Origin: a virus
Reading direction: 5' to 3' (one strand)
Virus record (IMG/VR): IMGVR_UViG_3300028029_000006
Span: 184,236-248,235 of that record
Length of the DNA stretch: 64,000 nt
The position numbers and the translations under genes were made by a program. Under the pieces are notes generated by a model, which ran no database searches, was not told where the DNA came from, and was given only the letters and a program-made list of their open reading frames with translations. This document shows positions 1 to 64,000 of the stretch, piece by piece; within the stretch, counting starts at the first letter, position 1; the number at the start of each line of letters is the position of its first letter.

Positions 1-1
1 T

Positions 2-457
2 TACCAAGTTGAACGCAAAAAACTTAAAAACTTAGAGAGAAATCTTAAGAAAATTGAAAATGATATCAATTTAGCAAAAGGGGTGCAGAGAACTTCTCGG
101 TCAGATATGCTTAAACTTAAAAAAGTATTAAGCAATATGGATCTTGCTGACTGTAATTATGTTATTTTATATGAAGATAGTAATGAGTGTGGTTACATTG
201 TTGATGGAGAAGAACGAAGTTTAGATGTTGATGACGATGGAGAGCTTTCATTTAAATTAATGAAAGAATATCGAAAAGAAAAACGTCAAGCCGAGAAAGA
301 TGCTCAAAATGCTAGATTAGCAGAAGAGACAGCCGACGAAAAAGCTTCAGAAAGCAATTCAGTCTCAGATGAAGAGGAAGAAGGTAAAGAAGAGGAAGAT
401 GAAAATTCTGCCGAAGATGATTTCACTATTCCTAACCTTAGATTTCTGGAAGAATAA
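2..457 (+). CDS. hypothetical protein with acidic C-terminus, 5'-partial
   Basis: Frame is open from base 2, so the gene starts upstream of the window; Glu/Asp-rich tail. Confidence 0.7.
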   Translation, partial: YQVERKKLKNLERNLKKIENDINLAKGVQRTSRSDMLKLKKVLSNMDLADCNYVILYEDSNECGYIVDGEERSLDVDDDGELSFKLMKEYRKEKRQAEKDAQNARLAEETADEKASESNSVSDEEEEGKEEEDENSAEDDFTIPNLRFLEE

Positions 458-801
458 TGTCTATTCGTCCTTCAGGCGCAGTTGTATTTGTTAATAATGA
501 TTTAACAAGTAATGTTCAAAGTTTTATAGTTAAACAACTTCATATTACTGAAGTTATTGATGGTTACACTTTTGATGCTCGCATTGCTTCTGATTCAGAT
601 TATTTAACTAAGTTATGTCAACTTGATCTTAGAATTATGGTTGTTAGATCTTTTGATGAACTAGAAAATCGCTCTCTTGCTAGTGTTGTTATTTTTGTTT
701 CTCATGGTTTAGCGGCCATTTTAGAGAATAAATTAGGGCCACCAGGATTAACCTTCCCAGTTGTTGATTTAACTTGGGGAAAATTATGTGTTTTCAATTG
801 A
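457..801 (+). CDS. hypothetical protein
   Basis: ORF coupled to previous stop (TAATG). Confidence 0.7.
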   Translation: MSIRPSGAVVFVNNDLTSNVQSFIVKQLHITEVIDGYTFDARIASDSDYLTKLCQLDLRIMVVRSFDELENRSLASVVIFVSHGLAAILENKLGPPGLTFPVVDLTWGKLCVFN

Positions 802-828
802 TTATTGCTATTAATTGCACATATTTGC

Positions 829-1647
829 ATGAGATTACATCCTGGCTACGAAAAAAAACCCGAAGATCCGAATTTTATTGATGTTAAGAAAACTCCTTTA
901 GATGAAGGAGCTATTGCTTATTATTTACGCGAAGCTTGGAGAGATATGCATGGTTCATATCCTTCAGAAAATACGCTCGCCATCGCTTGGAGCCAAACAG
1001 TTCTAGAAACTGGCAGAAATGCCCGCTCAATGATGCGTAATAATAACTTTGGTAATATCAAGCTGAATCTTGATTACTCACCCTGCTATACCAGTTATAA
1101 AGCAGGAGAATTCCTTAATGGTAAACACGAATTATTTTATTCATACCATCCTCAAACTATGTTCGCAGCCTGGAGAACTCCATTAGAAGGAGCTTTTGGT
1201 TATTTAACTTTTCTAAGTAAAAGAAAAAGGTATACAAAAGCTTGGGTTGAATTAACTAAGGGTAATACTGTTGGTTATGTTAGAGAACTTAAAGCTGGTG
1301 GTTATTTCACTGCTCCATTAGATAAGTATACTGCAGTTGTTGTAAGGCTTACCAATGAGTTTAAAAAGAAACATGATAAACTTATGCAGTGGACTCCTCC
1401 AACTCCAGAACCAGAGTTTGAAAAGGAGTTAGAGCCTATTGAAGTGGTCATGATAGATGAAGTTGAAGCTCATTCAGAAGAAGAGATTGAGGTGATTATT
1501 GAGTCTCCAATTATTGAAGAACCTGTTGAGACATTAACAGATTTAGTCCCACTCCCACCTGGTGAAACAAAATTAAATTACCTTATTAGAACATTTCATA
1601 TGATCTGGAGCTATGTTGCTCAAATGATTGCTCGTTATAAGAAATAA
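829..1647 (+). CDS. GH73/FlgJ-like glucosaminidase/muramidase (peptidoglycan hydrolase)
   Basis: Motifs SQTVLETG, NNFGNIK, F-x-AW-x-TP-x-EG and LKAGGYFTAP (YxT motif); ATG at 829 preferred. Confidence 0.7.
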   Translation: MRLHPGYEKKPEDPNFIDVKKTPLDEGAIAYYLREAWRDMHGSYPSENTLAIAWSQTVLETGRNARSMMRNNNFGNIKLNLDYSPCYTSYKAGEFLNGKHELFYSYHPQTMFAAWRTPLEGAFGYLTFLSKRKRYTKAWVELTKGNTVGYVRELKAGGYFTAPLDKYTAVVVRLTNEFKKKHDKLMQWTPPTPEPEFEKELEPIEVVMIDEVEAHSEEEIEVIIESPIIEEPVETLTDLVPLPPGETKLNYLIRTFHMIWSYVAQMIARYKK

Positions 1648-1648
1648 T

Positions 1649-2389
1649 ATGAATAAGAAAATTTGTATTAAATGTAATGAACAGAAAAATGTTGAGGGTT
1701 TTAGTTTCAGATCTGATTCAGGAAAATATAATAATACATGTAAAAAATGCAAATGCAACATGACAAAAAAATATTATGAAAATAATACAGATAAAGTTAA
1801 ATATTATCAAAAAAAATATGCTGAAAATAACAAAAGTAAAATTTTAAATAGAAATAAACAATATTATGAAGATAATAAAATTGAAATTAATATTAAAAAT
1901 ACAGAAAGACGTAAAAAGAACCCTAATTATCAAAAGGAAAATTATAGGAAAAACATAAAAGATAGGCATTTATACTCAAAAGAGTATAGAAACAGACCTT
2001 ATGTTAAAAAAAGAAGAAACGAGAACAGGAGAAATAGGTTAAAAAACGACATTGAATATAGACTAAAGTGTAGAGCCAGTTCTTCTATAAGAAAATACCT
2101 TAGGAAAAATGGATATTATAAAAATGGCGGCTCTTTTTTTAAGAATATTAATTATACACCAACAGAACTCAAAAATCATTTAGAAAGTAAATTTGAAAAA
2201 TGGATGACTTGGGATAATTGGGGTGTTTATAAAATAGGAGAAGAGAGAAGGTGGAATATAGATCATATCATACCACAACGTGAGTTATTTTATGATTCTA
2301 TGAAGCATCCTAATTTTAAAAAATGTTGGAGTTTGGAAAATTTGAGACCTTTAGACGGTTTAGAAAATATACAGAGGAATTATGAGTAA
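1649..2389 (+). CDS. HNH homing endonuclease with N-terminal Zn finger
   Basis: CxxC..CxxC, basic helical region, then WNIDHIIP...CWSLENLRPL..N. Confidence 0.8.
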   Translation: MNKKICIKCNEQKNVEGFSFRSDSGKYNNTCKKCKCNMTKKYYENNTDKVKYYQKKYAENNKSKILNRNKQYYEDNKIEINIKNTERRKKNPNYQKENYRKNIKDRHLYSKEYRNRPYVKKRRNENRRNRLKNDIEYRLKCRASSSIRKYLRKNGYYKNGGSFFKNINYTPTELKNHLESKFEKWMTWDNWGVYKIGEERRWNIDHIIPQRELFYDSMKHPNFKKCWSLENLRPLDGLENIQRNYE

Positions 2390-3176
2390 AAATACATCAA
2401 TCAAAGTTTGTGGAGAAAGTTTTGATACAGGAGTTAGAGTTGTCCTTTGGGATGAACCAGATGGACTTAATTTTTATCCCGCTAGAAAGTTTCATGCAAG
2501 AGATTGGGGTCTTGAAGAAGCAAGAAAAAAAATAAAAGCTTTCTACATCCATCATAGTGTCACATTTACGGCTCACTCTACTTTTCGCGGACTCAAAGCT
2601 CGTGGACTTTCATGCAACCTTATGATTGATGATGACATTGACCCCGAGACCGGAGCAGCCACCATTTACCAAATGTTGGATATAAAAGACGGAGGATGGT
2701 CTCAGGGAGGGGTTCATAATCATAACGGAGCAGGAGTGGAGATATGTTACTACCCCGACTCTTGGAGAAAACCATCTCGTTATTCATCTTACAACAGAAA
2801 ACGTTTTGGAGTACATAAGCATCCAGTTGTTTCAGATACGATTCATGGTCATCACTTTAAAAAATGTTGGGGGCCAACTGCGGCTCAAGTTAAAGCTTGC
2901 AATCATTTAGCCGCAGCTTATTGTTTAGCTTTTCCAGATCTTCCTAGAGCATTTCCTAGAGATGATGATGGCAAATTGATTTCCACAGTAGTACCAATGG
3001 AAAAAAGAGTTGGTTTATTGCATCATTATCATGTTAAACGTGGAAAAGTTGATGCAATGGGATTTCCTACAGATCAATCAGAAAAAGATATTAATGAATT
3101 AGTTAGAAAAGCTGAGTTAGATTCAAATCTTAGACGTGATAATGTTATTGACACTTTAAAAAAATCTGGTGAATAA
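2382..3176 (+). CDS. N-acetylmuramoyl-L-alanine amidase (Amidase_2-like)
   Basis: IHHS, S-x-NLMIDDD, IYQMLD, N..GVEI and HHYHV..KVD Zn-amidase pattern. Confidence 0.75.
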   Translation: MSKNTSIKVCGESFDTGVRVVLWDEPDGLNFYPARKFHARDWGLEEARKKIKAFYIHHSVTFTAHSTFRGLKARGLSCNLMIDDDIDPETGAATIYQMLDIKDGGWSQGGVHNHNGAGVEICYYPDSWRKPSRYSSYNRKRFGVHKHPVVSDTIHGHHFKKCWGPTAAQVKACNHLAAAYCLAFPDLPRAFPRDDDGKLISTVVPMEKRVGLLHHYHVKRGKVDAMGFPTDQSEKDINELVRKAELDSNLRRDNVIDTLKKSGE

Positions 3177-3178
3177 TT

Positions 3179-4015
3179 ATGGATCAATCAACTGCCGTTA
3201 AGCAACTTCAGAAAGTGTTTAATACATTTCCTTGGGATGAATTAGGTAAACCAAGACCAAATTTGTCTTTGGATGGAATTTTTCAAGGCAAAACAAGACA
3301 ATATGCTGAGTATTTAAAGCAAGTTGGTGAAGATTTTAATGAACCAAATCTTAAAAAGATGACTCAGTATATTCTTCAAGAAGATTTTGACAATGCTCAG
3401 TCAGTTGCCTATGTTGCCAAGAGCCAATTAGATAACGCTCTTCATCAATTTAGAAAAATACCATCTGAATTAATTGAAAAGCATCCTGATTTACGTAGGT
3501 GGACTCAAGAAGAAATGAAAAACTATATGAGAACATCTTCTTATCCAGGATATTTCCCAAAACCATGGGCTTTATCAAGACTTGGAAAAAGAGATTTTGG
3601 TGGAAAATGGAATTGTACAGGACCAAAATGTCAAGCTTCTTATTATGAAGAGTTTATGAATTGGAGGCCAGGTTCAAATGGCATTGGTGGTATTTATGAT
3701 CCTAGATTGTATCGTAATATGGATAAGCATCCTAAAGTATGGTCAAATAAAATGATGAAGCAAAGAATAAGAGATAAGACTTCATCACCTCATATACCTT
3801 CACCTGGAATAGGTCATTGGATTGATATTAAAAGTTTACCTGCAGGCAAAGTCTTTTTAGATAAAGAAGATGAAGTTGAATATATGAGATTGCTTAATCT
3901 TTATAAGCAATTTGTTCAAGAGGAAAAAGAAAGAGGGACGGCAATTATTTTACCGCCCCCAACTACTAAAATAGCTAAATTAACTGGTAAATTAGTTAAG
4001 AAATATTATCTTTAG
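3179..4015 (+). CDS. hypothetical protein with peptidoglycan-binding-like N-terminus
   Basis: AVKQLQ...LDGIFQGKT resembles the PG_binding_1 motif DGxFGxxT. Confidence 0.45.
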   Translation: MDQSTAVKQLQKVFNTFPWDELGKPRPNLSLDGIFQGKTRQYAEYLKQVGEDFNEPNLKKMTQYILQEDFDNAQSVAYVAKSQLDNALHQFRKIPSELIEKHPDLRRWTQEEMKNYMRTSSYPGYFPKPWALSRLGKRDFGGKWNCTGPKCQASYYEEFMNWRPGSNGIGGIYDPRLYRNMDKHPKVWSNKMMKQRIRDKTSSPHIPSPGIGHWIDIKSLPAGKVFLDKEDEVEYMRLLNLYKQFVQEEKERGTAIILPPPTTKIAKLTGKLVKKYYL

Positions 4016-4823
4016 AACCTAATGACCACATATCAGGATCGAAACTGAGGTCTAAGAGCGGCTCAAGTTGTTCTGGACCTTTTTGTCTTAAGTATTTAAG
4101 CACCCCTTCATGATGAAGCAAAGGCGCCAACTCAGGATCAGCAGCTAAATCATGTAAATCTACTTCTTCTGAAGTTCCATCTGGTCTTTTTAGAGTAGCC
4201 ATTCTGTGCATTAATCTAATTGTTTGAGAAGGGTCTAGGTGAGTTCCTCTATGTCGAAAGCCAGGACGTTGCCAACACTTAACTCCTGGTGTTATTCCGG
4301 GCCCTGAAGCGTTTGTTCCACACCATCCGTAATTACATGCGATCCAAGCTCCATGAAGCTTTCCTGCACCTACCAGAGCGTTTATTAAACACCAATATTT
4401 TCCAACACAAGATACTAATTTGGAACCATCATCTCCACCTAATGATTTGATTTTATTTTCAATTGCATCATGAACCCATTCAATATTGCAAGTCGCAACA
4501 ATATGTCCATTAATATTAACAATTGAATCAAGTTTTAGTTCTGCTTGAAGCCAAATAAGATCAATAACTTTTGGAGTCATTAACATGCAACTTAAAAGAT
4601 CTGCAATTTCTTGTAGTTCATAAGCACTGGCCGGTAATCTGACTCCATTTCTTGTTTCGGTAGTTAATGTTACATTTCTATTATATTTAAGATTAGGGAC
4701 ATTGTTAAATTTCATAGCATCCCTAAATACCTTAATTTCTAATTCATAATCATTATGTTTTGAAACAACAGTTTTGAATTCATAATAAGCTTTACCTTCT
4801 TTGACTAATTTAACTATGTCCAT
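3996..4823 (-). CDS. conserved hypothetical protein, paralog of 17004..17813
   Basis: Shared motifs R(L/I)P..Q.IAD, D.IW..A..KL, YGW, H...H..(S/G)..RL. Confidence 0.65.
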   Translation of the reverse strand: MDIVKLVKEGKAYYEFKTVVSKHNDYELEIKVFRDAMKFNNVPNLKYNRNVTLTTETRNGVRLPASAYELQEIADLLSCMLMTPKVIDLIWLQAELKLDSIVNINGHIVATCNIEWVHDAIENKIKSLGGDDGSKLVSCVGKYWCLINALVGAGKLHGAWIACNYGWCGTNASGPGITPGVKCWQRPGFRHRGTHLDPSQTIRLMHRMATLKRPDGTSEEVDLHDLAADPELAPLLHHEGVLKYLRQKGPEQLEPLLDLSFDPDMWSLGSKDNIS

Positions 4824-4837
4824 ATTTACATGTTTAG

Positions 4838-5308
4838 TTAGGCATAATTTTCAGTAATTTGTGCTACTTTTCTATCAAAAGCTATTTTGGTTAGCAATTC
4901 ATTATTAATGAAATAATATTTTTCCCCATTTGCTAACTCAACAGCTGCCCCATTAATTCTATGTAATTTATCATTTACATACCATTGTTTGTCCCCATTT
5001 ACATGTTCATAAGCTGGACCATTTTTTCTATTAAGCTTTCCATTCACAAACCAAGATTTAGATCCGTCAGGCCATTCAGCTGCAGGTTCATCATTATCTC
5101 TATGTTGTTTACCATTAATAAACCAGTGCTTATCTCCATTTGCCTATTTAATAGCTGGTTTATTATCTTCTCTATGAAGGTTGCCATTTATATACCAACG
5201 TTTAGAGCCATCTGCCCAAATACTAGCAGGTTTGTCATTTCCTCTATGAAGTTTACCTTTTAGAAACCAATTTTCTTTTTTGTTTTTAATTTTAACTGTA
5301 TATTTCAT
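4838..5308 (-). pseudogene. HRENDLPA-repeat gene with one in-frame TAG
   Basis: ATG at 5308 coupled to upstream stop; repeat frame continuous except for TAG at 5146-5144 (KPAIK*ANGDK). Confidence 0.75.
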
Positions 5309-5763
5309 TATTTTACCTCATAAAGTTTTACACTAATGCCTTGTTTAATTAAATTTTCTTCAACCAAAGGAAGTAACTGATCCCAAAGCTCATCTTTATG
5401 AAAATGAACGGTGCTTCCATAATCTTCTGCCAAACCTTTTAAACTTAAAAGACAAGACTTTGCGGTATCTTCATCCAATTTATCTTCATGAATTGTTATT
5501 AAGTTAACAACAATTAAATCGCTTCGAATTCCAATATCTTGAATTAAACCTAATTTGAAATATTTTTGGGATATGTACCCTCTTCTATATTCTAATTTAG
5601 CTTTAGGCCATCTTTTTTCAAGGGCTAGATGGAATTCATTATTTTCGTCCCAATCTCCAGAATCATCAACTAAGTTAGCAACAATTCTATGACCTCCCGC
5701 TTCAGGCAAAGAAGCATCTCCGGTCATATTTTTTATTTTTCCTGGTGTAATTCCTGTTAGCAT
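5308..5763 (-). CDS. macro-domain-like protein (divergent)
   Basis: TGDASLP..G.RIVANLVDDSGDW..F..AL..RWP....YR resembles the GDAT-P/ND-G-W macro subfamily. Confidence 0.6.
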   Translation of the reverse strand: MLTGITPGKIKNMTGDASLPEAGGHRIVANLVDDSGDWDENNEFHLALEKRWPKAKLEYRRGYISQKYFKLGLIQDIGIRSDLIVVNLITIHEDKLDEDTAKSCLLSLKGLAEDYGSTVHFHKDELWDQLLPLVEENLIKQGISVKLYEVK

Positions 5764-6305
5764 AATTTTATTATCTCTATGTGTTTAATTTGTTTTTTTG
5801 CTGCTTCTGATAAAGGCCAATCAAATACCCAAGCTGGATTATTAGAAACAGGTTTATGTTGATCTAATATATCAGTCGCTCCTTGTTTTTTACTTTTAAT
5901 CATTTCTATAACAGATAATATAGCACTAATACCACTTGATAATACTGGAGCATTAATCCAATCATCTCCATCAAAAGCTATGAATCTTAATCTAGAATCA
6001 TGTCCAAAGAACCAAACAAAACAGAGGTCTTCATCCCCAGTTACAAAAACTCTACAACTGATATTAGCTATATCTTTAGGTTTAGCTTTATAGTAAAGAT
6101 CTGTAACAACTTTTTTATATGATTTATTTTCAAATGAATCTATTCTTTTGTTGCTACAAATCCTAATAAAGTTACCTAAATTATCTCCCCATTTTAACCA
6201 ACCTTTATTTAAAGGTCTTAAATCACAAAATCTAATAACGCTTTCAATATCTTTATGATTTTTTAAGAAAGCTTTTGCACTTTGAATAGCTCTTCCTCTT
6301 TTCAT
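5757..6305 (-). CDS. hypothetical protein
   Basis: ORF overlapping its neighbours in an operon. Confidence 0.65.
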   Translation of the reverse strand: MKRGRAIQSAKAFLKNHKDIESVIRFCDLRPLNKGWLKWGDNLGNFIRICSNKRIDSFENKSYKKVVTDLYYKAKPKDIANISCRVFVTGDEDLCFVWFFGHDSRLRFIAFDGDDWINAPVLSSGISAILSVIEMIKSKKQGATDILDQHKPVSNNPAWVFDWPLSEAAKKQIKHIEIIKLC

Positions 6306-6811
6306 AGTTTACTAGTATTCTCTAAAAGATATAAGAATAATTCATCAGAAGTTTTATAGCCATGAATTCTATCTGTTTTAGATTTACTAGCAGGATCTCT
6401 TGGTTTTAATATAAAAACCATTGGAACTCTATCTACTTCAAATCTTTCAACTGACTCCTCATCCATGTCTTCTGTATTAATTTTAAAAGCGTAATATTTT
6501 TTGTTAATGATTTGAACTAAACCTCTATCAGTAAAAGTTTCATCAATCATTTTTTTACAATAAATACAATAATCATTATAAAAGAAAATGAAAATTAATT
6601 TATCTTCCTTAATTGCTTTGTCAATATATGCTGTTATTAAGTTTTTTCTCCAATGAACTCTTGTAACTTCAGTAGGAGCCTCTCTTGGAATAGTTCCAGG
6701 CTTAGCTGTAGGCACCGTGAAAGGTTGCTTTTCATCATATGTTAAAAAAGGGTTAACTGTGGCACAACTTGTTAAAATAAGCAACAATAACAGTGAAAAA
6801 AATCTCTTCAC
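6302..6811 (-). CDS. thioredoxin-fold lipoprotein
   Basis: Lipobox LTSC; CIYC motif; cis-Pro RVPM; RIHGY. Confidence 0.75.
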   Translation of the reverse strand: MKRFFSLLLLLILTSCATVNPFLTYDEKQPFTVPTAKPGTIPREAPTEVTRVHWRKNLITAYIDKAIKEDKLIFIFFYNDYCIYCKKMIDETFTDRGLVQIINKKYYAFKINTEDMDEESVERFEVDRVPMVFILKPRDPASKSKTDRIHGYKTSDELFLYLLENTSKL

Positions 6812-7455
6812 TTAGACACCTCATAAAAGCCTCTAAGAGTTAAGCAAATGTTACCTTGAAATTCTCCTTGAAATGTAATTGGTAAAGCATGTTCTGAATA
6901 AGTGTTGCCTTGTTTTTTAACAACCACAAACATAACAGCTGGAGTTTGGACATAATCACTTGGCAACCAAACTAATTGTTTTCCAGATGTTTTTCTAAGA
7001 AATTGATAACCTTTTCTTCCAACCAAAATAGGCACATAATGATTTCTTAATTCATCTTGAGCACATTTACTATCAAGTTTATCGGATAAATCTTTTGTTA
7101 GTTTAATAGATAATTTATCTTGCTTATCAACCATAACAATTAACAGCATTTTACCTTCATCTCCAGCTTTTTTAATAGCTAGAAAGAAGTTACTCTCATT
7201 ATACCAGACAACTTCTTCAGGAGTTTTTGTTTTCTTATCATAACAAGGTTCACATGGGCTTTTAGGCAAACCAAACCACTTTGGGCATATACATTCTAAG
7301 GGACACTCTGGAAAAGCGTGGCCAGGCATATTTGTTAAAGGGATATCTGTTAAACCAATTAATTCTTTTTCAAAATTTGGTTGAAGTTGAGTTGGTGGAA
7401 GAATATAACATGATGTTGTTAAAAACAAAACAAGAAATAGAAATAATTTTTTCAT
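6808..7455 (-). CDS. thioredoxin-like lipoprotein without CXXC
   Basis: Lipobox TTSC; W..AIKKA..EGKMLLIV and TPAV paralogous to neighbour. Confidence 0.55.
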   Translation of the reverse strand: MKKLFLFLVLFLTTSCYILPPTQLQPNFEKELIGLTDIPLTNMPGHAFPECPLECICPKWFGLPKSPCEPCYDKKTKTPEEVVWYNESNFFLAIKKAGDEGKMLLIVMVDKQDKLSIKLTKDLSDKLDSKCAQDELRNHYVPILVGRKGYQFLRKTSGKQLVWLPSDYVQTPAVMFVVVKKQGNTYSEHALPITFQGEFQGNICLTLRGFYEVSK

Positions 7456-7459
7456 GATT

Positions 7460-8161
7460 TTACCTTACTAAGCCGGGGATTTGTTTTAAGTTACATATTG
7501 GTATATTAACTTGTTTATGTTTGGTTAACTTCTCTGATTGATTTAACTTGGCGATTATTTTCCTTTGTCTAGAAGTAAACCGTCCCCAATCACGAGTTTT
7601 TGTTGGATCAATATTGGAAGATAAAATCCCGGTAATATTTTCTTCTTTTAATGCCCACCGGATTTCTTCAAAAGTAAATTCATTTGGAGATTCTGTATTA
7701 AATATTTGCTCTTGATTATATATATTGTTTTCATTTAACATTTCGAACATTTGTTTAATTTCTAATAAATTTAAATTAGCCAATGGTAAAATATCTCCAG
7801 TAGACCATTTTTTATAAAGCCTAGCTTCATACCATTCTTGAGATAACCAACCAACTACAATTCCATTATCCATTGAAGCAAGATTATCTAACATAGCACC
7901 ACCAATTTCTAAATCTAATTCAATATTTGGTATTAAAATTTTTGCTTTGAATAAATCTGAAAATGAACTATCTAAATCATTATAATCTTCTGTAATAAAT
8001 CCAGTGTTAACACCTGATTTAAAGCACAAAATAGCAGTAGTTAATGAAGCTATATTATCTGTTTCTAATTTTACAACTAATGAATTTTTATTATGATCTT
8101 TGACGTAAGATCTTATCCATTCAACTGTTTTTTTAATTGTTTTATAAACATTAATAAGCAT
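7460..8161 (-). CDS. degenerate NAD synthetase (NadE)-like protein
   Basis: VEWIRSYV..N.NSLVV, GDILPLANL..EIKQ, TKHK pattern; SGGxDS PP-loop absent. Confidence 0.5.
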   Translation of the reverse strand: MLINVYKTIKKTVEWIRSYVKDHNKNSLVVKLETDNIASLTTAILCFKSGVNTGFITEDYNDLDSSFSDLFKAKILIPNIELDLEIGGAMLDNLASMDNGIVVGWLSQEWYEARLYKKWSTGDILPLANLNLLEIKQMFEMLNENNIYNQEQIFNTESPNEFTFEEIRWALKEENITGILSSNIDPTKTRDWGRFTSRQRKIIAKLNQSEKLTKHKQVNIPICNLKQIPGLVR

Positions 8162-8162
8162 T

Positions 8163-8345
8163 TCAGTAGCCTCCAGAATTAAACCATCCACTACCTTTTA
8201 GAACGAATCCATTTCCTTTTGATATTAATCTTTGTGCGGTTTCTTTTTCACATTCAGGACAAATGGTTATTGTATCATCACTTATTTTCTGCATCTCTTG
8301 CCAACAATGTTCACAATCTTTGCATTTGTATTCATATGTAATCAT
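8163..8345 (-). CDS. FmdB-family zinc ribbon protein
   Basis: YEYKCxxC..CPEC..RLIS..F.LKGSGW. Confidence 0.85.
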   Translation of the reverse strand: MITYEYKCKDCEHCWQEMQKISDDTITICPECEKETAQRLISKGNGFVLKGSGWFNSGGY

Positions 8346-8447
8346 ATTCTTCTCTATCTTTTAATATAACGTCAAAAAAAAAGATGACGAAATGCGTCAT
8401 CATAAGTTAATTGTCTAATGAACGTATAAGCGTTCTACTGGTAGCAT

Positions 8448-8924
8448 TTATAGTAGTGCTGCTGCTAAAGATCCAAGTAGCGTAAAAACACCACCGGCAA
8501 TAGTTATATATAATTTCCATTTACCATCAGATTCAGTAGGTTTCTTCTGAGTAACAAACTCTTTCTTGGAAACCAAAACGTCAACCTTCTGTTCTAAAAG
8601 CGCTACTTTTATATTTACTTGACTTCCGGCATCTGAATCTTTACTAACATACTCTTTAATATCTTTAACTGACTGTTCTAATAATGCTAATCTGGTTAAG
8701 ACTGAACCAGAATTGCCGCCTTCTCTAATGATTGCTGATAAACTCCTAACATTTTCAACTAGGTGTTTTAAATCTGCCTGTATGACAGCGGCACAAACTT
8801 TACTTTCTCTAATCTCATCAAGAAGTGCTTGGACTTGTTTAGCTGTTTGATTTAATTCTTGAATAAAATCTTCAATTAAATCTTTTTCAGCTGCTGATAC
8901 TTTCTTTTCCTCCGGCTGCATCAT
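8448..8924 (-). CDS. coiled-coil protein with C-terminal membrane anchor
   Basis: Heptad pattern and hydrophobic C-terminus. Confidence 0.6.
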   Translation of the reverse strand: MMQPEEKKVSAAEKDLIEDFIQELNQTAKQVQALLDEIRESKVCAAVIQADLKHLVENVRSLSAIIREGGNSGSVLTRLALLEQSVKDIKEYVSKDSDAGSQVNIKVALLEQKVDVLVSKKEFVTQKKPTESDGKWKLYITIAGGVFTLLGSLAAALL

Positions 8925-9141
8925 GCAATTCTCCAAGTATAGTGTTAATTTCTTTAAAAGCTTTATTACACTCTGTTTCCATCATTTTTCTTTTCCCATA
9001 ATCATCTGAAACTTCTTTATTTAATATCCTTAGCTGCTTTCTTAATTTAATTAACTTAGCCATTCTAATAGACATAACGTTATCACCTTTTGAGGTTGAA
9101 CTATCTTCTGTATAACTTAAAATTTTAGCTTCTTGATTCAT
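8887..9141 (-). CDS. hypothetical protein
   Basis: ORF in minus-strand operon. Confidence 0.55.
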   Translation of the reverse strand: MNQEAKILSYTEDSSTSKGDNVMSIRMAKLIKLRKQLRILNKEVSDDYGKRKMMETECNKAFKEINTILGELHDAAGGKESISS

Positions 9142-9186
9142 TATTTATGGTTATATGATGCAATACATTTAGATGACTAAAAATGC

Positions 9187-9699
9187 CTATTCTTCTTCCA
9201 TCAAAATTTTAATTAAACCATCTTTTTTGAATTTTGGATGAATTATTTTTGACAAAATTATAAACTCCTTATTAAATTTCAAAACATACTCTTCAAGAAC
9301 CATATCTGACCAATTTTCCATGACTTTACGTATCATTTTTTGAGGTCTTGATCCTAAGCCTCTGCCAAAAACTTTACTTTGTAAATTCTCAGCTATTTCT
9401 AACAACTGTTCAGGGTTTAAATGGCTCATCATATGGCTAATATTATTTTTCTTAATAGGATTAGATAAATACTTATCAGGTCCTTTAGCTAATAATATAG
9501 ATAAACTTAATGGTATCATATCAAAAGAAGCTACTATTACTATTGATTGAAGCAAATAGTCTGGATATATATCAGCAGAATGTTTTATTAACTCTATAGC
9601 TAATCTAACTTCTAGATCTGATATCTCACCATCATCAGATTTATTATACCTCCCGGTTTCTAAAAGCTGATTTAACCTATCTTGCCATTCTTTTTTCAT
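9187..9699 (-). CDS. short TROVE (Ro60)-like protein
   Basis: FGRGLGS..K..RK...W....L..Y.LKF.....L....HPK resembles the TROVE helical region; no vWA domain. Confidence 0.45.
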   Translation of the reverse strand: MKKEWQDRLNQLLETGRYNKSDDGEISDLEVRLAIELIKHSADIYPDYLLQSIVIVASFDMIPLSLSILLAKGPDKYLSNPIKKNNISHMMSHLNPEQLLEIAENLQSKVFGRGLGSRPQKMIRKVMENWSDMVLEEYVLKFNKEFIILSKIIHPKFKKDGLIKILMEEE

Positions 9700-10292
9700 T
9701 CTTCTGCCAAATGATGAGGGTATCGTTTAATAAAATCAACTTGATTAAGTCCTGACTCTTCAACACTCTTCTTCCAATAAAGATAAAGATTCCTTGCATC
9801 AGACTCAGCATTATGAATACCTTTAACAGTTTTAATATTAGCAAATTTTAAAAGTGTTCCCAATTGATTATTCTTAGGCTTAATTCCAGTTCTTAGCGCC
9901 CATTTTTTAGCCACATCCATAGTATTAAGCCAACAAATAGCAGGAAATGTTTTACCTACACTTGCCCACAAAGCATGACAAAAACGTTTATCAAAAGGAG
10001 CGTTATGAGCAACTATACAACGGTGTTCTATAGTTAACTCATCTTGATTGATGAATTTTTCGAATTTTTCAACAACTTCTTCTTTTGCGTCTCCTTTCAT
10101 TAAGTCAGCAATGGTCATACCAGTGATCTCTAAAGCTCTTCCATCAGCTCTATCAGGGTATTCACACTTAATCCTTTTTGTTAGTTGAACTCTGTCATCA
10201 TATCTAATGATTGAAAGCTCAGTCATTTCATGATACCCCGCTTTCAATCCACAAGTTTCAGAATCCAATACATAATACTTCAAACCAGACAT
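9696..10292 (-). CDS. DEDDh 3'-5' exonuclease (DnaQ-like)
   Basis: Motifs LDSETCG, AHNAPFD and HNAESDA. Confidence 0.88.
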   Translation of the reverse strand: MSGLKYYVLDSETCGLKAGYHEMTELSIIRYDDRVQLTKRIKCEYPDRADGRALEITGMTIADLMKGDAKEEVVEKFEKFINQDELTIEHRCIVAHNAPFDKRFCHALWASVGKTFPAICWLNTMDVAKKWALRTGIKPKNNQLGTLLKFANIKTVKGIHNAESDARNLYLYWKKSVEESGLNQVDFIKRYPHHLAEE

Positions 10293-10308
10293 AAATTTTT
10301 CCTTTCAG

Positions 10309-10641
10309 TTATTTTTTACAACCACAACCATCATCATCGCTTGGAAAACTACATGAGCCTCCAGCATTTTTTCCACCTAAACCGCCAACCCCACCTGCTC
10401 CACCTAAACCACCAACATTACTGTTGACTGCTGCTCCACCTTCACCTCCAACACCTCCCGTTCCCACAGAAACGGTTGTTGAATCACCTCCTTGGCTACT
10501 AGTCGTAGTTTGACTCATTCCACCATCTCCTCCTACTGTAGTTGAAGCTGACGGAATGTCTACCATTTCACTTCCTGGGCATCCAAAAGTTAAAAACCCA
10601 AAACATAGTACCATTACACTTAACACAATTGCATTTCTCAT
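10309..10641 (-). CDS. Gly/Thr/Ser-rich lipoprotein
   Basis: Signal peptide ending TFGC; GGxGG low-complexity linker; Cys-rich end. Confidence 0.65.
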   Translation of the reverse strand: MRNAIVLSVMVLCFGFLTFGCPGSEMVDIPSASTTVGGDGGMSQTTTSSQGGDSTTVSVGTGGVGGEGGAAVNSNVGGLGGAGGVGGLGGKNAGGSCSFPSDDDGCGCKK

Positions 10642-10734
10642 TTAATATCCTCTTGACTAGATTAATAATAGTTCAAAAACTCAACTGCTCTCGAAGCTAT
10701 TAAAAGGTATATATCATTTTAGACACATTTAATT

Positions 10735-11412
10735 ATGAATAAGTTTGCTCAAATTTTAGAGTCTGACATTGACTCTCTCATCTATCAATTATTAGGCAAA
10801 GCTGTGCCTTCAAGCTCAGAAAGTGTTGAGACTGATACTGAGGCAAATAAAATTGATGAAAGTTACCAGCTGCCAGTTAAACATACTAAGGGAGGCAAGG
10901 ATATCGATGAAGATAATAAACCTTGGGTTGTGGGGACTTACCTTCCGGGTCAATATATAAATGTAACCCATATTCAAGGGCATGAGGGGATCGATTTAAA
11001 ATCTGATAGAGGTTCACCTATTTATCCAATTGCTTCTGGCATAGTTACAGAGGCGCGAGACTATCCTAAAGGTGGTAAAACCGTTAAAGTCTCCCATGAA
11101 GACGGCAAAGTTGTCTCATACTATGCTCATATGGATGTTGTTCATGTGTCTCCTGGACAAGAGGTTACTCAATCATCTGTCATAGGTAATATGGGAGACA
11201 CTGGAAATGCCAAAGGAAGAGGTGCTCATCTTCATTATGAAGTGAAAATTGAAGGAAAAAAGATTGATCCACAAAGCATTACTGGCAAAAGAGTCGGATC
11301 ATTATCTAAACGAGCAGAATTTATTGCTAATATTATTAAGGGTTTAGATGATATGGTAGGAAGAAAAGGTAGCTTAAAAGATATCATCGATTACCTCAAA
11401 AAAAGCTCATGA
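10735..11412 (+). CDS. M23 family metallopeptidase
   Basis: Motifs HEGIDL, YAHM and GAHLHYEV. Confidence 0.9.
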   Translation: MNKFAQILESDIDSLIYQLLGKAVPSSSESVETDTEANKIDESYQLPVKHTKGGKDIDEDNKPWVVGTYLPGQYINVTHIQGHEGIDLKSDRGSPIYPIASGIVTEARDYPKGGKTVKVSHEDGKVVSYYAHMDVVHVSPGQEVTQSSVIGNMGDTGNAKGRGAHLHYEVKIEGKKIDPQSITGKRVGSLSKRAEFIANIIKGLDDMVGRKGSLKDIIDYLKKSS

Positions 11413-11422
11413 TATTATACAT

Positions 11423-12475
11423 ATGAGCAGAAAATATTCAAAAAAGTATTTTATTAATTTAGCTAAACAAAAAGGTTTCAGATTATCATCTGAATTCCTT
11501 GGTCTACAAAATCATTTATTAATTAAATGTATTAAGTGTTCTTTTATTAGAAAATTAGCCCGAGCAAGATTTCTTTTAGATTGTGATATTTACTGCAAGC
11601 CATGTTATAAAACAGCTGATTTCATTAAACATTCAAACATAACTCACAATAACAAATATGATTATTCTTTAGCTAAATATATTAATTATGATGTTAAAAT
11701 TAAAATCATATGTAGAGATCATGGTATTTTTAAACAAACTCCCTATAATCATAAATCTAGAAGTGGTTGTCCAAAATGCTCTCTTCAAAAAAAGACTTTA
11801 TCTGAAGATGAATTTATTAATCTTTGTAAAAAGATACATGGAAATAAATATGATTACAAATTAGTGAAGTATATTAGTAATAAAAGTAAAGTTCAAATAA
11901 TATGTGAAAAACATGGAGTTTTTGAGCAACGAGCTGATGCCCATAAAGGAGGACAAGGTTGTTCTAAATGTATGTCAGAAGGCCAAAGAACTACTAATAA
12001 AGATTTTATTGATAGATCTAACAAGGTTCATGATAGCAAATATAGTTATTCAAAATGCAAATATATTAAATTGAAGAAAAAAGTAAAAATAACATGTAAA
12101 ATTCATGGAGATTTCCTTCAACACCCATCAGATCATTTAAATGGCTCTGGATGTAAAAAATGTGTCGGACGAATATCTAAAAAAGAAACTGACTGGTTGG
12201 ATTCTTTTAATATTAAAATTAGAAATAAAATTATTTGGTTAAATTCAAAAAAATATATTTTTGCAGATGGTTTAGATGAAGAAACCAATACTATTTATGA
12301 ATTTTATGGTGATTATTGGCATGGGAATCCGAACGTTTATGATCAAGATAAAAATTGTTTTACCAATCAAACATTTGGGGATTTCTATAAAAGGACAATT
12401 AAACGCGAAAAATTAATTAAAAAAGCAGGATATAATCTTGTTACTATTTGGGAATCTGATTATGATTCTAAATAA
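11423..12475 (+). CDS. EDxHD/Vsr-like homing endonuclease with Zn-binding repeats
   Basis: Three H.NKYDYS..C..HG.F.Q..GC.KC repeats; DG..EFYGDYWHGNP..IWESD. Confidence 0.75.
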   Translation: MSRKYSKKYFINLAKQKGFRLSSEFLGLQNHLLIKCIKCSFIRKLARARFLLDCDIYCKPCYKTADFIKHSNITHNNKYDYSLAKYINYDVKIKIICRDHGIFKQTPYNHKSRSGCPKCSLQKKTLSEDEFINLCKKIHGNKYDYKLVKYISNKSKVQIICEKHGVFEQRADAHKGGQGCSKCMSEGQRTTNKDFIDRSNKVHDSKYSYSKCKYIKLKKKVKITCKIHGDFLQHPSDHLNGSGCKKCVGRISKKETDWLDSFNIKIRNKIIWLNSKKYIFADGLDEETNTIYEFYGDYWHGNPNVYDQDKNCFTNQTFGDFYKRTIKREKLIKKAGYNLVTIWESDYDSK

Positions 12476-12527
12476 ATTTAAAGAGATTATCGATTCTCTT
12501 AATAAAAGTTAGTGTTATTATATAAGT

Positions 12528-13475
12528 ATGACTAAGAAAAAGAATTATTCAAAAAAGTATTTTGTCACCTTGGCTAAACAAAAAGGTTTTAGCTTATCAT
12601 CTGATTTTACCGGGCTGCAAAATAATTTATTAATTAAATGTATTAAATGTTCTTCTTTAAGAAGTTTAATAACGGCAAAATTTTTGTTGGATTGCGATAT
12701 TCAATGCAAATCATGTCAAAAAACCAATGATTTTATTGAATCTGTGAATTTAGTTCATAAAAACAAATACGATTATTCATTAACTGTATTTGTTAATCGC
12801 AATACTAATATCAAAATAACTTGTAAAAAGCATGGCGTTTTTGAACAGCTTCCTTACAAGCACAAGTATGGTGATGGTTGTATTAAATGTGATAATGATG
12901 AGAAGAAGGTTAAATCAAAACCAGTTCGTAAGAAAGCGGTTAAAAAAACTACCAAAAAGAAAATTGTACCTAAAAAATCAGCACCAATAACAGCTAAAGG
13001 TGATTTTATTAATAAAGCAAATGTAGTTCATGATAATAAATATGATTATTCAAGATGTAATATTAAAAATAAGGAAGTTATTATAGTTTGCAAGAATCAT
13101 GGAAGTTTTTCTGAAACTAAAACCAATCACTTATCAGGAATTGGTTGTAAAAAATGCGTAGATATGGTGACTAAAAAAACAGCTGCTTGGTTAGATCAGT
13201 TGGGTATCAAAATTAGAAATCAAACAGTATGGATTAGACATGGCGAATCTGTTTTTGTTAACGGTCTTGATAAGAAGACTAAGACAATTTACGAGTTTTA
13301 TGGTGATTACTGGCATGGTAATCCAAATGTTTATAATCAAGATAAGGAGTGTTTCCCTAATAAAACATTTGGAGATTTTTATAAGAGAACAATTGAACGT
13401 GAGGAGCTGATTAAAAAGTGGGGATATAGCTTGGTTACTATTTGGGAGTCTGATTATGATTCCAAACAAGCTTAA
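12528..13475 (+). CDS. EDxHD/Vsr-like endonuclease, tandem paralog
   Basis: Same architecture with two repeats plus a Lys-rich insert. Confidence 0.72.
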   Translation: MTKKKNYSKKYFVTLAKQKGFSLSSDFTGLQNNLLIKCIKCSSLRSLITAKFLLDCDIQCKSCQKTNDFIESVNLVHKNKYDYSLTVFVNRNTNIKITCKKHGVFEQLPYKHKYGDGCIKCDNDEKKVKSKPVRKKAVKKTTKKKIVPKKSAPITAKGDFINKANVVHDNKYDYSRCNIKNKEVIIVCKNHGSFSETKTNHLSGIGCKKCVDMVTKKTAAWLDQLGIKIRNQTVWIRHGESVFVNGLDKKTKTIYEFYGDYWHGNPNVYNQDKECFPNKTFGDFYKRTIEREELIKKWGYSLVTIWESDYDSKQA

Positions 13476-13781
13476 GGAATTCTGATAAAGCGGTTTGAAT
13501 ATCATCTATACGTGTTTCAGACTGAGTTGATTCATTGTAAATGATCCAGTACTGTTTATTGTTGATTGGCCCAATTCCATTTAAATGAATGTTTTTATGG
13601 AAGTATGATTCTCCCATATGCATACCATCCAATGTTAATTTTATGGCTATTTGGATTGAGTTTTGTTTTTTATTTTTTAAACTAATCATAACATTTCTGA
13701 GCAATTATATTCTTTTGTCATTTTTCATAATGGATTTTTTATAAAATCTTTTGACATTTTTGTAGGGTAAGATATAGCAAT

Positions 13782-14546
13782 TCAGTTTATTTTATTTTGA
13801 AATTCTACAGTGAATTCTTTTGATAATATTTGAGTTTTGGATATTTTGTCCCAGTTTACTTTATCTTGGAATTCTCTTATGAAATCTTCTGATAACATTT
13901 GATACCCAGATATAGATGTCCAATCTAATCTGTCTTGAAATTCTCTTATAAATTCTTCAGATAAATCTCGTCTCCAAGATATACTAAACCAATCTATTTC
14001 ATCTTTAAATTCTTTCACAAAACTTTTAGATAAATACTCATTACTAGACATAACCTCCCAATTTATTTTACCTTTAAATTCTTTAACAAAATTCGAAGAT
14101 AACTTTTGATTCTCAGATATATAAAACCAATTTACTTTATCTTGAAAATCTCTTATAAAATCTTCTGATAATACTTGGTGATAAAGTATCCCCCTAAAAT
14201 TTAATTTATCTTCAAATTCTCTAATAAAATCTTCAGACAATTCTTGATGTGCAGATACTTGATGCCAATCTACTTTATCTTGAAATTCTCTTATAAATTC
14301 TTCTGATAACTTCTGACATTTAGATATAAAATACCAATCTACTTTATCGTGAAATTCTCTAATAAAACTCTCAGATAATATTTGACTTTCAGATATCCTC
14401 CTCCAATTTACATAGTTTTGGAATTCTCTAATAAAATTCTCTGATAATACTTGGTTATAAGATATCCTATTCCAATCTAAAATTGATAAAGCTATTTTAT
14501 ATAGAGTAAAATGAGATTTTATTTTTTTTAATATTGTTTTAATCAT
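13782..14546 (-). CDS. Trp-repeat protein (22-aa repeats)
   Basis: About 10 LSExFIREFxDKVxW repeats. Confidence 0.85.
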   Translation of the reverse strand: MIKTILKKIKSHFTLYKIALSILDWNRISYNQVLSENFIREFQNYVNWRRISESQILSESFIREFHDKVDWYFISKCQKLSEEFIREFQDKVDWHQVSAHQELSEDFIREFEDKLNFRGILYHQVLSEDFIRDFQDKVNWFYISENQKLSSNFVKEFKGKINWEVMSSNEYLSKSFVKEFKDEIDWFSISWRRDLSEEFIREFQDRLDWTSISGYQMLSEDFIREFQDKVNWDKISKTQILSKEFTVEFQNKIN

Positions 14547-14549
14547 AAT

Positions 14550-14945
14550 TTATTTCACATCAAAGTTGATTCCAGCCTCTTTAAGCTTTTCCTTAATTTC
14601 ATCAATATTCTCCAATTGAAACTCATTAATTTCATCTTCATAATCCAATGATATTCTTAGAAAATCTACATGTGCTTTACTTGTTAGATTCATTCCAGCT
14701 TTATTAAGAGCAATAACCATTTCTTTAAATTCAATTTTGCCTTCTTGATATTCCAACATTAATTCATCTCGAATTTTCAATCCATAAGCATTAAGCTCTT
14801 CAAAATTCTCCTTAAATTTCTTTCCAACTTCTTTAGGCCACATGCATGATTGATTATCCATAAATTGTTCGGTAGCAGTTTCGCTACATAAATCTAAATA
14901 ACTTTTTAATACATCTAATACAACATCTTTATCATGTTTTAACAT
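14550..14945 (-). CDS. hypothetical protein
   Basis: Operonic ORF. Confidence 0.6.
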   Translation of the reverse strand: MLKHDKDVVLDVLKSYLDLCSETATEQFMDNQSCMWPKEVGKKFKENFEELNAYGLKIRDELMLEYQEGKIEFKEMVIALNKAGMNLTSKAHVDFLRISLDYEDEINEFQLENIDEIKEKLKEAGINFDVK

Positions 14946-15286
14946 TAAACTTCCTTCCCTATAACTAAAGTATCATAATTTGCTGAAATGGCATATTCAA
15001 AAAGAGCTAACTTCAAAGTGTCTATTGATAATTCTTCATCCGCAAACACCCAATCATATCCGTCCCAAGTAGCTACAAACATTTCTTGGTCTTCCATTAT
15101 CCAAACAGCTTCTTTCTCTGTTTGAAATATAACCATTGGCGCCCCTTTTAATTTTAGTTCACGTTGCGCCTTGGGGATCACCCTCTCTAATAACTTAGAA
15201 ACATCTTCAATATTCATAATGATTTTCACCCCAACAAAAACATAACCATCTATATCTAACAAAGCTTTGCTGGTCAGGGTTTTCAA
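14945..15286 (-). CDS. hypothetical protein
   Basis: Operonic ORF; start uncertain. Confidence 0.55.
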   Translation of the reverse strand: MKTLTSKALLDIDGYVFVGVKIIMNIEDVSKLLERVIPKAQRELKLKGAPMVIFQTEKEAVWIMEDQEMFVATWDGYDWVFADEELSIDTLKLALFEYAISANYDTLVIGKEV

Positions 15287-15366
15287 TATACCATTTATGT
15301 AATTTATAGTCTTTATAATAAAATTTCACTATTTTAAAATCATACTTTCCAATATTTAATTTCATA

Positions 15367-15579
15367 TTAATATAAACCTGAGCCATCATTTTTAGAGTTT
15401 TCAATAGCCGCTTGTAAATCTTTTGCATTTACTAAAACTTCTACATCACCAATAGCAATAGTTATTAAACTTTTTCTTATATTACAACTGCCTACTAATA
15501 GTAAATACTTACTATCTTCTAATGTAAGACTGTTTGTATCATGTTTAATTGTTTTTACTACATTTTTTACTTTAATCAT
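15367..15579 (-). CDS. hypothetical protein
   Basis: ORF with RBS-like GGGGA. Confidence 0.55.
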   Translation of the reverse strand: MIKVKNVVKTIKHDTNSLTLEDSKYLLLVGSCNIRKSLITIAIGDVEVLVNAKDLQAAIENSKNDGSGLY

Positions 15580-15784
15580 TTTATCCCCATCTTTCTAACC
15601 ATTTTAATTCACCGCAGCGAGTTTTCTTATAATGCCCCCAGCATAAAAATAACCATCTATATCTGGCAGCGTAATATCTTTCGCTAGAATGTTCTACATG
15701 CCATTTTACAGGTCTTAAAAACATCATGCAGTGTTTAAAAGACATATGAAATTCATATATCCCAATTTTTAATTTCTTTTCATA

Positions 15785-16111
15785 TTAGTTTGCCATTGGT
15801 GATAGTGTTTTAGCTTCAGGTACATCATCAACCACTCGAAGGCCACGTACTAATAATACAATTTCTTCTGGAGTTAACATTCTATAATCACCAATGTATT
15901 CAATATTTTCAAGTAGTTGGTTAAAACCGATTAAACCTTCCCATATCCATAATCCATAAATGTTATCTTCATTGGGAGGGGTTAATAATAAATCAGATGT
16001 ATTATGACAACCTCCTTCTTCAATATCTTCAGCAACTTCTCCATTGCGAGAGTAATCTAAAATCATTCCATCATTCCATGTGGAGAAAAATATCATTATT
16101 TGTTCTTTCAT
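15785..16111 (-). CDS. hypothetical protein
   Basis: AAGGA upstream of ATG. Confidence 0.65.
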   Translation of the reverse strand: MKEQIMIFFSTWNDGMILDYSRNGEVAEDIEEGGCHNTSDLLLTPPNEDNIYGLWIWEGLIGFNQLLENIEYIGDYRMLTPEEIVLLVRGLRVVDDVPEAKTLSPMAN

Positions 16112-16140
16112 TTTATTCCTTTAACAATTGGTTTAATTTT

Positions 16141-16980
16141 TCATACATCTACTAACTCCGATAATATCTCTATCTTTGAACTTCTAATCTTCTTGTTATT
16201 ATGTACAATTGCTCCAATACTCTCAATCGGAATTTTTACCTTGAATATTTTTCCTTTTGAATAATAATTCTTTGCTTTTTCAATTGCCCAAGAAGATAAA
16301 CCAAATGAATTCTCATGATCAATATTCATATCACAATGGCAAGTATAAGTATTTCCTACCTCATACTTATATTGAAAATTAAAAACACTATGACCATCTT
16401 CTTTTACTGATTTATATGCTATAATTGTTGTTTCATTATCTACAATTTCATAATTAGTGTTCTCTTTAATATATTTTAATTTATCTTCAACTGATTTGTA
16501 TAACCAATTTGTTTCAGGATCAGGTTTATCTAAATTAAATTCTTTTCTGAATTCTTCAGATAATTTTTGATAAGAAGATATTCGCCTCCAGTTTACTTTA
16601 TTTTTAAACTCTCTAATGAAATCTTCAGATAACTTTTGACGGATTGATATATAATCCCAATCTACTCTATCTTTAAATTCTCTAATAAAATCTTCTGATA
16701 ACTTTTGCCAACCAGATATTGTAGACCATTCTACTTTATCTTGAAATTCTTTAATGAATTCTTCAGATAACTTTTGACACCAAGATATATCATACCATTC
16801 TACTTTATCTTGAAATTCTCTAATAAATTCTTCTGATAAAGTTTGAAATTGAGATATATAATACCAATCTACTTTATTTTTAAAATCCTCTCTTGATTTC
16901 TTATATAATTTATCTTGTTTAGTGAACCTCATTTCTGAACAATTATATTCAGAAGCTATTTTTTTAATTAATTTTTTCAT
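16141..16980 (-). CDS. Trp-repeat protein with C-terminal AYK..FGLS..KIR domain
   Basis: About 5 repeats; C-domain near-identical to 25679..26866. Confidence 0.85.
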   Translation of the reverse strand: MKKLIKKIASEYNCSEMRFTKQDKLYKKSREDFKNKVDWYYISQFQTLSEEFIREFQDKVEWYDISWCQKLSEEFIKEFQDKVEWSTISGWQKLSEDFIREFKDRVDWDYISIRQKLSEDFIREFKNKVNWRRISSYQKLSEEFRKEFNLDKPDPETNWLYKSVEDKLKYIKENTNYEIVDNETTIIAYKSVKEDGHSVFNFQYKYEVGNTYTCHCDMNIDHENSFGLSSWAIEKAKNYYSKGKIFKVKIPIESIGAIVHNNKKIRSSKIEILSELVDV

Positions 16981-17003
16981 ATAATATTACCAAATAATTG
17001 TAG

Positions 17004-17813
17004 ATGAGTAATTTCAGAAAAATAACCTTACAAAAATTAGCAGGTAATTTAACCAATTTTGTTAAAAAAGAATTAGGAAAACTTAAATCTTCCTTCAAAG
17101 AAGCTTTTCTTAAGCTACCACCAGGTCTCGAAAGAGAAAAGCTTATTTATGAACAAGTAATCAAAAGTAATTTAAAAGCTAACTTGATCCCAGTTACTAT
17201 TGATGGACCAGCTGGAATTAAAATTACTTATAGTGTGATGCCTGATTATATTACCATTGATGGAATTAGAATTCCTATGGCAGGTAAAACTGCTCAAAAA
17301 GTTGCTGACCATTTTAAAATGAAACTTCCAACCGATAAAATGTCAGATCAAATCTGGGAAGCAGCAGATGTTAAGCTTCGTCCAGCTCCTCTTTCTTCTG
17401 GTGGTAGAATTGGTGGTAAATATTATTCTGGGAAAGAAGTTGTGAAATCTAAAATTGGAGATTCCGATTCAGCAGTCGCTTATAGTGAAATGATTGAAGA
17501 ACAACTTAAAGAGAAAGGAAAAAAAGGATTAATTGCTGGGCATATGAAGTCTGTTATCATGCCTCTTAGACCAGGTAAACTTGGTTTATATGGATGGAGA
17601 GGGGAAAAAGGGGATACGATTCAAAAATCACCAATAACATCTCATGACACGTCTATACATACTGAGTACGGAGCAGGAACAAGGTTGGTAGATCGAAAAA
17701 TCACAGTTACTCTTCCAAATGGTAAAATTATTAAAACAACTATGGATGAAGTAATGAATCACCCAAAACTTTATAAGTATATTTCACAAGTTAAAGGGAT
17801 TAATAAATATTAA
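17004..17813 (+). CDS. conserved hypothetical protein (VMPDY/IAGH/YGW family), possible cell-wall enzyme
   Basis: Paralog of 3996..4823; function is inference. Confidence 0.65.
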   Translation: MSNFRKITLQKLAGNLTNFVKKELGKLKSSFKEAFLKLPPGLEREKLIYEQVIKSNLKANLIPVTIDGPAGIKITYSVMPDYITIDGIRIPMAGKTAQKVADHFKMKLPTDKMSDQIWEAADVKLRPAPLSSGGRIGGKYYSGKEVVKSKIGDSDSAVAYSEMIEEQLKEKGKKGLIAGHMKSVIMPLRPGKLGLYGWRGEKGDTIQKSPITSHDTSIHTEYGAGTRLVDRKITVTLPNGKIIKTTMDEVMNHPKLYKYISQVKGINKY

Positions 17814-17816
17814 TAA

Positions 17817-18413
17817 TTAGCCTATCATAGTAAATTTATTATATTTTAAATTAAAACTCCATCTTACTTTTTTGAATTCTTCGATAAATTCATCTGATAA
17901 TTCATTGTGACCAAGTTTGTCCCAATATAATTCGTTTTTAAATGTTCTAATGAAATCTTCTGATAGTTTTTGATAAATAGATATCCAATACCAATTTACT
18001 TTATCTTGAAAATCAAAAATAAAATTTTCTGATAATTTTTGATAAACAGATATTGCTTCCCAATTAATTCTATTAATCTTATCTTTAAACTCTCTAAGAA
18101 AATCTTCAGATAAATCTTGACCTTCAAATATATAAACCCAATCAACTTTATCTTGAAAATCTTTAATGAAATCACCAGACATTTTTTGATTTTTAGAAAT
18201 GCAACTCCAATCTACTTCATTTTGAAATGATCTGATAAAATCTTCTGATAAATCTTGGCAATTAGATATGTTAAACCAATTTACTTTATTACTGAATTCT
18301 TTTATAAATTCTTCAGGTAATATAAAATTCATAGATATATCATGCCAATGTACTTTATCTTCAAATTCTTTTCTTGACATTTCATGTAGCTTATAATTTG
18401 AATTAAATGTCAT
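17817..18413 (-). CDS. Trp-repeat protein; family N-cap extends upstream to 18479
   Basis: About 7 repeats; upstream in-frame KELIKLIARTYDCSE matches the family N-cap. Confidence 0.8.
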   Translation of the reverse strand: MTFNSNYKLHEMSRKEFEDKVHWHDISMNFILPEEFIKEFSNKVNWFNISNCQDLSEDFIRSFQNEVDWSCISKNQKMSGDFIKDFQDKVDWVYIFEGQDLSEDFLREFKDKINRINWEAISVYQKLSENFIFDFQDKVNWYWISIYQKLSEDFIRTFKNELYWDKLGHNELSDEFIEEFKKVRWSFNLKYNKFTMIG

Positions 18414-18479
18414 TTCTGAGCAATCATATGTTCTAGCTATTAATTTAATTAATTCTTTCGTATCACCTTTTATTTTTTT

Positions 18480-18755
18480 TCATAATTCTTTCTCTTCTAT
18501 AAGAGTTGCGCCCGCCCCTCTATCTCCAAATTCGAAACCTAGTATATAAAATCCCCAGCGACGTGGAAGCAACCTGCCTGGGATCCACTTGATAACACCA
18601 GGTCGGTTGCGAAAAAATCCAGCTCGTGAGCCCGACCCGCGAAAAAGAGCTACCCACCAATCCCAAGGTAAAATATGTATTGGCCACTTAATAGATCCAT
18701 CTTCCTCTCTACATACAATACCAATCTTAACAAGTAATTTAATTAATTTTTTCAT
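18480..18755 (-). CDS. hypothetical protein
   Basis: Operonic ORF. Confidence 0.6.
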   Translation of the reverse strand: MKKLIKLLVKIGIVCREEDGSIKWPIHILPWDWWVALFRGSGSRAGFFRNRPGVIKWIPGRLLPRRWGFYILGFEFGDRGAGATLIEEKEL

Positions 18756-19340
18756 TTAACCTTCAATTCTTCTTCTAATTTTATCTAGCTTCTTTTCATC
18801 GCCATTTTCCAAATTAAACTGAATGGCATTAAACATATACTTTTTTCCCATTGATATATTTTTGCTTAAATCATCTAAATAAGCACAACCAAAATAATCT
18901 GGATGTTCCAATAAAAAGCTTTTAAAATATAATTTTGAAGGTTTTCTTGCTCCAACTTCACAACTTAAATGTAAATCACAACCTTCCAATAATTCAGGAA
19001 TATTCTCTTTTATATATCTTAAATGAACAAACCCTATATTGCTAAGCAAAGCTACATTATAACCTTCGCTTTTTAACTTGGCCAAATATTTCATCATAAT
19101 TTCATTTGGAATTAACATTTCATTCCAAGCGTCTATTAATTCTTTGCATTCAAAAATTCCAAATTTTACCTTTAATTCATATGAAATTGTTGTTAAACCA
19201 AGATCTTGACGAGTTTGTAAATCACATAAAAAAGCCATTGAATCTTCTATTTGATTTAGATGAAGCTCATTATATTTTTTAAAAAATGGTTCAAAATTAA
19301 GCTCCAATAAAACTCTTCCAATATCAAATGCTACATACAT
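18756..19340 (-). CDS. HAD-superfamily hydrolase
   Basis: FDIGRVL, LLSN, SCEVGARKP and YLDD motifs. Confidence 0.82.
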   Translation of the reverse strand: MYVAFDIGRVLLELNFEPFFKKYNELHLNQIEDSMAFLCDLQTRQDLGLTTISYELKVKFGIFECKELIDAWNEMLIPNEIMMKYLAKLKSEGYNVALLSNIGFVHLRYIKENIPELLEGCDLHLSCEVGARKPSKLYFKSFLLEHPDYFGCAYLDDLSKNISMGKKYMFNAIQFNLENGDEKKLDKIRRRIEG

Positions 19341-19354
19341 AATTATTTAAACCT

Positions 19355-19750
19355 TTATAACCATTTCTGTTTAGAAGTTCCATTTAAATATTCTTGAGAA
19401 TATGAGTTAATGTTTTCTTTATCTTCAGTTTTATACTTTTTTACCTTCTCATTATACTTTTCTTCAGTATAACGAATACCTTCAAGCCACCAGTATTTAT
19501 CTCCATCAGCATATTCAACCGCTGGACCATTTGTTCTATGACATTCACCATTTACATACCAAGCTTTATCCCCACCTACATGCTCATAAGCTGGTAAATC
19601 ATTATCCCTATGAAGCTTTCCATTTAACCACCATTCTTTAGTTCCATTTACCCGTTCAATAGCTGGTAAATCATTCTCTCTATGATAATCACCACTAGGT
19701 AATTTCCAAAACTCATTACCATGTTCATCTATTTCACATATTAATTTCAT
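19355..19750 (-). CDS. HRENDLPA-repeat protein with NSYSQ..KWL tail
   Basis: Three repeats plus tail. Confidence 0.82.
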   Translation of the reverse strand: MKLICEIDEHGNEFWKLPSGDYHRENDLPAIERVNGTKEWWLNGKLHRDNDLPAYEHVGGDKAWYVNGECHRTNGPAVEYADGDKYWWLEGIRYTEEKYNEKVKKYKTEDKENINSYSQEYLNGTSKQKWL

Positions 19751-20699
19751 CTATCTTATCTTTCAAATTAAAAAATAACGCATCCCTTAGCTTATATCCA
19801 CATTCAAATCGTTTCTCATAAGATCTCTCGACCTCTTCAACGGAATAATGCTCTAAATACTCAATCTGACCCAAATCATCTCCCAAACCTAAATTGCCAA
19901 CCAAAATACCATTCAATAAAGCTTCAGAATCATTTAAATCAGGAGACACACAAAATCTATTAACTCCAGCAACCAAGCCATTCATTATTAATTGACTCTC
20001 TCCACCACAAAATAACCAATTAGCTGAACCAATTTTAGCTTCCCTCAACACCTTCAATTTAAATGGAGGAATGCATCTTAAAATTTTCCCCAACTCATCT
20101 CGCCTATTATCATCATTACTAATACCAATTCCATCAAATTTCTCTCCATCAACATCGGAAAAAGGAATCAACCACTCATAACCAGTTTTCAACTCAACAC
20201 CTTCAACCATTGCAAAAGGAGAACATACAAAAGTTTTTTCAGCTGGAGGTAGTTTTTTAGTGTTCTTACGATCAACTTCTAATAAACCTGTATATCGCAT
20301 ATCTCCATTCTGCCAAAACACACCATCCAACAAATGCACAGGACTGCAGTGCCATAATCTTAAACCTAATATACTAGCAAAATTTGACACAATCGGATCA
20401 TAATCACAAATTACCAAATCAGCATTAAAAGCATCCATTTCTTTCATTAATAATAAAGCTTGATCATAACCCATTAATGGTAAATGAGGATGATTGAATA
20501 ATTGATTTAATCTAACACGAGCTGCTCCTGTATAGCAATTGTAAACTGAATCCAACATCCAGTCAACCTTATCAACAGATCGGCTGCTTATATCATAAGC
20601 TGCCACCTTTATTTCATGGTCATCACCACAATTAGATAAAAATTGCTTTAATAATAAATCAGCTCCAACTCGCTTACCAGCCGAATAAATAATTTTCAA
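19734..20699 (-). CDS. glycosyltransferase (GT-B)-like protein, divergent
   Basis: MKIIYS, DLVICDYDP, GG.SQLI..L and E..LN...LG motifs. Confidence 0.45.
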   Translation of the reverse strand: MKIIYSAGKRVGADLLLKQFLSNCGDDHEIKVAAYDISSRSVDKVDWMLDSVYNCYTGAARVRLNQLFNHPHLPLMGYDQALLLMKEMDAFNADLVICDYDPIVSNFASILGLRLWHCSPVHLLDGVFWQNGDMRYTGLLEVDRKNTKKLPPAEKTFVCSPFAMVEGVELKTGYEWLIPFSDVDGEKFDGIGISNDDNRRDELGKILRCIPPFKLKVLREAKIGSANWLFCGGESQLIMNGLVAGVNRFCVSPDLNDSEALLNGILVGNLGLGDDLGQIEYLEHYSVEEVERSYEKRFECGYKLRDALFFNLKDKIDEINM

Positions 20700-20767
20700 A
20701 TCTTTAATCCATTATGAAATTTATGTCAATCCAAAAAATAACATCAAAAATATATAAAGAAGATAAT

Positions 20768-21100
20768 CTAGCTAATGCTATTGCCATTATCGTTATCATT
20801 ATGATAACTATCAAGCTTTTCACAAACTGTTGGAGGAACACGAAGAGAATGGTAACTAGTTTCCAAATCTGAAAAAGTTTTTGCCAAATCATCTCTTTCA
20901 TTTTCCCACTTCTTTAATTTTTTAGCGTCTGTCTTTGATTTGATTTTCAAATACTTCACATGAAGCAAACCACCAGACACAGTTAATAATAACCATAACC
21001 AACCGAAATTAAAACTTTTTATAAAAAATACATCTGTAATTATTCCAGATAATAAAACTAATAAAAGCACAGGGATCCATTTACCAATTCGTTCTATCAT
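20768..21100 (-). CDS. membrane protein
   Basis: Two hydrophobic segments. Confidence 0.55.
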   Translation of the reverse strand: MIERIGKWIPVLLLVLLSGIITDVFFIKSFNFGWLWLLLTVSGGLLHVKYLKIKSKTDAKKLKKWENERDDLAKTFSDLETSYHSLRVPPTVCEKLDSYHNDNDNGNSIS

Positions 21101-21379
21101 ACTTCACCAAACCTATTTATATACCATTTTAGTAGCTATTTATTACCATTTTTACTCCCAAAAATTCTTAAAATAATATACAATATATAAATTATTTCCG
21201 TTATTGATAGAATAAAAATAAACAACTTAATCCAAACGCTTAATATTGCCCCTTCCAACATCTGCTGTCATTTAATATAACAACAATGCTAGGTTACTCA
21301 ACCTCTTTTTTATTGTGACCAATATATAAGTTAACAACAAAGCTAACTCCAACAACACAACAACTTAAAATAAAATTTT

Positions 21380-21796
21380 TCATAACCACTTTAATCCTGT
21401 ATTATCATCTTTGTAACCTTGAGAGTATGAATTATTCTCTTGGGTAGGAATTGTTTCTACTTTATAATCTTTTACTTTTTCGTTGTACTCTTCTTCTGAA
21501 TATCTTACACCTTCAAGATGCCAATATTTACATCCATCAGCATATTCATAAGCTGGACCATTTACTCTATGATGTAAACCATTTACATACCAGCATTTAT
21601 CTCCATCAGCATATTCAATTGCTGGTAAATCATTCTCTCTATGAAGTTTTCCATTTATAAACCATTTTTTAGTTCCATCAGTCCGTTCAACAGCTGGTAA
21701 ATTATTCTCTCTATGAAGATCTCCATTTGGCAATCTCCAATGTTTGTTGCCATATTCATCTATATTGCAGGAAGATACCTCGTTAATAATGCTCAT
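21380..21796 (-). CDS. HRENDLPA-repeat protein with TGLKWL tail
   Basis: Three repeats plus tail. Confidence 0.82.
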   Translation of the reverse strand: MSIINEVSSCNIDEYGNKHWRLPNGDLHRENNLPAVERTDGTKKWFINGKLHRENDLPAIEYADGDKCWYVNGLHHRVNGPAYEYADGCKYWHLEGVRYSEEEYNEKVKDYKVETIPTQENNSYSQGYKDDNTGLKWL

Positions 21797-22088
21797 TAAT
21801 ATAACCTTTCTCACCAAAAGGATTCAGCCTAAAATCATCCCCCGGAATCTCAATATAATCACACTCAACCGGAATTTCAACCTCAATCTCAACTCCATCC
21901 ACTTTAATAATCTGAATGATTGATCCACAACCACTTGGACCACCTATCCTTCCTGCTTCAGCCCCTTCAGGAAGCCTTGGAGATTCATCTACCAACTCGA
22001 CCTCGTCTGCATCATTAAAAACCTCAGAGTCAACCACACAGCCACCCAACAAAATCAACAATAAAATATATTTCATTTTTTTCCTCAC
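21783..22088 (-). CDS. putative lipoprotein
   Basis: LLILLGGC lipobox. Confidence 0.55.
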   Translation of the reverse strand: MRKKMKYILLLILLGGCVVDSEVFNDADEVELVDESPRLPEGAEAGRIGGPSGCGSIIQIIKVDGVEIEVEIPVECDYIEIPGDDFRLNPFGEKGYINEHY

Positions 22089-22477
22089 AAACTAGTTAAA
22101 TAATCTTCTTCAAAAAAATCTTCACACTCAACCAAACCTTCATCATCAATGCAATCAATAAAAGTATTATATTCACATACGGAAACTTCTCCTTTTAAAT
22201 CTCTTAATTCAACTTTATAATTATCAAAATGATTATAAATATCAGTGATTAACCATCTGTTGCTATCACTCATATATACTTGATCAACCTTTAAATATAG
22301 CTCAAATGAACTTAATTCAACAAAATCTACCGATAAATATTCCTTAAACCAACAATCATCTTCCGATAATTGAACAAGGAAATCACTACCAATAATATTT
22401 ATTAGCGTATACCTCTTGTTATCTCGACAAAATTTCAAACCAATCATTCTTACCAACCGTTTCTGCAACTCCAACAA
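22085..22477 (-). CDS. hypothetical protein
   Basis: Operonic ORF. Confidence 0.55.
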   Translation of the reverse strand: MLELQKRLVRMIGLKFCRDNKRYTLINIIGSDFLVQLSEDDCWFKEYLSVDFVELSSFELYLKVDQVYMSDSNRWLITDIYNHFDNYKVELRDLKGEVSVCEYNTFIDCIDDEGLVECEDFFEEDYLTSL

Positions 22478-22860
22478 TTAAAATTAACATGGAATAAAGC
22501 ATACTTATAATAATCTCCACATTTTCCGCAATATACTCCAGATTTTCCAACCTCAGAATCCATTAATCTAAAATACTTGCTAGTCCCAAAGTTTGATACC
22601 GCAAAATCAACCTCATCACCAACTTTGTAAACAGTCATTCCATCGCTACCATCAAATCTTACCTTTGCAGTTGGCATTGGGATTCCAAATATTCCAATAT
22701 TGGATCTTACCTCTAATATTTCAACAAAGTTCTTAACATCATCTTGCCATAAACTCTCAAGAGAATCTCTATACTCCCATTTTTGACCAGCCTTAATGTG
22801 CATTGCATTTTTTATAATCACTTTTCTTCCTATATTGTTTTTATAAGCATTTTTGCTCAC
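22450..22860 (-). CDS. hypothetical protein with C-terminal Zn ribbon
   Basis: CGKC..CWSC. Confidence 0.55.
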   Translation of the reverse strand: MSKNAYKNNIGRKVIIKNAMHIKAGQKWEYRDSLESLWQDDVKNFVEILEVRSNIGIFGIPMPTAKVRFDGSDGMTVYKVGDEVDFAVSNFGTSKYFRLMDSEVGKSGVYCGKCGDYYKYALFHVNFNCWSCRNGW

Positions 22861-22904
22861 CTATATAGAAAAAGATTCACATAATAAAAGAATTAAATCA
22901 CTCT

Positions 22905-23609
22905 TTAAAATCTGCCAAGGTTGAATTTTTTATTGAAACCTTTTGATAAATCTTTTTGGTACCACTTTATATATTGCCAATATACTTTATTTTGAAACTC
23001 CTCAATAAAATCTTCTGATAATGTTTGATATTCAGAAATATTAACCCAATTTACTTTATCTTGAAATTCTCTTATAAATTCTTCTGATAATGTTTGATAT
23101 GCAGATACATACATCCAATTTACTTTATCTTGAAATTCTCTTATAAAATCTTCAGATAAATGCTGTTGCTGACAAGATATATTATCCCAATCTACCTTGT
23201 CTTTAAATGTTCTAATGAAATTTTCAGATAACGTTTGAGAACAAGATGCTTGTACCCAATTTATCTCATCTAAAAGATCCATAATAACTTTGGGCTTATT
23301 TTCAATTGCAACTTTTTCATTAAACTCTTCTTCAGTATAATATACTCCCTTCAAATACCAAGCTTTATAACCATTCTCCCACACAACAGCACAACCATCT
23401 TTTCTATGAAGCAGCCCATCTACCCACCAAGCTTTGCCACCTGAATCTTCAACAGCCGGGCCATCATCTCTATGACGTAAACCGTTTTTCCACCATGATT
23501 TTGTCCCATTATCATATTCAATGGCTGGCAAATCACCTTCTCTATGGCGTTTGCCATCTAAATACCACTCAGTCCTACTATCAAAAACTTTTACTTTATA
23601 TTCAATCAT
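22905..23609 (-). CDS. hybrid HRENDLPA-repeat plus Trp-repeat protein
   Basis: N-half has three HR-x-D repeats; C-half has 4-5 Trp repeats. Confidence 0.85.
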   Translation of the reverse strand: MIEYKVKVFDSRTEWYLDGKRHREGDLPAIEYDNGTKSWWKNGLRHRDDGPAVEDSGGKAWWVDGLLHRKDGCAVVWENGYKAWYLKGVYYTEEEFNEKVAIENKPKVIMDLLDEINWVQASCSQTLSENFIRTFKDKVDWDNISCQQQHLSEDFIREFQDKVNWMYVSAYQTLSEEFIREFQDKVNWVNISEYQTLSEDFIEEFQNKVYWQYIKWYQKDLSKGFNKKFNLGRF

Positions 23610-23611
23610 AT

Positions 23612-23851
23612 TCACACCAAATAATTTAATACCATTACCAATAAAATAAATGAATCCCATACCAAATGCATGATTTGATGAAATTTACTCATATTATCTT
23701 TACCCAAACTCTTATGAAAAATTACCAATCTCAATATATTTAAACCAAGTAATATTGTTATCCAAATATTAAAAGGAACAATTATACTAATAAAAAGAAG
23801 AATTAAACTTAAAAACATATTTAATCTTGACATAAAATCCCTATTTATCAT
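23612..23851 (-). CDS. membrane protein
   Basis: Hydrophobic segments. Confidence 0.5.
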   Translation of the reverse strand: MINRDFMSRLNMFLSLILLFISIIVPFNIWITILLGLNILRLVIFHKSLGKDNMSKFHQIMHLVWDSFILLVMVLNYLV

Positions 23852-24252
23852 AACTTGCCTCCATTAAAGGAAAACCAAAAATAAGCCAAATAGATTATAT
23901 AAAGAACTGGTTCAATTATATTAAGTTTACATTGATTCAACTCACCTTTAACTATTTTATAAAAAGAATAAGTAGAATTTAATAAAAGTAATAAAGATAA
24001 TAAAGATAATAAAACATTGGGTAAACTGATTAATAAAAAATAAACTGTAAAAATAAATGCATTACCATTCCTAATTAAACTACTCTTCTTTTTAGTTATC
24101 CGATCTCCATTCATAAATAAATAAATGAAGCTTAATAAAAATGAAAAAAACATCAAAAATAACCAAATATTACTTAAAAGAATAGCTAAAATTAATGCTA
24201 AAACACATATTAATACAGTAAAATAATTCGTCAATTGCTCTTCATTTCTCAT
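23848..24252 (-). CDS. multi-pass membrane protein
   Basis: Hydrophobic segments. Confidence 0.55.
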   Translation of the reverse strand: MRNEEQLTNYFTVLICVLALILAILLSNIWLFLMFFSFLLSFIYLFMNGDRITKKKSSLIRNGNAFIFTVYFLLISLPNVLLSLLSLLLLLNSTYSFYKIVKGELNQCKLNIIEPVLYIIYLAYFWFSFNGGKL

Positions 24253-24625
24253 ATTTATAAAATCTCCTCATAAAATCAATATTATTTAAACTTATATTTA
24301 AACCATCTCGACCAATAAAGCTGATCATATTAAAAGATTTTTCACAAATGGTAACCTTAAATGCTGACCTAGTGTTAGCCCAAATATCTCCAACCTTAAT
24401 TTCCAAAAGCTCCGATGACTTTATCTTACTTAAAGAAAACTTCACTCGACAATTCTTCAATGAATAATCTATGGTATAATCCTCATTAAATACCAAAGCA
24501 GTTATAACATCAGCATCAAAAGACATTACTCTTATTAAATATCTCACACTCTCCGAAGGCTTTGCTTCATAATTAATATTATAATATTTTCTAACTTTCA
24601 TCCTTAAATCCTTCCTTAAATTCAT
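24242..24625 (-). CDS. hypothetical protein
   Basis: Operonic ORF. Confidence 0.5.
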   Translation of the reverse strand: MNLRKDLRMKVRKYYNINYEAKPSESVRYLIRVMSFDADVITALVFNEDYTIDYSLKNCRVKFSLSKIKSSELLEIKVGDIWANTRSAFKVTICEKSFNMISFIGRDGLNISLNNIDFMRRFYKYEK

Positions 24626-25265
24626 TAGATAATTCTTGATATCTAAATATCATTTTCCAATCTACCTTATCTTTAAATTCTTTAATAAAATCTTCAGATA
24701 ATTTTTGACATACAGATATACTATCCCACCATACTTTACCCTTAAACTCTCTTATAAAACTCTCTGACATTTTTTGATGTCTAGATACATTAACCCAATA
24801 TACTTCACCCTTTAACCTCCTAATAGATGCTTCCGATAATGTTTGAAACTGAGATATATAAAACCAATTTACCTTATCTTTAAACTCTTGAATAAAATCT
24901 TCACACAAATATTGATGAATAGATATATAATCCCAGTTCACTTTATATTGAAATTCTCGAATAAAATCTTCTGATAATACCTGACATCTAGATATAATTT
25001 TCCAGTCTACCTTATCTTGAAACTCTCTAATAAAATCTTCTGATAATACTTGGTTTCTAGATACAGAAAACCAATCCGTTATTTCTATTAACTTATCCTT
25101 AAACTCTTCAATAAACTCTTCTGATAATTTTTTATAACAAGATATATCATTCCAATCCATTTTACCCGAAAACTCTCTAATGAAATTTTCAGATAAATCC
25201 TCCTCTCTAGATACAGTAAACCAATCCGTTATTCCCACCAATTCTACCAATGCTTCTTTATTCAT
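24591..25265 (-). CDS. Trp-repeat protein
   Basis: About 9 repeats. Confidence 0.85.
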   Translation of the reverse strand: MNKEALVELVGITDWFTVSREEDLSENFIREFSGKMDWNDISCYKKLSEEFIEEFKDKLIEITDWFSVSRNQVLSEDFIREFQDKVDWKIISRCQVLSEDFIREFQYKVNWDYISIHQYLCEDFIQEFKDKVNWFYISQFQTLSEASIRRLKGEVYWVNVSRHQKMSESFIREFKGKVWWDSISVCQKLSEDFIKEFKDKVDWKMIFRYQELSNEFKEGFKDES

Positions 25266-25686
25266 TTTTAACCTCGAATCTAAAACTTAAACCATCTGGA
25301 CGATATCTCCTCAAAAATATACCAACTCCCAAACATGACCTTATCCCAGATAACTCACCAATAAAATATATATTGTCGTCAGAATGTTCGCTCAATAACA
25401 AATTCACTCGCTCCTCAAATATATCCATGCACCAACGAGTGTCAAGACCAAAATCAACCTCTCCTCCACTTACCACATTCTTAAGCATAAAATATGTCTC
25501 AGAACCATCCAAACCTACATGATTCTCAAAACCGTCATATCTAGATGAATATACCAAACATGATACTTCATCGTCAAATTTTTCCAATACCTTAACAATA
25601 TACTCAACCTTGACTCGCTCAAGCAATTCACTACCTACTCGATCATAAATAAATCGATATATTTTCCCAACCTCAAAATCAATCAT
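25258..25686 (-). CDS. hypothetical protein
   Basis: Operonic ORF. Confidence 0.55.
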   Translation of the reverse strand: MIDFEVGKIYRFIYDRVGSELLERVKVEYIVKVLEKFDDEVSCLVYSSRYDGFENHVGLDGSETYFMLKNVVSGGEVDFGLDTRWCMDIFEERVNLLLSEHSDDNIYFIGELSGIRSCLGVGIFLRRYRPDGLSFRFEVKNE

Positions 25687-26866
25687 TAAAACTAACCTCC
25701 GATAATATCTCTATCTTTGAACTACGAATCTTCTTGTTATTATGTATAATTGCTCCAATACTCTCAATCGGAATTTTTACCTTGAATATTTTTCCTTTTG
25801 AATAATAATTCTTTGCTTTTTCAATTGTCCAAGAAGATAAACCAAATGAATTTTGATTATTAATATTCATATCACAATGACATTCATATGTTCCGCCTAA
25901 TTCATATTTATATTGAAAATTATAAACACTATGACCATCTTCTTTTACTGATTTATATGCTATAATTGCTGTTTCATTATCTACAATTTCATAATTAGTA
26001 TTTTCTTTAATATATTTTAATTTATCTTCAACTGATTTGTATAACCAATTTGTTTCAGGGTTAGGTTTATCTAAATTAAATTCTTTTCTGAATTCTTCAG
26101 ATAATTTTTGATAAGAAGATATTCGCCTCCAGTTTACTTTATTTTTAAACTCTCTAATGAAATCTTCTGATAATATTTGGTTTCTAGGCACCCATTCCCA
26201 ATCTACTTTATCTTTAAACTCTCTTATGAACTCTTCAGATAACTTTTGACAATATGATATATTTTTCCAACTTACTTTATCTTTAAATTCTCTAATAAAA
26301 TCTTCAGATAAATTTTGATTATAAGATATATTTAACCAATTAACTTCATCCTGAAACTCTCTTATGAACTCTTCTGATAACTTTTGACCAATAGATATAT
26401 CGGTCCAACTTACTTTATCTTGAAATTCTCTAATGAAATCTTCTGATAGTTTTTCATGCCAAGATACCCGACCCCAACATACTTTATCTTTAAATTCTCT
26501 AATAAAATCTTCAGATAATATTTGATATAAAGATACCTGACCCCAACATACTTTATCTTTAAATTCTCTGATAAAATTCTCTGATAACTTTTGATATCTT
26601 GATATATTTTTCCAATTTACTTTATTTTGAAATTCTCTAATGAAATCTTCTGATAATTTTTGGTAACAAGATACCTGACCCCAACATACTTTATCTTTAA
26701 ATTCTCTTATGAACTCTTCATATAAATCTTGAGAGCTAGATATATGATACCAATTTACTTTATATTCAAATTCCTCTCTTAATTCTTTTGTTAACTTACC
26801 ATCCAAATCAAACTTCATCTCTGAACAGTTATATTTATAAGCTATTTTTTCAATTAATTTTTTCAT
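25679..26866 (-). CDS. Trp-repeat protein with C-terminal AYK..FGLS..KIR domain
   Basis: About 10 repeats; paralog of 16141..16980. Confidence 0.85.
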   Translation of the reverse strand: MKKLIEKIAYKYNCSEMKFDLDGKLTKELREEFEYKVNWYHISSSQDLYEEFIREFKDKVCWGQVSCYQKLSEDFIREFQNKVNWKNISRYQKLSENFIREFKDKVCWGQVSLYQILSEDFIREFKDKVCWGRVSWHEKLSEDFIREFQDKVSWTDISIGQKLSEEFIREFQDEVNWLNISYNQNLSEDFIREFKDKVSWKNISYCQKLSEEFIREFKDKVDWEWVPRNQILSEDFIREFKNKVNWRRISSYQKLSEEFRKEFNLDKPNPETNWLYKSVEDKLKYIKENTNYEIVDNETAIIAYKSVKEDGHSVYNFQYKYELGGTYECHCDMNINNQNSFGLSSWTIEKAKNYYSKGKIFKVKIPIESIGAIIHNNKKIRSSKIEILSEVSFND

Positions 26867-27216
26867 TACCACTTCTCCTCAAAAAATCTCTTCTGCATAT
26901 TCTCTTGTGTCTCAAATGCCAAACTAGCAATCTTATCAGGTAACTCGCCCCACTCATCCTCATACCTTAATTCACAATCCAACTTCTCATCTGGCCACAC
27001 TTGATAACCACCCAACCGACGCAAATGCAAATGAGTTGCCTGACAAATTAAACATCTCTTAATCGTCTCAGCACCCCCGTCAAATACAATCCCAATTCGA
27101 TAATACTTAAATCCTCTCAATATCTTTACCTTACATGCTGCACACTTATGCTCAACTCTAGCACAAACCAAATTCTCATTATATACATCGTATTCATCAT
27201 CTACATAACTACTCAT
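26866..27216 (-). CDS. Zn-binding phage protein
   Basis: AR.EHKCAAC..I..G..Y..KRCLIC; start at MSSYVDD. Confidence 0.6.
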   Translation of the reverse strand: MSSYVDDEYDVYNENLVCARVEHKCAACKVKILRGFKYYRIGIVFDGGAETIKRCLICQATHLHLRRLGGYQVWPDEKLDCELRYEDEWGELPDKIASLAFETQENMQKRFFEEKW

Positions 27217-27217
27217 T

Positions 27218-27547
27218 TTAATTCCAAATCTTTCTGTTATATTCTTCTTCAGTATACTTAATACCTTCAAGATACCAATGCTTTTCACCATCTGCACATT
27301 CCATAGCAGGACCATTATCCCTATGACGTAAGTCATTTACCCACCAAAAATTAGTCCCATCTGGACACTCAACTGCTGGTTTATTATTCTCTCTATGAAG
27401 TTTGCCATCAACCAACCACCATTTTTCTCCATCCAGCCATTTTATGGCTGGTAAATCATTCTCTCTATGCAGTTTACCATTCGGTAATCTCCAAAACTTA
27501 TTGCCATATTCATCTGTTTCACATATTGATTTCATCTTACTTTTCAT
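27218..27547 (-). CDS. HRENDLPA-repeat protein
   Basis: Three repeats. Confidence 0.82.
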   Translation of the reverse strand: MKSKMKSICETDEYGNKFWRLPNGKLHRENDLPAIKWLDGEKWWLVDGKLHRENNKPAVECPDGTNFWWVNDLRHRDNGPAMECADGEKHWYLEGIKYTEEEYNRKIWN

Positions 27548-27549
27548 AA

Positions 27550-27951
27550 TTATAACCATCTCAATCCAGAATGACCATCTCTATACCCTTGTGAATATGA
27601 ATTGTTCTTTTGAATAGATGTTGTTTCTACTTTATAGTCTTTTACCTTCTCATTATACTCTTCTTCAGAATAATGAATATCTTCAATATACCAACGTTTT
27701 GTTCCATTTGGAAATATAATAGCTGGACCATTATCCCTATGAAGTAAGCCATTTACATACCAAATCTTAGATCCGCTTATATATTCAGCAGCTGGTAAAT
27801 TATTCTCTCTATGTAGTTTACCATTTAACCACCATTCTTTAGCTCCATTTATACCTTCATAAGCTGGTAAATTATTCTCTCTATGTAAATCTCCATTTGG
27901 TAATCTCCAACGTTTATTGCCAACTGAATCTTCTATCATCTCACTCTTCAT
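27550..27951 (-). CDS. HRENDLPA-repeat protein with SGLRWL tail
   Basis: Three repeats plus tail. Confidence 0.82.
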   Translation of the reverse strand: MKSEMIEDSVGNKRWRLPNGDLHRENNLPAYEGINGAKEWWLNGKLHRENNLPAAEYISGSKIWYVNGLLHRDNGPAIIFPNGTKRWYIEDIHYSEEEYNEKVKDYKVETTSIQKNNSYSQGYRDGHSGLRWL

Positions 27952-28138
27952 TCTTAAGTGTCTCCTTGAAAAATTGAAAATCATTCAACCAATTTAAATC
28001 CAACAAAACCTCATCCGCCCCCTTCAAATAAGCTAAGTCGTCCTCAACAACTTCGCAACGACAATTCCCAGACTCCTCAAAAATCTCTGCCACACAAACA
28101 ACCCAACCTCCGTAAATCGCCTCGTATAAATCACCAAC

Positions 28139-28357
28139 CTAAACCACCTTACCAGAAAAACCACATGCAGTACATATAAACTTGTCATCAACAACCCAAC
28201 CGTTCAAGCCACACATCACACTAGGACCCTTAACCCCCTTCCCCATCCTCATCTTCTCACCACATTCACACTCATCATTTATATTGTTTTCAACCAAACC
28301 ATTTAACTTCATGCCCTCAATTATCTCTTCAATACTCATAACCAACCTCCAACTCAA
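28139..28357 (-). CDS. small Zn-ribbon protein
   Basis: CEC..CTAC. Confidence 0.5.
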   Translation of the reverse strand: MSWRLVMSIEEIIEGMKLNGLVENNINDECECGEKMRMGKGVKGPSVMCGLNGWVVDDKFICTACGFSGKVV

Positions 28358-28517
28358 ATCCGTAATCCTTTATCATCGCCACAAAATCATAATAATATAA
28401 ATCCATCTCACAGCCTCCTGAAGGCTTTATTACTACTCCTCCCACCTCCGCCCATCTACCACTGCAATAACTTCGTAAAGACCCCGACACAGCCCTGGAA
28501 TCATATCACCATCATAC

Positions 28518-28901
28518 TTATACCTCTGACCAACAAATATAAATGGAGAAAAGCCCTCCAACTTCTCTCAAACCACCTCCCCTAGATAAATATCCAGAAC
28601 TATATCCCTGATCCTCAACAATAATATCATCTTCCAAATCATAATGACCCATGAAATAATCCAAATCAAGCGTACGATCAGATCCAATATGGATTAAATT
28701 AGATTTAAGGTTTATTCCCGTCACTTCGCTAGATAAAAATATACAATCATCTATTGATGAATAAACTTGCTTCCATTTATCTCCAACCTTAGGAAATCTT
28801 ATCTCATTCCACTGCTCCAACGCTTCCACTGCCAAAAAACGATCTCCAATGTCAAATATATTCATAGACCAAACTACCTCAGCATTGCAACCTTCATCCA
28901 A
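28518..28901 (-). CDS. hypothetical protein
   Basis: ORF; start uncertain. Confidence 0.45.
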   Translation of the reverse strand: MDEGCNAEVVWSMNIFDIGDRFLAVEALEQWNEIRFPKVGDKWKQVYSSIDDCIFLSSEVTGINLKSNLIHIGSDRTLDLDYFMGHYDLEDDIIVEDQGYSSGYLSRGGGLREVGGLFSIYICWSEV

Positions 28902-29827
28902 ATCAATCTCAATTCCCTTTACCCGTAAATCACCACCATTTCTGTACTTCCCTCAATCATTTCATATACTTATAACCAAATCTCACTAAATTCCACACCG
29001 ACTTTTTTTAAAATCCTACCCGATCTCTTAACCCAAAAAATAAAAACGAAATATCCTCAACCAACTCGATATTCTCACCAACCAAATACTCAATCCATAT
29101 CGAATTTGTTACATTATAATAACTAATTACTAAACCATAATATAAAATTATATACCAAACACTACCCAAAAAACTCAATGATATCATATATTTACAAACT
29201 TTCTGGCCAAAAATGACCGATGTAATTCAAATTTTCAAAAATATTAATTTTCTCGTTGTGGAATCTAACACCGATCCACTTTTGTGTCAAGATCTCCCAT
29301 AAAGTACCACAAAATCCCATGAATTCCCATGAAAAAATCATAAATCTAAAAGGTAAGAAAGATGACAACAACAATTATAATCACAACATAAATATAAGTC
29401 AATTTATATCTAATCTAAAATGTAGATGTAAAAAGTAAGATGAAGAATGATTAATATATAAAGAAGAGCTAAATTATAAAGATAAAAATGTATAAGATAA
29501 AAGGTGTATGATTAAAAGAAGTAAATGAATAAGAATATAAAAGGTATATGATTAAAATGTAAAAGGTAAGAGTAATGTATATATAATTATCTACTTATAT
29601 AGAATACGCAATGTACAATAAATATATAATCAAACCTTATACATATACACATACTTATCTTGTTCCTTTTGTTTCTACTCTTTTTCCCTTCTTTTTTAGC
29701 CATAACTCGTTTTTACTGGGCGCCCTGGGCAACACGTGCCCCATGGTAAACATTCTAACCAGGTCAAACCCCACACCATGGATCATTTTTTACCAGGTTT
29801 AATTTACTACCATGGATCTTTTTTTAT

Positions 29828-29864
29828 TCACTGAACATTACTCACTGAACATTACTCACTGAAC
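29828..29864. repeat. 14-bp tandem repeat (TCACTGAACATTAC, about 2.6 copies)
   Basis: Read directly from the sequence. Confidence 0.85.
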
Positions 29865-29880
29865 TAATTGCTTTTACTTT

Positions 29881-29896
29881 TGGCAAGGTTTTTGCT
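29881..29896 (+). promoter_or_regulatory. sigma54-type promoter candidate 1
   Basis: TGGCAAGGTTTTTGCT = GG-N10-GC, close to TGGCAC-N5-TTGCW. Confidence 0.5.
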
Positions 29897-29935
29897 ACGC
29901 ACATCGCGCACATTGATATATGAGAGAGAAGCGGC

Positions 29936-30218
29936 CAAGCCATTGATATCATTAGACAATTCCCCAAGTGCGGCAATCACTCCACATACCGCGACCGATC
30001 TGTCACACTCCAAGTGCTTGATATCATTGGCATGGTGCGACATGTTTGCCGCATGTGACAATCGTTCCACACTATGCGACAATCCTACCGCACCCGTAAA
30101 CCATTGATATCATTGGGATGGTGCGACAACAATGCCGCACCATGGGTAGGGCCCAACTGGCGAGGCGAGGCTAGGCGGTTGGCCCCCATGGTACGGCTCC
30201 AATGATATCAAGCACTTA
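29936..30218. promoter_or_regulatory. array of four IHF consensus sites and six 18-bp dyads (putative enhancer)
   Basis: WATCAANNNNTTR at 29936-48, 30011-23 and 30097-109 (minus) and 30206-18 (plus); dyads start at 29969, 29990, 30036, 30054, 30075 and 30122. Confidence 0.7.
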
Positions 30219-30225
30219 GGCTAGT

Positions 30226-30241
30226 TGGCATGGTGCCTGCA
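30226..30241 (+). promoter_or_regulatory. sigma54-type promoter candidate 2
   Basis: TGGCATGGTGCCTGCA, GG-N10-GC, with an IHF site just upstream. Confidence 0.62.
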
Positions 30242-30279
30242 TTGTCTGTATTCACCGGACACAACGGCCCAACGCCACT

Positions 30280-30295
30280 TGGCACGGTCGGTGCA
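30280..30295 (+). promoter_or_regulatory. sigma54-type promoter candidate 3
   Basis: TGGCACGGTCGGTGCA, GG-N10-GC. Confidence 0.62.
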
Positions 30296-30312
30296 TTGTC
30301 CCAAGTCGAGGT

Positions 30313-30353
30313 CAGTAGGTAGCTGGCAAGTTCGATTCTTGCCCTACTTCCCA
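30313..30353 (+). ncRNA. tRNA minihelix-like element (acceptor + T-arm + CCA)
   Basis: AGTAGG/CCTACT stem, GCAAG-TTCGATT-CTTGC T-arm, ends C-CCA. Confidence 0.55.
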
Positions 30354-31030
30354 AGGGACAATGGTGTTCCACATTGTAACCACAACTCCCACAAGGTAGG
30401 GTCATGCGTTTTATCCAGCTGTACTAGGTGCGGCACCCACTAGGGTTTCAGTTATTCCAAAACAAGTCAAGATCTCACTATTCAACGTGGGATGGTTTCG
30501 CAAGCCATGATGCCGCAAGGTCAAGTTGCCAGAGTTAACACTGTCAATCTCGTAATGGGTTGTCACACTAATACTCTCAAACGTTTTTCTTCCGCTAGTG
30601 CGTAGCCAAAGTGGCCAAACTAGGTTGATGTAATTATCAGCGAAGTTGGAAGCGACTAAGTTTTATACGCTTAGCGTTTGAAGTTTTAGAAAGGTGTTCC
30701 GAACCATACCAACGGCTTGGGTGACTCGCTAGTTCTTTGACAATTGAATCATGCAGTGAGTAGGTTAACCGCCTAAGTTCTAATCTTCCTAAGGGAAGCA
30801 CCAAGAATCAAACGGTTAACATTGGGACCGGTATCGGTAAGTCCCCTACAATATTGTTAGTCACTTCTGTATGATCGATGCGTAGGTTAGTTACCTACAT
30901 TGACTCACACGCTCCACAGTTGGGCCAATAAACGGTTATGATAACCTGGTAGGGTTGTTGTGATTATGGTACGAGTGCAACTCTCGTTTGCGTGTGCTGA
31001 CTCATTCACAATTAAGTGTTCGAGTTTAAA
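30354..31030 (+). ncRNA. long structured leader / putative large ncRNA
   Basis: No credible ORF; nested stems and GCAA loops. Confidence 0.5.
30732..30743 (+). promoter_or_regulatory. rrn-type boxA antitermination element
   Basis: GTTCTTTGACAA matches the boxA consensus; lies between structured domains. Confidence 0.55.
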
Positions 31031-31056
31031 CAACAATTCTAAAGAAAGATAATATC

Positions 31057-31329
31057 ATGGCCCGTACAGCAACAACGATTGACAGTGTCCGTAACTTATT
31101 CAACGAAGTCGCACCTAACTTCGAACAGTTTGATGGTGCAACTCTACTTCCGATGAGTAATAATAAGTGTGCTATTCTCAAAGATGGCAAACTTGAAGAG
31201 TACTCATGTTCTTCATTGAAGGCAAGTTTGGAGTTTATCAAGAATCATCTAATGGTTCCGAAAGTTGAATCTGATTATGATTCATCTGATGTTGCTCCAA
31301 TCTCAAGCCCACTTTCTGCTGTTGGTTGA
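31057..31329 (+). CDS. hypothetical protein, first gene of the plus-strand arm
   Basis: AGAAAG upstream of ATG. Confidence 0.7.
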   Translation: MARTATTIDSVRNLFNEVAPNFEQFDGATLLPMSNNKCAILKDGKLEEYSCSSLKASLEFIKNHLMVPKVESDYDSSDVAPISSPLSAVG

Positions 31330-31338
31330 ATTCTAAAA

Positions 31339-31391
31339 AGGTGAGGTGACATAGGCTCACAATGTAGGTTCGACTCCTACCTCACTTTCCA
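31339..31391 (+). ncRNA. anticodon-less tRNA-like RNA
   Basis: 7-bp acceptor AGGTGAG/CTCACTT, one GG-loop hairpin, T-arm GTAGG-TTCGACT-CCTAC, T-CCA. Confidence 0.65.
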
Positions 31392-31422
31392 ATATATCTA
31401 ACCCTAACAGAAGGCACGATTC

Positions 31423-31644
31423 ATGCCAAAAGAGAACGAGAACGACTACGACACGATCAAGCGCGAAGCGCAATTCAAGGCTGACAAGCATGGCTTGTAC
31501 TACCGCATTGAGAAAAGCATGTTTGGGGAATGGGTGTGCCACGCCGTACCATGGCCAAAGAACCAGCACGGTCGAGATCTTGTTGGGGAGCTAGTTAGTC
31601 CTAGCACGTATGTGGAATCCCACTATGCACGGCCATGGTTGTAA
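31423..31644 (+). CDS. hypothetical protein
   Basis: ORF with RBS-like GAAGG. Confidence 0.55.
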   Translation: MPKENENDYDTIKREAQFKADKHGLYYRIEKSMFGEWVCHAVPWPKNQHGRDLVGELVSPSTYVESHYARPWL

Positions 31645-31930
31645 GTGTTCCACATGTGTCGAATCTTTTGACAATGGTAAACGGTTGTATACAGCTGGTT
31701 GCAATTGCAATCATTGTTGGTGGCCAACGCTGGGGAAGGAATCATTGGACATTACCCAACCCGAGTCGTGTCTTTTTGATAAGGGGAAAGTTCAATGAAA
31801 GAATTGAATATCGAATGGTATATAAACTCTTTACTTAATTCCAACGATGTGGATGACATGTTTGATTCGAATGATTCGGATGACATGTTTGATCAATCAA
31901 TTGATTGCGAACGAGATTGCGAGGTTGTTT

Positions 31931-32164
31931 ATGATTATCGAAACCTATAACCGAGAAGATCTTGAAACGAAGCGTGAGCTATTGCCCTGGCAAAAGTTGG
32001 GGCTTTCGTATACAAGTACGGGTTATGGTAAAAAGATACCAACTCCGACCATGGTACGTTTGCCAGGATCACCCCGTTGGCGAAGAGTATATTGTTGCAT
32101 CTTTAGCAACATGGGCACTTGTTATGTTCAAGCCCCAAAGGGTAATTGGATTGTCATTTATTAA
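31931..32164 (+). CDS. conserved phage hypothetical protein
   Basis: GYGKKIPT..WRRVY..SN.GT motif; GAGG RBS. Confidence 0.65.
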   Translation: MIIETYNREDLETKRELLPWQKLGLSYTSTGYGKKIPTPTMVRLPGSPRWRRVYCCIFSNMGTCYVQAPKGNWIVIY

Positions 32165-32181
32165 TTGAAGGAGAAAGTTTC

Positions 32182-32403
32182 ATGTCAGAAGTTATCAAAG
32201 TAAACGAAGTAAAAGAGATGCTTATCACTCGTGATGGTAGCAATTATAAAGCTATCTTGACTTGGAGCGAACCAACTTTTGCTGTTCTTTTTATTAAGAA
32301 CGGTGCTCAAGTTGGTGACTTTCATTATACTGAAGATGAAAGAAAGTTGGCCGATGGTCATGCGGAAGGTTTCCTTTTGGGAAAAAGATGTTGGGAAGAT
32401 TAA
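32182..32403 (+). CDS. hypothetical protein
   Basis: AAGGAGAAAG RBS. Confidence 0.6.
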   Translation: MSEVIKVNEVKEMLITRDGSNYKAILTWSEPTFAVLFIKNGAQVGDFHYTEDERKLADGHAEGFLLGKRCWED

Positions 32404-32432
32404 ACAATATTTCGCAGAACGCCATATCATTA

Positions 32433-32493
32433 AAACATAATGGTTGTGTCTACATGTGTGGATGTGCAAGTTCGATTCTTGTAATGTTTTCAA
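32433..32493 (+). ncRNA. anticodon-less tRNA-like RNA, copy A
   Basis: AAACAT/ATGTTT acceptor, AATGGTT loop, hairpin, GCAAG-TTCGATT-CTTGT. Confidence 0.6.
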
Positions 32494-32526
32494 AGTTGTT
32501 GAAACAATTCACGAAAGGAATTACGT

Positions 32527-33012
32527 ATGTATACAATTCAGATTCTCAAAGGCGGAGTAGCCAAACGCAATCGGGTATTGTCTTATCTTTTGATGCGAAT
32601 GGCAAAAGAAGGCAAGTTCACAGCTAATGTGTTTCATGCTACAGACAAGCGATTGCCTAGCATTCATATTAAGCTAGTTCGTTTGACGAAAGCAAAACCC
32701 TATTGTGGTCAACATCCTGGTGAATGTTTGATCAACCCATTCTTTGGGCCGCAAAAAAAACAAGTAAACAAGTACTTGGAATGGGAGGATTGGATTAAGT
32801 TTCATGCATTCGTAAACCGAGTGTTGAATCGATTCCGAACTCATGCTGATGTGTGGAGTAATCCGCCAGATGCAAAAGGTAAGATGTGGATTCGCAAAGG
32901 AGTGAAACCACGAATCAATTGGGATTGGACGGACACATGGGTGTCTGGTCAAAGGGTTCAACTTTGGAACCAAGGAACGATTGATCAATTCATGTCAGGA
33001 GCAAACCCATAA
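32527..33012 (+). CDS. hypothetical protein
   Basis: GAAAGGA RBS. Confidence 0.7.
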   Translation: MYTIQILKGGVAKRNRVLSYLLMRMAKEGKFTANVFHATDKRLPSIHIKLVRLTKAKPYCGQHPGECLINPFFGPQKKQVNKYLEWEDWIKFHAFVNRVLNRFRTHADVWSNPPDAKGKMWIRKGVKPRINWDWTDTWVSGQRVQLWNQGTIDQFMSGANP

Positions 33013-33250
33013 GGTGTACAATCGTTCTGATATAGTCGATGCTTATTACTGGTACTTTTTACAGTATCATGGTGGGCAAAACTCACATGAATATAAACGT
33101 TTATGTAAGTTGTTAACATATTACAGTCCAAGTCACAGCATGCAGTTTGGCAAGTTATCTTTTAATGCTTGGGGTATCTATGATGGTATTCTTAAGCGTG
33201 AGGGAATTGTTGAATCGCAAGCTGACATTGACTCAAGGGAGCATGAATGA
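32981..33250 (+). CDS. hypothetical protein
   Basis: YHGGQNS..Y.RL phage-type motif. Confidence 0.55.
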   Translation: MINSCQEQTHKVYNRSDIVDAYYWYFLQYHGGQNSHEYKRLCKLLTYYSPSHSMQFGKLSFNAWGIYDGILKREGIVESQADIDSREHE

Positions 33251-33432
33251 ATTATCAAGAACTAATCAATCAAAGTTTGGCGGCAAAGGGAAAAGTCATT
33301 GAAGCGAAAGATGACCAAGTTCTTAGTACTAATCTTAATGCCATGTGTACTCATGCGTCATGGTGTAGGGGTTACTCACTTTACTCTGGAGAAGAAAACG
33401 GAAAGGTTTGGAAAGTCAAACTAACCTTTTGA
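33247..33432 (+). CDS. hypothetical protein
   Basis: ATGA coupling. Confidence 0.55.
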   Translation: MNYQELINQSLAAKGKVIEAKDDQVLSTNLNAMCTHASWCRGYSLYSGEENGKVWKVKLTF

Positions 33433-33628
33433 TTATCATGAACAAAAAAAAGATTGACTACACACGATTTCAACATGCCCTTGGTTATTCTATTGGTGGC
33501 ATGATTGTTTCAATAATTCATCCTAGATTTTTCGATGGTTGTTTTTTGATGATGCTGGTAATGTTGACTCGATGCGGTGCCAATATTATCTATCAAGCCA
33601 TTGAACGTTTGCGAGAAGAGTAAAAGCA

Positions 33629-33925
33629 ATGCAATCAAAAGTTGTAATGATTAATTGGGAAAGTGATCAAACAGGTATCTGTGGTGAGAATTCTTTGGAG
33701 GAAAAGTTTCCTTCTGCTTTTTCTGCTTTGCCCGAACCATATCAAAACGATAATTGTTTGAACTATTACAGCAAAACCGGTGTGTTGTATTGTTGCCCTC
33801 AAAAAAGCGAACAAGCTGCTTTGGGTGTTTGGATATGTTTCTTTAATGAAGCCACTTGTTCATGGGAAGATGAAAACAAAAACAATGTTGATGCGAACTG
33901 TAAAAGTAACAAGTCCTTATGGTAA
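33629..33925 (+). CDS. hypothetical protein, paralog of 39472..39750
   Basis: INW.SDQTG..NSLEEK..ALPE.YQNDNCL shared. Confidence 0.7.
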   Translation: MQSKVVMINWESDQTGICGENSLEEKFPSAFSALPEPYQNDNCLNYYSKTGVLYCCPQKSEQAALGVWICFFNEATCSWEDENKNNVDANCKSNKSLW

Positions 33926-33996
33926 GGGAAGGATTCGTGAATTGTTGGCCGACTTTAAACCATACCATTTGATTTAACAATTAGTTAGGAAAAACA

Positions 33997-34431
33997 ATGC
34001 GACCGAAAATTGTGATGAGGTTTGGTGATGCGGATCCAATTGAACATGGTGGTGGAGTTGTTTGGTATGCTGGCGATTATTGGATTATTCAATTCACTTA
34101 CGGAATTGAGCATGATGCTGAGGCAAAAGGAATTCCAGCGTCTGAACATAAGCCAGATAAATTGATTGTTTACACTGTTTATATAAACCCAGTTGAGTCA
34201 TTGTCGGACCAACTTAATTTAAGTGAATGTGAACCAAACTTATTGTTTGATAATTTTGGGAAGAAAACTAAGTCATCAGTTAAAAAGCTGGCATGTTTGA
34301 ATATGGCCAAAAGTATTAAAATCATTGAAAAGATTGGAACGCTTTTTGGTTGGGATTCATTGAATAAACATCCTGCTTTAGTGAGGGTTTCCGAGCTTGA
34401 CGAATCATGGTTTGGGGAAGAAAAAGAATGA
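33997..34431 (+). CDS. hypothetical protein, paralog of 38927..39472
   Basis: KI.MRFG...G.GVV shared. Confidence 0.65.
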   Translation: MRPKIVMRFGDADPIEHGGGVVWYAGDYWIIQFTYGIEHDAEAKGIPASEHKPDKLIVYTVYINPVESLSDQLNLSECEPNLLFDNFGKKTKSSVKKLACLNMAKSIKIIEKIGTLFGWDSLNKHPALVRVSELDESWFGEEKE

Positions 34432-34510
34432 AGCAATTTATTAATGGTTCTTTGATGTTTTGTCTTGTTTGCACATTGCAAGCATTCATTTCTGTATGTT
34501 GAGATGGTTT

Positions 34511-34565
34511 AAACATAATGGTTATGCATATATGCATGTAAGTTCGATTCTTGCGATGTTTTCAA
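34511..34565 (+). ncRNA. anticodon-less tRNA-like RNA, copy B
   Basis: Homolog of 32433 with compensatory T-stem GTAAG/CTTGC and a different hairpin. Confidence 0.6.
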
Positions 34566-34651
34566 AGGTAGAAACAATTCAAATGTCAACATTGACACTT
34601 TTTTCTTTGACATACTTATTATATAACTATACATTGTAAAAATGTTACAAA

Positions 34652-34735
34652 GGCCAAGTGATGAAACTGGTAAACATAAAGAGCTTAAAACTCTTGGGAC
34701 GCAAGTCCTTATGGGTTCGAGTCCCATCTTGGCTA
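34652..34735 (+). tRNA. trnL: tRNA-Leu(TAA), long variable arm
   Basis: Cloverleaf; AAGAG-CT TAA AA-CTCTT; GGAC-GCAA-GTCC variable arm. Confidence 0.9.
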
Positions 34736-34775
34736 CAAATTAAAGCAAATAAACCAGTAACTAAAGGTAAACAAA

Positions 34776-35126
34776 ATGTGGTATAATTGCAAGTCAGTAA
34801 GTTCAAGTGGAATTATTTCATTCATGTGGAATGAGGAGCATGATTTTTGTCTTCTAAAAGAAAGTCAAAAAGTTCTCAGTTCACTTAGTGGTTCTATTGA
34901 AGGAGTAAGAATATTTGAAGATCATAAGTTTTTAGAAATATCAACTTATGATGGCCACACTGGTTACGATGAACTTTTTGAATTTTACATTTATGAGTGT
35001 AAAGAAGCTAATGTGACTGAATGTAAGATTGCTGAAGAGGAACGTCTTTTAATTGAAAAAATTGAGAAGAAACTGAAAGAGAAAGAAGAAACTGAAAGAA
35101 TTCGCTCAAAAAGGAAAAAAAACTAA
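34776..35126 (+). CDS. hypothetical protein, paralog of 44617..44877
   Basis: WY.CK..I.SF.W..RIF shared. Confidence 0.65.
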   Translation: MWYNCKSVSSSGIISFMWNEEHDFCLLKESQKVLSSLSGSIEGVRIFEDHKFLEISTYDGHTGYDELFEFYIYECKEANVTECKIAEEERLLIEKIEKKLKEKEETERIRSKRKKN

Positions 35127-35211
35127 CAGAAAATGGTATGACGATGGTAAAAACCATCGAAGTAATACGCCAGCAGTAGATATTTCATAAAGATCTATCA
35201 ATAAGGTAGTT

Positions 35212-36564
35212 ATGCAAACAGACAAAGAGTTAAAGACACGTTTGGCAGAGATCAAAGAGCAACGGATTGGTGGTTCGATTGATGCGAATGAGGCCAAGTT
35301 GATGCGAGAAGATGCTTTTCTTGAAAGGAAGGCAGGTCGAGAAGGCCAAGAATGGCAGAATCACAAGAAATCGACATTGCCAACGCAACCAATTTGGAAG
35401 GGTGAGGTATTGGGTTCGGTCAATCCCAAGGAGAAGTTGTTCTTTGATTGTTTGAAACTTCTTAATCTTCTTTTGAAGTCTGGAGTTCGGGATTCGGTTT
35501 CTGGGTCACCCCGAATCAAACATATTCCTGCAACGAGTAAGAAGCAGGCTGGCAAAAAAGTCAGTATTAAGCGAATTAAGAAGGTAAATTACGATGTTCG
35601 CATTCCTGACGGTCATCATATCTTGTTTGCATTGATGCCAAAGAAGGACGGAACTGGGATTCATTCTGAGAAACATGAAGTTTTCAACCCCAACAATTCT
35701 TCTGATCCATTGTTTGCAGCTTACCGAAGGGCAAATCTACTTGAATCTAGCGGTTGGATGTGTGCGATTCTTCGTACTCCTATAAATGGCGAAGCGCCCA
35801 AGGCTGGATGGGGTCCAAAGGATCAAAGTTTGGTTAAGCCTGGGGGTATGATTTGCCGACCTAAAGAGCAGGCGTTGTTTGGTTTGCATAATAAGTTGGC
35901 TGGTCATAAAGCGAAGGGTTCATTGATCAAAGACAGTGAGAGTATGCGTGATTTGATGATTGAGTGTCGCAGGTTGTTGGTTGATGATCGTTACATTGGC
36001 GATGTTGATCTACCTCTTCCTGAGATTGACGGATTGATTGTGTACAATGTTGTATTGGTTGGTCCTATTGTGACTGGGCAGAATGAATTTGAGGATGATG
36101 TATGTATGAATACATTTACTCGGAAAGCTCGTCCTGCGACTAATGTTATTAACAAGGATGGTGCAACAATTCTTGGAAGTGGCCCGAGAATTCGGGCTGA
36201 GCAGATTGCATTGGATATTGGATTGGGCCGAAACGGAACTGTAACTGCACATAGTGTAAGTTATGATTGTCCTGAATTGGGCGAGGTTGTCTTGGTAACT
36301 CGTGGCGAGGCAATCATGAATTTGGCTGAAGAGATTGAGCCAATGACCTTTTTTGAAGGTGGCGAGATTATGGATCTTATTGAATGGGAAGATATGGCGG
36401 TTGATGATCGAATTAAGGCGAGTCGGGGCGAGTTGCCACCACCGCGAGATGTTCAGCAGGTATGTCATCAGCGACAAACGAATGTAAATGGTCCGTGGAT
36501 GAAAGCAAAGGATAGCCGAAAAGGAGGAACTTGGGCAAGGCGAGCTAATTCTCAGGGGTTGTAA
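35212..36564 (+). CDS. large hypothetical protein
   Basis: 450-aa ORF, no recognised motif. Confidence 0.75.
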   Translation: MQTDKELKTRLAEIKEQRIGGSIDANEAKLMREDAFLERKAGREGQEWQNHKKSTLPTQPIWKGEVLGSVNPKEKLFFDCLKLLNLLLKSGVRDSVSGSPRIKHIPATSKKQAGKKVSIKRIKKVNYDVRIPDGHHILFALMPKKDGTGIHSEKHEVFNPNNSSDPLFAAYRRANLLESSGWMCAILRTPINGEAPKAGWGPKDQSLVKPGGMICRPKEQALFGLHNKLAGHKAKGSLIKDSESMRDLMIECRRLLVDDRYIGDVDLPLPEIDGLIVYNVVLVGPIVTGQNEFEDDVCMNTFTRKARPATNVINKDGATILGSGPRIRAEQIALDIGLGRNGTVTAHSVSYDCPELGEVVLVTRGEAIMNLAEEIEPMTFFEGGEIMDLIEWEDMAVDDRIKASRGELPPPRDVQQVCHQRQTNVNGPWMKAKDSRKGGTWARRANSQGL

Positions 36565-36589
36565 AAGAGGAAACAAACGGTAGTGATCA

Positions 36590-36967
36590 ATGATTAAAAG
36601 ACTAAGTCTAACCATTATGTTTTTATCTCTGATTGGTTGCGGAGATTTAAAACTAACAACAAATGATTTCATGGTAACCATTCGTACAAAATGTATTGGA
36701 GAAGAGATAGATAAACGAGCTACTTATATTGTTGCTTGTTCAAAAGCTGCTAATCCTATGAGTGATGAAGAAGAGGAAGATTTGGTTTCAATGTGTAATC
36801 ATACTTCTAAGTTCATCTGTTCAGATCAATGGGTAGTTGCTAAACACCCAACGTCAATGCACCAACCATTTCCTTGTTTTAATGTTCTTGGAATAGCTCG
36901 TAAAGCATGTTTGGAAAAAGGTTGGAATGGTAAAATAGTAGAAGACCTTATCACAAAGAAAAAATAA
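36590..36967 (+). CDS. Cys-rich lipoprotein
   Basis: LIGC lipobox. Confidence 0.65.
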   Translation: MIKRLSLTIMFLSLIGCGDLKLTTNDFMVTIRTKCIGEEIDKRATYIVACSKAANPMSDEEEEDLVSMCNHTSKFICSDQWVVAKHPTSMHQPFPCFNVLGIARKACLEKGWNGKIVEDLITKKK

Positions 36968-37059
36968 TTGATATGCGACTTTAAACTGAAATTATCGATA
37001 AAAACCAAACTTGCCATCTTGGCATTCAAAGATACAAGTTAGTTTACAGGATTGTTGAT

Positions 37060-37275
37060 TTGAAAGGTGATTTGATTCACGAACGAGTATGGTGGGAAGG
37101 ATCATTGGAATTGGTTCGAACTATTGAAGGAGCCATGGTTCTTTTGGGAAAAAAGAAAGTTGAATCAATCTTTGAATCTTGTAAAATTGATTGCCCAGAG
37201 AATAAAGATTTCATTGCTGCTTTGGGAAAGAGCATGAAGAAAGATCATGAAGATTTTGAAAAAAAAATAGGATGA
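37060..37275 (+). CDS. hypothetical protein
   Basis: ORF; start uncertain. Confidence 0.45.
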   Translation: MKGDLIHERVWWEGSLELVRTIEGAMVLLGKKKVESIFESCKIDCPENKDFIAALGKSMKKDHEDFEKKIG

Positions 37276-37282
37276 CAGACTG

Positions 37283-37501
37283 ATGAGTATTGCAGTAAAA
37301 TTAAACAATGCGCTTGGAGCTTTGGCAATGGGTCAGAGCAAGGATTTAATTAATGCCATTAAGTTGGCCCGAAGGTTTAAGAGTTGGAATAACTGGCAGA
37401 AAAACAATATTGGCAAGGTGATTTCAATCTTAACAGATCGAAAGCATATGAGCATGCAAGTACGTGGAAATCTTGCTTTCGAAACCTTTATTGGGATTTA
37501 A
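37283..37501 (+). CDS. hypothetical protein
   Basis: Operonic ORF. Confidence 0.55.
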   Translation: MSIAVKLNNALGALAMGQSKDLINAIKLARRFKSWNNWQKNNIGKVISILTDRKHMSMQVRGNLAFETFIGI

Positions 37502-37506
37502 ACATT

Positions 37507-37716
37507 ATGAAACTATGTGATAAAAACTGTGGTAAAACTGATATCTCTGGTTTCCCGGAAGAAATTGGTTCTTTAATTGAAATTACCAGATTTGGTACTG
37601 ATTCTTTCATAGTTGAGATTTCGAGTGAATCTGGTGATGATAGAATGCAAGCAGTTCTAACCAAGGAAGATTGTTTGGCATTGGGGACTTTGCTTCTTAG
37701 CTTTGCCAATCAATAG
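37507..37716 (+). CDS. hypothetical protein
   Basis: Operonic ORF. Confidence 0.55.
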   Translation: MKLCDKNCGKTDISGFPEEIGSLIEITRFGTDSFIVEISSESGDDRMQAVLTKEDCLALGTLLLSFANQ

Positions 37717-37772
37717 AAAGAGCATCTGCCTACTGGTTTGATTTAAGAAAGAATATTATGAATAATTCTCGT

Positions 37773-38101
37773 GGGCCTCCGGGTATATAGTTATAAATAT
37801 ATAGATAACTAGCTAAAGAAAAGTTAAACCTAATAAATGAGTTAATCTAAATGAGTGTAAACCATGAATAACAGTCGCGGTCCTCCGAGTTAAATTAATA
37901 TGCATAATTAACCTGGACAAGTTATAAAACTGTCCTCAATGTCTCCTTATGGTGGGAGTTGACGCAACCAAGTTGCGAAATAATATTTAAAGACATGGGC
38001 ATTAGCTGGAGAATATGTTAATGTTCATGAAAATGTTGGTTCATTTTTTATTATAGTAGTAACTGTTGACTTCGGAGGTTCAATTCCTCTGGGAGGCTCA
38101 A
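37773..38101 (+). ncRNA. ~330-nt RNA closed by a tRNA-like acceptor/T-arm (tmRNA-like architecture)
   Basis: GGGCCTCC (37773) pairs with GGAGGCTC (38092-99); T-arm GGAGG-TTCAATT-CCTCT; internal hairpins. Confidence 0.45.
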
Positions 38102-38127
38102 GAAAGAAGGTAATTATTAAAAGTGTA

Positions 38128-38511
38128 ATGGAAATAAACTGTTTTGGCAATAAATATTGGAAATTACCAAACGGAGATTTACATAGAGGTAATGACTTAC
38201 CAGCTGTTGAACGTAAAAGTGGAGATAAAGAGTGGTATGTAAATGGGAAACATCATAGAGAGAATAACAAACCAGCTATTGAATATAAAAATGGAGAAAA
38301 GTTTTGGTATGTAAATGGGAAGCCTCATAGAACTGATGGTGCAGCATTTGAAAATGCAAGTGGTCATAAATTATGGTATCTTGAAGGTATTCGTTATTCT
38401 GAAGAAGAGTACAACGAGAAAGTAAAAGGGTATAAATCTGAAGGAACTGAAGAAAACAATTCATATTCTCAAGGGCATATTGATGGTCATTCAGGATTGA
38501 TGTGGTTATGA
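38128..38511 (+). CDS. HRENDLPA-repeat protein with SGLMWL tail
   Basis: Three repeats; 5' part near-identical to 56278. Confidence 0.82.
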   Translation: MEINCFGNKYWKLPNGDLHRGNDLPAVERKSGDKEWYVNGKHHRENNKPAIEYKNGEKFWYVNGKPHRTDGAAFENASGHKLWYLEGIRYSEEEYNEKVKGYKSEGTEENNSYSQGHIDGHSGLMWL

Positions 38512-38513
38512 TT

Positions 38514-38840
38514 ATGAAGAGTATACTGGTAATAGACGGTTGGGGTGATAAGCGTTGGAAATTACCTAATGGTAAACTTCACAGAGAGGGCGATTTACCG
38601 GCTTATATTAGTTTAAACGGGTATAAATCTTGGTATATTAATGGTAAGTTACATCGAGAGAATGATAAGCCAGCTATTAAACAAATAAATGGAACTAAAA
38701 TTTGGTATCTAAATGGTAACCTTCATAGAATTGAAGGTGCAGCTGTTGAGTTAGTTGATGGTCGTAAATATTGGTATCTTGAAGGTTTTAAATATTCTGA
38801 AGAAGAGTATAACGAAAAGTTAAGCGGTTATTGCAATTAA
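38514..38840 (+). CDS. HRENDLPA-repeat protein
   Basis: Three repeats. Confidence 0.8.
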   Translation: MKSILVIDGWGDKRWKLPNGKLHREGDLPAYISLNGYKSWYINGKLHRENDKPAIKQINGTKIWYLNGNLHRIEGAAVELVDGRKYWYLEGFKYSEEEYNEKLSGYCN

Positions 38841-38841
38841 A

Positions 38842-38883
38842 GGGACGTAATGTTCTTACGGGGTTCGAATCCCGTCCTGACTA
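38842..38883 (+). pseudogene. 3' half of a tRNA-Leu-like gene
   Basis: Variable arm, T-arm and acceptor strand resemble 34696-34735; no 5' half seen. Confidence 0.6.
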
Positions 38884-38926
38884 CAAGCTTAAACGAATAA
38901 GCTGAATATTTAAAAGGAAAAGAGTT

Positions 38927-39472
38927 ATGTTAAAAATTGATTTGGACAAAAAAGAAGCTGCTGCTGTTATTGAGTTGTTATCAAGAAACAACAAGTTCAA
39001 AACCCCATCAAGTAAAATTATGATGAGGTTTGGAATGTCTCGACCATTGATTGATGGTAGTGGAGTTGTTTTTTATGATAGAACTGTGGAGGGAGATCGT
39101 TGGACCATTAATTATGTTTATGGTTCTTCTGGTTATAGCAATAAAAAATCTAACTTAGATGTTTATTGGATTTCGATTGACCTATCAAAACCAATATGTG
39201 ATCAGCTTGATTGGGTTAACTGGTTAGAGTTAGATTGTTTGGATCAATCTGATTTTTATGCATGTACACGTCCTGCTTGTATTGATATGGAAAGATGTAT
39301 AAAAGTAATCGAAAGAATTTTCGAAAAACAGAAATTATGTCAAGATTACAACAACGGTTTAACGGATAAAGCTCCTCCTCCCAACAAAATCTCTTTTGAA
39401 AGTCACCCAACTTTATCAATTAATGAAAGTTGGGAACTGAACGAATTTGGTGTAAGGAAAGAATTAAGCTAA
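38927..39472 (+). CDS. hypothetical protein
   Basis: Paralog of 33997. Confidence 0.65.
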   Translation: MLKIDLDKKEAAAVIELLSRNNKFKTPSSKIMMRFGMSRPLIDGSGVVFYDRTVEGDRWTINYVYGSSGYSNKKSNLDVYWISIDLSKPICDQLDWVNWLELDCLDQSDFYACTRPACIDMERCIKVIERIFEKQKLCQDYNNGLTDKAPPPNKISFESHPTLSINESWELNEFGVRKELS

Positions 39473-39750
39473 TGAATAAGCAACATAGTTTCAAGATTAA
39501 CTGGCGAAGTGATCAAACTGGAGCAATCAAGGGGATGCGTAATTCTTTAGAAGAAAAGGAACCAAAAGCATTTGCTGCATTGCCTGAAGCATATCAAAAC
39601 GACAATTGTTTAAGCTTCCGTCGTAACGGTAATGGTCTTTATTGTTGGCCCCAACCGAATCAAGTTACAGCTTTGCGGAACTGGACGCATGTTTTTAATG
39701 ATGAGACAGCTAAATGGGTTAGGTTCGTAGTATCATTTGAAACTCTTTGA
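39472..39750 (+). CDS. hypothetical protein
   Basis: Paralog of 33629; TAATG coupling. Confidence 0.7.
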   Translation: MNKQHSFKINWRSDQTGAIKGMRNSLEEKEPKAFAALPEAYQNDNCLSFRRNGNGLYCWPQPNQVTALRNWTHVFNDETAKWVRFVVSFETL

Positions 39751-39762
39751 GGATAATTAAAA

Positions 39763-40083
39763 ATGTCATTACCTAAAGATATAACTGTTGGCGAATTGCT
39801 GGACTATTTGAAAGAATCATTAGCAAAAGAAGAAATTTCAAGAGAAACTGGTGTACTCATAGAGATGTATGTTCTATCAAAAGAAGATGAACGTCTTAAA
39901 CCTATCGAGGATGAACTTGGATATCATATTCCAGATGATATTGCAGATGATTGTTTTAATTTTCATATTGGTACTTGGTCTGGATCTCCGAATCCAAAAG
40001 ATGATGGTTCAGCTTGGGTAGCTTTATCATGTTATATGGGTCAGTCTTCATTAAAGAGAATAGTTAAATCTAAGATAGAATAA
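39763..40083 (+). CDS. hypothetical protein
   Basis: GAGGA RBS. Confidence 0.65.
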   Translation: MSLPKDITVGELLDYLKESLAKEEISRETGVLIEMYVLSKEDERLKPIEDELGYHIPDDIADDCFNFHIGTWSGSPNPKDDGSAWVALSCYMGQSSLKRIVKSKIE

Positions 40084-40086
40084 AAT

Positions 40087-40419
40087 ATGAAAAAGATATG
40101 GTTAGGGCCTAGTGGTCATCCAATTTGTGGGCATCAGGATCATCCTACTTTTATTCGGCCGATTCATATTGATTTTGTAGGATCGACTGAGGGATGTTGC
40201 GAAGAAGAGATTCGTAATCTTGCATGTGGAGATTTGCATGCTATGATTTTTTACGATGATTGTATGGTTGTTACAATTAATGAATATTGTTACGGCTTTT
40301 GGGATCGTTTGGATGGTAAGTCACAACAAGGTAAGGTTGCTTTGTGGGGAACTGATTATCAAATATCCAAACGAGGTTTAGATGCAATCAACGAGCATGA
40401 AAGACTTAATAAGGCATAA
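40087..40419 (+). CDS. hypothetical protein
   Basis: Operonic ORF. Confidence 0.6.
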   Translation: MKKIWLGPSGHPICGHQDHPTFIRPIHIDFVGSTEGCCEEEIRNLACGDLHAMIFYDDCMVVTINEYCYGFWDRLDGKSQQGKVALWGTDYQISKRGLDAINEHERLNKA

Positions 40420-40442
40420 AATATAATTAATTTAGGTGAAAC

Positions 40443-40673
40443 ATGCGACCATATGGTATTAATAGATATTATGTTTTAACAACTACAAGTCAATCTATTG
40501 GTAGTTGTTCAAGAGATAGCAATATGTCATCTTTTGGAGACAAAGAAATTTGGATTAGTACTGGAATACAAGGCGATACAAATTTGGTTAAGGTTAATCA
40601 TAACTCAAATGAGATTGCATCGAAAATCGAGAAAGCTGATAAGGCAATAAAAGAAAAATGTATGAAACAATAA
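40443..40673 (+). CDS. hypothetical protein
   Basis: AGGTGA RBS. Confidence 0.5.
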   Translation: MRPYGINRYYVLTTTSQSIGSCSRDSNMSSFGDKEIWISTGIQGDTNLVKVNHNSNEIASKIEKADKAIKEKCMKQ

Positions 40674-40832
40674 TCATATTTGGTTTACCAATTTCTGTTG
40701 GTTTGGTGTTCGCTACTTTGAAGTTAAAATGTAAAAGCTGAAGAACCTTGTAAAAAAAGCGAAGTCCTAAAAGATCAATCAATTGAAGACTCTTCATATT
40801 ATGAATATAAGACTGGGCGGGGTTGATATAAT

Positions 40833-41120
40833 ATGAAGAGTATAATGACAGAAGACTGGCTTGGTGTTGAAATTTGGCGGTTACCAAATGGTTTAATTCA
40901 TCGAGAAGATGCCGTTGCCGGCAACGATATCATCTTATGGTGATAAGACTTGGCAAGAAAACGGAAAACTTCATCGGTTGCATGGGGCAGCTCTTATATA
41001 TATACAGAGAGAAGTTATGATAACAAAGTTTTTATTGCTGCCATTAAGCAATGGTATCTTGAAGGTGTGGAGTATACAGAAGAAGAGCACAGAGAAAAAG
41101 TTAAGCAGCTATTGAATTAG
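40833..41120 (+). pseudogene. frameshifted HRENDLPA-repeat gene
   Basis: Segments WRLPNGLIHRED / LPA..GKLHR / WYLEGVEYTEEE separated by two frame changes. Confidence 0.7.
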
Positions 41121-41136
41121 AAAATACAAGTAAGCT

Positions 41137-41210
41137 ACCTCCATAGCTCAGTTGGATAGAGCAAATCTCTTCTAAAGATAAGGTCATCCGTTCGAATCGG
41201 ATTGGAGGTG
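41137..41210 (+). tRNA. trnR: tRNA-Arg(TCT)
   Basis: ACCTCCA/TGGAGGT acceptor; CT TCT AA loop; TTCGAAT T-loop. Confidence 0.9.
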
Positions 41211-41212
41211 CT

Positions 41213-41357
41213 GAGAAAAATGTTACCAGTTAGCCCCAGCTGGTTTTCGCGATAAGTTCGCAACTTATCAGAGAATACAATAGATACCTGCTTTTGAAGA
41301 CGTTCTTTAGCAAACTGTCAGAGTTATATGGGTCTGTCTACGAAAATATTTTTCTCT
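41213..41357 (+). ncRNA. putative multibranch structured RNA
   Basis: Closing stem GAGAAAAATGTT/AATATTTTTCTC with internal hairpins. Confidence 0.45.
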
Positions 41358-41386
41358 TTTATTTTAAGGTAGTTAGTAACTATCTT

Positions 41387-41420
41387 GGATCTATAGCACA
41401 ACGGTAGTGCAGAGGTTCCT
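41387..41420 (+). pseudogene. 5' half of a tRNA
   Basis: GGATCTA-TA-GCAC-AACGGTA-GTGC D-arm; no T-arm follows. Confidence 0.55.
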
Positions 41421-41506
41421 GAGCATTCGGAAATAAAAAGGCTTATCTTTAATCCCTAAAAGTTTAACTAGGTTAAAAGCATGATATATATATATATATT
41501 TATGCT

Positions 41507-41941
41507 ATGAAAAAATGTTGTACTTGCCAAACAGAAAGGAATAAAAAGGATTTTAATAAGAATAAGGCAAAATCAGATGGCCTTAATAGTATTTGTCGAG
41601 CATGTTCGCAAGCGAGAAGTAGGCTCTATTATAGAGAGAATCGCAAGAAACACCTAGCAGTTGTCACAAGAAAAAATAAAAAACGAAGAAAAGAAGTGCA
41701 CCAATTTATCGTTGAGTATTTACAGTTGCACCCATGTGTTGATTGTGGCGAAGGTAATCCGGTGGTTCTTGAATTCGATCATATTAAAGGAGATAAAAAG
41801 GATGCTGTATCGTCTCTCATACAAAGACGATGCAGCATTAATACAATTAAATCTGAAATAGATAAATGCGAAATAAGGTGTGCCAATTGTCATCGAAAGA
41901 AAACAGCTGTTGATTTCAATTGGTATAAACTGGGTTCATAG
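41507..41941 (+). CDS. HNH homing endonuclease
   Basis: CxxC Zn finger; CVDCG..LEFDH..KCEIRCANCHRKKT. Confidence 0.85.
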   Translation: MKKCCTCQTERNKKDFNKNKAKSDGLNSICRACSQARSRLYYRENRKKHLAVVTRKNKKRRKEVHQFIVEYLQLHPCVDCGEGNPVVLEFDHIKGDKKDAVSSLIQRRCSINTIKSEIDKCEIRCANCHRKKTAVDFNWYKLGS

Positions 41942-42005
41942 CCAAGTATGGTAAGGCAGCGGACTTTTAATCCGAAGAGCGGGGGTTCAAATCCCTCTGA
42001 ACCCA
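41932..42005 (+). tRNA. trnK: tRNA-Lys(TTT)
   Basis: GGGTTCA/TGAACCC acceptor; CT TTT AA loop. Confidence 0.9.
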
Positions 42006-42021
42006 CTGAATTAATATTGTT

Positions 42022-42373
42022 ATGAAAAAAGTAATGACACTAGATAAGTACGGTAATGAAATTTGGGTAATACCCACAAAAGATAAGTTTTGGAGATTAC
42101 CTAATGGAGATTTACACAGAGAAAACGATTTACAGGCTGTTGAATGTGAAAATGGAGACAAGTGAATGGTGGGTTAATGATTTACGTCATAGAGAGAATA
42201 ATAAACCGGCTGTTGAATGGGGAGATGGAAGAAAATCTTGGTATGTTAATGGTTTAAGCCATAGAACTAATGGCCCAGCATTTGAAAATGCAAGTGGTCA
42301 TAAATCGTGGCATCTTGAAGGTGTAGAATATTCTGAAGAAGAGTATAATAAGAAAGTAAAAGATTATGTTTGA
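42022..42373 (+). pseudogene. HRENDLPA-repeat gene with 1-nt frameshift
   Basis: ...ENGDK then an extra T before GAATGGTGG (EWW) near 42163. Confidence 0.72.
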
Positions 42374-42473
42374 ATTTATTGGTAAGGTAATTGTTGGGTT
42401 AGTTCTTTTTGGAGTTTTGCTTTTTCACACTTCATTGGGAGGTTGGTCTGTATTGGGTTTTGCAGTACCATTT

Positions 42474-42536
42474 TTGATGGGCAAGTAGAGTTTGATTAAG
42501 ATTGATGGGCAAGTAGAGTTTGATTAAGATTGATGG
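42474..42536. repeat. 28-bp tandem duplication
   Basis: TTGATGGGCAAGTAGAGTTTGATTAAGA, about 2.2 copies. Confidence 0.85.
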
Positions 42537-42557
42537 TTATTGAAAGAAGTGATTACT

Positions 42558-42851
42558 ATGAAAGCATTTAATGAGTGGTGGGATATTAATATTCAGAATT
42601 ATTTATGCCTTGAATCGGAGGCTATGGCGACTTGGGAAGGTGGAGAAACCAGTGGCCGTAATTTTATTCTTGAATCATTTAAGATTCCAAAAAAAGTGCT
42701 CGTTGAAAAAATACCATTCGATAATTCTAAGTTTCTAGTCCTCATTGTTAATCCTAAAAAGGAAGGTATTAATATTAGTATTAACGCATTTACCATATGG
42801 TGTGACAATGAAGCAAAAGCTAACGATATTGCTGAAGCCTTTAATTCGTAG
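42558..42851 (+). CDS. hypothetical protein
   Basis: ORF. Confidence 0.55.
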   Translation: MKAFNEWWDINIQNYLCLESEAMATWEGGETSGRNFILESFKIPKKVLVEKIPFDNSKFLVLIVNPKKEGINISINAFTIWCDNEAKANDIAEAFNS

Positions 42852-42895
42852 ATAATTAGTTTTGATAGTTATAAATAAAACAAAAAGGAAATATT

Positions 42896-43093
42896 ATGGA
42901 TGATATTCACAAAGATGAATGTTGCGATTGTGTAAGTTACTGTATCTGTTCTGTTAATGCAGAGCGAAGAAAACGAAGATTGCAAGAAGGTAGAGATTTT
43001 AACTTGAAATATATGTGTGAACATAATAGTCCACCCCGAATGCATAGAGCTGATTTTCCCGCAATTCTTCAGAAGACTATAAAACATGGATAA
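42896..43093 (+). CDS. small Cys-rich protein
   Basis: AAGGA RBS. Confidence 0.55.
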   Translation: MDDIHKDECCDCVSYCICSVNAERRKRRLQEGRDFNLKYMCEHNSPPRMHRADFPAILQKTIKHG

Positions 43094-43315
43094 TTAGGAA
43101 ATATTATGGATAATTAGGAGATTATGGTTGCGGTTGTTTTCATTACGACTCGTGTTATTGTGCAGACAAATACGAACGAAGAGAACAATATATAATAAGT
43201 TATATTTTAAAAATGAAAGGGCATTATTTAAAAATAAGGCATAAATATCCTGAAATGTATGTCTTTAATATGCTTTATGAAGATGAATAATATATGGATA
43301 AGATATGGATAAGAT

Positions 43316-43705
43316 ATGAATAGAATTAAGTCAATTAAAGAAGTGTTTGGTGATGAAGGCCCTTATGATGGTTTCATTATTGAAACGGAAGATGAAACTA
43401 TTAAGTTACTGATTAGCAATGGGTATAATTGCTGTGAAGAGTGGGGTTACTTCTTATCAGAAGATGATGTTAATAGTTTTATTGGCAGTGTGATTCTATC
43501 AATATCGCTAACAGATAGCGGTTTAGTTACTAAGAAATTAGAATCTTTAGAAGAGAAATTGAATGAGCCTTTAAGTGTAATGTTTGTTACCATTGAGACG
43601 AATAGCGGCACTTTGCAATTTACAGCTTACAATAGCCACAATGGTTATTACGCACATGAGGGTTGTGTTATTAGTAGAGAATTAAATCATAAAGAAAATC
43701 TATGA
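43316..43705 (+). CDS. conserved phage protein (CCE...HNGYY motif)
   Basis: NCCEEWGY and YNSHNGYYAH motifs. Confidence 0.7.
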   Translation: MNRIKSIKEVFGDEGPYDGFIIETEDETIKLLISNGYNCCEEWGYFLSEDDVNSFIGSVILSISLTDSGLVTKKLESLEEKLNEPLSVMFVTIETNSGTLQFTAYNSHNGYYAHEGCVISRELNHKENL

Positions 43706-43956
43706 AAATCACAAACAAAAAGTATCCTAATTATGATGGTCATCAATGTGTTATTGTAGATGATAAAAACAAACTTGACATTACTGATTGTGATGAAATT
43801 CCTATCATGCTTAAGGATAAGTTTAAGATATCAGTTATGGGTACTGATCAGCTTGGAATGAGTCGCCCTTTTTATAAGTCAGTTATTATCTTAAATAAAG
43901 AAGACGCTTTGGTATTGGCCGGGTTGTTGGTTGATTTTTGTATTAAAGGTAAATGA
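43702..43956 (+). CDS. hypothetical protein
   Basis: C-terminus L.KED.L.L..LL resembles 37507 ORF. Confidence 0.6.
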   Translation: MKITNKKYPNYDGHQCVIVDDKNKLDITDCDEIPIMLKDKFKISVMGTDQLGMSRPFYKSVIILNKEDALVLAGLLVDFCIKGK

Positions 43957-43957
43957 A

Positions 43958-44278
43958 ATGAGTATAAGGTCTGATTTTGGTTTTGCTTTCAAGAGTCATC
44001 TTTTAGAGGTGATGCAAAGCAAAGAGATTTATAATTTTTTGTTTGATTTTGCTGATGAAACGCATTGTCATGTAGAAGGAACGTTGTTTGTATTTCGCAG
44101 CTCAAAAAATTGGGCGGATTCTTATCCTGAGTATGATTTACTTCAGTTGAAAGATGATGATTACTTGATTATACAGGCGTGTGACGAATATCCTTCATCC
44201 CTAAAAGGAGATAGGGGTGATTGGCATGATAATCCTTGGGGATTGGGGCGTTATGTTTCAGTTAGTTTAGGTGTGTAA
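43958..44278 (+). CDS. hypothetical protein
   Basis: Operonic ORF. Confidence 0.6.
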   Translation: MSIRSDFGFAFKSHLLEVMQSKEIYNFLFDFADETHCHVEGTLFVFRSSKNWADSYPEYDLLQLKDDDYLIIQACDEYPSSLKGDRGDWHDNPWGLGRYVSVSLGV

Positions 44279-44290
44279 TAAAAGGTAAGT

Positions 44291-44611
44291 ATGAAATTAT
44301 CAGAACTAAGAGAAGTTAGGAACAAGTTAATTGCAAAAGGGTTGCTACTACATAAAGTATCTTCTGATATTCGTTTTCGATTGAAAACAAGGGAAGATGA
44401 TTTTGTTAAGTTGGTTAATTCTCCTAAATTCAAGACATCTAATAAAAAAGCTGCTTTAAGGATTTTGAAAATGTTTGATGAACTCGGGGGTGAGTTTATT
44501 ATTGCTGGCAATTTAGTATATCGATTATTAGATGAAGGTGGTTTTAATGATTTGTTAGATGATTGTGAAGTTATTCCTACTGATGAAGAAAAAAGAGAAA
44601 TCCTAGGATAG
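44291..44611 (+). CDS. hypothetical protein
   Basis: AAGGT RBS. Confidence 0.6.
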   Translation: MKLSELREVRNKLIAKGLLLHKVSSDIRFRLKTREDDFVKLVNSPKFKTSNKKAALRILKMFDELGGEFIIAGNLVYRLLDEGGFNDLLDDCEVIPTDEEKREILG

Positions 44612-44616
44612 ATAAA

Positions 44617-44877
44617 ATGAGTTGGTATAAATGTAAAGCATCTAATTCGAAAGTTATTTTATCATTCATATGGGATCATGATAAGAATGATGTAGAGTTT
44701 TTTGAGGATTCATTGGTTTTCATTGAGGATACTTATGGGGATTTATTGGATGCTCGCATCTTTACTTGTGAAGATGATGTTAAAGTTTTGCAAGTTGAGA
44801 CTATCAAACATTCTTCTGAAGAAGAAGTTCATGAGTTTAAGATGATTGAAGTTATTGATTTAGCAAATAGGATTTAA
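44617..44877 (+). CDS. hypothetical protein
   Basis: Paralog of 34776. Confidence 0.65.
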   Translation: MSWYKCKASNSKVILSFIWDHDKNDVEFFEDSLVFIEDTYGDLLDARIFTCEDDVKVLQVETIKHSSEEEVHEFKMIEVIDLANRI

Positions 44878-45005
44878 GATGAGTTTAGAGGCTTTAGAGG
44901 GGTTTGGTTTTGAAATTAAGAATGGTTATTACAGGTATTTGTTTTATGATGATAAGCAGAGACACTGATTGATAAATAGATTCTTACCTTAATAGGTAAG
45001 AGTTT

Positions 45006-45078
45006 GGCCATGTATTCCAACGGCAGAGAAAGTCGGCTTAAAACCGATCCAGTGTGGGTTCGACTCCCACCATGGCTA
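45006..45078 (+). tRNA. trnL: tRNA-Leu(TAA), short variable loop
   Basis: GGCCATG/CATGGCT; GTCGG-CT TAA AA-CCGAT; 5-nt variable loop. Confidence 0.85.
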
Positions 45079-45118
45079 CAAAAACAATTTAAAAGAAATA
45101 TAAATAAACAGATCTAAA

Positions 45119-45562
45119 ATGAAAAAAGATGGAGAATCAATGACACCTTTAGAAAAATTAATAGAAAGCAATAAAGAAGATTTTTCAACATCAAATTCTG
45201 GTTGGAGAGCTTTATTGTCTACATGGGATTGGCATACAGTAATAATAAACCTTTATCAAGGTTGGGATCATCCTATCGATGACACCAAAGATGTATCTTT
45301 TGTTATGTTTGAGCATACAGATTCAAATAAATCAAAAGAGATGGCTGGTAGTTTTGATGATATTGCAACTGGTTTGTTTTATTATCGAGATTGGACTCGT
45401 TCTGGTTTGCCATTTACATCAGAAGATGGCGTTTTTTGGTCTGGTTTTTGGTTTCAAAAATTATCTGAAGCTAAAATATTTCATGATATTAATGGTGGAA
45501 TTGTTAATTGGGAAAATGATTTTGAAGAGAAGCGTTTGGCAATGGTTGAAATGGGGTTTTAG
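45119..45562 (+). CDS. hypothetical protein
   Basis: ORF whose stop lies inside the next tRNA. Confidence 0.65.
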   Translation: MKKDGESMTPLEKLIESNKEDFSTSNSGWRALLSTWDWHTVIINLYQGWDHPIDDTKDVSFVMFEHTDSNKSKEMAGSFDDIATGLFYYRDWTRSGLPFTSEDGVFWSGFWFQKLSEAKIFHDINGGIVNWENDFEEKRLAMVEMGF

Positions 45563-45629
45563 CTCAATTGGTTAGAGCACCTAGCTCATAACTAGGATGT
45601 TTCGGGTTCGAACCCCGAAGACCCTACCA
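45553..45629 (+). tRNA. tRNA with CAT anticodon (Ile2 or elongator Met), encoded CCA
   Basis: CCTAG-CT CAT AA-CTAGG; lacks initiator features. Confidence 0.88.
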
Positions 45630-45640
45630 AGAAGGAAAAT

Positions 45641-45991
45641 ATGAACTTAACTAAAGATGAAGTTTTTGCCAAAGCGGCAGATGGAATATTAAAACAGGGA
45701 GTAATCTCCGCAGGAGAAGATGGTTGCTGCTTTAAATACAGAAGCAATGGATTAAAATGCACAATAGGTTTCTTAATTGATGATGAACAATATAACTCTG
45801 ATTTAGAGGGACAAGATACAAATTCTACTCAAGTAAAAAGAGCGTTAATGAAGTCTGGAGTTGTAGAATGGGATTTGGTTGATGATCTTCAATGGTTACA
45901 TGATAATGTGGTCCCAGAAAATTGGTTAAGTCTTTTAGTTAAACTTGCTGAGCATCATAAGATTAAATGGAAACCAAAGAATGATATTTGA
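45641..45991 (+). CDS. conserved phage hypothetical protein
   Basis: Q..S..C.Y...GLKC.IG.LI..LQ..HD motif. Confidence 0.7.
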   Translation: MNLTKDEVFAKAADGILKQGVISAGEDGCCFKYRSNGLKCTIGFLIDDEQYNSDLEGQDTNSTQVKRALMKSGVVEWDLVDDLQWLHDNVVPENWLSLLVKLAEHHKIKWKPKNDI

Positions 45992-46337
45992 TTTAAAAGT
46001 TGGCGATAAAGTTCGTGTAGTAATAATAAATTCAAATTATGTAGATGTAACATTTGAGTTTAATACATCTGTTATTGATATAGATTTAACAGATTCAACC
46101 GTTCAGGTTAAAGTTAGTGAAGAGGCGAAAATTAAAGGTTTTCTGTTTGATTCTTGGTGGGTATACGTAAACTCCTCAGCTAATTTAATTAAAGGTATGG
46201 GTAAAGTCTTAAGTAGAATTGAAGATGATGTAATTGAAGTTAAAGATAAAAAGAATTTCAGTCCATTAATGAATGATCCATATGGCAAAGGTCCAGAAGG
46301 TGAGACAATGGGGCCATCTGGATTGACGTTTCTTTAA
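45981..46337 (+). CDS. hypothetical protein with SGLTFL tail
   Basis: SH3-like KVGDKVRV start. Confidence 0.6.
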   Translation: MIFDLKVGDKVRVVIINSNYVDVTFEFNTSVIDIDLTDSTVQVKVSEEAKIKGFLFDSWWVYVNSSANLIKGMGKVLSRIEDDVIEVKDKKNFSPLMNDPYGKGPEGETMGPSGLTFL

Positions 46338-46623
46338 GGCAGAAATGAAAATAATTAAAAAGTTAATTATGATTTTATTTTATATTAGCATAATTTTAGG
46401 ATGTGTTGTAGGAATTATTACTTAGCTTGTCTTAGCTAATGTAAGTTTTTAAAAGGAAAAGTTTAGATATGAAATCAGATGATGCTATTGATTTAATTGT
46501 AATAATTTTTTATATTTGTTTCTTGTTTTTGCTTTGTTATGTTGGGGTAACCCATTTTGGTTTAGCTATAGGTCGTGCGGTTGGAATTAGTGCTTGGTTA
46601 ATTCTTATTAAACTCAAGATCTT

Positions 46624-46815
46624 ATGAAGATTGATTTCGAAAATCCAGATGATATTATTTATGAACTGAATAAGCTCATTGATAGATTAAATCATCCTGA
46701 GTTATGTGTTGGCACAACAAGTTTATCTACATCGAACTTGATTAAGTGGAGTAGAATTAAGAAACGGTTTGATGATTTGGTGCTGTTGTTGGAGAATGAT
46801 TTAAAGGATAAGTGA
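46624..46815 (+). CDS. hypothetical protein
   Basis: Operonic ORF. Confidence 0.5.
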   Translation: MKIDFENPDDIIYELNKLIDRLNHPELCVGTTSLSTSNLIKWSRIKKRFDDLVLLLENDLKDK

Positions 46816-46816
46816 T

Positions 46817-47500
46817 ATGGGTTATGATACGTTGGCTTTAAATGAAAAAGGTGAGAGCGTTAATGGTATTTACGTTTCCCCTTATGGTATTGAGGTAGAA
46901 TTTTATAAAAATTGGATCTACATTCGAGACGAGAAAGGTCATGATGAAGATGTTTCTTTTTCCAACAATGTTGTAATGGAGTTTCACGAAGGTCTTATTA
47001 CATACAAAGATACTAATATTGTTTCTGTTAGAGGTCCACAGAATAGTATTTGTGCAGTAATCTGGTCTGGGTATGGTAAAGATGTTACTGGAATGATTGG
47101 TGTTAGTTGTTATGGATATGATAAAGATAAATGGGTTGGGGTTAACGAAGATACTATCAACCATCTAAAAAATGAATTTCTTCTAAAAACTGTTAGAAAA
47201 CGGTTTGCTGTATGTTCATCAGCAAAAACTTTCATTAAAGAGATGAATGAGCATGATAGGAAATATCTTTTTCTTGAAGCTAAAGCAATCAATGGTAATA
47301 CTTTTAATTATGGTCAGTTTAAATATGATTTACCTGAAGAGTTTCGTTACATTGATTTTAATGATGGCTTAAGGTTTAACCAAGGCGACAAGTTTTTCTC
47401 TGACAAGTATGGTATCGATTTGAATTGTACATTGGTTGGTGAATCTAATAAACCTGTGATTGAAGGGTTAATTGAAGGGTTAATTAAAGGAATGAAATGA
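46817..47500 (+). CDS. hypothetical protein
   Basis: 227-aa ORF with AAGGA RBS. Confidence 0.7.
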   Translation: MGYDTLALNEKGESVNGIYVSPYGIEVEFYKNWIYIRDEKGHDEDVSFSNNVVMEFHEGLITYKDTNIVSVRGPQNSICAVIWSGYGKDVTGMIGVSCYGYDKDKWVGVNEDTINHLKNEFLLKTVRKRFAVCSSAKTFIKEMNEHDRKYLFLEAKAINGNTFNYGQFKYDLPEEFRYIDFNDGLRFNQGDKFFSDKYGIDLNCTLVGESNKPVIEGLIEGLIKGMK

Positions 47501-47955
47501 TTGAATATAAAGTAGAAGTATATGAAGGTGGCGAAGTTAATTGGTATCTAAATGATCTGTCTCATAGAGGAGGAGATTTACCAGCCATTGTCCGACCAGA
47601 TGGTCATAAAGAGTGGTGGCTGAATGGTAAACTTCATAGAGATAATGATAAACCTGCTATCATTCACTCAAATGGTAATAAAGAGTGGTATGTAAATGAT
47701 TTGCGTCATAGAAATAACAATTTACCAGCTAATGAACGGACAGACGGATCTAGATTTTGGTATGTGAATGACAAGCTTCATAGAACAGCTGGTCCAGCTT
47801 GTGAGTTTTCAGATGGTCGTAAATCTTGGTTCCTTAAAGGTGTAAAATATTCAGAAGAAGCGTACAACAAGAAAATGAATCTTAATCAAAATTCTTATGA
47901 TGGTAAGATGGTTGAAGTTGATGGTAAAAAATACAAACTAGAAGAGATAGCTTAA
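47497..47955 (+). CDS. HRENDLPA-repeat protein with GKMVEVDGKKYKL tail
   Basis: Four repeats plus tail. Confidence 0.82.
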   Translation: MIEYKVEVYEGGEVNWYLNDLSHRGGDLPAIVRPDGHKEWWLNGKLHRDNDKPAIIHSNGNKEWYVNDLRHRNNNLPANERTDGSRFWYVNDKLHRTAGPACEFSDGRKSWFLKGVKYSEEAYNKKMNLNQNSYDGKMVEVDGKKYKLEEIA

Positions 47956-47958
47956 TTA

Positions 47959-48183
47959 ATGAAAGCTAAAATTGAATCAAACTATGTAGCTCTTCAAGGA
48001 GTTGAGGAGTTACCAAATGATATTGGTGTTATCAAAGTATCTTGTGATGATGCTAATGATTACTTAACAAAACCTTCTGCTCTATCTTTTGGAGATAGGC
48101 TGTATGGCAAGACTGGTTGGAATAGTGATTTGTTTATCTGTTATTATAGAACTGATGCTTGTTTGGCAGAGAAGATTAAGTAA
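47959..48183 (+). CDS. hypothetical protein
   Basis: Operonic ORF. Confidence 0.6.
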   Translation: MKAKIESNYVALQGVEELPNDIGVIKVSCDDANDYLTKPSALSFGDRLYGKTGWNSDLFICYYRTDACLAEKIK

Positions 48184-48200
48184 TTAAGAAAACATAAATT

Positions 48201-48560
48201 ATGAATGATATAATTTGTTTCAGACAAAATAAGTTGGACATGCATTTTGCAGATGATAATCTTTGGATTTGTGATGGAAATTTAACTACATCTTTCTCTA
48301 TGAAAGAAGAAGAGCATCATAAATTTATTGCCCTCTTAAAAAGAGCGCTTAATGAACTTAAAGATGAGGATGATTATATAGATGTGCAAGGGGAAAAATC
48401 CCTTGCCGCAATTATAAATCAAACTGACAGTTATATGATAGAATTGTTTTTTGACAGAAACTTTATTAGTTTTCGTATTAAACATAAAAGAATGGAAGAA
48501 TTTGATGGTTTTATCAAAAAAGGTTTCAATCAAAAATTTAGCCCAGTTTATTTTTTTTAA
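48201..48560 (+). CDS. hypothetical protein
   Basis: Operonic ORF. Confidence 0.6.
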   Translation: MNDIICFRQNKLDMHFADDNLWICDGNLTTSFSMKEEEHHKFIALLKRALNELKDEDDYIDVQGEKSLAAIINQTDSYMIELFFDRNFISFRIKHKRMEEFDGFIKKGFNQKFSPVYFF

Positions 48561-48788
48561 AGAAAAACAGAATTATGAAAAGAAAAAATGTAAAGAAACA
48601 GAACAATATCACTTGGCAATCCGACATTGCCTCTTTGGATAAAGGTCACAAGATTAATTGTGAGAATCCTTTCAATAAGAAAATTAAAAAGTAAATGAAT
48701 AACTTCGATAAGTTAAACGAAGGGCAAAAGGCATACATTAAAACTATGCTAAGTTCTGAGAGTAATGATGCAGCAAAAGAGATTCTAA

Positions 48789-49064
48789 ATGCATTTAGAT
48801 AAGAAAAATGCAGATTGGCATGTTAATTATAGACTAACACTTGGGGCTGTTACTAACACGGTTAAGTATCCTAATTTGGAAAAAGCTGTTAGTAGTATGG
48901 TGTTAATCAGACTTGCAGATGAAATCATTTATGATGTAGAAATTATTAAAACAGTAAACGGAAATCCAACCGTTGTTTATTCTGATGACGATTTAGATGA
49001 AGATTTGGAATTGTTTTACTCTTCAATTGAAGATAAAATTAAAGAAGATGAGCAATATGAGTAA
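48789..49064 (+). CDS. hypothetical protein
   Basis: ORF. Confidence 0.5.
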   Translation: MHLDKKNADWHVNYRLTLGAVTNTVKYPNLEKAVSSMVLIRLADEIIYDVEIIKTVNGNPTVVYSDDDLDEDLELFYSSIEDKIKEDEQYE

Positions 49065-49269
49065 GAATGATAAATGTAATAATTGTGGCTGTGATGATGC
49101 GTATGAATCATACCAAGGGGACATGTTTTGCGAAACATGTTTTGAATCTCAACAATCTTATAGGAAAAGTTCCCGAGGAATGATTGAATTGGAACATGAT
49201 ATGTCAGATTCTTATTATGATTATCCTGGTGATGATTGTGAGTATGACAATCCACAATTCCACATGTAG
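49057..49269 (+). CDS. small Zn-finger protein
   Basis: CNNC..CETC. Confidence 0.55.
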   Translation: MSKNDKCNNCGCDDAYESYQGDMFCETCFESQQSYRKSSRGMIELEHDMSDSYYDYPGDDCEYDNPQFHM

Positions 49270-49368
49270 GAATTATGATTGAAGATTATCATTATGCAAC
49301 GATGTTTCTATCAATGGGATTGAGTTGTTTTATTATTGAACTAGTTAAGTTTCTTTAGAAAGATTAAA

Positions 49369-49710
49369 ATGACATTTGTAAAGGGTGAAGGACAGTTAAG
49401 GCATCAGTTTTTTGGACGATACTCTGCAAGAATCGCAATCGGATTCTCCGATATGAAATCAGCACTTAGTGCTATTGATTTTCTTGTTGGTAAGTGGGAA
49501 GCTATTGAGAATAATGGAAGAGTTGGGATTGTGTTTGAAGGTTCTGATCCTGAACTTAAGAAAGTATTAGATCAACTGGAAGAGTTTGGGGCCCCAAAGG
49601 AAAAAGTTTCTAGCCTCAAATATAGTGTTGATTATGGTGAAATTTTTGAGGTAACTATTCCTGTTACTGCTAAAGAACAAGAGAAATTATGGGGCAGAAT
49701 TCTGAAATAA
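49369..49710 (+). CDS. hypothetical protein
   Basis: AGAAAG RBS. Confidence 0.65.
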   Translation: MTFVKGEGQLRHQFFGRYSARIAIGFSDMKSALSAIDFLVGKWEAIENNGRVGIVFEGSDPELKKVLDQLEEFGAPKEKVSSLKYSVDYGEIFEVTIPVTAKEQEKLWGRILK

Positions 49711-49973
49711 AAGCTGATGATATTCGTTATATGAAATCTTTTTATAAAAAATCTTGGAAAGAAGCGGAAAAAGTTTATATTTTTTGTGTGATTGGAAGCT
49801 GTATAATTTACAGTCTTTCAATCTATTTAGGTGCTAACTATATATACATTATGGTTGGCCAAGCAACCACCATTATAACATTAACTTATCTTTTTAGAAA
49901 AGAAACGAATCGTATAGTGAAATCTGAAATTAAATTCTTGGCGGAAGTAAAAAATGGCACATTTAGATTCTAA
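49689..49973 (+). CDS. membrane protein
   Basis: Two hydrophobic segments. Confidence 0.55.
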   Translation: MGQNSEIKADDIRYMKSFYKKSWKEAEKVYIFCVIGSCIIYSLSIYLGANYIYIMVGQATTIITLTYLFRKETNRIVKSEIKFLAEVKNGTFRF

Positions 49974-50577
49974 AGAAGTTGATATCACTAAGCAAGATAT
50001 TGTAGATGCATTGAGACAACCAGCTAACTTTGCTTATTCTGGTCACAATGAAGACATGTTTCATACTTGGTCATTGGGACCAATTATTTTGAATCATGAT
50101 TCATGCCTTGTTGATGAATCTAATTATGATATGCTTGAGAAACATCTTGAATCTGATGAAAGTTTATCAGAAGAGTGGGCAATTACTAGGTGTTCATTTT
50201 GGGGTGATGGTTGGGTTGATCATATTAGTTTTCGAGCTATCGAAGATTTTAAAAATGATGATGACCCAAAGGTTCCAACGAGAATTTTCCGAGTGTTAAC
50301 AGAATGGTTTGATACATTAAAAGAATCTTTTATTCTCAATGAGATTGATTATAGTAACAAGATTTTTGAAGCTACAATTGAAAATATTGGTAACGTTGGT
50401 CTTTGTATGACCAAAGATGAGATTCCAGATGATTGGATTAGCAAATGTTATTCTTGGTTTGAATCTAATTGTCCTAATGAGATTGAGGACACAGATGGTT
50501 TCGGTGGTTATCCAAGCGATGATAAAATGAAAGAGTGTTTGGGTGAGTTGGGTTTTCTAGAAGAGGAAGGTTATTAA
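49954..50577 (+). CDS. conserved phage hypothetical protein
   Basis: DS..ESNY..W.DGWVD..L.E.DYS pattern. Confidence 0.7.
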   Translation: MAHLDSKEVDITKQDIVDALRQPANFAYSGHNEDMFHTWSLGPIILNHDSCLVDESNYDMLEKHLESDESLSEEWAITRCSFWGDGWVDHISFRAIEDFKNDDDPKVPTRIFRVLTEWFDTLKESFILNEIDYSNKIFEATIENIGNVGLCMTKDEIPDDWISKCYSWFESNCPNEIEDTDGFGGYPSDDKMKECLGELGFLEEEGY

Positions 50578-50859
50578 ATGTATACTTATATTATTGGTTT
50601 TATTGTTAATTTAATTCTTATGGCAGTAATTATTAGATGGTTACCTATTGGTAAGTTAGCAAGGCTTGTAATTAAAACAGCTGAAAATGATGCAGCTAAA
50701 GCTCATTTTACTATTATGATAATTGGAGGGCCAATTACTGTATTTGCTATATTTTTTTACACATTTTTCAATCTAATTGCTTTTCCAAAGGAGAAAACAA
50801 TCCCTGAAGTAGAAGAGAAGAAGAGCGAATATAGAGACTGTGCTAAAAAAGAAAGTTAG
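50578..50859 (+). CDS. membrane protein
   Basis: Two hydrophobic segments. Confidence 0.6.
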   Translation: MYTYIIGFIVNLILMAVIIRWLPIGKLARLVIKTAENDAAKAHFTIMIIGGPITVFAIFFYTFFNLIAFPKEKTIPEVEEKKSEYRDCAKKES

Positions 50860-50919
50860 GACGAAACATGCTTTGATTAGCATGTATAATGGTATGAAGC
50901 CTTTACTGATGAGTCCCAA
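50856..50919 (+). ncRNA. type II hammerhead ribozyme
   Basis: GGAC-GAAA-CATGCT/AGCATG-TA-stem I-CTGATGA-GTCC; complete core; predicted cleavage after GUA at 50886. Confidence 0.88.
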
Positions 50920-51102
50920 ATCACGCACGTATGCACAACAACTTAGTTAAGATAATCTGATTAAGTTGGGTTGCGGTTTATGTAATTATCTTGGGAGATA
51001 TTTATGTGAGCGAGGTAGAGGTGAAAAAACTGTTAACAACAATGATGATAGATTGTTAATTGGCCACAAGATCATCTGGCATTCATGCATGAGTGTCATT
51101 AT

Positions 51103-51214
51103 GCCTGACTGGTTTGTGGAGTTGTATTGATTTCCGGGTTTTGTTATATTCATAGATGCACTTGCTTTGATTTTCAATACGATTTTATCGAAGGTTCAAA
51201 TCCTTTGACAGGCT
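51103..51214 (+). ncRNA. anticodon-less tRNA-like RNA with long central stem
   Basis: GCCTGAC/GACAGGC acceptor; GTTGTATTGA/TCAATACGAT stem; GAAGG-TTCAAAT-CCTTT. Confidence 0.55.
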
Positions 51215-51243
51215 CTAGTTAAATAACAAATAAGAAAGATAAC

Positions 51244-51477
51244 ATGACAGAACATATTAAGTGGCCAAAGATTACATCATTTCATAATGTACGAAAGGCA
51301 GTTAACAAATACCCTGAACTTTGTGGTACTAGTTTAAAGATTTCTTACATAGCTAAAATTAAGCTACACGGAACGAATTCGGCAATTCAGATTTCATCTA
51401 AAGATAATTCTGTTGTAGCTCAAAGTCGCTCTAGTAAGTGTCGGCTTTGGTATGTGGATAAAATCAATACTAGATAG
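51244..51477 (+). pseudogene. truncated Rnl2-family RNA ligase
   Basis: Motif I KLHGTN and Ia QSR, then similarity stops; later motifs not found. Confidence 0.7.
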
Positions 51478-51693
51478 ATAAAATCAATGCTACATAGACT
51501 GTGTTGGTTGGTGAGCCCACACGGCTTCGCTCAATAGCGTATGGCGGTAGCTAGCAGGCCCTACAAAGCCTCCCGTCACCTATGGCAGGGCCCACCATGG
51601 CGGCACGGTATGCCGGCCGTGTTCGCGCTGTGGTTAAAATGAAGTTAAGATGGTTTTTGGCGCTGCTGATCACAAATTATATAAAGGTTTTGA

Positions 51694-52233
51694 ATGAGTA
51701 ATTTAAAAAAAGAAATAATTGATATCTCTATTAAATATGATTATGAATTAGATTTAGAGTTCACTGAAGATAATGTTTTAACAGCTAAATCCAAAAAAGA
51801 GTTCGGGGATAAACTTACAAAAGTAAGTACCACTCAAAGATTCTCAGAAAAATTTATTAGAGAATTTAAAAATGAAGTATATTGGTTTTGGGTATCTTGT
51901 AACAGTGATTTATCAGAAACATTTATTAGAGAATTTAAAGGTGAAGTAGATTGGCAATGTATATCTCAATATCAAACATTATCTGAAACATTTATTAGAG
52001 AATTTAAAGATAAAGTAGATTGGTATTGTATATCTGATGGCCAAACATTATCAGAAGAGTTTATTGAAGAGTTTCAAAATGATTTAGATTGGAACGGCAT
52101 TATTATGAATCAAGCTTTAAGCATTTCTTTTATTAAAAAATTATCTAATAAAATTAATTTAATCAATTTAGCTATGAATAACGAAAAGTTTACAGAGCAT
52201 TTAGTGAAGTTATTTTTAACATCTAAGGATTAA
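51694..52233 (+). CDS. Trp-repeat protein
   Basis: N-cap plus about 5 repeats. Confidence 0.82.
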   Translation: MSNLKKEIIDISIKYDYELDLEFTEDNVLTAKSKKEFGDKLTKVSTTQRFSEKFIREFKNEVYWFWVSCNSDLSETFIREFKGEVDWQCISQYQTLSETFIREFKDKVDWYCISDGQTLSEEFIEEFQNDLDWNGIIMNQALSISFIKKLSNKINLINLAMNNEKFTEHLVKLFLTSKD

Positions 52234-52234
52234 T

Positions 52235-52432
52235 ATGTATAAAGTATTTGTAAGAAATTGGTGGAAGAAAAATTCTAAATGTCCTAGTGGAAGAGAGCCT
52301 GATTCTAATGCAAGAAAAATGATTTTAGGTTATATGTCTTCTGAAAAAGAAGCCCGAGATTTTTGCAAAGAATATAACGAAACTCATGAACCAGGTTATC
52401 TAAGTAGGAAAGCGGAGTACATGCAACTCTAA
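52235..52432 (+). CDS. conserved small phage protein
   Basis: VF.RNWWK..EAR..C..YN..LSRKAEY. Confidence 0.65.
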   Translation: MYKVFVRNWWKKNSKCPSGREPDSNARKMILGYMSSEKEARDFCKEYNETHEPGYLSRKAEYMQL

Positions 52433-52438
52433 TGAATT

Positions 52439-52789
52439 ATGAATTACCGTACCAATTATTTAGCTAAAGTAGATGACACAGACAGGTGCCCATTTTGTGA
52501 TATTGATGTGACTTATATTCCTTGGCCTAAGTGTTGGTTTAAAGGAAGATTTTTTCCATCAATGGTTACTGTATCTTCAAGAAGTTTTAGTAATGAACTT
52601 TTTACTGTAACATGTAAGAACTGCAAATATGAGTGGCAACCTAATGAAAAAGAAGAAGAAGTTAATTTAGAAAATAGATACAATACTACTGATAAAGTAG
52701 ATGATTTATACAATAGAAAAAAACCACCAGCATTACCTGTACCACCTATGCCAATGATGGTGCAAGGTCAATGGTCAAAAAATAAATGA
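52439..52789 (+). CDS. Zn-ribbon protein
   Basis: CPFC..CKNC. Confidence 0.6.
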   Translation: MNYRTNYLAKVDDTDRCPFCDIDVTYIPWPKCWFKGRFFPSMVTVSSRSFSNELFTVTCKNCKYEWQPNEKEEEVNLENRYNTTDKVDDLYNRKKPPALPVPPMPMMVQGQWSKNK

Positions 52790-53121
52790 ATAAAAACAAG
52801 TTAGAAGCAATCAAAAAACTATATGAATTAATTAATTGGGTTAATGATAATGATGGGAATGTAGACGCTCAAGATTTCGCAGATAATTGTCATGAAATAT
52901 ACCATTTTGCTTGGTCAGATATGGAAAAACCATCTTACCTAGAGCCGGGTTTGCAAACATTAGATTTAGCTTGCTGCATTATTGATAGAAAAGAAGATTT
53001 TATTAGTTTGGTTAGTCAGCATAGAAACTTGCCAGGCGGTGAATATTATCAAGATGTTCAAGAAGAATGGTATGATGACGAAGAAGAAAAAGCTGAAAGA
53101 GCAGGAATGCTCTACGATTGA
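52786..53121 (+). CDS. hypothetical protein
   Basis: ATGA coupling. Confidence 0.6.
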   Translation: MNKNKLEAIKKLYELINWVNDNDGNVDAQDFADNCHEIYHFAWSDMEKPSYLEPGLQTLDLACCIIDRKEDFISLVSQHRNLPGGEYYQDVQEEWYDDEEEKAERAGMLYD

Positions 53122-53173
53122 AATTAAATAAACATTAACAAATTAACAAGATAGATTTTAGAAAGATAAATAA

Positions 53174-53641
53174 ATGATTAAAAAAATAGAGACAATTGCT
53201 TTTTTGAAAGCACAAGCGGCATCATTGGAAGCCGTTGGCGAAAACAAGCTGGCTAAACAAATGTTTAGTAGAATTAAGGTTCTGGAGGCTCAACTACAGC
53301 GAGCAAAAGTTAAGAGTAAAAATAAGGTAGTTGTTTTGGAGCCTGAGGCTGAAGTTCAAATGGTTTTTTCAGAGGGTCGAGTTTATTTTAAGACTCCTTA
53401 CCCTGGTAGCAGGCGATTGTTTGCTTTTAAAGAAAGCCTTAAGGCTGCATCGTTAGATAATGTTGGTCAGACAAATGCTAAGTGGATTAAGAAACTTAGT
53501 ATGTGGTCTTTTCCTGCAACCCCTAGTGCTATTATTGCTGTCAAGCAAGTGATTGCTAATTTCTTTTCCAATGCAACATTGGTTAATGAGAATGGTGAGA
53601 GCGTTGGCTCTTTACCTAAGAGTAATTATGTTGCAGGGTAA
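53174..53641 (+). CDS. hypothetical protein
   Basis: AGAAAG RBS. Confidence 0.65.
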   Translation: MIKKIETIAFLKAQAASLEAVGENKLAKQMFSRIKVLEAQLQRAKVKSKNKVVVLEPEAEVQMVFSEGRVYFKTPYPGSRRLFAFKESLKAASLDNVGQTNAKWIKKLSMWSFPATPSAIIAVKQVIANFFSNATLVNENGESVGSLPKSNYVAG

Positions 53642-53665
53642 TTTGTAACAACTAAGAAATGAATT

Positions 53666-53917
53666 ATGAAGAAAATGCGTGGTATTAAGAAATTAAAAAA
53701 GGCACTTTCCATTTTTGAAAAATATAATTTTGATTATGATTTAGATTCGTCTATTTTTTACACAACAGAAAATGTTACAATTTCAAAACGAGATTTTAAA
53801 AAATTAAAAAAAATGTACTTTTATCCTAGCAAAAGTTTCCCATGTTTTATGGAAGGGAGTTACTATGCAAAAAGAGGATTTGGTTTTAAACCACCATGGT
53901 TAAAATGTAATACTTAA
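53666..53917 (+). CDS. hypothetical protein
   Basis: ORF. Confidence 0.5.
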   Translation: MKKMRGIKKLKKALSIFEKYNFDYDLDSSIFYTTENVTISKRDFKKLKKMYFYPSKSFPCFMEGSYYAKRGFGFKPPWLKCNT

Positions 53918-53925
53918 CAGCTAAT

Positions 53926-54267
53926 TTGGAAAATAAATCAAAAGCTTGGAAATTTATTGGGGAAGGTAATGATAGAAAAGTTTATCAATTACCTTCCGGT
54001 AATGTTATTAAGATTCCTATCCCTCATACTAATGGTGAGTTTGTTAATTGTCGAGAAGATTATCTTTGGAAAAATAGAATAAACTATGATGAACAATTTG
54101 CTCGTTGTAGATTAATTCCAGGAACATTTTTATTAGTAATGGAATTTGTTAAAACGTTTAGTTGTTCATCGGATTATAAAAATTTACCTAATTGGTGCAG
54201 TTACATTGATTGCAGTCAAGTTGGTTTAAATAAAAAAGGTAAACTTGTAGCTTATGATTACGGTTAG
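53926..54267 (+). CDS. minimal protein-kinase-like protein
   Basis: IGEG..RKVY, VIKIP, N..E, LVMEFV, D..QVG, YDYG. Confidence 0.55.
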   Translation: MENKSKAWKFIGEGNDRKVYQLPSGNVIKIPIPHTNGEFVNCREDYLWKNRINYDEQFARCRLIPGTFLLVMEFVKTFSCSSDYKNLPNWCSYIDCSQVGLNKKGKLVAYDYG

Positions 54268-54310
54268 GAATGAATTATGATTGAAGAATTAAACATGGAA
54301 GATAAATAAA

Positions 54311-54499
54311 ATGCTTTATTGTGTTAATGAAAATTGGGATAACGATGGAAGCATTGGTTACTCCTCTGTAAAAGAGTTTACTGATATGTGTGAAGGTTGT
54401 TTTGATCTAGTTCCAGTCTTAGTTGAAGATTGGGAAGGTGATTGGTTTGAGAAACAAGGTGATAATTTGATTCTTACATTGGAGAAGCGTGATGTATAA
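54311..54499 (+). CDS. hypothetical protein
   Basis: ORF. Confidence 0.5.
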   Translation: MLYCVNENWDNDGSIGYSSVKEFTDMCEGCFDLVPVLVEDWEGDWFEKQGDNLILTLEKRDV

Positions 54500-54878
54500 G
54501 ATTAACAAAGAACATATTGAGAATTTGCTTAACCGAAATGATGAAATTGGAGTTGCTTCGGTTCGCAAAGCGATGTTGGTTTTGCATAATAAAAAAGATG
54601 TTGATGGATTTCATCGAGGTGACTGGTGCAATGGAGCTTTTTATGCTAACTTAGTTGAGCTTGGTTATAAACTGGGTGCTCAGCATTTTAAGAATGCCAA
54701 GAAGATGGCTTTGAAGTATTCAGATCAATTGGTTGTGGCAGCTCAGAAAAAAGCTGAAGATAGATACTTTGAAAGTTACAGGCAGGTTAATTTGAATGCC
54801 AAGCATTCAAGTAAGATTGTGAGTAATTTAAATGAAATGGAAAGCATTCCTAAAACAAAGCGTTCGAAAGTTGCGTAA
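54492..54878 (+). CDS. hypothetical protein
   Basis: Operonic ORF. Confidence 0.6.
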   Translation: MYKINKEHIENLLNRNDEIGVASVRKAMLVLHNKKDVDGFHRGDWCNGAFYANLVELGYKLGAQHFKNAKKMALKYSDQLVVAAQKKAEDRYFESYRQVNLNAKHSSKIVSNLNEMESIPKTKRSKVA

Positions 54879-54879
54879 T

Positions 54880-55176
54880 ATGATTAGTCTTGATAAGTTT
54901 GTTGAGTCTGTTTTTAGTACTGAAGATGATTCAGTTAAGATTCCTATGAAGATGTGGTCTGTTGAAGATGATCGTTTGAAAGGAGTTGTTCCTAATCATG
55001 TCGCTCAAGGTGATATGGTTTATTTTAGAGGCGAGAAAATCATTAGAACATCTAAGATTACTAATCTATTTTGTGACCATGATGGTAATTATGCTAAGAC
55101 GGAGTCTGGTACTGTTTACAAGTTGGTTGGATTGAGTCGAGAAGATTTGATTGAAGAGTCTAATAATGAGCTATAG
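54880..55176 (+). CDS. conserved phage protein
   Basis: IRTSKI..TESGTVYKL motif. Confidence 0.6.
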   Translation: MISLDKFVESVFSTEDDSVKIPMKMWSVEDDRLKGVVPNHVAQGDMVYFRGEKIIRTSKITNLFCDHDGNYAKTESGTVYKLVGLSREDLIEESNNEL

Positions 55177-55471
55177 AAATTTAAAGGAAGTTGAGATTGA
55201 AACGGATGAAGATGATTTTAACGCCAACTCTGCGCTTCAATTAAATAAAGAACACAACAAAAAAGAGAAGCATAAGAAAAAGCTTATTAAACTTTTTGAA
55301 TCGAAAAAAATCTATGGTGATTTTATTAAAAAAGTTAAACATAATAGTAAGCAAAGTATATTAGAAATTGGATTTAATTTTTATGATTATAATATTTCTT
55401 ATAGTAATACTGATGATATTGATTTTTTAAGAGATTATTTAAGAAAAAGCTTGAAGAAAAAGGTTTTATAG
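55166..55471 (+). CDS. hypothetical protein
   Basis: ORF. Confidence 0.45.
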   Translation: MSYRNLKEVEIETDEDDFNANSALQLNKEHNKKEKHKKKLIKLFESKKIYGDFIKKVKHNSKQSILEIGFNFYDYNISYSNTDDIDFLRDYLRKSLKKKVL

Positions 55472-55557
55472 TTACTAAACTTATTTATAAGCATATAAAT
55501 TATAGTATAATATCAGATGATTTCAATGTATCATGGGATGTTTCTGTTAGTGCTATT

Positions 55558-55998
55558 TTGCCGGAAAATGATTCTGAACTAAACGCAAATCAAGCTGCTT
55601 GGTTAGCTAAATTAAATGATGAGAGTATCATAGTAGATTCCCCTCAAGAAATCTACAAAGATAGATTTATTACATTAATAAAAGCTGCAGCAGCAAGAGG
55701 TAAAAAAGAAATATCAATGACAGTTGATTTGGATTCATTTGAATATAGATTTAAAAAAGATATTGTTAAGAATCTAGCTGAAATTCTTAGGTTAAAAAAC
55801 TTTAATGTAAAATACACAATCAAAGATGATTATGATTATGATAACATGATTTTTCACGTTAGCTGGGGTAAATTTAAACCTAAAACAATTGTAAAACCTC
55901 AAACAAGAAAAGAAAAAATGGTAAATGTAGCGCAAATTGGATTCATCGCTTTCTGTCTTTCGTTTGCGTTCATTGGGATTCCATTGTGGCTCTTCTAA
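55558..55998 (+). CDS. hypothetical protein with C-terminal TM
   Basis: Start uncertain. Confidence 0.5.
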   Translation: MPENDSELNANQAAWLAKLNDESIIVDSPQEIYKDRFITLIKAAAARGKKEISMTVDLDSFEYRFKKDIVKNLAEILRLKNFNVKYTIKDDYDYDNMIFHVSWGKFKPKTIVKPQTRKEKMVNVAQIGFIAFCLSFAFIGIPLWLF

Positions 55999-56004
55999 AA
56001 TATT

Positions 56005-56262
56005 ATGATAAATATTAGATTAATTAATAAGATTAAATTCTTTGCCAAGCCTATTTGTTTGGCAGCCTTGCTTCCTTTAATTTGTTATATTGAAAAAACT
56101 GTTTTCGGATCTATCAATAACAGTTTCGTTGTGTACAGTTTCATAGTAAGCTTGTATCTTATGAAAGCTCCTATGAAGCACTTATCTGAGTTGGTGTTTG
56201 CGACTGTCGCTGGTTTAACCTCAGTTTTGTTATGCGTTATTTTTATGGTGACGTTTATGTAG
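56005..56262 (+). CDS. membrane protein
   Basis: Three hydrophobic segments. Confidence 0.55.
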   Translation: MINIRLINKIKFFAKPICLAALLPLICYIEKTVFGSINNSFVVYSFIVSLYLMKAPMKHLSELVFATVAGLTSVLLCVIFMVTFM

Positions 56263-56277
56263 GTTGAAAAAATAATT

Positions 56278-57642
56278 ATGAAGAGTGTAATGGAAATAAA
56301 CTGTTTTGGCAATAAATATTGGAAATTACCAAACGGAGATTTACATAGAGACAATGATTTACCAGCTGTTGAATGGGCAGATGGAGCTAAAGAATGGTGG
56401 TTAAATGGAGATCTTCATAGAGGTAATGACTTACCAGCTATTGAATATAAAAATGGAGAAAAGTATTGGTATGTAAATGGGAAACTACATAGAACTGATG
56501 GCTCAGCATTTGAAAATGCAAGTGGTCATAAATTATGGTATCTTGAAAATGTCAGGTATTCTGAAGAAGAGTTTAATGAAAAAGTTAAAATGATTTCTAC
56601 ATATTCAACAAGTGGAAGTGGAGTGGAACATTGGAGATTACCAAATGGTTCTCTTCATAGAGAGAATAATTTACCAGCAAAAGAATACACAGATGGAACT
56701 CAAAAATGGTTTTTTAATGGTAAACTTCATAGAACAAATGGTCCAGCTATTGAGTGGGCAAATGGAGATAAATATTGGTATCTTGAAGGTATTCGTTACT
56801 CTAAAGAAGAGTACAACGAGAAGGTTAAAACGATTTCTACATGTAAAATATATGAAAATGGAGATAAACGTTGGAGATTACCAAATGGTAAACTTCATAG
56901 AGAAAATGATTTGCCAGCTGCTGAATGGTTAAATGGAAGTAAATTTTGGTATGTAAATGGTTTAAATCATAGAACAAATGGTCCAGCAGTTGAATATGCA
57001 GGTGGAGATAAATACTGGTGGCTTGAAGGTGTAAGGTATTCTGAAGAAGAGTATAATAATATTAATAAAACCAAAAACGAAAACGAAAATGATATGAAAG
57101 AAAATGAAATGGACGAACAACCAGAAAAGAAATATGAAGAAGGTGGCAGCACATCAAAACTTGACAAAGTCAAAAGTGCCGGAAGCAAAATCGGAAGCTC
57201 AATCAAGCATGGTTTTGCAGTTGGTGCAGCAACCGAAGGGGCAAATTTGGCATTCAATTTTTTCTTTGAGAAGCTTGGCCTTCCAAAAGAATTCTTAAAT
57301 GATCCAATTAAGAAAGAAATTCTTATGGGGTTGTCAGTGGCCGCTCTTTATGTAGGGTCTTCTGTTTATGAAGAACAGGTTCCTGGCATGAAAAGATTGC
57401 AAAACGGTTGTGAGTTGGTTATCGAAGGTAAAAGCAAAGATAACTTCACAGCGCTAACTTCACATGTTCTTCCAATGTTGATGCAAGCAAGTGAATTAAT
57501 GAAACCGAATTCTCTTATTAATTCATTAACTAAGCAAGAGAAGCTAAGAGTTGAAAATGTTAACGCAATTTCATCTGGTGAATTAATTAATGAAGAGGAA
57601 GGAGATTATGAACAAGCAAACAGTATTACCAGATCATCATGA
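56278..57642 (+). CDS. HRENDLPA-repeat protein fused to KHG-GAATEGAN domain
   Basis: Three repeat modules, then a domain paralogous to the C-terminus of 58539. Confidence 0.85.
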   Translation: MKSVMEINCFGNKYWKLPNGDLHRDNDLPAVEWADGAKEWWLNGDLHRGNDLPAIEYKNGEKYWYVNGKLHRTDGSAFENASGHKLWYLENVRYSEEEFNEKVKMISTYSTSGSGVEHWRLPNGSLHRENNLPAKEYTDGTQKWFFNGKLHRTNGPAIEWANGDKYWYLEGIRYSKEEYNEKVKTISTCKIYENGDKRWRLPNGKLHRENDLPAAEWLNGSKFWYVNGLNHRTNGPAVEYAGGDKYWWLEGVRYSEEEYNNINKTKNENENDMKENEMDEQPEKKYEEGGSTSKLDKVKSAGSKIGSSIKHGFAVGAATEGANLAFNFFFEKLGLPKEFLNDPIKKEILMGLSVAALYVGSSVYEEQVPGMKRLQNGCELVIEGKSKDNFTALTSHVLPMLMQASELMKPNSLINSLTKQEKLRVENVNAISSGELINEEEGDYEQANSITRSS

Positions 57643-58060
57643 CCTGGAAGCATTTGTTTCCGCATTATATTGTGGAAAATTATATCCTAATTTAGTTCTT
57701 ATTGATACAATTGAGTTATTTATTAATAATGGATTGATAATTAAAGATGAGGATGATCCTAAAAATTATTTAATAACTGACAAAGCGAGGGAAATGTCAG
57801 CAAAGTTGTTGACAAAATTTTCTAAGATGTTAGAGTCAGATGTAGATGAAACTTTAATACTGTGGGATAAATTTGATGCTCAGGAATATTTGACTTATTC
57901 TGAAATTAAGGTTTTAATTAAAAACTCTGAAGATAGTCTTGCCTGTTTAGAGGAGTACGATTCTTATTCCAAAGAGCGTGGAGAAAATTTAAATAAACAT
58001 GGTATTATGATTAGCCAGCGTAGTTTAAAATCTATGCAGTTTCTTAGAAACAAGGATTAA
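57608..58060 (+). CDS. hypothetical protein
   Basis: GGAG RBS. Confidence 0.6.
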   Translation: MNKQTVLPDHHDLEAFVSALYCGKLYPNLVLIDTIELFINNGLIIKDEDDPKNYLITDKAREMSAKLLTKFSKMLESDVDETLILWDKFDAQEYLTYSEIKVLIKNSEDSLACLEEYDSYSKERGENLNKHGIMISQRSLKSMQFLRNKD

Positions 58061-58538
58061 AAATGAAATTAACATTAAAAGATTATAGTGACGAATCCTT
58101 TGAGTATTCTTGTTTCGCTATTGAAAAAGCGGTTCATGATGGTAAAGAATGGGAGGCATGAAGTTTAATGATTAACGCTGAAGAAATCGCTCTTCTTGAG
58201 GAAGAGCTTGAGGTAAAAGGTGGTTGGTATCCTGAATTGGATGTTAGTTTGGATCAGCTTAAGGTTCTAACTGAATTTCAAGTTGATCTATCTGACTTGA
58301 AAAGGCTTTAATTTAAGAAAGATAATCTTTGTTGTCCCAAAGGATGCGGTTGGTATTTCTCACTGTATTGTGATAGCTATATTTTGTTTATTAATAAACA
58401 AAATACTTACTCTAATTTTAAGCCATACAGTTTTCTTTTTTGGTTAGCTCAAGAGGCCGCGACTCTTGAAGTTAAATTTCGTGATATTATTATCTACAAA
58501 TTTTCAGAAGATTTTAAAATTAATATAAGTCACTTTCA

Positions 58539-60512
58539 ATGAGTAAAAAACCTGTAATTCCTGATAGAATCAAACTTCAATACGCAAAAGATATTATTCA
58601 ATTAGAAGATGAACGGGTTGCAGATATTATGTTAAATTTAACAATGAAAGAATCTCTTAAAGAAGAAATAGATGGAATCATTTGTGATAATTTAAATTTT
58701 AATCCTCTTGATTATGATGAAGATGAAGTTTTGATCATAACTAATAATCTTATCCAAGAGATAAAAAGCAAATTATCTTGGGTTTATGTTTCTACTCATA
58801 AAACATTATCTGAAGATTTTATTAGAGAATTTCAAGATGAAGTGAGTTGGGGTTGTATTTCTAGCTCTCAAGATTTATCTGAAGATTTTATTAAAGAATT
58901 TCAAGATAAAGTAGATTGGAAATTTATATTTTGGTGTCAAAAGTTATCAGAAGATTTCATAAGAGAGTTTAAAGATAAAGTATATTGGAATGGTTTATCT
59001 TTGAATCAAAAGTTATCAGAAGATTTTATTAGAGAATTTCAAGATAAAGTAGATTGGATATTTATATCTTATTATCAGAAATTATCAGAAGATTTTATTA
59101 GAGAGTTTAAAGATAAAGTAGATTGGGAATGTATATCTTCTCATCAAACATTATCAGAAGATTTTATTAGAGAATTTCAAGATAAAGTAGACTGGTATGA
59201 AATATCTCAATATCAAAATTTATCAGAAGATTTTATTAGAGAATTTCAAGATAAAGTAGACTGGTTAGAGATTTCATCAGAGCAAAAATTATCTAACAAA
59301 TTTCTTTTTGAATTTGTTAACGAAATTGATTGGAATCAAATTTCTGAAAAACAAAAAAATGATTTTTCCAATCATCTTAATGAAGATGATTGGCAGGGTT
59401 TACTTTGTTATAAAGTCTTGTCTGAAGATTTCAAAGAAGAGTTCAAACACAAACTTAAACCAAATGAAAAAGAATCAATGAAAAAGTCCTTAAAGGAAGA
59501 GATTAAAGATATTGCTTTGTTATATGATGACATTGCAATTGAGTTTGATGTAAATGGAGATGTTATTATATCAGAAGAGTTTTTGGCTAATTTTAGAGAT
59601 GAGGTAAATTGGAATTATATATCTTGGCATAAAAAACTATCAGAAGATTTTATTAGAGAATTTAAAGATAAAGTAATTTGGATTGATATATCTTATAATC
59701 AAAAATTATCTGAAGATTTTATTAGAGAATTTCAAGATAAAGTGAGTTGGGGTTGTATTTCTAGCTCTCAAGATTTATCTGAAGATTTTATTAGAGAATT
59801 TCAAGATAAAGTAAATTGGGGTTGTATTTCTAGCTATCAAGATTTATCTGAAGATTTTATTAGAGAATTTCAAGATAAAGTAAATTGGACTAATATATCT
59901 TTGAATCAAAAGTTATCAGAAGATTTAAAAGAAAAGTTCAAACACAAGCTAACACAAAAGAAAGAAAAAACAATGAACGAAGAAAAATCACAAATGGATT
60001 TGGTAAAACAATCTGGAAAAAAAATCACTAATTCAATCAAACATGGCGTTGCAATTGGAGCAGCAACCGAAGGAGCTAACTACGCATTCAATCTAATAGC
60101 AAAGCAACTTGGGCTATCAGAAGAAGTATTGAACAATCCAGTTCAACGAGAACTTCTTATGGGATTGGCTGTTGCCGCACTTCATGTAGGCTCAACTGTA
60201 TTTGAAGATCAAATTCCTGGTATGGATAAGGTACAATCTGGATGTGAATTAGTTATCCAAGGTAAAAGCAAAGATAACTTCTCCGCAATTGCTCAACAAT
60301 TTATTCCTATTCTTATGAATGCTGCTCAAATGATGGATCCACAAGTAGCTATGGAAAATATGATGAAGGACGCAAACAAAGTTCGAATTGCTCAAGATAA
60401 AGATAAATTGAGAGTTGAATCTAAATTGGTTAATTCTTCTGATGAGGATATTGAAGTTGAGATTGAAAATGAAACAAAGAAAAAGCAAGAGCTAAAAATG
60501 GTAGCTAAATAA
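58539..60512 (+). CDS. double Trp-repeat protein fused to KHG-GAATEGAN domain
   Basis: Two capped repeat arrays plus the shared C-domain. Confidence 0.85.
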   Translation: MSKKPVIPDRIKLQYAKDIIQLEDERVADIMLNLTMKESLKEEIDGIICDNLNFNPLDYDEDEVLIITNNLIQEIKSKLSWVYVSTHKTLSEDFIREFQDEVSWGCISSSQDLSEDFIKEFQDKVDWKFIFWCQKLSEDFIREFKDKVYWNGLSLNQKLSEDFIREFQDKVDWIFISYYQKLSEDFIREFKDKVDWECISSHQTLSEDFIREFQDKVDWYEISQYQNLSEDFIREFQDKVDWLEISSEQKLSNKFLFEFVNEIDWNQISEKQKNDFSNHLNEDDWQGLLCYKVLSEDFKEEFKHKLKPNEKESMKKSLKEEIKDIALLYDDIAIEFDVNGDVIISEEFLANFRDEVNWNYISWHKKLSEDFIREFKDKVIWIDISYNQKLSEDFIREFQDKVSWGCISSSQDLSEDFIREFQDKVNWGCISSYQDLSEDFIREFQDKVNWTNISLNQKLSEDLKEKFKHKLTQKKEKTMNEEKSQMDLVKQSGKKITNSIKHGVAIGAATEGANYAFNLIAKQLGLSEEVLNNPVQRELLMGLAVAALHVGSTVFEDQIPGMDKVQSGCELVIQGKSKDNFSAIAQQFIPILMNAAQMMDPQVAMENMMKDANKVRIAQDKDKLRVESKLVNSSDEDIEVEIENETKKKQELKMVAK

Positions 60513-60540
60513 ACAAAAGGTAAGATAATATCTTACCAAT

Positions 60541-60613
60541 ACCTCGGTAGCATAAAGGATAATGTAGCTGACTTCTAATCAGTTAAATGAGGGTTCGAGT
60601 CCTTCCCGAGGTG
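60541..60613 (+). tRNA. trnR: tRNA-Arg(TCT), second copy
   Basis: ACCTCGG/CCGAGGT; GCTGA-CT TCT AA-TCAGT. Confidence 0.88.
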
Positions 60614-60642
60614 CTAGTTAATATGATTAAATTAAAAAAGGA

Positions 60643-60942
60643 ATGTTTAAGTTTTTAGAAAGACTTAAAGATAAATCTAAACCAATCACTTATAAAAATG
60701 ATGAAGAATATTATTTATCAGATTACTTAATCAGTTGTAATTTAATTAAAGATCATTCTGGTTATTGTTTCTTAACACCAGAAGGTGAAGAATTTTTGAA
60801 AAAAGGATGTCATAAAGATATTATGGATATTGAAGCAAACTTAAAAGAGCAACTAGAAATTGCAGACCGTCTTAATAATGATGTGCATTTTAATGATGAC
60901 GGGAAACGTTTAGCAGAATTAGTTGAAGCAATGAATGAATGA
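60643..60942 (+). CDS. hypothetical protein
   Basis: ORF. Confidence 0.6.
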   Translation: MFKFLERLKDKSKPITYKNDEEYYLSDYLISCNLIKDHSGYCFLTPEGEEFLKKGCHKDIMDIEANLKEQLEIADRLNNDVHFNDDGKRLAELVEAMNE

Positions 60943-61035
60943 ATGGTTTTTAATTGGAGGATTCCGTCCTCAAGGATGGAAAAATGATCGATAAGTTTAT
61001 GAATGGTTCATTTACAATTATTATGATTGTAACGA

Positions 61036-61377
61036 TTGAAGCTTTTATCTCCGTATGTTAGGAACGTTATGAATATTGGAACTGGTTTATGTTTGTTCTT
61101 TATTTTTCTTTTAAGTATATTCTGTATTGTATTGAAATATAAAATTGATATTCTTAGAATAGACATTAATTACGCAAATAAAAAAGCAAACAATGCTATG
61201 GATTCTTTATCTAAAAAAAGAGAAATAGATTTAGAATATATTAAATCTATTGATGATTTAAATCAACACAGATTTAATAAAGCCATACAATTTATTGAAG
61301 AAGAAGTTTTAGGTAGGCGAGACAAGAATAAAAATATTAACACTGATATTGAAACTGATATTAAAAAATTAAACTAA
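61036..61377 (+). CDS. membrane-anchored protein
   Basis: N-terminal TM; start uncertain. Confidence 0.5.
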   Translation: MKLLSPYVRNVMNIGTGLCLFFIFLLSIFCIVLKYKIDILRIDINYANKKANNAMDSLSKKREIDLEYIKSIDDLNQHRFNKAIQFIEEEVLGRRDKNKNINTDIETDIKKLN

Positions 61378-61387
61378 AAAAATAAAA

Positions 61388-61591
61388 ATGATTACATTAA
61401 CAGAAGAAAAAGCAAGTGACTTAATGTCAGGGCTAGGTAACCCTGGAGTATGTTTAAGTTGTGATATGATTGATGAGTATGCAGGGTGTGAACCTGATGC
61501 TTGCAATTATGAATGTCCAGAGTGTGGAGAGAATGAATTGTTTGGTCTTTCAGAAGCGATTATTATGGATAAGGTTGAGATTACTGGATGA
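61388..61591 (+). CDS. Zn-ribbon phage protein
   Basis: G.CLSC..GCEPDA..YECPECG. Confidence 0.7.
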   Translation: MITLTEEKASDLMSGLGNPGVCLSCDMIDEYAGCEPDACNYECPECGENELFGLSEAIIMDKVEITG

Positions 61592-62241
61592 CATATCAAC
61601 TACAAAGACTTCATAAATTAATCACAGCTTTAAATATTAGTGACTTGGATGTTAGTGAGGAAGTAATTCATATTACATCCATGGCTTATGTTCATAATAA
61701 AACTTTTATTATATTTAATAGAATTTTTAATAATAGATGGTTCCATTTTGATGTTACGTATATTATAGATAAAAAAATGTGGTCATGCTCTTATATGCAT
61801 GATCTTGATGTTACCCTAAAGTATGCTAAAGGTAAAAATCCCGAAGAGATGTTTCGTAATCTTACTACGATACTTAGTAAACATCAATATGTTGAAAATA
61901 AAACTTGGGATTCCTATCTTGACAAACAGCCAAATAGTATTACTAAAGAATGTAGCGAATGTGTTGAGCGAATGCTTCATTCAGTTCCTACTGCCCCATG
62001 GCCAGGAGCCCAATCAAGAGTTATTGATGGCAAAACAATGCTTCAAGTCTCTTGGAGTTATAAAGAGTTAAGTTTAGATATTACTTTCATGGAAGATGAA
62101 ACTATTGAATATGAATTTTGGAAAAAGATTGATGGCAAATTAGTTCTTGATGATAGTGAAGGTGAAGAAGATGGTGGAAACTTTAATAAATACATCGATG
62201 ATCTTGTTGGGCACTTGGCTTTTATTTACCCAAGAAGTTAA
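61588..62241 (+). CDS. hypothetical protein
   Basis: ATGA coupling. Confidence 0.65.
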   Translation: MTYQLQRLHKLITALNISDLDVSEEVIHITSMAYVHNKTFIIFNRIFNNRWFHFDVTYIIDKKMWSCSYMHDLDVTLKYAKGKNPEEMFRNLTTILSKHQYVENKTWDSYLDKQPNSITKECSECVERMLHSVPTAPWPGAQSRVIDGKTMLQVSWSYKELSLDITFMEDETIEYEFWKKIDGKLVLDDSEGEEDGGNFNKYIDDLVGHLAFIYPRS

Positions 62242-62252
62242 GGGTTATAAAG

Positions 62253-62873
62253 ATGAATGAAGAAATAACTGATGCAGTAGTTCTTGTTAAGTGTGACCTT
62301 GTGCCTTCTAAAAAATGTTTAGAACAAAACAAAGACATTATTGATAAAATCAAATCAAGAGTATTCGCTCGTGACTCTGGTTATAGTGATGAGTGGAGAG
62401 AAGCTGTTGGACATGTAGATCGCTTAGAGAGATTGGGAAAACAAAAAATCAATCTTGAAAATGCTTTAAAACAAAATAAAGTTGATTTAAAGAAATTAAA
62501 AAATAAAAAGGCTCAAACAAAAGAAGAAGTTCTTAAGTTATGTAGAGATAAACCTCGCGAAGTCTATAAATGTTATGAAGAGGACGATAAAAAATACTGC
62601 ATGGTAAATGGGAAATATCATAGCAAAAACGATCTGCCGGCAATTGAATATGCCAATGGAGAAAAGTATTGGTTCTGGTATGGTGAGCTGCATAGGGAAA
62701 ATGGTCCCGCCTGGATCAGTTCAAATGGAAATAAAAAATGGTATGCAAATGGGAAACTTCATAGATTAGATGGACCAGCATTTGAATTAGCCAATGGAAA
62801 AAAATATTGGTTTATCGAAGGCAAAAAGTATACTGAAGAAGAGTTTAAACAACAAATAACAAAAGGAGTTTAG
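62253..62873 (+). CDS. coiled-coil plus HRENDLPA-repeat protein
   Basis: Unrelated N-domain followed by three repeats. Confidence 0.8.
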   Translation: MNEEITDAVVLVKCDLVPSKKCLEQNKDIIDKIKSRVFARDSGYSDEWREAVGHVDRLERLGKQKINLENALKQNKVDLKKLKNKKAQTKEEVLKLCRDKPREVYKCYEEDDKKYCMVNGKYHSKNDLPAIEYANGEKYWFWYGELHRENGPAWISSNGNKKWYANGKLHRLDGPAFELANGKKYWFIEGKKYTEEEFKQQITKGV

Positions 62874-63052
62874 TATGAAAAGTATTTTAGGTAGATTAGT
62901 TGGTTTGGTTTTAAGTTCGGTTAAGGCAAGAATGCAATTGGTTAAGAGCATTGGGAAGAGATTCTTTTGGATTGGGTTAACTGTTGGGCTGGCTGCTGGA
63001 TTGCCTATTGGATTCTTACTGTCATGGCTTGTAGGTTTGGTAATGTAGAGTA

Positions 63053-63376
63053 ATGAATAATGATATGGAATCAACACTTACCATAGATAAATACGGTGAT
63101 AAAAGCTGGGTATTACTAAATGGAAATCTTCATAGAGATAATGGCCCAGCTTTTGAGTCTGTAGATGGTGATAAGTGTTGGTATGTTAATGGTTTACGTC
63201 ATAGAATAGATGGCCCAGCTTATGAAGATTGTGATGGGACTAAACTTTGGTACTTTGAAGGTGTTCAGTATTCTGAAAAAGAGTTTAATGAAAAAATGAA
63301 TCCTGAACAAGAATCTTGTAATGGTAAGATGGTTGAAGTTAATGGTAAGAAATATAAATTAGTTGAATTAGAATAA
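63053..63376 (+). CDS. HRENDLPA-repeat protein with GKMVEVNGKKYKL tail
   Basis: Two repeats plus tail. Confidence 0.8.
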   Translation: MNNDMESTLTIDKYGDKSWVLLNGNLHRDNGPAFESVDGDKCWYVNGLRHRIDGPAYEDCDGTKLWYFEGVQYSEKEFNEKMNPEQESCNGKMVEVNGKKYKLVELE

Positions 63377-63381
63377 TTATT

Positions 63382-63849
63382 ATGATTGAGTATAAAGTAG
63401 AAGTTGATGATAACAATGCTATTTGGCGTTTAGATGGTAAATTGCATAGAGAAGGAGATTTGCCAGCAATTGAATATGAAAATGGAGATAATATTTGGTA
63501 TGTAAATGGGAAACTTCATAGAGAAAATGATAAGCCTGCTATTGAGTCTACAAATGGTTATAAACAATGGTATGTAAATGGGAAACATCATAGAACAAAT
63601 GGTGCAGCTATTGAATGGTCAGATGGATCCAAAGAATGGTATCTTGAAGGTGTGAACTATTCTGAAGAAGAATTTAATGAAGAAATTATTAGACTAGGCA
63701 TTGCTATTACAGTTAAAATATCAACTGAAATCAAAAGCAAAACCAATAACGAACACAAAAGTTTTTATCAATTAAGACTTAAAGAAAGCTTAGAAAAATC
63801 TAAGCAAGAAGAAAACAATCGTCCTTCAGGTCCTTACGAATTTCTTTGA
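63382..63849 (+). CDS. HRENDLPA-repeat protein with SGPYEFL tail
   Basis: Three repeats plus tail. Confidence 0.8.
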   Translation: MIEYKVEVDDNNAIWRLDGKLHREGDLPAIEYENGDNIWYVNGKLHRENDKPAIESTNGYKQWYVNGKHHRTNGAAIEWSDGSKEWYLEGVNYSEEEFNEEIIRLGIAITVKISTEIKSKTNNEHKSFYQLRLKESLEKSKQEENNRPSGPYEFL

Positions 63850-64000
63850 AGGAAAATTAAAATGAAAAACAATATTATACAATTAAATTGGGATTTAATT
63901 TCTAATAAAATTGATGTATCATGTGAAGTAGATGATATTGAGGAGTCATATTATGATGATAACATCTTTATTGCAGATGATGAAGAGTGGATGGTATTAA

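Follow-up and report, generated by a model that had tools for sequence, protein, structure and literature searches.

The locus analysed here raises the question of how the head of a gene arm in an uncultured huge phage is switched on, and by whose transcription machinery. Phages are thought to begin infection from strong sigma-70 promoters or with polymerases of their own. Sigma-54 promoters remain silent until an ATP-driven activator opens them and are for that reason the tightest switches in bacterial transcription. The window, that is, the whole 64,000-nt stretch analysed, covers bases 184,236-248,235 of IMG/VR record IMGVR_UViG_3300028029_000006, and coordinates are window positions unless a genome position is named. 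The source record (G000 in our comparison) is 409,147 bp long, has 32% G+C and is 96% complete. Among cultured phages nothing close to its large terminase was found, the best matches being 26-28% identical; by the same protein, 26 relatives were found in IMG/VR, most of them 44-54% identical and one, a 4.8-kb fragment, 74% identical.

In the window, minus-strand genes extend to about 29,374 and plus-strand genes begin at 31,057; the two arms are separated by a control island (Table 1) that is A+T-rich to about 29700 and then has 48-50% G+C, against the genome average of 32%. A 19-kb promoter scan gave its best match in the sigma-70-type promoter that heads the left arm and immediately precedes the first minus-strand ORFs. 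ORFs of 72-79 aa that run across the repeat array in the island begin with TTG and look spurious, so a coding function of the array was rejected. DNA relatives of the region were found neither in GenBank phages nor in IMG/VR or JGI metagenomes, no close relatives were found for the two proteins that flank it, and an Rfam scan of 28500-32000 matched no family. The genome encodes two sigma-70-family genes and two divergent HU/IHF-family genes, the latter located at genome positions 330,785-331,099 and 332,189-332,638, and a phage multisubunit RNA polymerase was not found in it. Searches with ten small neighbouring proteins recognised no DNA-binding domain and no initiator.

Table 1 Elements of the control island (window positions) and sigma-54-type boxes in related phage genomes (positions within each genome; control, box pattern read backwards).
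Feature	Position	Strand	Remarks
ORF-poor control island between both arms	29375..31056	.	about 1.7 kb, no credible genes
Sigma-70-type leftward promoter TTGACT-17-TATAAT	29374..29402	-	head of left arm; 11/12 consensus positions
Three tandem 14-bp repeats TTAYTCACTGAACA	29824..29865	+	direct-repeat family
P0, box TGGCAAGGTTTTTGCT	29881..29896	+	rank 1 on matrix; predicted +1 near 29908
IHF-consensus site 1 (TATCAATGGCTTG)	29936..29948	-	overlaps palindrome TGATATCA
Dyad 1, TGCGGC-N6-TCCACA	29969..29986	.	exact pattern match
Dyad 2, CGCGAC-N6-GTCACA	29990..30007	.	one mismatch to pattern
IHF-consensus site 2 (TATCAAGCACTTG)	30011..30023	-	block reads TGATATCAT, extended -10, on + strand
Dyad 3, TGCGAC-N6-GCCGCA	30036..30053	.	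exact pattern match
Dyad 4, TGTGAC-N6-TCCACA	30054..30071	.	exact pattern match
Dyad 5, TGCGAC-N6-ACCGCA	30075..30092	.	exact pattern match
IHF-consensus site 3 (TATCAATGGTTTA)	30097..30109	-	exact consensus
Dyad 6, TGCGAC-N6-GCCGCA	30122..30139	.	exact; extends to 26-bp palindrome ATGGTGCGAC...GCCGCACCAT
G+C-rich spacer, dyad 6 to IHF site 4	30140..30198	.	
IHF-consensus site 4 (TATCAAGCACTTA)	30206..30218	+	perfect 19-bp inverted copy of site 2; abuts P1
P1, box TGGCATGGTGCCTGCA	30226..30241	+	predicted +1 near 30253
P2, box TGGCACGGTCGGTGCA	30280..30295	+	predicted +1 near 30307
tRNA-like minihelix	30311..30355	+	acceptor stem, T arm GCAAG-TTCGATT-CTTGC, then C-CCA; start of predicted P2 transcript; read by eye
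G004 (452 kb, complete)	412.7-445.4 kb		16 boxes vs 1 control; 15/16 in this arm
G006 (354 kb)	77.4-81.4 kb		25 boxes vs 0 control; cluster
G007 (481 kb)	419.8-424.4 kb		15 boxes vs 0 control; cluster
G009 (448 kb)	433-437 kb		8 boxes vs 0 control; four in this interval
G010 (335 kb, complete)	258.8-276.6 kb		39 boxes vs 1 control
G011 (210 kb)	144.9-149.2 kb		13 boxes vs 0 control
G012 (179 kb)	30.0-33.3 kb		20 boxes vs 0 control
G013 (116 kb)	first 19 kb	+	20 boxes vs 0 control; all on + strand

The GG-N10-GC elements that the preliminary description had placed at 29881, 30226 and 30280 are present, all on the plus strand. P0, P1 and P2 fit TGGCAC-N5-TTGCW with GG and GC 10 nt apart, and they match the sigma-54 consensus at -26 to -22, at -20 and at -14 to -11, including the G at -20 and the T at -14. 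The core TTGGCA-N-GGT-N3-TGCW is common to all three and to the proven sigma-54 promoter of E. coli glmY. When 818,000 positions were scored genome-wide with an approximate sigma-54 matrix, our own rendering of the published consensus, the boxes ranked 1, 3 and 5, and the remaining top-ten matches fell inside ORFs. When the 1-kb island was shuffled 5000 times, a single match of box strength turned up in 70 shuffles and two in none. The three boxes are non-coding and single, and they stand ahead of the leader and the first plus-strand genes. P2 is a 27-nt diverged copy of P1 lying 54 bp downstream; six differences separate the two, three of them in the spacer between the two elements. A sigma-70 reading of P0-P2, with TTGGCA as the -35 element, was also considered. 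No -10 hexamer follows at 16-18 nt, and the boxes are therefore not disguised sigma-70 promoters.

The same box recurs in related phages. Terminase relatives were scanned with TGGCAY-N6-TGCW, and the box, TGGCAY-N5-TTGCW, was found in 8-39 copies per genome in at least eight huge phages, against 0-1 copies of the reversed control. Two further relatives (G002 and G003) have four matches each, in coding DNA, which are probably due to chance. The terminases of G004, G006, G007, G009 and G010 are 41-62% identical to that of this phage, with values of 51-62% for G006, G007 and G009 and of 41-46% for G010. Positions in the relatives' boxes that the search pattern left free follow the sigma-54 consensus, with G at -20 and T at -16/-15. 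All 20 boxes of G013 face genes, and most of them lie 3-12 nt past the preceding ORF and 48-71 nt ahead of the next start codon; in G004 and G010, most boxes come after a hairpin and a T-run. Across IMG/VR, the box followed by a second TGCA at the right spacing was found in 104 stretches, many of them in contigs of 330-480 kb, compared with 51 scattered singletons when the spacing was set off by one base. The box arm of G004 begins at a strand switch, and the genes just to its left are homologues of the left-arm genes of this window. The sequence GGCA-N6-TTGCTACGCAC, which comprises P0 and the next seven bases, occurs once in this genome and once in G006, there in the leading position of the box array. 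The repeated, gene-oriented occurrence in the relatives indicates that the boxes are a conserved promoter-like class in this phage group, and the comparison makes the assignment of P0-P2 and the relatives' boxes as predicted sigma-54-type promoters well supported.

Transcripts from P2 would begin with the tRNA-like minihelix, and in G006 the box array is followed by a similar T-arm and CCA element. ARAGORN at default settings did not call the minihelix as a tRNA, and a tRNA gene after P2 was rejected, since low thresholds gave only forced, poor models. Conserved leaders ahead of genes in G013, G010 and G004 are without a Shine-Dalgarno-like motif; use of Shine-Dalgarno sequences in the phage studied here is weak (30% vs 11% background).

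Four of the relatives (G004, G006, G007 and G010) also carry boxes in face-to-face pairs, TGGCAY-N5-TTGCW-N3-WGCAA-N5-RTGCCA, which form 35-bp palindromes with an offset of 19 nt. Such symmetry would suit a reader other than sigma-54, be it a phage protein, an unrecognised polymerase factor or, in the relatives, a symmetric DNA-binding protein, as would the tens of box copies without enhancers and the finding of an activator gene in 0 of 10 phages examined. We nevertheless consider a reader of this kind improbable, because all twelve informative positions of the sigma-54 consensus are matched while the spacer varies, and because the boxes of G013 and of this phage are single and gene-facing. 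The 5-nt gap is, moreover, incompatible with sigma-70-family geometry, and P0-P2 have no -10 element at the right distance from TTGGCA.

A sigma-54-type promoter calls for an activator, and the preliminary description had recognised no activator gene in the window. A domain search bears this out and extends it to the whole 409-kb genome, in which no cognate AAA+ activator with the PF00158 domain and its GAFTGA loop was found. Sigma-54 domains were not found in G000 or in G002-G005, and no sigma-54 interaction ATPase domain (PF00158) rose above noise in G000, G002-G007, G009, G010 or G013. Two weak PF00158 matches were rejected as candidates for a phage-encoded activator: one is a MoxR-like ATPase without a GAFTGA loop and the other an FtsK-like protein.

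Between P0 and P1 lies an array of dyads interspersed with IHF-consensus sites. The six 18-bp dyads proposed earlier are all in place, five of them matching TGYGRC-N6-NYCRCA exactly and the one at 29990 with one mismatch. Allowing up to one mismatch, the pattern occurs 16 times in the window against 3.4 expected, a number that none of 100 shuffles reached, and exact matches are confined to the array within the whole 409-kb genome. The proposed period of 85-86 bp is likewise borne out, as unit A (29969-30053) and unit B (30054-30139) align with 66% identity, and the 21-bp start-to-start spacing holds for dyads 1/2 and 4/5. In this alignment the dyad arms and the palindrome block TTGATATCATTGG-ATGGTGCGACA are conserved, and the two units are evidently an old tandem duplication in which the dyad arms were kept. 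NtrC, CRP, FNR, LuxO and GlrR sites were rejected as the identity of the dyads and palindromes on half-site order and spacing, judged by eye against the consensus sequences. Two dyads 21 bp apart were also sought in 185,579 bacterial and archaeal species genomes; the 115 matches were scattered over G+C-rich genomes and carried no host signal.

The IHF consensus WATCAANNNNTTR is exact at all four sites at which it had been reported (29936, 30011 and 30097 on the minus strand, 30206 on the plus strand). Over the whole window the consensus is not above chance, with 15 matches against 12.3 expected; four inside 283 bp compare with about 0.05 expected. All four matches derive from one repeated block, YAAR-N4-TTGATATCATTRG, in which variation is confined to the N4 of the IHF consensus; this speaks for a genuine IHF-type site. 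Read as TGATATCAT, the block is also an extended -10 element, which points to the right in sites 1-3 and to the left in site 4.

At nifH, glnHp2 and Pu, upstream activator sites are followed by an IHF bend and then by a -24/-12 promoter. The phage region has the same order, with the difference that IHF site 4 touches the -24 element and that three more IHF-like sites lie inside the array. Activator sites are expected as inverted repeats about 80-250 bp upstream of the promoter, and the dyads span -114 to -284 relative to the predicted P1 start. The candidate IHF site 4 falls between the dyads and the promoter, centred near -40 of P1, which is closer to the -24 element than usual.

The known system nearest in layout is E. 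coli glmY, which depends on GlrR/QseF, IHF and sigma-54 and has the order ABS1-ABS2-IHF-ABS3-IHF-sigma-54 promoter-small RNA (glmY/glmZ, PMC3045617). The phage region has the order dyad-dyad-IHF-dyad-IHF-P1 with 18-bp dyads, and its predicted product is a non-coding leader. By the K-12 sequence, the positions are -197..-180 for ABS2 and -133..-116 for ABS3; phage dyads 4 and 6 lie at -199..-182 and -131..-114 of the predicted P1 start. The glmY core TTGGCAC-N5-CTGCAT is, in addition, nearly identical to P1. The two systems differ in that the phage unit is duplicated to give six dyads and four IHF sites, that the phage has three promoters, of which P0 precedes the array, with no overlapping sigma-70 -10 element, and that the phage element sits in a genome without an activator gene. 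Because the phage dyads read TGYG-N10-CRCA and the glmY sites TGTC-N10-GACA, which no register of the phage dyads gives, the array falls outside the GlrR/QseF glmY family.

The layout of upstream activator sites, IHF site and -24/-12 promoter put forward in the preliminary description thus holds for the -24/-12 boxes, by consensus fit and by their recurrence in relatives, whereas an enhancer role of the dyads and IHF sites is plausible rather than proven. That the array may serve as an enhancer for a host activator is suggested by analogy with the systems above. Several observations count against it. The boxes are kept among the relatives and the array is not: it has no counterpart in G004 or G006, no enhancer is visible beside the relatives' boxes, and the dyad/IHF array appears to be private to this phage. 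IHF site 4 abuts the -24 element of P1, and transcription from P0, which precedes the array, would pass through the array. The face-to-face box pairs of the relatives are unlike classical activator-dependent promoters, and the phage encodes HU/IHF-family proteins of its own.

Part of the same evidence would fit sigma-54-type boxes whose neighbouring dyads and palindromes are operators for a phage-encoded repressor or shut-off factor that times or silences the promoters at the head of the arm. TF1 of phage SPO1 is a shut-off factor, and this phage encodes two divergent HU/IHF-family proteins; its relatives employ the boxes without a dyad/IHF array. Should the TGATATCAT blocks act as extended -10 promoters, dyads 3 and 6 would span +1 to +18, where operators classically lie. 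Some boxes of G013 have, at -20 to -90, arrays of TGACA-N3-TGTCA that are enriched 3.8-fold; by inspection, and over a short stretch, the half-site of these arrays resembles the GYGACA of the dyads. We regard an operator function as unlikely, given that the ten small neighbouring proteins contain no DNA-binding domain and that the distances between the dyads and P1 suit an enhancer well.

The position of the array invites comparison with cis-acting DNA sites, such as an iteron origin, a packaging site or an injection-stop region. The origin of phage lambda has dyads of 18-19 bp about 21 bp apart beside A+T-rich DNA, and in lambda cosB an IHF site lies between terminase sites. Here, the array is unique in its genome, and the 1.7-kb island that contains it is gene-free and coincides with a strand switch and a local GC-skew minimum; next to the array are an A+T-rich tract and the three 14-mers at 29824..29865. 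The sequence TCACTGAACA from these repeats occurs nowhere else in the genome, and by our own reading the repeats resemble the DnaA box TTATNCACA, at 7-8 of 9 positions. The iss of phage T5, a 1.66-kb repeat-rich untranslated region, offers a precedent for an injection-stop region (10.1101/866236). GC skew, however, tracks gene direction genome-wide with no pattern of bidirectional replication, and a better origin candidate is a gene-free stretch of 959 bp with 24% G+C at genome positions 271445-272403. As the terminase gene is also 200 kb distant and the array is absent from relatives in which the layout of the arms is conserved, such a role for the array seems to us to have a low probability. 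The genome contains no tyrosine integrase and no ParB N-terminal domain, which argues against attP and against a P1-type parS centromere.

The dyads might, alternatively, act in RNA, as six hairpins of a leftward transcript, initiated near 30195 by the extended -10 in IHF block 4, that provides the left arm with a structured leader or a protein-binding array. Of 36 arm positions, 34 pair on the minus strand (8 of them G-U) and 26 on the plus strand. By hand count, all 8 transition mismatches go one way, giving G-U in minus-strand RNA, and at three positions G-C, G-U and A-U all occur among the copies. The minus strand also folds at -126.9 kcal/mol and the plus strand at -109.1 kcal/mol, yet both beat their shuffles about equally (z -4.35 and -4.04). 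Since the dyad copies arose by duplication, the bias may represent perhaps four independent events only and is not significant. The left arm also has a strong promoter of its own at 29402, and we judge an RNA function of the dyads to be very improbable.

Taken together, the best explanation overall, to which we give about even confidence, is that the region is the control region of the rightward arm, with P0-P2 as sigma-54-type promoters and with the dyad/IHF array contacting polymerase by way of an activator. The phage would rely on the core RNA polymerase of its host, and the region would be the control site that heads the rightward arm. P0, P1 and P2 would belong to the box class that the relatives repeat ahead of many small operons in the corresponding arm, and host sigma-54 holoenzyme would bind them as a closed complex. 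A dimeric DNA-binding activator, either an enhancer-binding ATPase of the host or a phage protein of an unrecognised type, would occupy the dyads, and IHF, or one of the HU/IHF-like proteins of the phage itself, would bend the DNA so that the dyad-bound protein touches the polymerase. Transcripts would begin near 29908, 30253 and 30307 and, by way of the minihelix and a 750-nt leader, would run on into the first small genes. In this scheme we infer the sigma-54 dependence, the dyad binder, the DNA bending and the start sites.

How far along the arm these promoters would act is a separate matter. The preliminary description had the boxes control an arm of more than 33 kb, and this finds no support, as the arm contains 19 terminator-like sites against 10.6 expected (both strands counted), several of them on the plus strand, as well as other promoter-like sites such as TTGACA-17-TACATT at 34607. 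A coupling of the 33-kb arm to the state of the host is therefore an overreach. The 750-nt leader and the first few small genes are the visible reach of the boxes that the data support.

Beyond this phage, we propose that sigma-54-type promoters drive a whole class of small and probably early genes in a clade of phages with genomes of 330-480 kb, that these phages have no sigma-54 or AAA+ activator of their own, and that they open the promoters by an undescribed route. As a whole this proposal is doubtful, though possible. A phage protein may stand in for the enhancer-binding ATPase, an activator may work with no DNA site of its own, or a stress-responsive activator of the host may serve; in the phage studied here, the factor would dock on the private dyad/IHF array. 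T4-type phages have repeated promoter-stem-loop cassettes. What these cassettes and the iss of T5 (10.1101/866236) have in common with the present region is that they are repeated regulatory cassettes, or long untranslated regions rich in repeats, within the early portion of a large phage genome; they differ from it in having sigma-70 promoters or DnaA boxes where a sigma-54 consensus element stands here. Sigma-54 promoters of Flavobacterium psychrophilum stand before chaperone and envelope-stress genes (PMC9723704), which by analogy may be a lead toward a Bacteroidota-type host route. A putative sigma-54-like protein has been reported for Pectobacterium phage Q19 (PMC7693777). Pseudomonas phage YuA has one reported sigma-54-like promoter (Ceyssens et al. 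2008, as cited in PMC10914365) and, like the present phage, encodes no sigma-54. It is a single promoter, reported with no enhancer array, in contrast to the three boxes and array found here and the 8-39 copies in relatives. Within the parts of the literature that our search covered, sigma-54 box arrays in huge phages were not found, and the YuA promoter was the only precedent.

Among the phages of this clade, the region analysed here is the one case with a textbook-like enhancer beside the boxes, which makes it a good substrate for work in vitro. How huge phages open sigma-54-type promoters without encoding sigma-54 or an activator thus becomes a testable question. If sigma-54 boxes do stand before many operons of phages that do not bring the activator, infection would be gated by the signalling state of the host, or these phages would fire sigma-54 polymerase by unknown means.

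In the related huge-phage records G010 (258,800-276,700; stretch L345), G006 (77,400-77,750; stretch L346) and G004 (stretch L184), predicted sigma-54 boxes occur in face-to-face pairs with a 19-nt offset, laid out as TGGCAY-N5-TTGCW-N3-WGCAA-N5-RTGCCA. The spacers of these pairs are unpaired and the pairs are therefore not simple hairpins. Four face-to-face elements stand in tandem in G006, the last three at a spacing of ~88 bp, and the same record carries two back-to-back sigma-54-type boxes (L346 1428-1477) that are 6 nt apart, one directed toward each arm and each followed by TTGCTACG. Compared with this back-to-back pair, the window phage has the rightward box only (P0, at the head of the rightward arm), and its left arm has a sigma-70-type promoter.

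Both tRNA-like minihelices of the window (Table) combine an acceptor stem and a canonical T arm, followed by a discriminator base and CCA, and both are missing the D arm and the anticodon arm. A similar T-arm and CCA element is found in G006 (L346 ~1850-1890), ~100 nt past its box array. CCATGG is clustered in the window, with 5 of the 30 sites in the genome falling in 700 bp (29700-30400), and part of this cluster lies within an imperfect inverted repeat of 28 nt, whose arms are at 29741-29768 and 29788-29815.

Features of the window phage, with positions in the window or the genome
Feature	Position	Remark
tRNA-like minihelix 1	window 30311-30355	directly downstream of P2, a plus-strand sigma-54-type box
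tRNA-like minihelix 2	window 31334-31390	after the first gene
HU/IHF-family gene	genome 330,785-331,099 (L167 1417-1731)	
HU/IHF-family gene	genome 332,189-332,638 (L166 1375-1824)	
sigma-70-family gene	genome 296,947-297,150	region 2 match, 61.8 bits
sigma-70-family gene	genome 161,554-161,688	region 2 match, 31.8 bits

The two HU/IHF-family genes are divergent, with 1.1 kb between them, and the best matches of one are to the IHF alpha and beta models, at weak scores far under the cut-offs. Two sigma-70-family genes are also present, and a multisubunit RNA polymerase was not found in the genome of the window phage. Its largest gene-free stretch, 959 bp at 24% G+C (genome 271,445-272,403; 87,210-88,168 by window numbering, past the window end), is a candidate replication origin. 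At the contig end, the final 100 or more bases repeat bases 31-130, which suggests that the assembly is closed or terminally redundant; the IMG/VR record is listed as linear.

In the related record G013 (1-19,000; stretch L344), alternating TGACA/TGTCA arrays, made up of 13-bp palindromes at one per 8 bp, lie at -20 to -90 from some sigma-54 boxes, not all. The leader of each gene there is conserved, reads ACAATTAAAATTAGAATT-ATG and lacks a Shine-Dalgarno motif. G004 has a 40-kb arm (411,800-450,000; L184-L185) at 46-63% G+C, against 31-35% for the rest of the phage, and no Pfam family was found for ten long ORFs of this arm. CCCATCC occurs 72 times in the 60 kb of G004 examined (390-450 kb); the plus strand carries 69 of these copies, and nearly all fall within the high-G+C arm. 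In the modules examined there, the motif lies ~15-30 nt upstream of start codons, and it may act as an atypical signal for translation or processing.

Follow-up and report, generated by a model that had tools for sequence, protein, structure and literature searches.

A candidate long early leader with an rRNA-type boxA and a tRNA-like minihelix behind sigma54-type promoters of a jumbo phage

At the head of the early region of phage T7 and in the nut sites of lambdoid phages, host-polymerase promoters are found together with an untranslated leader, boxA and processing signals. A boxA usually sits 5′ of a structured RNA, not within one. Minihelices (an acceptor stem and a T-arm, in the manner of half a tRNA) can be cleaved by RNase P, as is known from work with model substrates. 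The NusB–S10 antitermination complex of rRNA (rrn) operons does not form in E. coli without boxA, and boxA is sufficient for its formation (PMC13753749). A Myxococcus CRISPR leader carries a boxA that is identical to the rrn boxA, and one case of boxA enhancing termination is also on record (10.64898/2026.07.09.737519). A different kind of system is represented by GOLLD (RF01998), ROOL (RF03087) and the lncRNAs of kayviruses, which are like the stretch of DNA described here in their size range, their phage origin, the tRNAs and tRNA-like elements nearby and their having no known function (PMC12286853, PMC9241854).

The stretch lies at about 30300–31030 of a 64,000-nt window (the whole piece of DNA that was analysed, i.e., positions 184,236 to 248,235 of IMG/VR record IMGVR_UViG_3300028029_000006), to which all positions without a prefix refer. 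On balance, it is probable that this is the long 5′ leader of a phage early operon: sigma54-driven, processed, carrying a tRNA mimic and subject to antitermination of the rrn type. Its exact extended boxA is common to rrn operon leaders or spacers of Bdellovibrio, Nitrospina, deltaproteobacteria and Rhizobiales, and, as in rrn operons, an untranslated leader precedes tRNA-like elements and a long transcript. In contrast to an rrn leader, it is borne by a phage, is driven by sigma54 and is followed by small protein genes instead of rRNA; outside boxA, its sequence does not resemble that of rrn leaders. In comparison with the T7 early head and the lambdoid nut sites, it has sigma54 and IHF elements instead of sigma70 promoters and a much longer leader. 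A tRNA minihelix is present instead of the RNase III hairpins of T7, and no boxB, i.e., no short GNRA-like hairpin directly 3′ of boxA, was identified in the folds of the stretch. Unlike GOLLD and ROOL, the stretch has no Rfam match (E up to 10) and no enrichment of GNRA loops, and it continues into an ORF, no terminator having been found.

The source virus record has 409,147 bp at 32% GC and is 96% complete, i.e., it represents a jumbo phage of about 409 kb. The genome encodes terminase, portal, a family C DNA polymerase, a recombinase, 21 tRNAs and two proteins of the sigma70 family. Neither an RNA polymerase beta gene nor a gene for NusG or a NusG paralogue was found in the 409 kb, thus early transcription is most likely dependent on host factors. 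Genes in the window diverge at about 29.7 kb, where the GC skew inverts. Rightwards from there lie IHF-consensus sites with dyads, three sigma54-type elements, the ORF-free stretch and then small plus-strand genes, the run of which extends for tens of kilobases. The stretch is identical in a second assembly (L307), probably from the same sample. From a hydrothermal-vent run, two contigs of 151 nt match the window within 31427–31725 without any difference, which weakly suggests the presence of this phage at the vent; the contigs compared with the region did not cover the stretch itself, which argues neither way.

The position of the stretch after sigma54 promoters, as claimed in a preliminary description made from the letters alone, was borne out by a motif scan, with sigma54-type −24/−12 elements at 29881, 30226 and 30280. 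The features are as follows:

29880–29896, plus strand: P1, upstream sigma54-type −24/−12 promoter (motif scan; putative function)
29936–30217, no strand assigned: IHF-consensus sites and repeated dyads (repeats D2, D3, D8, I3 and I4)
30225–30241, plus strand: P2, sigma54-type promoter (motif scan), predicted +1 at about 30252; shares repeat D7 with P3
30279–30295, plus strand: P3, sigma54-type promoter (motif scan), +1 predicted at about 30306 from the −24/−12 spacing
30313–30353, plus strand: tRNA minihelix of 41 nt ending in CCA (motif scan and separate folding)
30354–30731, plus strand: 5′ untranslated spacer with small hairpins and a poorly defined fold (z +0.2 and −0.6 for its halves)
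30732–30749, plus strand: rRNA-operon-type boxA, 12-mer core 30732–30743, rrn-like extension to 30749
30749–31026, plus strand: robust 3′ domain, most pair probabilities at least 0.9 at all spans (z −2.2)
31057–31329, plus strand: first early ORF, 90 aa, an orphan; a called gene on L307
31339–31391, plus strand: second CCA-ending tRNA mimic, after the first ORF (7-bp acceptor, 4-bp hairpin, T-arm)

From its sequence, the region 29936–30217 is a candidate enhancer at which a sigma54 activator of the host may bind, and the same layout of IHF sites and promoter occurs in three other records (L285, L287 and L400). A phage-encoded activator was considered as well, namely an AAA+ ATPase (G000:C1:292089-293240, minus strand) with a borderline match to Sigma54_activat (PF00158, E 1e-4); on so marginal a match it was not taken to be one.

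About 750 nt, from the predicted +1 near 30306 to the first early gene at 31057, are free of ORFs. The earlier statement that there is no credible ORF agrees with this: the longest frames opening with ATG, GTG or TTG are 72 aa (plus strand, beginning within the promoter) and 55 aa (minus strand). Translation with TAG as Q or TGA as W yielded no frame spanning the stretch and no gene. In the 409 kb there are 13 gaps of at least 300 nt, of which 30444–31025 is one, with the highest GC content (43%). That the stretch conceals small or recoded proteins is very improbable. The phage does encode a tRNA with a CUA anticodon (G000:C1:250663-250734; labelled Pyl by ARAGORN; a possible amber suppressor), and TAG read-through opens a stop-free frame of 183 codons at 30108–30659; however, this frame runs across both promoters and the minihelix and requires five read-throughs, and the gene caller puts nothing in the region. 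The phage genome otherwise reads well with table 11. A purine-rich RBS (about 31042–31049) precedes the first early ORF. The first two early ORFs are orphans, the 90-aa product having no relatives in two protein searches, and the early region turns over fast. Two early genes gave no match in the related records G006, G017 and G018, in a search run without a positive control.

The most informative element of the stretch is the boxA, which the preliminary description did not contain. The 12-mer has one match in the window where 0.02 are expected, and this is the sole perfect copy in 409 kb. With the 18-mer, a query picked from the window after inspection, 65 of 120 matches in bacterial genomes fell in 16S leaders or 16S–23S spacers. 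The boxA at 30732–30749 is beyond chance. Within the untranslated leader it stands in sense orientation, with a promoter upstream and a long transcription unit downstream, both read from sequence, and in ensemble folding 30734–30738 of its core is mostly unpaired.

A boxA borne by a phage is in itself ordinary, because the extended box is common in viral contigs, where it gave more than 120 matches; what is unusual here is the length of the leader and its minihelix. Among the viral matches listed, 90 of 106 distinct contexts were outside ORFs, a same-strand ORF came next in 60 of 76, and three contigs (L312, L356 and L400) carry a sigma54-like promoter 37–132 nt upstream of boxA, with shorter leaders. 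Opposite-strand ORFs precede the promoter–boxA unit in L312 and L400, the latter having IHF sites too. Among these viral contigs (L309–L428), the extended box in L334 follows what looks like the end of a tRNA, and that in L416 precedes what looks like the start of a tmRNA.

Two observations on boxA count against the leader reading. Firstly, it is far from both the predicted start (about 425 nt) and the ATG (325 nt), whereas the viral median distance from boxA to ATG is 131 nt and, among the matches listed, 8 of 60 have 325 nt or more. Secondly, none of the other clade members searched showed a boxA in a comparable early leader; matches to the boxA pattern in clade genomes were not above a reversed control and were mostly within genes.

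The CCA minihelix noted earlier at the start of the stretch was confirmed: folded alone, 30313–30353 forms an acceptor stem and a T-arm (−12.9 kcal/mol). The acceptor stem, of 6 bp with a terminal C1:U72 mismatch, is stacked on a T-arm with a 5-bp stem and a 7-nt loop, and is followed by a discriminator C and an encoded CCA; a 6-nt linker replaces the D and anticodon arms. The minihelix begins 7 nt downstream of the predicted P3 start, its T-arm has exactly the sequence found in the CUA tRNA (at G000 250709), and its presence is beyond chance. ARAGORN finds no tRNA or tmRNA in the stretch. In the full-length ensemble, longer-range pairings compete with the minihelix (T-stem p ≤0.11); the predicted loss of this competition in the equilibrium folding of the full transcript counts against the leader reading.

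The same plus-strand gene run contains at least five further T-arm elements. Armless or D-less tRNA mimics stand between early genes at 31339–31391, 32432–32491 and 34511–34562 and near 38074 and 51190, and several of them nearly share their T-arm with the CUA tRNA.

The folding of the remainder was calculated as partition functions at three maximum spans. All of the nested helices named in the preliminary description are present as complementary sequences (30578/30675, 30589/30648, 30764/30813, 30824/30841, 30882/30893 and 30906/30990), but not all are credible as pairs. The inner CTTCC/GGAAG pair (30589/30648) had p ≤0.06 at all spans and was rejected, and the probability of the helix enclosing it (30578/30680), although its sequence is there, swings between 0.03 and 0.84 with the span. 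Those in the 3′ domain fared better: helix 30764/30820 and the inner hairpin 30785/30798 had p=1.0, helix 30906/30996 about 0.9 and helix 30824/30845 0.67, and hairpin 30882/30898 had p 0.93–0.99 at spans of up to 300 nt and 0.02 with unlimited span. The domain is laid out as a multibranch stem (30749/30874) enclosing the 30764/30820 hairpin, then hairpin 30882/30898, a three-way junction (30906/30996) with a 13-bp arm, and hairpin 30999/31026. The supposed T-like arm near 31018 does not have the 5-bp stem of a T-arm. In the 5′ part, helices shift with the span settings and the folds are no better than those of shuffled sequences; two short-range hairpins (30472/30493 and 30624/30641) are stable. 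A duplex of −32 kcal/mol closing the 5′ end onto 30900 was dismissed, being within the range of shuffles (P 0.09).

GCAA loops had been cited in support of the plus strand. GNRA/GCAA hairpins number one on the plus strand and two on the minus strand, with a shuffle mean of 1.1, i.e., there is no enrichment and the argument falls; judged by sequence features, the plus strand is supported instead by the orientation of promoters, minihelix, boxA and genes. In separate runs, the z of the whole region was −2.5 and −2.9 on the plus strand and −4.0 and −2.6 on the minus strand. For comparison, 32 ordinary 735-nt tiles of the genome gave −1.25 ± 1.36, and three of them were at −2.9 or lower. Perfect stems were not more numerous than in shuffles (P 0.08–0.56). 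Thus the folding is suggestive and not exceptional, because genome tiles reach a similar z and neither GNRA hairpins nor perfect stems are more frequent than expected by chance.

These figures bear on the proposal that, boxA and minihelix apart, the stretch is a neutral or DNA-level spacer of a first-injected or terminal region (holding an origin, injection or packaging signals, or decayed early genes), with helices that are largely due to chance. In keeping with such a spacer, the two strands have similar folding z values, which some 10% of genome tiles reach, stem counts do not exceed those of shuffles, the stretch adjoins the strand switch and skew inversion, and the early region with its two orphan ORFs turns over fast. 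The proposal is nevertheless improbable: 750 nt of GC-rich DNA (43% versus 32%) have been retained in a compact genome, the helices of the 3′ domain mostly have p of at least 0.9, and the same position in a related phage has retained an RNA that covaries (see below).

To return to the leader, the earlier suggestion of a structured leader gains support from the fact that promoter, minihelix, untranslated spacer, boxA, folded 3′ domain, RBS and first ORF are colinear on the plus strand, and that no terminator-like site was found between promoter and first ORF. The following course of events can be envisaged. The sigma54 holoenzyme of the host would start the early transcript near 30252 or 30306, its activator being an enhancer-binding protein, also of the host, that is looped in by IHF. 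The minihelix would fold first and be excised as a tRNA mimic, by RNase P at its 5′ end and a 3′ nuclease after CCA, which would set the 5′ end of the remaining transcript; tRNA-like punctuation may act alike further down the operon. The boxA would then load NusB–S10 and an antitermination complex of the rrn type, whereby the polymerase could ignore Rho while it transcribes the untranslated leader and then the many small early genes that follow. The folded 3′ domain may stabilise the processed mRNA or determine how the first gene is translated; it may also remain behind as a stable RNA. A pure antitermination leader has no need of 750 nt, and this counts against the leader reading. If the leader reading is true, a giant phage begins its infection using the sigma54, IHF and rRNA antitermination machinery of its host, and armless tRNA mimics punctuate its early transcript. 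No paper describing the combination of sigma54, IHF, rrn boxA and tRNA mimics was found in a literature coverage that was incomplete.

Searches for relatives covered Rfam, GenBank phages, 16 records of the clade and the flanks of the homologs of a neighbouring gene, and in none of them was a true relative of the stretch found. The Rfam check proposed earlier (GOLLD, ROOL, RNase P), extended to OLE and tmRNA, gave no family match at gathering thresholds or with E up to 10; a 37-nt match to CRISPR-DR54 (E 4.7), the only one in the stretch, was attributed to chance. With blastn, the stretch had no match in GenBank phages and chance seeds only in the 16 clade records. The 10-kb flanks of homologs of a 161-aa early gene (L013–L022, L434–L439) had no match by nhmmer or covariance model (CM), and the phage genome itself holds no paralogue. 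Models derived from the window found no homolog in 33 records, nor did the 3′ domain by CM. A two-motif pattern gave no hits in viral contigs, and a promoter-plus-hairpin pattern gave, in metagenomes, just the types of L285 and L287, plus three chance matches.

An RNA that resembles the stretch in other respects was reached through shared architecture, i.e., a sigma54 promoter and a long ORF-free stretch, with further variants from a motif scan. In G006, a genome of 406 kb in which the C-terminal part of the capsid protein is 85% identical to that of the window phage, a sigma54 promoter is followed by about 730 ORF-free bases in capsid orientation, roughly 141 kb from the capsid gene (176 kb in the window's genome). 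G006 and two further viral records thus share a ~730-nt ORF-free stretch behind IHF and sigma54 promoter elements (L286:380-1118, L285:2460-3200 and L287:3112-3850, all minus strand; also L288 and L290–L292). There are three distinct sequences, of two types that are about 80% identical. Of 218 pairs, 21 differ at both positions, and several of these follow one another in runs of four; in a shuffle control of one segment with three rows only, the effect was modest (21/500). This RNA folds at z −3.7 to −4.4 and has no Rfam match, and is a stronger candidate for a non-coding RNA than the window's stretch.

Like the stretch, the related RNA has the promoter architecture, the position, the length and one hairpin tip; unlike the stretch, it covaries and shows neither boxA nor minihelix. 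The 15-nt tip is 506 nt from the promoter in the window and 489–495 nt in the related RNA; its distance to the first ATG is about 270 nt. By nhmmer, this spot is the sole match under E=10 in the 409-kb genome (E=6; 0.015 on 1 kb). Pairwise scores are above those of shuffles (P 0.003–0.03), and the best match of a model, R2, in 77 kb falls inside the related RNA (E 0.08). On the other hand, R1, a covariance model built from the related RNA, gives no match at the window's copy of the shared hairpin, CM tests are negative in both directions, MAFFT leaves the shared motif unaligned, and two weak window matches are not conserved even between L285 and L286. The similarity at sequence level is accordingly best called borderline; the related RNA is treated as an analogue, and its remote homology to the stretch appears rather unlikely.

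It is from this comparison that a second account of the stretch draws its strength, namely that it encodes a discrete, ornate non-coding RNA of about 680–730 nt, cleaved after the minihelix and remotely belonging to the L285/L286/L287 family, with a possible role like that of GOLLD or ROOL, e.g., as RNA scaffold or decoy. The comparable genome position, the covariation and the shared tip speak for such an RNA. It is nonetheless doubtful: apart from the failed model searches and the missing boxA and minihelix of the related RNA, the structure of the window's 5′ half is not above shuffles, GNRA loops are not enriched, boxA would sit inside a structured RNA, against its normal place, and no terminator-like site marks the 3′ end. 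The leader and a stand-alone RNA do not exclude each other, because processing could release a stable RNA. Perhaps a clade of ~400-kb jumbo phages makes an ornate RNA of about 700 nt, of an undescribed class, as its very first sigma54-driven transcript, with the L285/L286/L287 RNA as a sister family and, in the window, a member that has diverged strongly and acquired both an rrn boxA and a processing site in the form of a tRNA mimic; this is offered tentatively and is more likely than not to be wrong. If true, a new class of large phage RNA would be added, to which the covarying relative is the better entry point.

Three minor observations concern these phages more broadly. An 890-nt gap (L436:2678-3570) contains hammerhead-like core motifs near 3060–3160, with no Rfam match to a hammerhead in the gap. 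The capsid-like gene of the window phage (L011:14685-16851; G000 about 36.6–38.8 kb) is apparently split by ORFs resembling homing endonucleases, which suggests introns. In a related phage, many copies of a 15-nt element starting CCCATCGC stand before early genes (L019:4740-6570); these repeats come after a cluster of sigma54 promoters and are possibly a site for a regulator or for antitermination.

Follow-up and report, generated by a model that had tools for sequence, protein, structure and literature searches.

Anticodon-less tRNA-derived elements as candidate RNase P and RNase Z processing signals between genes of a 409-kb phage genome

Introduction

In plant mitochondria, t-elements are parts of protein-coding transcripts that adopt a non-canonical tRNA-like fold; they lie directly before or after open reading frames (ORFs) in a system where real tRNAs also punctuate the mRNAs (PMC1920247). 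They combine a conserved GGTTCRANYCC T-arm, the motif through which they were found, with an acceptor-like stem; their ends have been mapped to sites of RNase P and RNase Z cleavage, and once excised, the RNAs gain non-encoded C or A residues (PMC1920247). The same pair of enzymes acts in tRNA punctuation and on the mascRNA of MALAT1, where cleavage of a tRNA-shaped module within a long transcript sets the ends of the neighbouring RNAs and frees a small tRNA-like RNA; RNase P measures the coaxial stack of acceptor and T-arm (PMC4919913). YrlA-type Y RNAs, found in bacteria and in phages, mimic tRNAs without having an anticodon and contain a T-arm and an acceptor-like stem; YrlA of M. smegmatis, with a 7-bp acceptor, is cleaved by RNase P and CCA-tailed, indicating that such an acceptor plus a T-arm suffices for both reactions (PMC4201824).

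We analysed a 64,000-nt stretch (the window) of an uncultured 409-kb phage genome, and coordinates below are window positions unless the genome is stated. The window holds six elements, designated e30313, e31339, e32433, e34511, e37941 and e51103, for which t-elements appear, by analogy, to be a close precedent: they have the same T-arm and acceptor-like stem, stand directly next to ORFs and would lie within protein-coding transcripts. They differ from t-elements in belonging to a phage genome whose bacterial host has an RNA-based RNase P, in being known from sequence alone, in the large or branched central arms of several members, in a U73 bias and in their independent descent. Compared with the tRNA punctuation and mascRNA systems, which are mitochondrial or nuclear and cloverleaf-like, the phage modules consist of the top half only and are predicted substrates of bacterial-type enzymes. 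In YrlA RNAs, a Ro60-binding helix replaces the anticodon stem, a D-arm is present, the acceptor is usually closed and the gene lies on the same strand as the Ro60 gene, at most 4 kb away, whereas the window elements have no handle motif and open acceptor ends. The phage's own handle-bearing family lies near genome position 365 kb, ~130-150 kb from the window elements.

Elements e37941 and e51103 share the layout of the tRNA-like domain of tmRNA: besides its acceptor stem and T-arm, this domain has a D-loop analogue but no D-stem, and its anticodon arm is replaced by a long insert. However, neither ARAGORN nor Rfam called tmRNA in any element, the only match being 11 nt of the T-loop; the elements lack G3-U70, carry U73 rather than A73 and are far shorter, and neither a tag reading frame nor a set of pseudoknots was recognised in them. 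Mitochondrial tRNAs that lack a D-arm or are otherwise truncated remain able to decode and retain an anticodon loop of 7 nt. They resemble e31339, e32433 and e34511 in their length of 50-60 nt and in the short connector that replaces the D-arm. In e32433 and e34511, the loop at the anticodon position has 4 nt, and in e31339 it has 7 nt on a 4-bp stem and no U33, so that decoding is implausible.

Results

The six elements, with T-arms near 30314, 31339, 32432, 34511, 38074 and 51190, sit among small phage genes. Every one lies on the + (gene) strand, between credible ORFs, in agreement with the first-pass annotation, which had described intergenic, sense-strand tRNA mimics. The tRNA 3' geometry that it reported was likewise borne out: the T-stem is paired at 5/5 positions in every element, although intact T-arms were the selection criterion, which inflates this apparent perfection and any T-stem covariation. 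The loop, of the form G-TTCRANN-C and closed by G53/C61, reads TTCGATT, TTCGACT, TTCAATT or TTCAAAT. Each T-arm is followed by a 7-nt acceptor 3' strand, N73 and C74, with the terminal triplets CCA, CCA, CAA, CAA, CAA and CTA in element order. Five of the six carry U73, as had been claimed, compared with ~2-3 of 21 ARAGORN tRNAs (Gly, Thr and an odd 'Phe-aaa'). Position -1 is U in four elements and A in e31339 and e32433; both N73-C74 and the U at -1 match the phage's real tRNA genes. What is retained throughout is the top half of a tRNA, the T-arm and acceptor helix, which end-processing enzymes recognise; the anticodon loop is lost and so, mostly, is the D-stem. Four elements contain a GG-bearing connector.

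These T-arms are real and non-random. The 409-kb genome contains 31 matches to the strict motif, whereas composition-matched simulations gave 1.57 +/- 1.31; 12 of the matches are not part of an ARAGORN tRNA, and every one of these is on the gene strand in one of the two tRNA-bearing arms. The elements themselves are not tRNAs: ARAGORN called none of the six, and none reached the gathering cut-off of 29 bits of the Rfam tRNA model, the best scores being 16.2 for e32433, 15.1 for e31339 (15.6 against the tRNA-Sec model) and 12.1 for e51103, the last through its T-arm only.

The minimal member, e30313 (30314..30353), is a minihelix in which AGTAGG (30314-19) pairs with CCTACT (30343-48), with a 6-nt connector after the 5' strand. 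Its T-arm (30326-30342) is identical at 17/17 positions to that of the phage's CUA suppressor tRNA, and C73 at 30350 precedes an encoded CCA (30351-53). In e31339 (31339..31391, 53 nt), the 7-bp acceptor AGGTGAG/CTCACTT, with one G-U pair, encloses a 4-bp hairpin with the 7-nt loop CATAGGC, then AAT and the T-arm (31364-31380); U73 at 31388 is followed by an encoded CCA (31389-91). This element starts 9 nt past a stop codon at 31329 and ends 31 nt ahead of an ATG at 31423. A weaker member had also been proposed at 30906 (30906..30997, +), where a 7-bp outer helix (CACACGC/GCGTGTG) surrounds ~77 nt. Its inner hairpin ACGAG-TGCAACT-CTCGT is not T-arm-like, having the loop TGCAACT rather than a T-loop and a 2-nt spacer to the outer strand, and a 1.5-kb search found no tRNA-model match even at E<=10. 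This site was left out of the set.

In e32433 (32432..32511), AAAACAT (32432-38) pairs with ATGTTTT (32484-90) around the D-loop-like, GG-containing connector AATGGTT, a 6-bp hairpin with a 4-nt loop and the T-arm (32466-32482); U at 32490 is followed by CAA, and positions 32501-11 are occupied by the conserved tail GAAACAATTCA. With the tRNA model, part of the element can be aligned as a residual D-arm. The element adjoins a conserved 161-aa gene, whose ATG at 32527 is 32 nt downstream. The paralogous e34511 (34511..34581; 80% identity) has the 6-bp acceptor AAACAT/ATGTTT, the same connector, a palindromic hairpin, its T-arm at 34538-34554, U73 at 34562, CAA and the tail GAAACAATTCA at 34571-81, which is able to replace the 5' strand as partner of the acceptor 3' strand. 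It is flanked by a weak terminator-like hairpin (34466-84) and by a TTGACA-17-TACATT promoter-like site preceding the tRNA-Leu at 34652; its position behind the hairpin and its competing fold count against processing at this site. The two paralogs differ by three wobble-compatible stem changes, and their central hairpins differ yet both pair. The T-stem differences, previously described as compensatory, proved to be one-sided wobble changes (G-U to G-C and C-G to U-G).

For e37941 (37941..38101), GTCTCCT (37941-47) forms seven pairs, two of them G-U, with GGGAGGC (38091-97) across a 126-nt insert, with the connector TATGGTG and a branched central arm of ~120 nt, and the T-arm (38074-38090). 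U73 at 38098, followed by CAA, is 29 nt ahead of the ATG at 38128. The 5' strand had been placed at 37775 (GCCTCCG), but the position at 37941 is favoured since the motif TGGT...GGAGTTG is common to e37941 and e51103. The alternative partner, GGGCCTCC at 37773-80, lies within the first of two MNNSRGPP micro-ORFs and pairs with GGAGGCTC in the minimum free energy (MFE) fold of 37750-38104 (z=-3.7). The paralog e51103 (51103..51217) pairs GCCTGAC (51103-09) with GACAGGC (51207-13), with one A.A mismatch, around the connector TGGTTTGT, a long central hairpin and the T-arm (51190-51206); U73 at 51214, followed by CTA, is 29 nt ahead of the ATG at 51244. This ATG starts a truncated RNA-ligase ORF, which indicates that decay does occur in the region. 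The 3' parts of the two paralogs are identical at 25/30 positions, with pair swaps in the T-stem (50-64, G-C to A-T) and the acceptor (5-68, G-C to C-G), and their central arms are unrelated.

Sequence matches show that the six elements derive from tRNA genes. The T-arms of e32433 and e34511 are nearly identical to that of the suppressor tRNA, and e51103 has the same 5' strand as a genuine U73 tRNA of IMG/VR contig L017, with a near-identical T-arm and 3' strand. They represent at least four tRNA-derived lineages, and the earlier idea of one dispersed family was too strong. Within each paralog pair, the helices are retained and the middle is swapped.

Each element forms 6-7 of 7 acceptor pairs, with a mismatch in four acceptors, across central inserts of 6 to 126 nt. 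The p values of the 5' partners, in element order, were 0.23, 0.024, 0.44, 0.29, 0.025 and 0.054; the Fisher combined p was 0.006, or 0.02 if counted as four lineages, which gives modest support for 5' strands above chance. The four mismatched acceptors and the three 5' partners that are individually no better than chance weigh against processing. The tRNA-like fold is the MFE structure or near it in 5/6 elements: it is the MFE in e30313, e31339 and e32433, four elements are covered once folds no more than 0.8 kcal above the MFE are counted, and the MFE of e51103 retains the same acceptor and T helices. In e34511, it lies 2.3 kcal above the MFE.

Six real tRNAs of the arm stand singly between ORFs: Leu(UAA) at 34652..34736 (+), Arg at 41137-41211, Lys at 41932-42006, Leu at 45006-45079, Met at 45553-45629 and Arg at 60541-60614. 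The Lys and Met genes each overlap the last 10 nt of the upstream ORF, including its stop codon, and start codons lie 12-40 nt downstream of three (Leu 34652, Leu 45006 and Met 45553). Wedged between or overlapping ORFs in this way, the real tRNAs must be excised from mRNA. The element slots are equivalent to theirs, and N73 sits 26-32 nt ahead of the next start codon in e31339, e32433, e37941 and e51103. Upstream of e30313, two tandem sigma54-type promoter motifs (30226..30296, +; TGGCAT-N5-CTGCA at 30226 and TGGCAC-N5-GTGCA at 30280) are the only ones that a genome-wide pattern scan found in the 409 kb. The element begins ~8 nt past the predicted start and opens a 700-nt ORF-free region of 45% GC that folds better than shuffles (z=-2.9).

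No orthologous copy of an element was found in any collection searched, and the flanking ORFs are ORFans or members of a 25-copy family. The e32433 slot holds no element in the close relatives L002, L004 and L006, and in the relative L019 it is occupied by a real tRNA-Leu(UAA) whose gene is interrupted by a group I intron. The missing orthologues and empty slots speak against a processing role; the tRNA of L019 supports the equivalence of element and tRNA slots.

Discussion

Our preferred reading, with a probability of roughly 45%, is that RNase P and RNase Z use the six tRNA-derived elements as processing signals comparable to t-elements. The RNase P/Z punctuation proposed by the first-pass annotation fits their anatomy, the -1 and N73-C74 context and the start-codon spacing; its single-family part does not hold.

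The main rival, which we regard as rather unlikely, is that the elements are neutral remnants, that is, tRNA genes in decay or with parts deleted, or partial duplications of tRNA 3' regions, in a fast-turnover arm, with no role of their own and with any leftover RNase P/Z cutting incidental. Their lineage specificity, heterogeneous bodies, acceptor mismatches (4/6) and individually weak 5' partners would be expected of remnants, as would the end-to-end alignment of e32433 to the tRNA model in the form of a cloverleaf whose anticodon loop has shrunk, the truncated RNA-ligase ORF beside e51103 and further degenerate tRNA-like genes at genome positions 256537, 384345 and 393208; the intact T-arms were, moreover, a search criterion. 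Phage genomes quickly delete junk DNA. Despite this, both acceptor strands persist on either side of inserts that range from 6 to 126 nt, the differences within paralog pairs preserve structure while the central parts were exchanged, and four elements keep a regular spacing to the next start codon. In addition, a model-based scan that did not need perfect T-stems found few remnants with broken T-arms.

It is improbable that the elements are trans-acting tRNA mimics whose relevant product would be the small RNA, excised and CCA-tailed, serving as a sponge or decoy for readers of the acceptor end or elbow, or as a partner of a phage RNP. Targets could be acceptor-targeting toxins, nucleotidyltransferases or enzymes that use aminoacyl-tRNA. 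U73, in five of the six elements, forms with C74 a shared identity-like feature that is rare in the phage's real tRNAs, the GG connectors could form an elbow, the phage codes for its own PolyA_pol/CCA-type nucleotidyltransferase, and a separate tRNA-shaped RNA family with copies of TTACAAGCA lies beside a Ro60-like gene in the same genome; the tailed M. smegmatis YrlA is a precedent (PMC4201824). However, the window contains no copy of the Ro60-family handle TTACAAGCA, and the handle-bearing RNAs of relatives differ from the elements in being permuted and in having a D-arm and a closed acceptor. The elements have no linked partner gene, and none is conserved across genomes. Anticodon nucleases could not be decoyed, because the elements lack an anticodon loop.

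Very unlikely is the view that the elements act in cis as leader structures and are not cut, with T-arm hairpins that control or stabilise the downstream message: although e30313 at its predicted sigma54-type start could be a 5'-terminal stabiliser, e37941 part of an attenuator with the two micro-ORFs (through the GGGCCTCC pairing), and e32433 and e34511 switches of the ATGTTTT strand between two pairings, a downstream conserved GAAACA competing for the acceptor 3' strand in both, this leaves the exact T-arms with tRNA-like N73-C74 and the common tRNA descent unexplained, and the alternative pairings show no covariation or other comparative support.

If the elements are processing signals, they would be transcribed within the multi-gene messages of the arm and recognised as the interspersed real tRNAs are, through the acceptor/T-arm coaxial stack that they keep with a 6-7-bp acceptor helix; in four of them, the GG connectors could rebuild the elbow. 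The 5' cut, by RNase P, would fall where the acceptor helix begins; RNase Z would cut after N73, or exonucleases would form this end in the two elements with an encoded CCA. Each pair of cuts would release a small tRNA-like RNA that a CCA-adding enzyme could tail, and the phage does encode a nucleotidyltransferase of the PolyA_pol/CCA type. The cuts would also split the upstream message from the downstream one, which would begin 26-32 nt before its start codon, and the phage may benefit from this separation.

Six tRNA-type 3' parts lie between ORFs of the plus-strand arm

The whole virus record comprises 409,147 bp, with an estimated completeness of 96% and a GC content of ~31%. The gene strand changes from minus to plus near 29-30 kb of the window, and from there to the window end the plus strand carries small ORFs without known function. 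ARAGORN identified 21 tRNAs in the genome, a CUA suppressor among them; six lie within the window, and all six were confirmed by Rfam. The best tblastn matches of one window protein were to Listeria, Bacillus and Clostridium jumbo phages, and a Bacillota host is weakly suggested. The phage encodes a PolyA_pol/CCA-type nucleotidyltransferase, and its genome contains neither of the RNA repair genes Rnl2 (Pfam) and RtcB. Sigma70-like promoters and terminators were no more frequent than in shuffled sequence, a result that fits long transcripts without proving them.

Each real tRNA of the arm stands alone between ORFs. Two of them, tRNA-Lys and tRNA-Met, extend over the final 10 nt of the upstream ORFs, and the next start codon follows 12-40 nt past tRNA-Leu 34652, tRNA-Leu 45006 and tRNA-Met. 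Wedged between or overlapping ORFs in this way, these tRNAs must be excised from mRNAs. Further tRNA-like genes that ARAGORN missed were observed outside the window at 256537-256616 (+), 393208 (-) and 384345 (-); among such genes, one combines a degenerate T-stem with an acceptor of 8 bp, and another is full-length, with an "anticodon" loop down to 3 nt, and adjoins tRNA-Leu(UAG).

The first-pass annotation had described a series of anticodon-less tRNA-like elements in this arm. Sequence reading and a genome-wide descriptor scan both recovered six T-arms, belonging to the elements that we name by their starts e30313, e31339, e32433, e34511, e37941 and e51103; their 5' stem strands start at 30326, 31364, 32466, 34538, 38074 and 51190, respectively. 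The T-stem is paired at 5/5 positions in all six, with G53/C61 closing loops of TTCGATT, TTCGACT, TTCAATT or TTCAAAT. Three elements match GGTTCRANYCC, and the other three have AGTTCGATTCT. The seven nucleotides directly 3' of each T-arm are able to pair with an upstream strand, forming 6-7 of 7 acceptor pairs. As had been claimed, the discriminator (N73) is U in five elements (C, U, U, U, U, U in element order), the terminal triplets are CCA, CCA, CAA, CAA, CAA and CTA, and all six elements lie between ORFs on the sense strand. A seventh, "weaker" element that had been proposed at 30906 has no T-loop and no tRNA-model match, and was left out of the count.

Counting both strands, the genome contains 31 copies of the strict T-arm motif, as compared to 1.57 +/- 1.31 (maximum 5) in 100 composition-matched simulations. 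Nineteen of these motifs are inside ARAGORN tRNAs, and the remaining 12 are all on the gene strand of the two tRNA-bearing arms. ARAGORN called none of the six elements. The tRNA model RF00005, for which the Rfam gathering threshold is 29 bits, scored e32433 at 16.2 bits, e31339 at 15.1 bits and e51103 at 12.1 bits (T-arm only), and did not match the other three. Thus, the T-arm motif, the acceptor strand and the absence of tRNA calls identify the elements as genuine tRNA-type 3' parts, yet not tRNA genes. C74 is present in 6/6 elements, as in the real tRNA genes of the phage, and U at -1 in 4/6 elements and 13/21 real tRNAs. In e31339, e32433, e37941 and e51103, 26-32 nt separate N73 from the next start, and the RBS falls within this interval; these four hold the same type of slot as the real tRNAs of the arm.

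The acceptor helix was tested by seeking an equally good partner for the 3' heptamer in random 150-nt windows of the arm. The resulting p values, from e30313 to e51103, were 0.23, 0.024, 0.44, 0.29, 0.025 and 0.054, giving 0.006 by Fisher's combination, or 0.02 when each paralog pair was counted once. The statistical backing of the acceptor helix is therefore real but modest. For e32433 and e34511, whose acceptor strands are AT-rich, pairing is ambiguous in the strict 7/5 register and perfect in the 7/6 register.

Anatomy of the single elements

The smallest element, e30313 (30314-30353, plus strand), is no more than the T-arm and a 6-bp acceptor, linked by a 6-nt connector, and this bare minihelix is its MFE structure. 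It opens a 700-nt ORF-free region with 45% GC that folds better than shuffled sequence (z=-2.9), and for which neither an Rfam match nor similarity among GenBank phages was found. The plus-strand arm is headed by tandem sigma54-type promoter motifs, TGGCAY-N5-NTGCA, at 30226-30243 and 30279-30296 (+), the sole two in the 409-kb genome; the predicted sigma54 start is ~8 nt before e30313. In e31339 (31339-31391, plus strand), the MFE structure comprises a 7-bp acceptor, a 4-bp hairpin, AAT and the T-arm, and the 7-nt hairpin loop, CATAGGC, has A at position 33 rather than U33.

The elements e32433 and e34511 are paralogs, with 80% identity over ~95 columns. Both have a 6-7-bp acceptor, the connector AATGGTT with its D-loop-like GG, the T-arm and a short 4-nt-loop hairpin, which has different sequences in the two copies and still pairs in both. 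Their conserved tail, GAAACAATTCA, alternatively pairs with the acceptor 3' strand, and this competing fold is the MFE of e34511.

The second paralog pair, e37941 and e51103, shares 25/30 positions in the 3' part and the motif TGGT...GGAGTTG directly after the acceptor 5' strand. The central arms are unrelated, long and irregular, with 126 and 80 nt, respectively, from acceptor to T-stem. The fifth element had been placed with its 5' end at 37775; the element itself stood, and we moved this end to 37941 because TGGT...GGAGTTG there is shared with e51103. Position 37775 is within the first of two plus-strand micro-ORFs, and its pairing is the MFE of the longer stretch; the two pairings remain competitors. 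Over the eight residues that they have in common, the micro-ORFs, MNNSRGPPGI* (37758-37790) and MNNSRGPPS* (37865-37894), differ by four synonymous codon changes. The first contains the complement of 38092-38099, at the 3' end of e37941, as GGGCCTCC, and the two pair in the MFE of 37750-38104. Together with e37941, the micro-ORFs may form a leader-peptide or arrest-peptide switch.

A gene at 38128-38511 encodes a 127-aa member of a paralog family of ~90-145-aa proteins, with at least 25 further copies in the genome, among them those at 19358, 21383, 27553, 38526, 42104, 47602, 56290, 62586 and 63415 of the window. Family members are 48-78% identical to the 38128 copy, some metagenomic relatives bear PF20530, and several copies adjoin tRNAs or tRNA-like elements.

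The elements descend from phage tRNA genes

The T-arm of e30313 and that of the CUA suppressor tRNA (genome G000:C1 250663-250734, plus strand, outside the window) agree in all 17 nt, and one or two wobble-compatible changes separate the T-arms of e32433 and e34511 from this sequence. The tRNA model also accommodates e32433 in cloverleaf form, with 4 bp in the D-stem and 4 nt in the "anticodon" loop, which shows the origin of this element. A degenerate 3' pattern of e37941 and e51103 was absent from 185,579 prokaryote genomes (GTDB) and from the JGI metagenome set, and had one match in IMG/VR, a genuine tRNA in the phage contig L017, with 5' strand GCCTGAC, T-arm AGAGG-TTCAAAT-CCTTT, 3' strand GTTAGGC and U73. 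The suppressor T-arm identity and the L017 match thus show, at the level of sequence, descent of the elements from phage tRNA genes. The unusual discriminator may be partly inherited as well, since tRNA-Thr and tRNA-Gly of the phage itself carry U73.

Comparison with known RNA classes

Several known classes were considered and rejected. The elements are not canonical tRNAs (RF00005 at most 16.2 bits versus 29; 0/6 ARAGORN calls), and a canonical anticodon arm with a 5-bp stem, 7-nt loop and U33 is absent from all six, being replaced in e30313 by a 6-nt connector only and in e31339 by a 4-bp stem. YrlA and Ro60-associated Y RNAs have a Ro60-binding helix or handle in place of the anticodon stem and lie on the same strand beside a Ro60/TROVE gene, whereas the window elements have no handle and their acceptor ends are open. 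TTACAAGCA, the handle sequence of the phage's own tRNA-shaped, YrlA-like RNAs, precedes a tRNA-like T-arm in just four copies, all on the minus strand at genome 365.3-366.0 kb, ~130-150 kb from the window elements; the window has one copy, at 12854, which is ~17 kb upstream of e30313 and has no T-arm after it. tmRNA is distinguished by a tRNA-Ala-like G3-U70, A73-CCA, a tag frame and pseudoknots, while the window elements lack G3-U70 and have U as discriminator; ARAGORN -m found no tmRNA genome-wide, and RF00023 matched only 11 nt of T-loop at 6.7 bits. A group I intron-split tRNA was rejected because RF00028 had no match at E<=10 in 29000-52500 or in the excised elements. In general, Rfam at E<=10 yielded no tmRNA, group I intron, hammerhead or other family. 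At 50856-50919 (+), hammerhead-like CUGAUGA and GAAAC boxes are both present, and a search of 1.5 kb for a type II hammerhead there found no Rfam hammerhead family at E<=10. All six elements do carry the sequence and location features of t-elements, the tRNA-like RNase P/Z processing signals of plant mitochondria: the T-arm motif, an acceptor stem and an ORF-adjacent, sense-strand position.

One relative has a real tRNA in the slot of e32433

Searches of GenBank phages with 30000-38000 (megablast) and 30200-31056 (blastn) gave no match, no relatives were found via the 450-aa ORF, and exact-pattern scans of IMG/VR, the JGI metagenomes and GTDB returned no orthologue of any element, the L017 tRNA being the sole match. 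The only conserved gene of the arm encodes a 161-aa protein (32527-33012, plus strand) with 69 homologues at 39-78% identity and the invariant residues W86, D88, W89, N148, G150, Q154 and F155. Its AlphaFold model (pLDDT 90) has a generic tandem ferredoxin-like fold, and structural matches were uninformative (best Foldseek E-value 0.1, best VIA Z-score 6.7). The 73-aa and 90-aa ORFs that flank elements are ORFans, and neighbours of the 161-aa gene were conserved in none of the fetched contigs.

In three contigs with 62-71% identity (L002, L004 and L006), no element is present and the upstream gene abuts the 161-aa homologue. A real tRNA-Leu(UAA) with a group I intron (RF00028, 78 bits, E 2.5e-19) fills the e32433 slot in L019 (68% identity), at L019:229-575 (ENA contig k141_2764548); this tRNA ends in ACCA 12 nt ahead of the start codon of the homologue, and a 13-nt repeat of its 5' end occurs ~105 nt upstream. 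In L011/L015 and L013, tRNAs lie directly downstream of the homologue. Thus, the surroundings of this gene are a tRNA slot in the clade, which in the window holds an anticodon-less derivative.

Weak or T-arm-only tRNA-model matches also occur in the larger relatives G003 (392 kb) and G001. Those examined in G003 (L020-L024) are permuted, with a loop-closed acceptor and a GAATGC..GACTACA handle in front, and L020 has a D-arm after the closed acceptor. This layout is YrlA-like, and the window elements were kept apart from these RNAs because they have no handle and their ends are open. The elements of G001 (L026/L036), all within a single intergenic region of 500 nt, are tRNA-like repeats of full length whose bodies are non-canonical. 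L036:3821-4365 (IMG/VR 3300035663_000001, positions 27820-28365) is an array of three such modules with the common T-arm GTAGG-TTCGATT-CCTAC; a repeated ACAGAATGGTTTCTGT hairpin before each resembles the 5' strand of an acceptor together with a D-arm, and the acceptor GACTCAG/CTGAGTC is confined to the first and third modules. In a distant relative, a tRNA-like gene of 100 nt within L010:13577-13792 has a 7-bp acceptor, G73, an encoded CCA and no ARAGORN call; it is flanked by direct repeats of AAGGTCCTTCCTTCTAA and ~60 more similar bases.

A possible role in transcript punctuation

[quoted passage not shown] Plant-mitochondrial t-elements, whose tRNA-like fold is non-canonical, were found by a GGTTCRANYCC-like T-arm motif and direct RNase P/Z cuts that form mRNA ends; the excised RNAs carry non-encoded C/A, and RNA ends map to the element borders (PMC1920247). 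The window elements share the T-arm motif, the acceptor stem and the ORF-adjacent position of t-elements. Because the features relevant to RNase P/Z are kept and the slots are those in which real tRNAs do the same job, our leading interpretation is that the elements are t-element-like punctuation cut by RNase P/Z, to which we assign a probability of roughly 45%.

Neutral tRNA remnants would account for the elements somewhat less well, and still form a strong rival. No orthologues were found, and there are signs of gene decay nearby: the ORF that follows e51103 (51244-51477, plus strand) aligns only to residues 2-62 of the RNA ligase phrog_548, and is a truncated or disrupted RNA-ligase gene. 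This 62-residue N-terminal fragment, with motif I KLHGTN, is the only ligase-like match of the genome, in which the remainder of the ligase was not found anywhere; in frame past it are a 200-nt GC-rich stretch (51478-51693) and an unrelated repeat-protein ORF (51694-52233). Both points count against punctuation, as does an ascertainment that favours intact T-arms. In contrast to what is expected of pseudogenes, changes between paralogs preserve the helices, but this comparison comprises two pairs, themselves found by their intact T-arms. Improbable in comparison are trans-acting tRNA mimics and, less probable again, cis-acting leader structures, both of which partly overlap with punctuation by RNase P/Z.

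A broader and decidedly speculative proposal, which we consider improbable, would make the elements a phage-made set of "top-half" tRNAs that lack the anticodon and have U73-C74 as a common identity, part of a widespread, so far undescribed phage layer of expression and counter-defence. Host RNase P/Z would excise them from early messages, and the phage's own nucleotidyltransferase would add CCA tails. The excised RNAs would then act in trans, sequestering host defence proteins by which tRNA acceptor ends are attacked or modified, or would alternatively be charged and used off the ribosome; cutting would also set the stability of every downstream message.

A full-text search of the literature accessible without subscription found no description of such elements in phages. 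The class may outweigh the present, comparatively poorly supported instance, for which the window provides little comparative proof. If the elements are cut, the multi-gene messages of the phage would be organised as in mitochondria, with tRNA-shaped punctuation marks, and spare tRNA genes would have been turned into pure processing signals. With cleavage, small tRNA-like RNAs would form a further class of products, with CCA tailing, charging and protein binding as possible fates; mRNA ends in uncultured phages could be predicted by rule, and the abundance of tRNA-like debris in large phage genomes would be explained.
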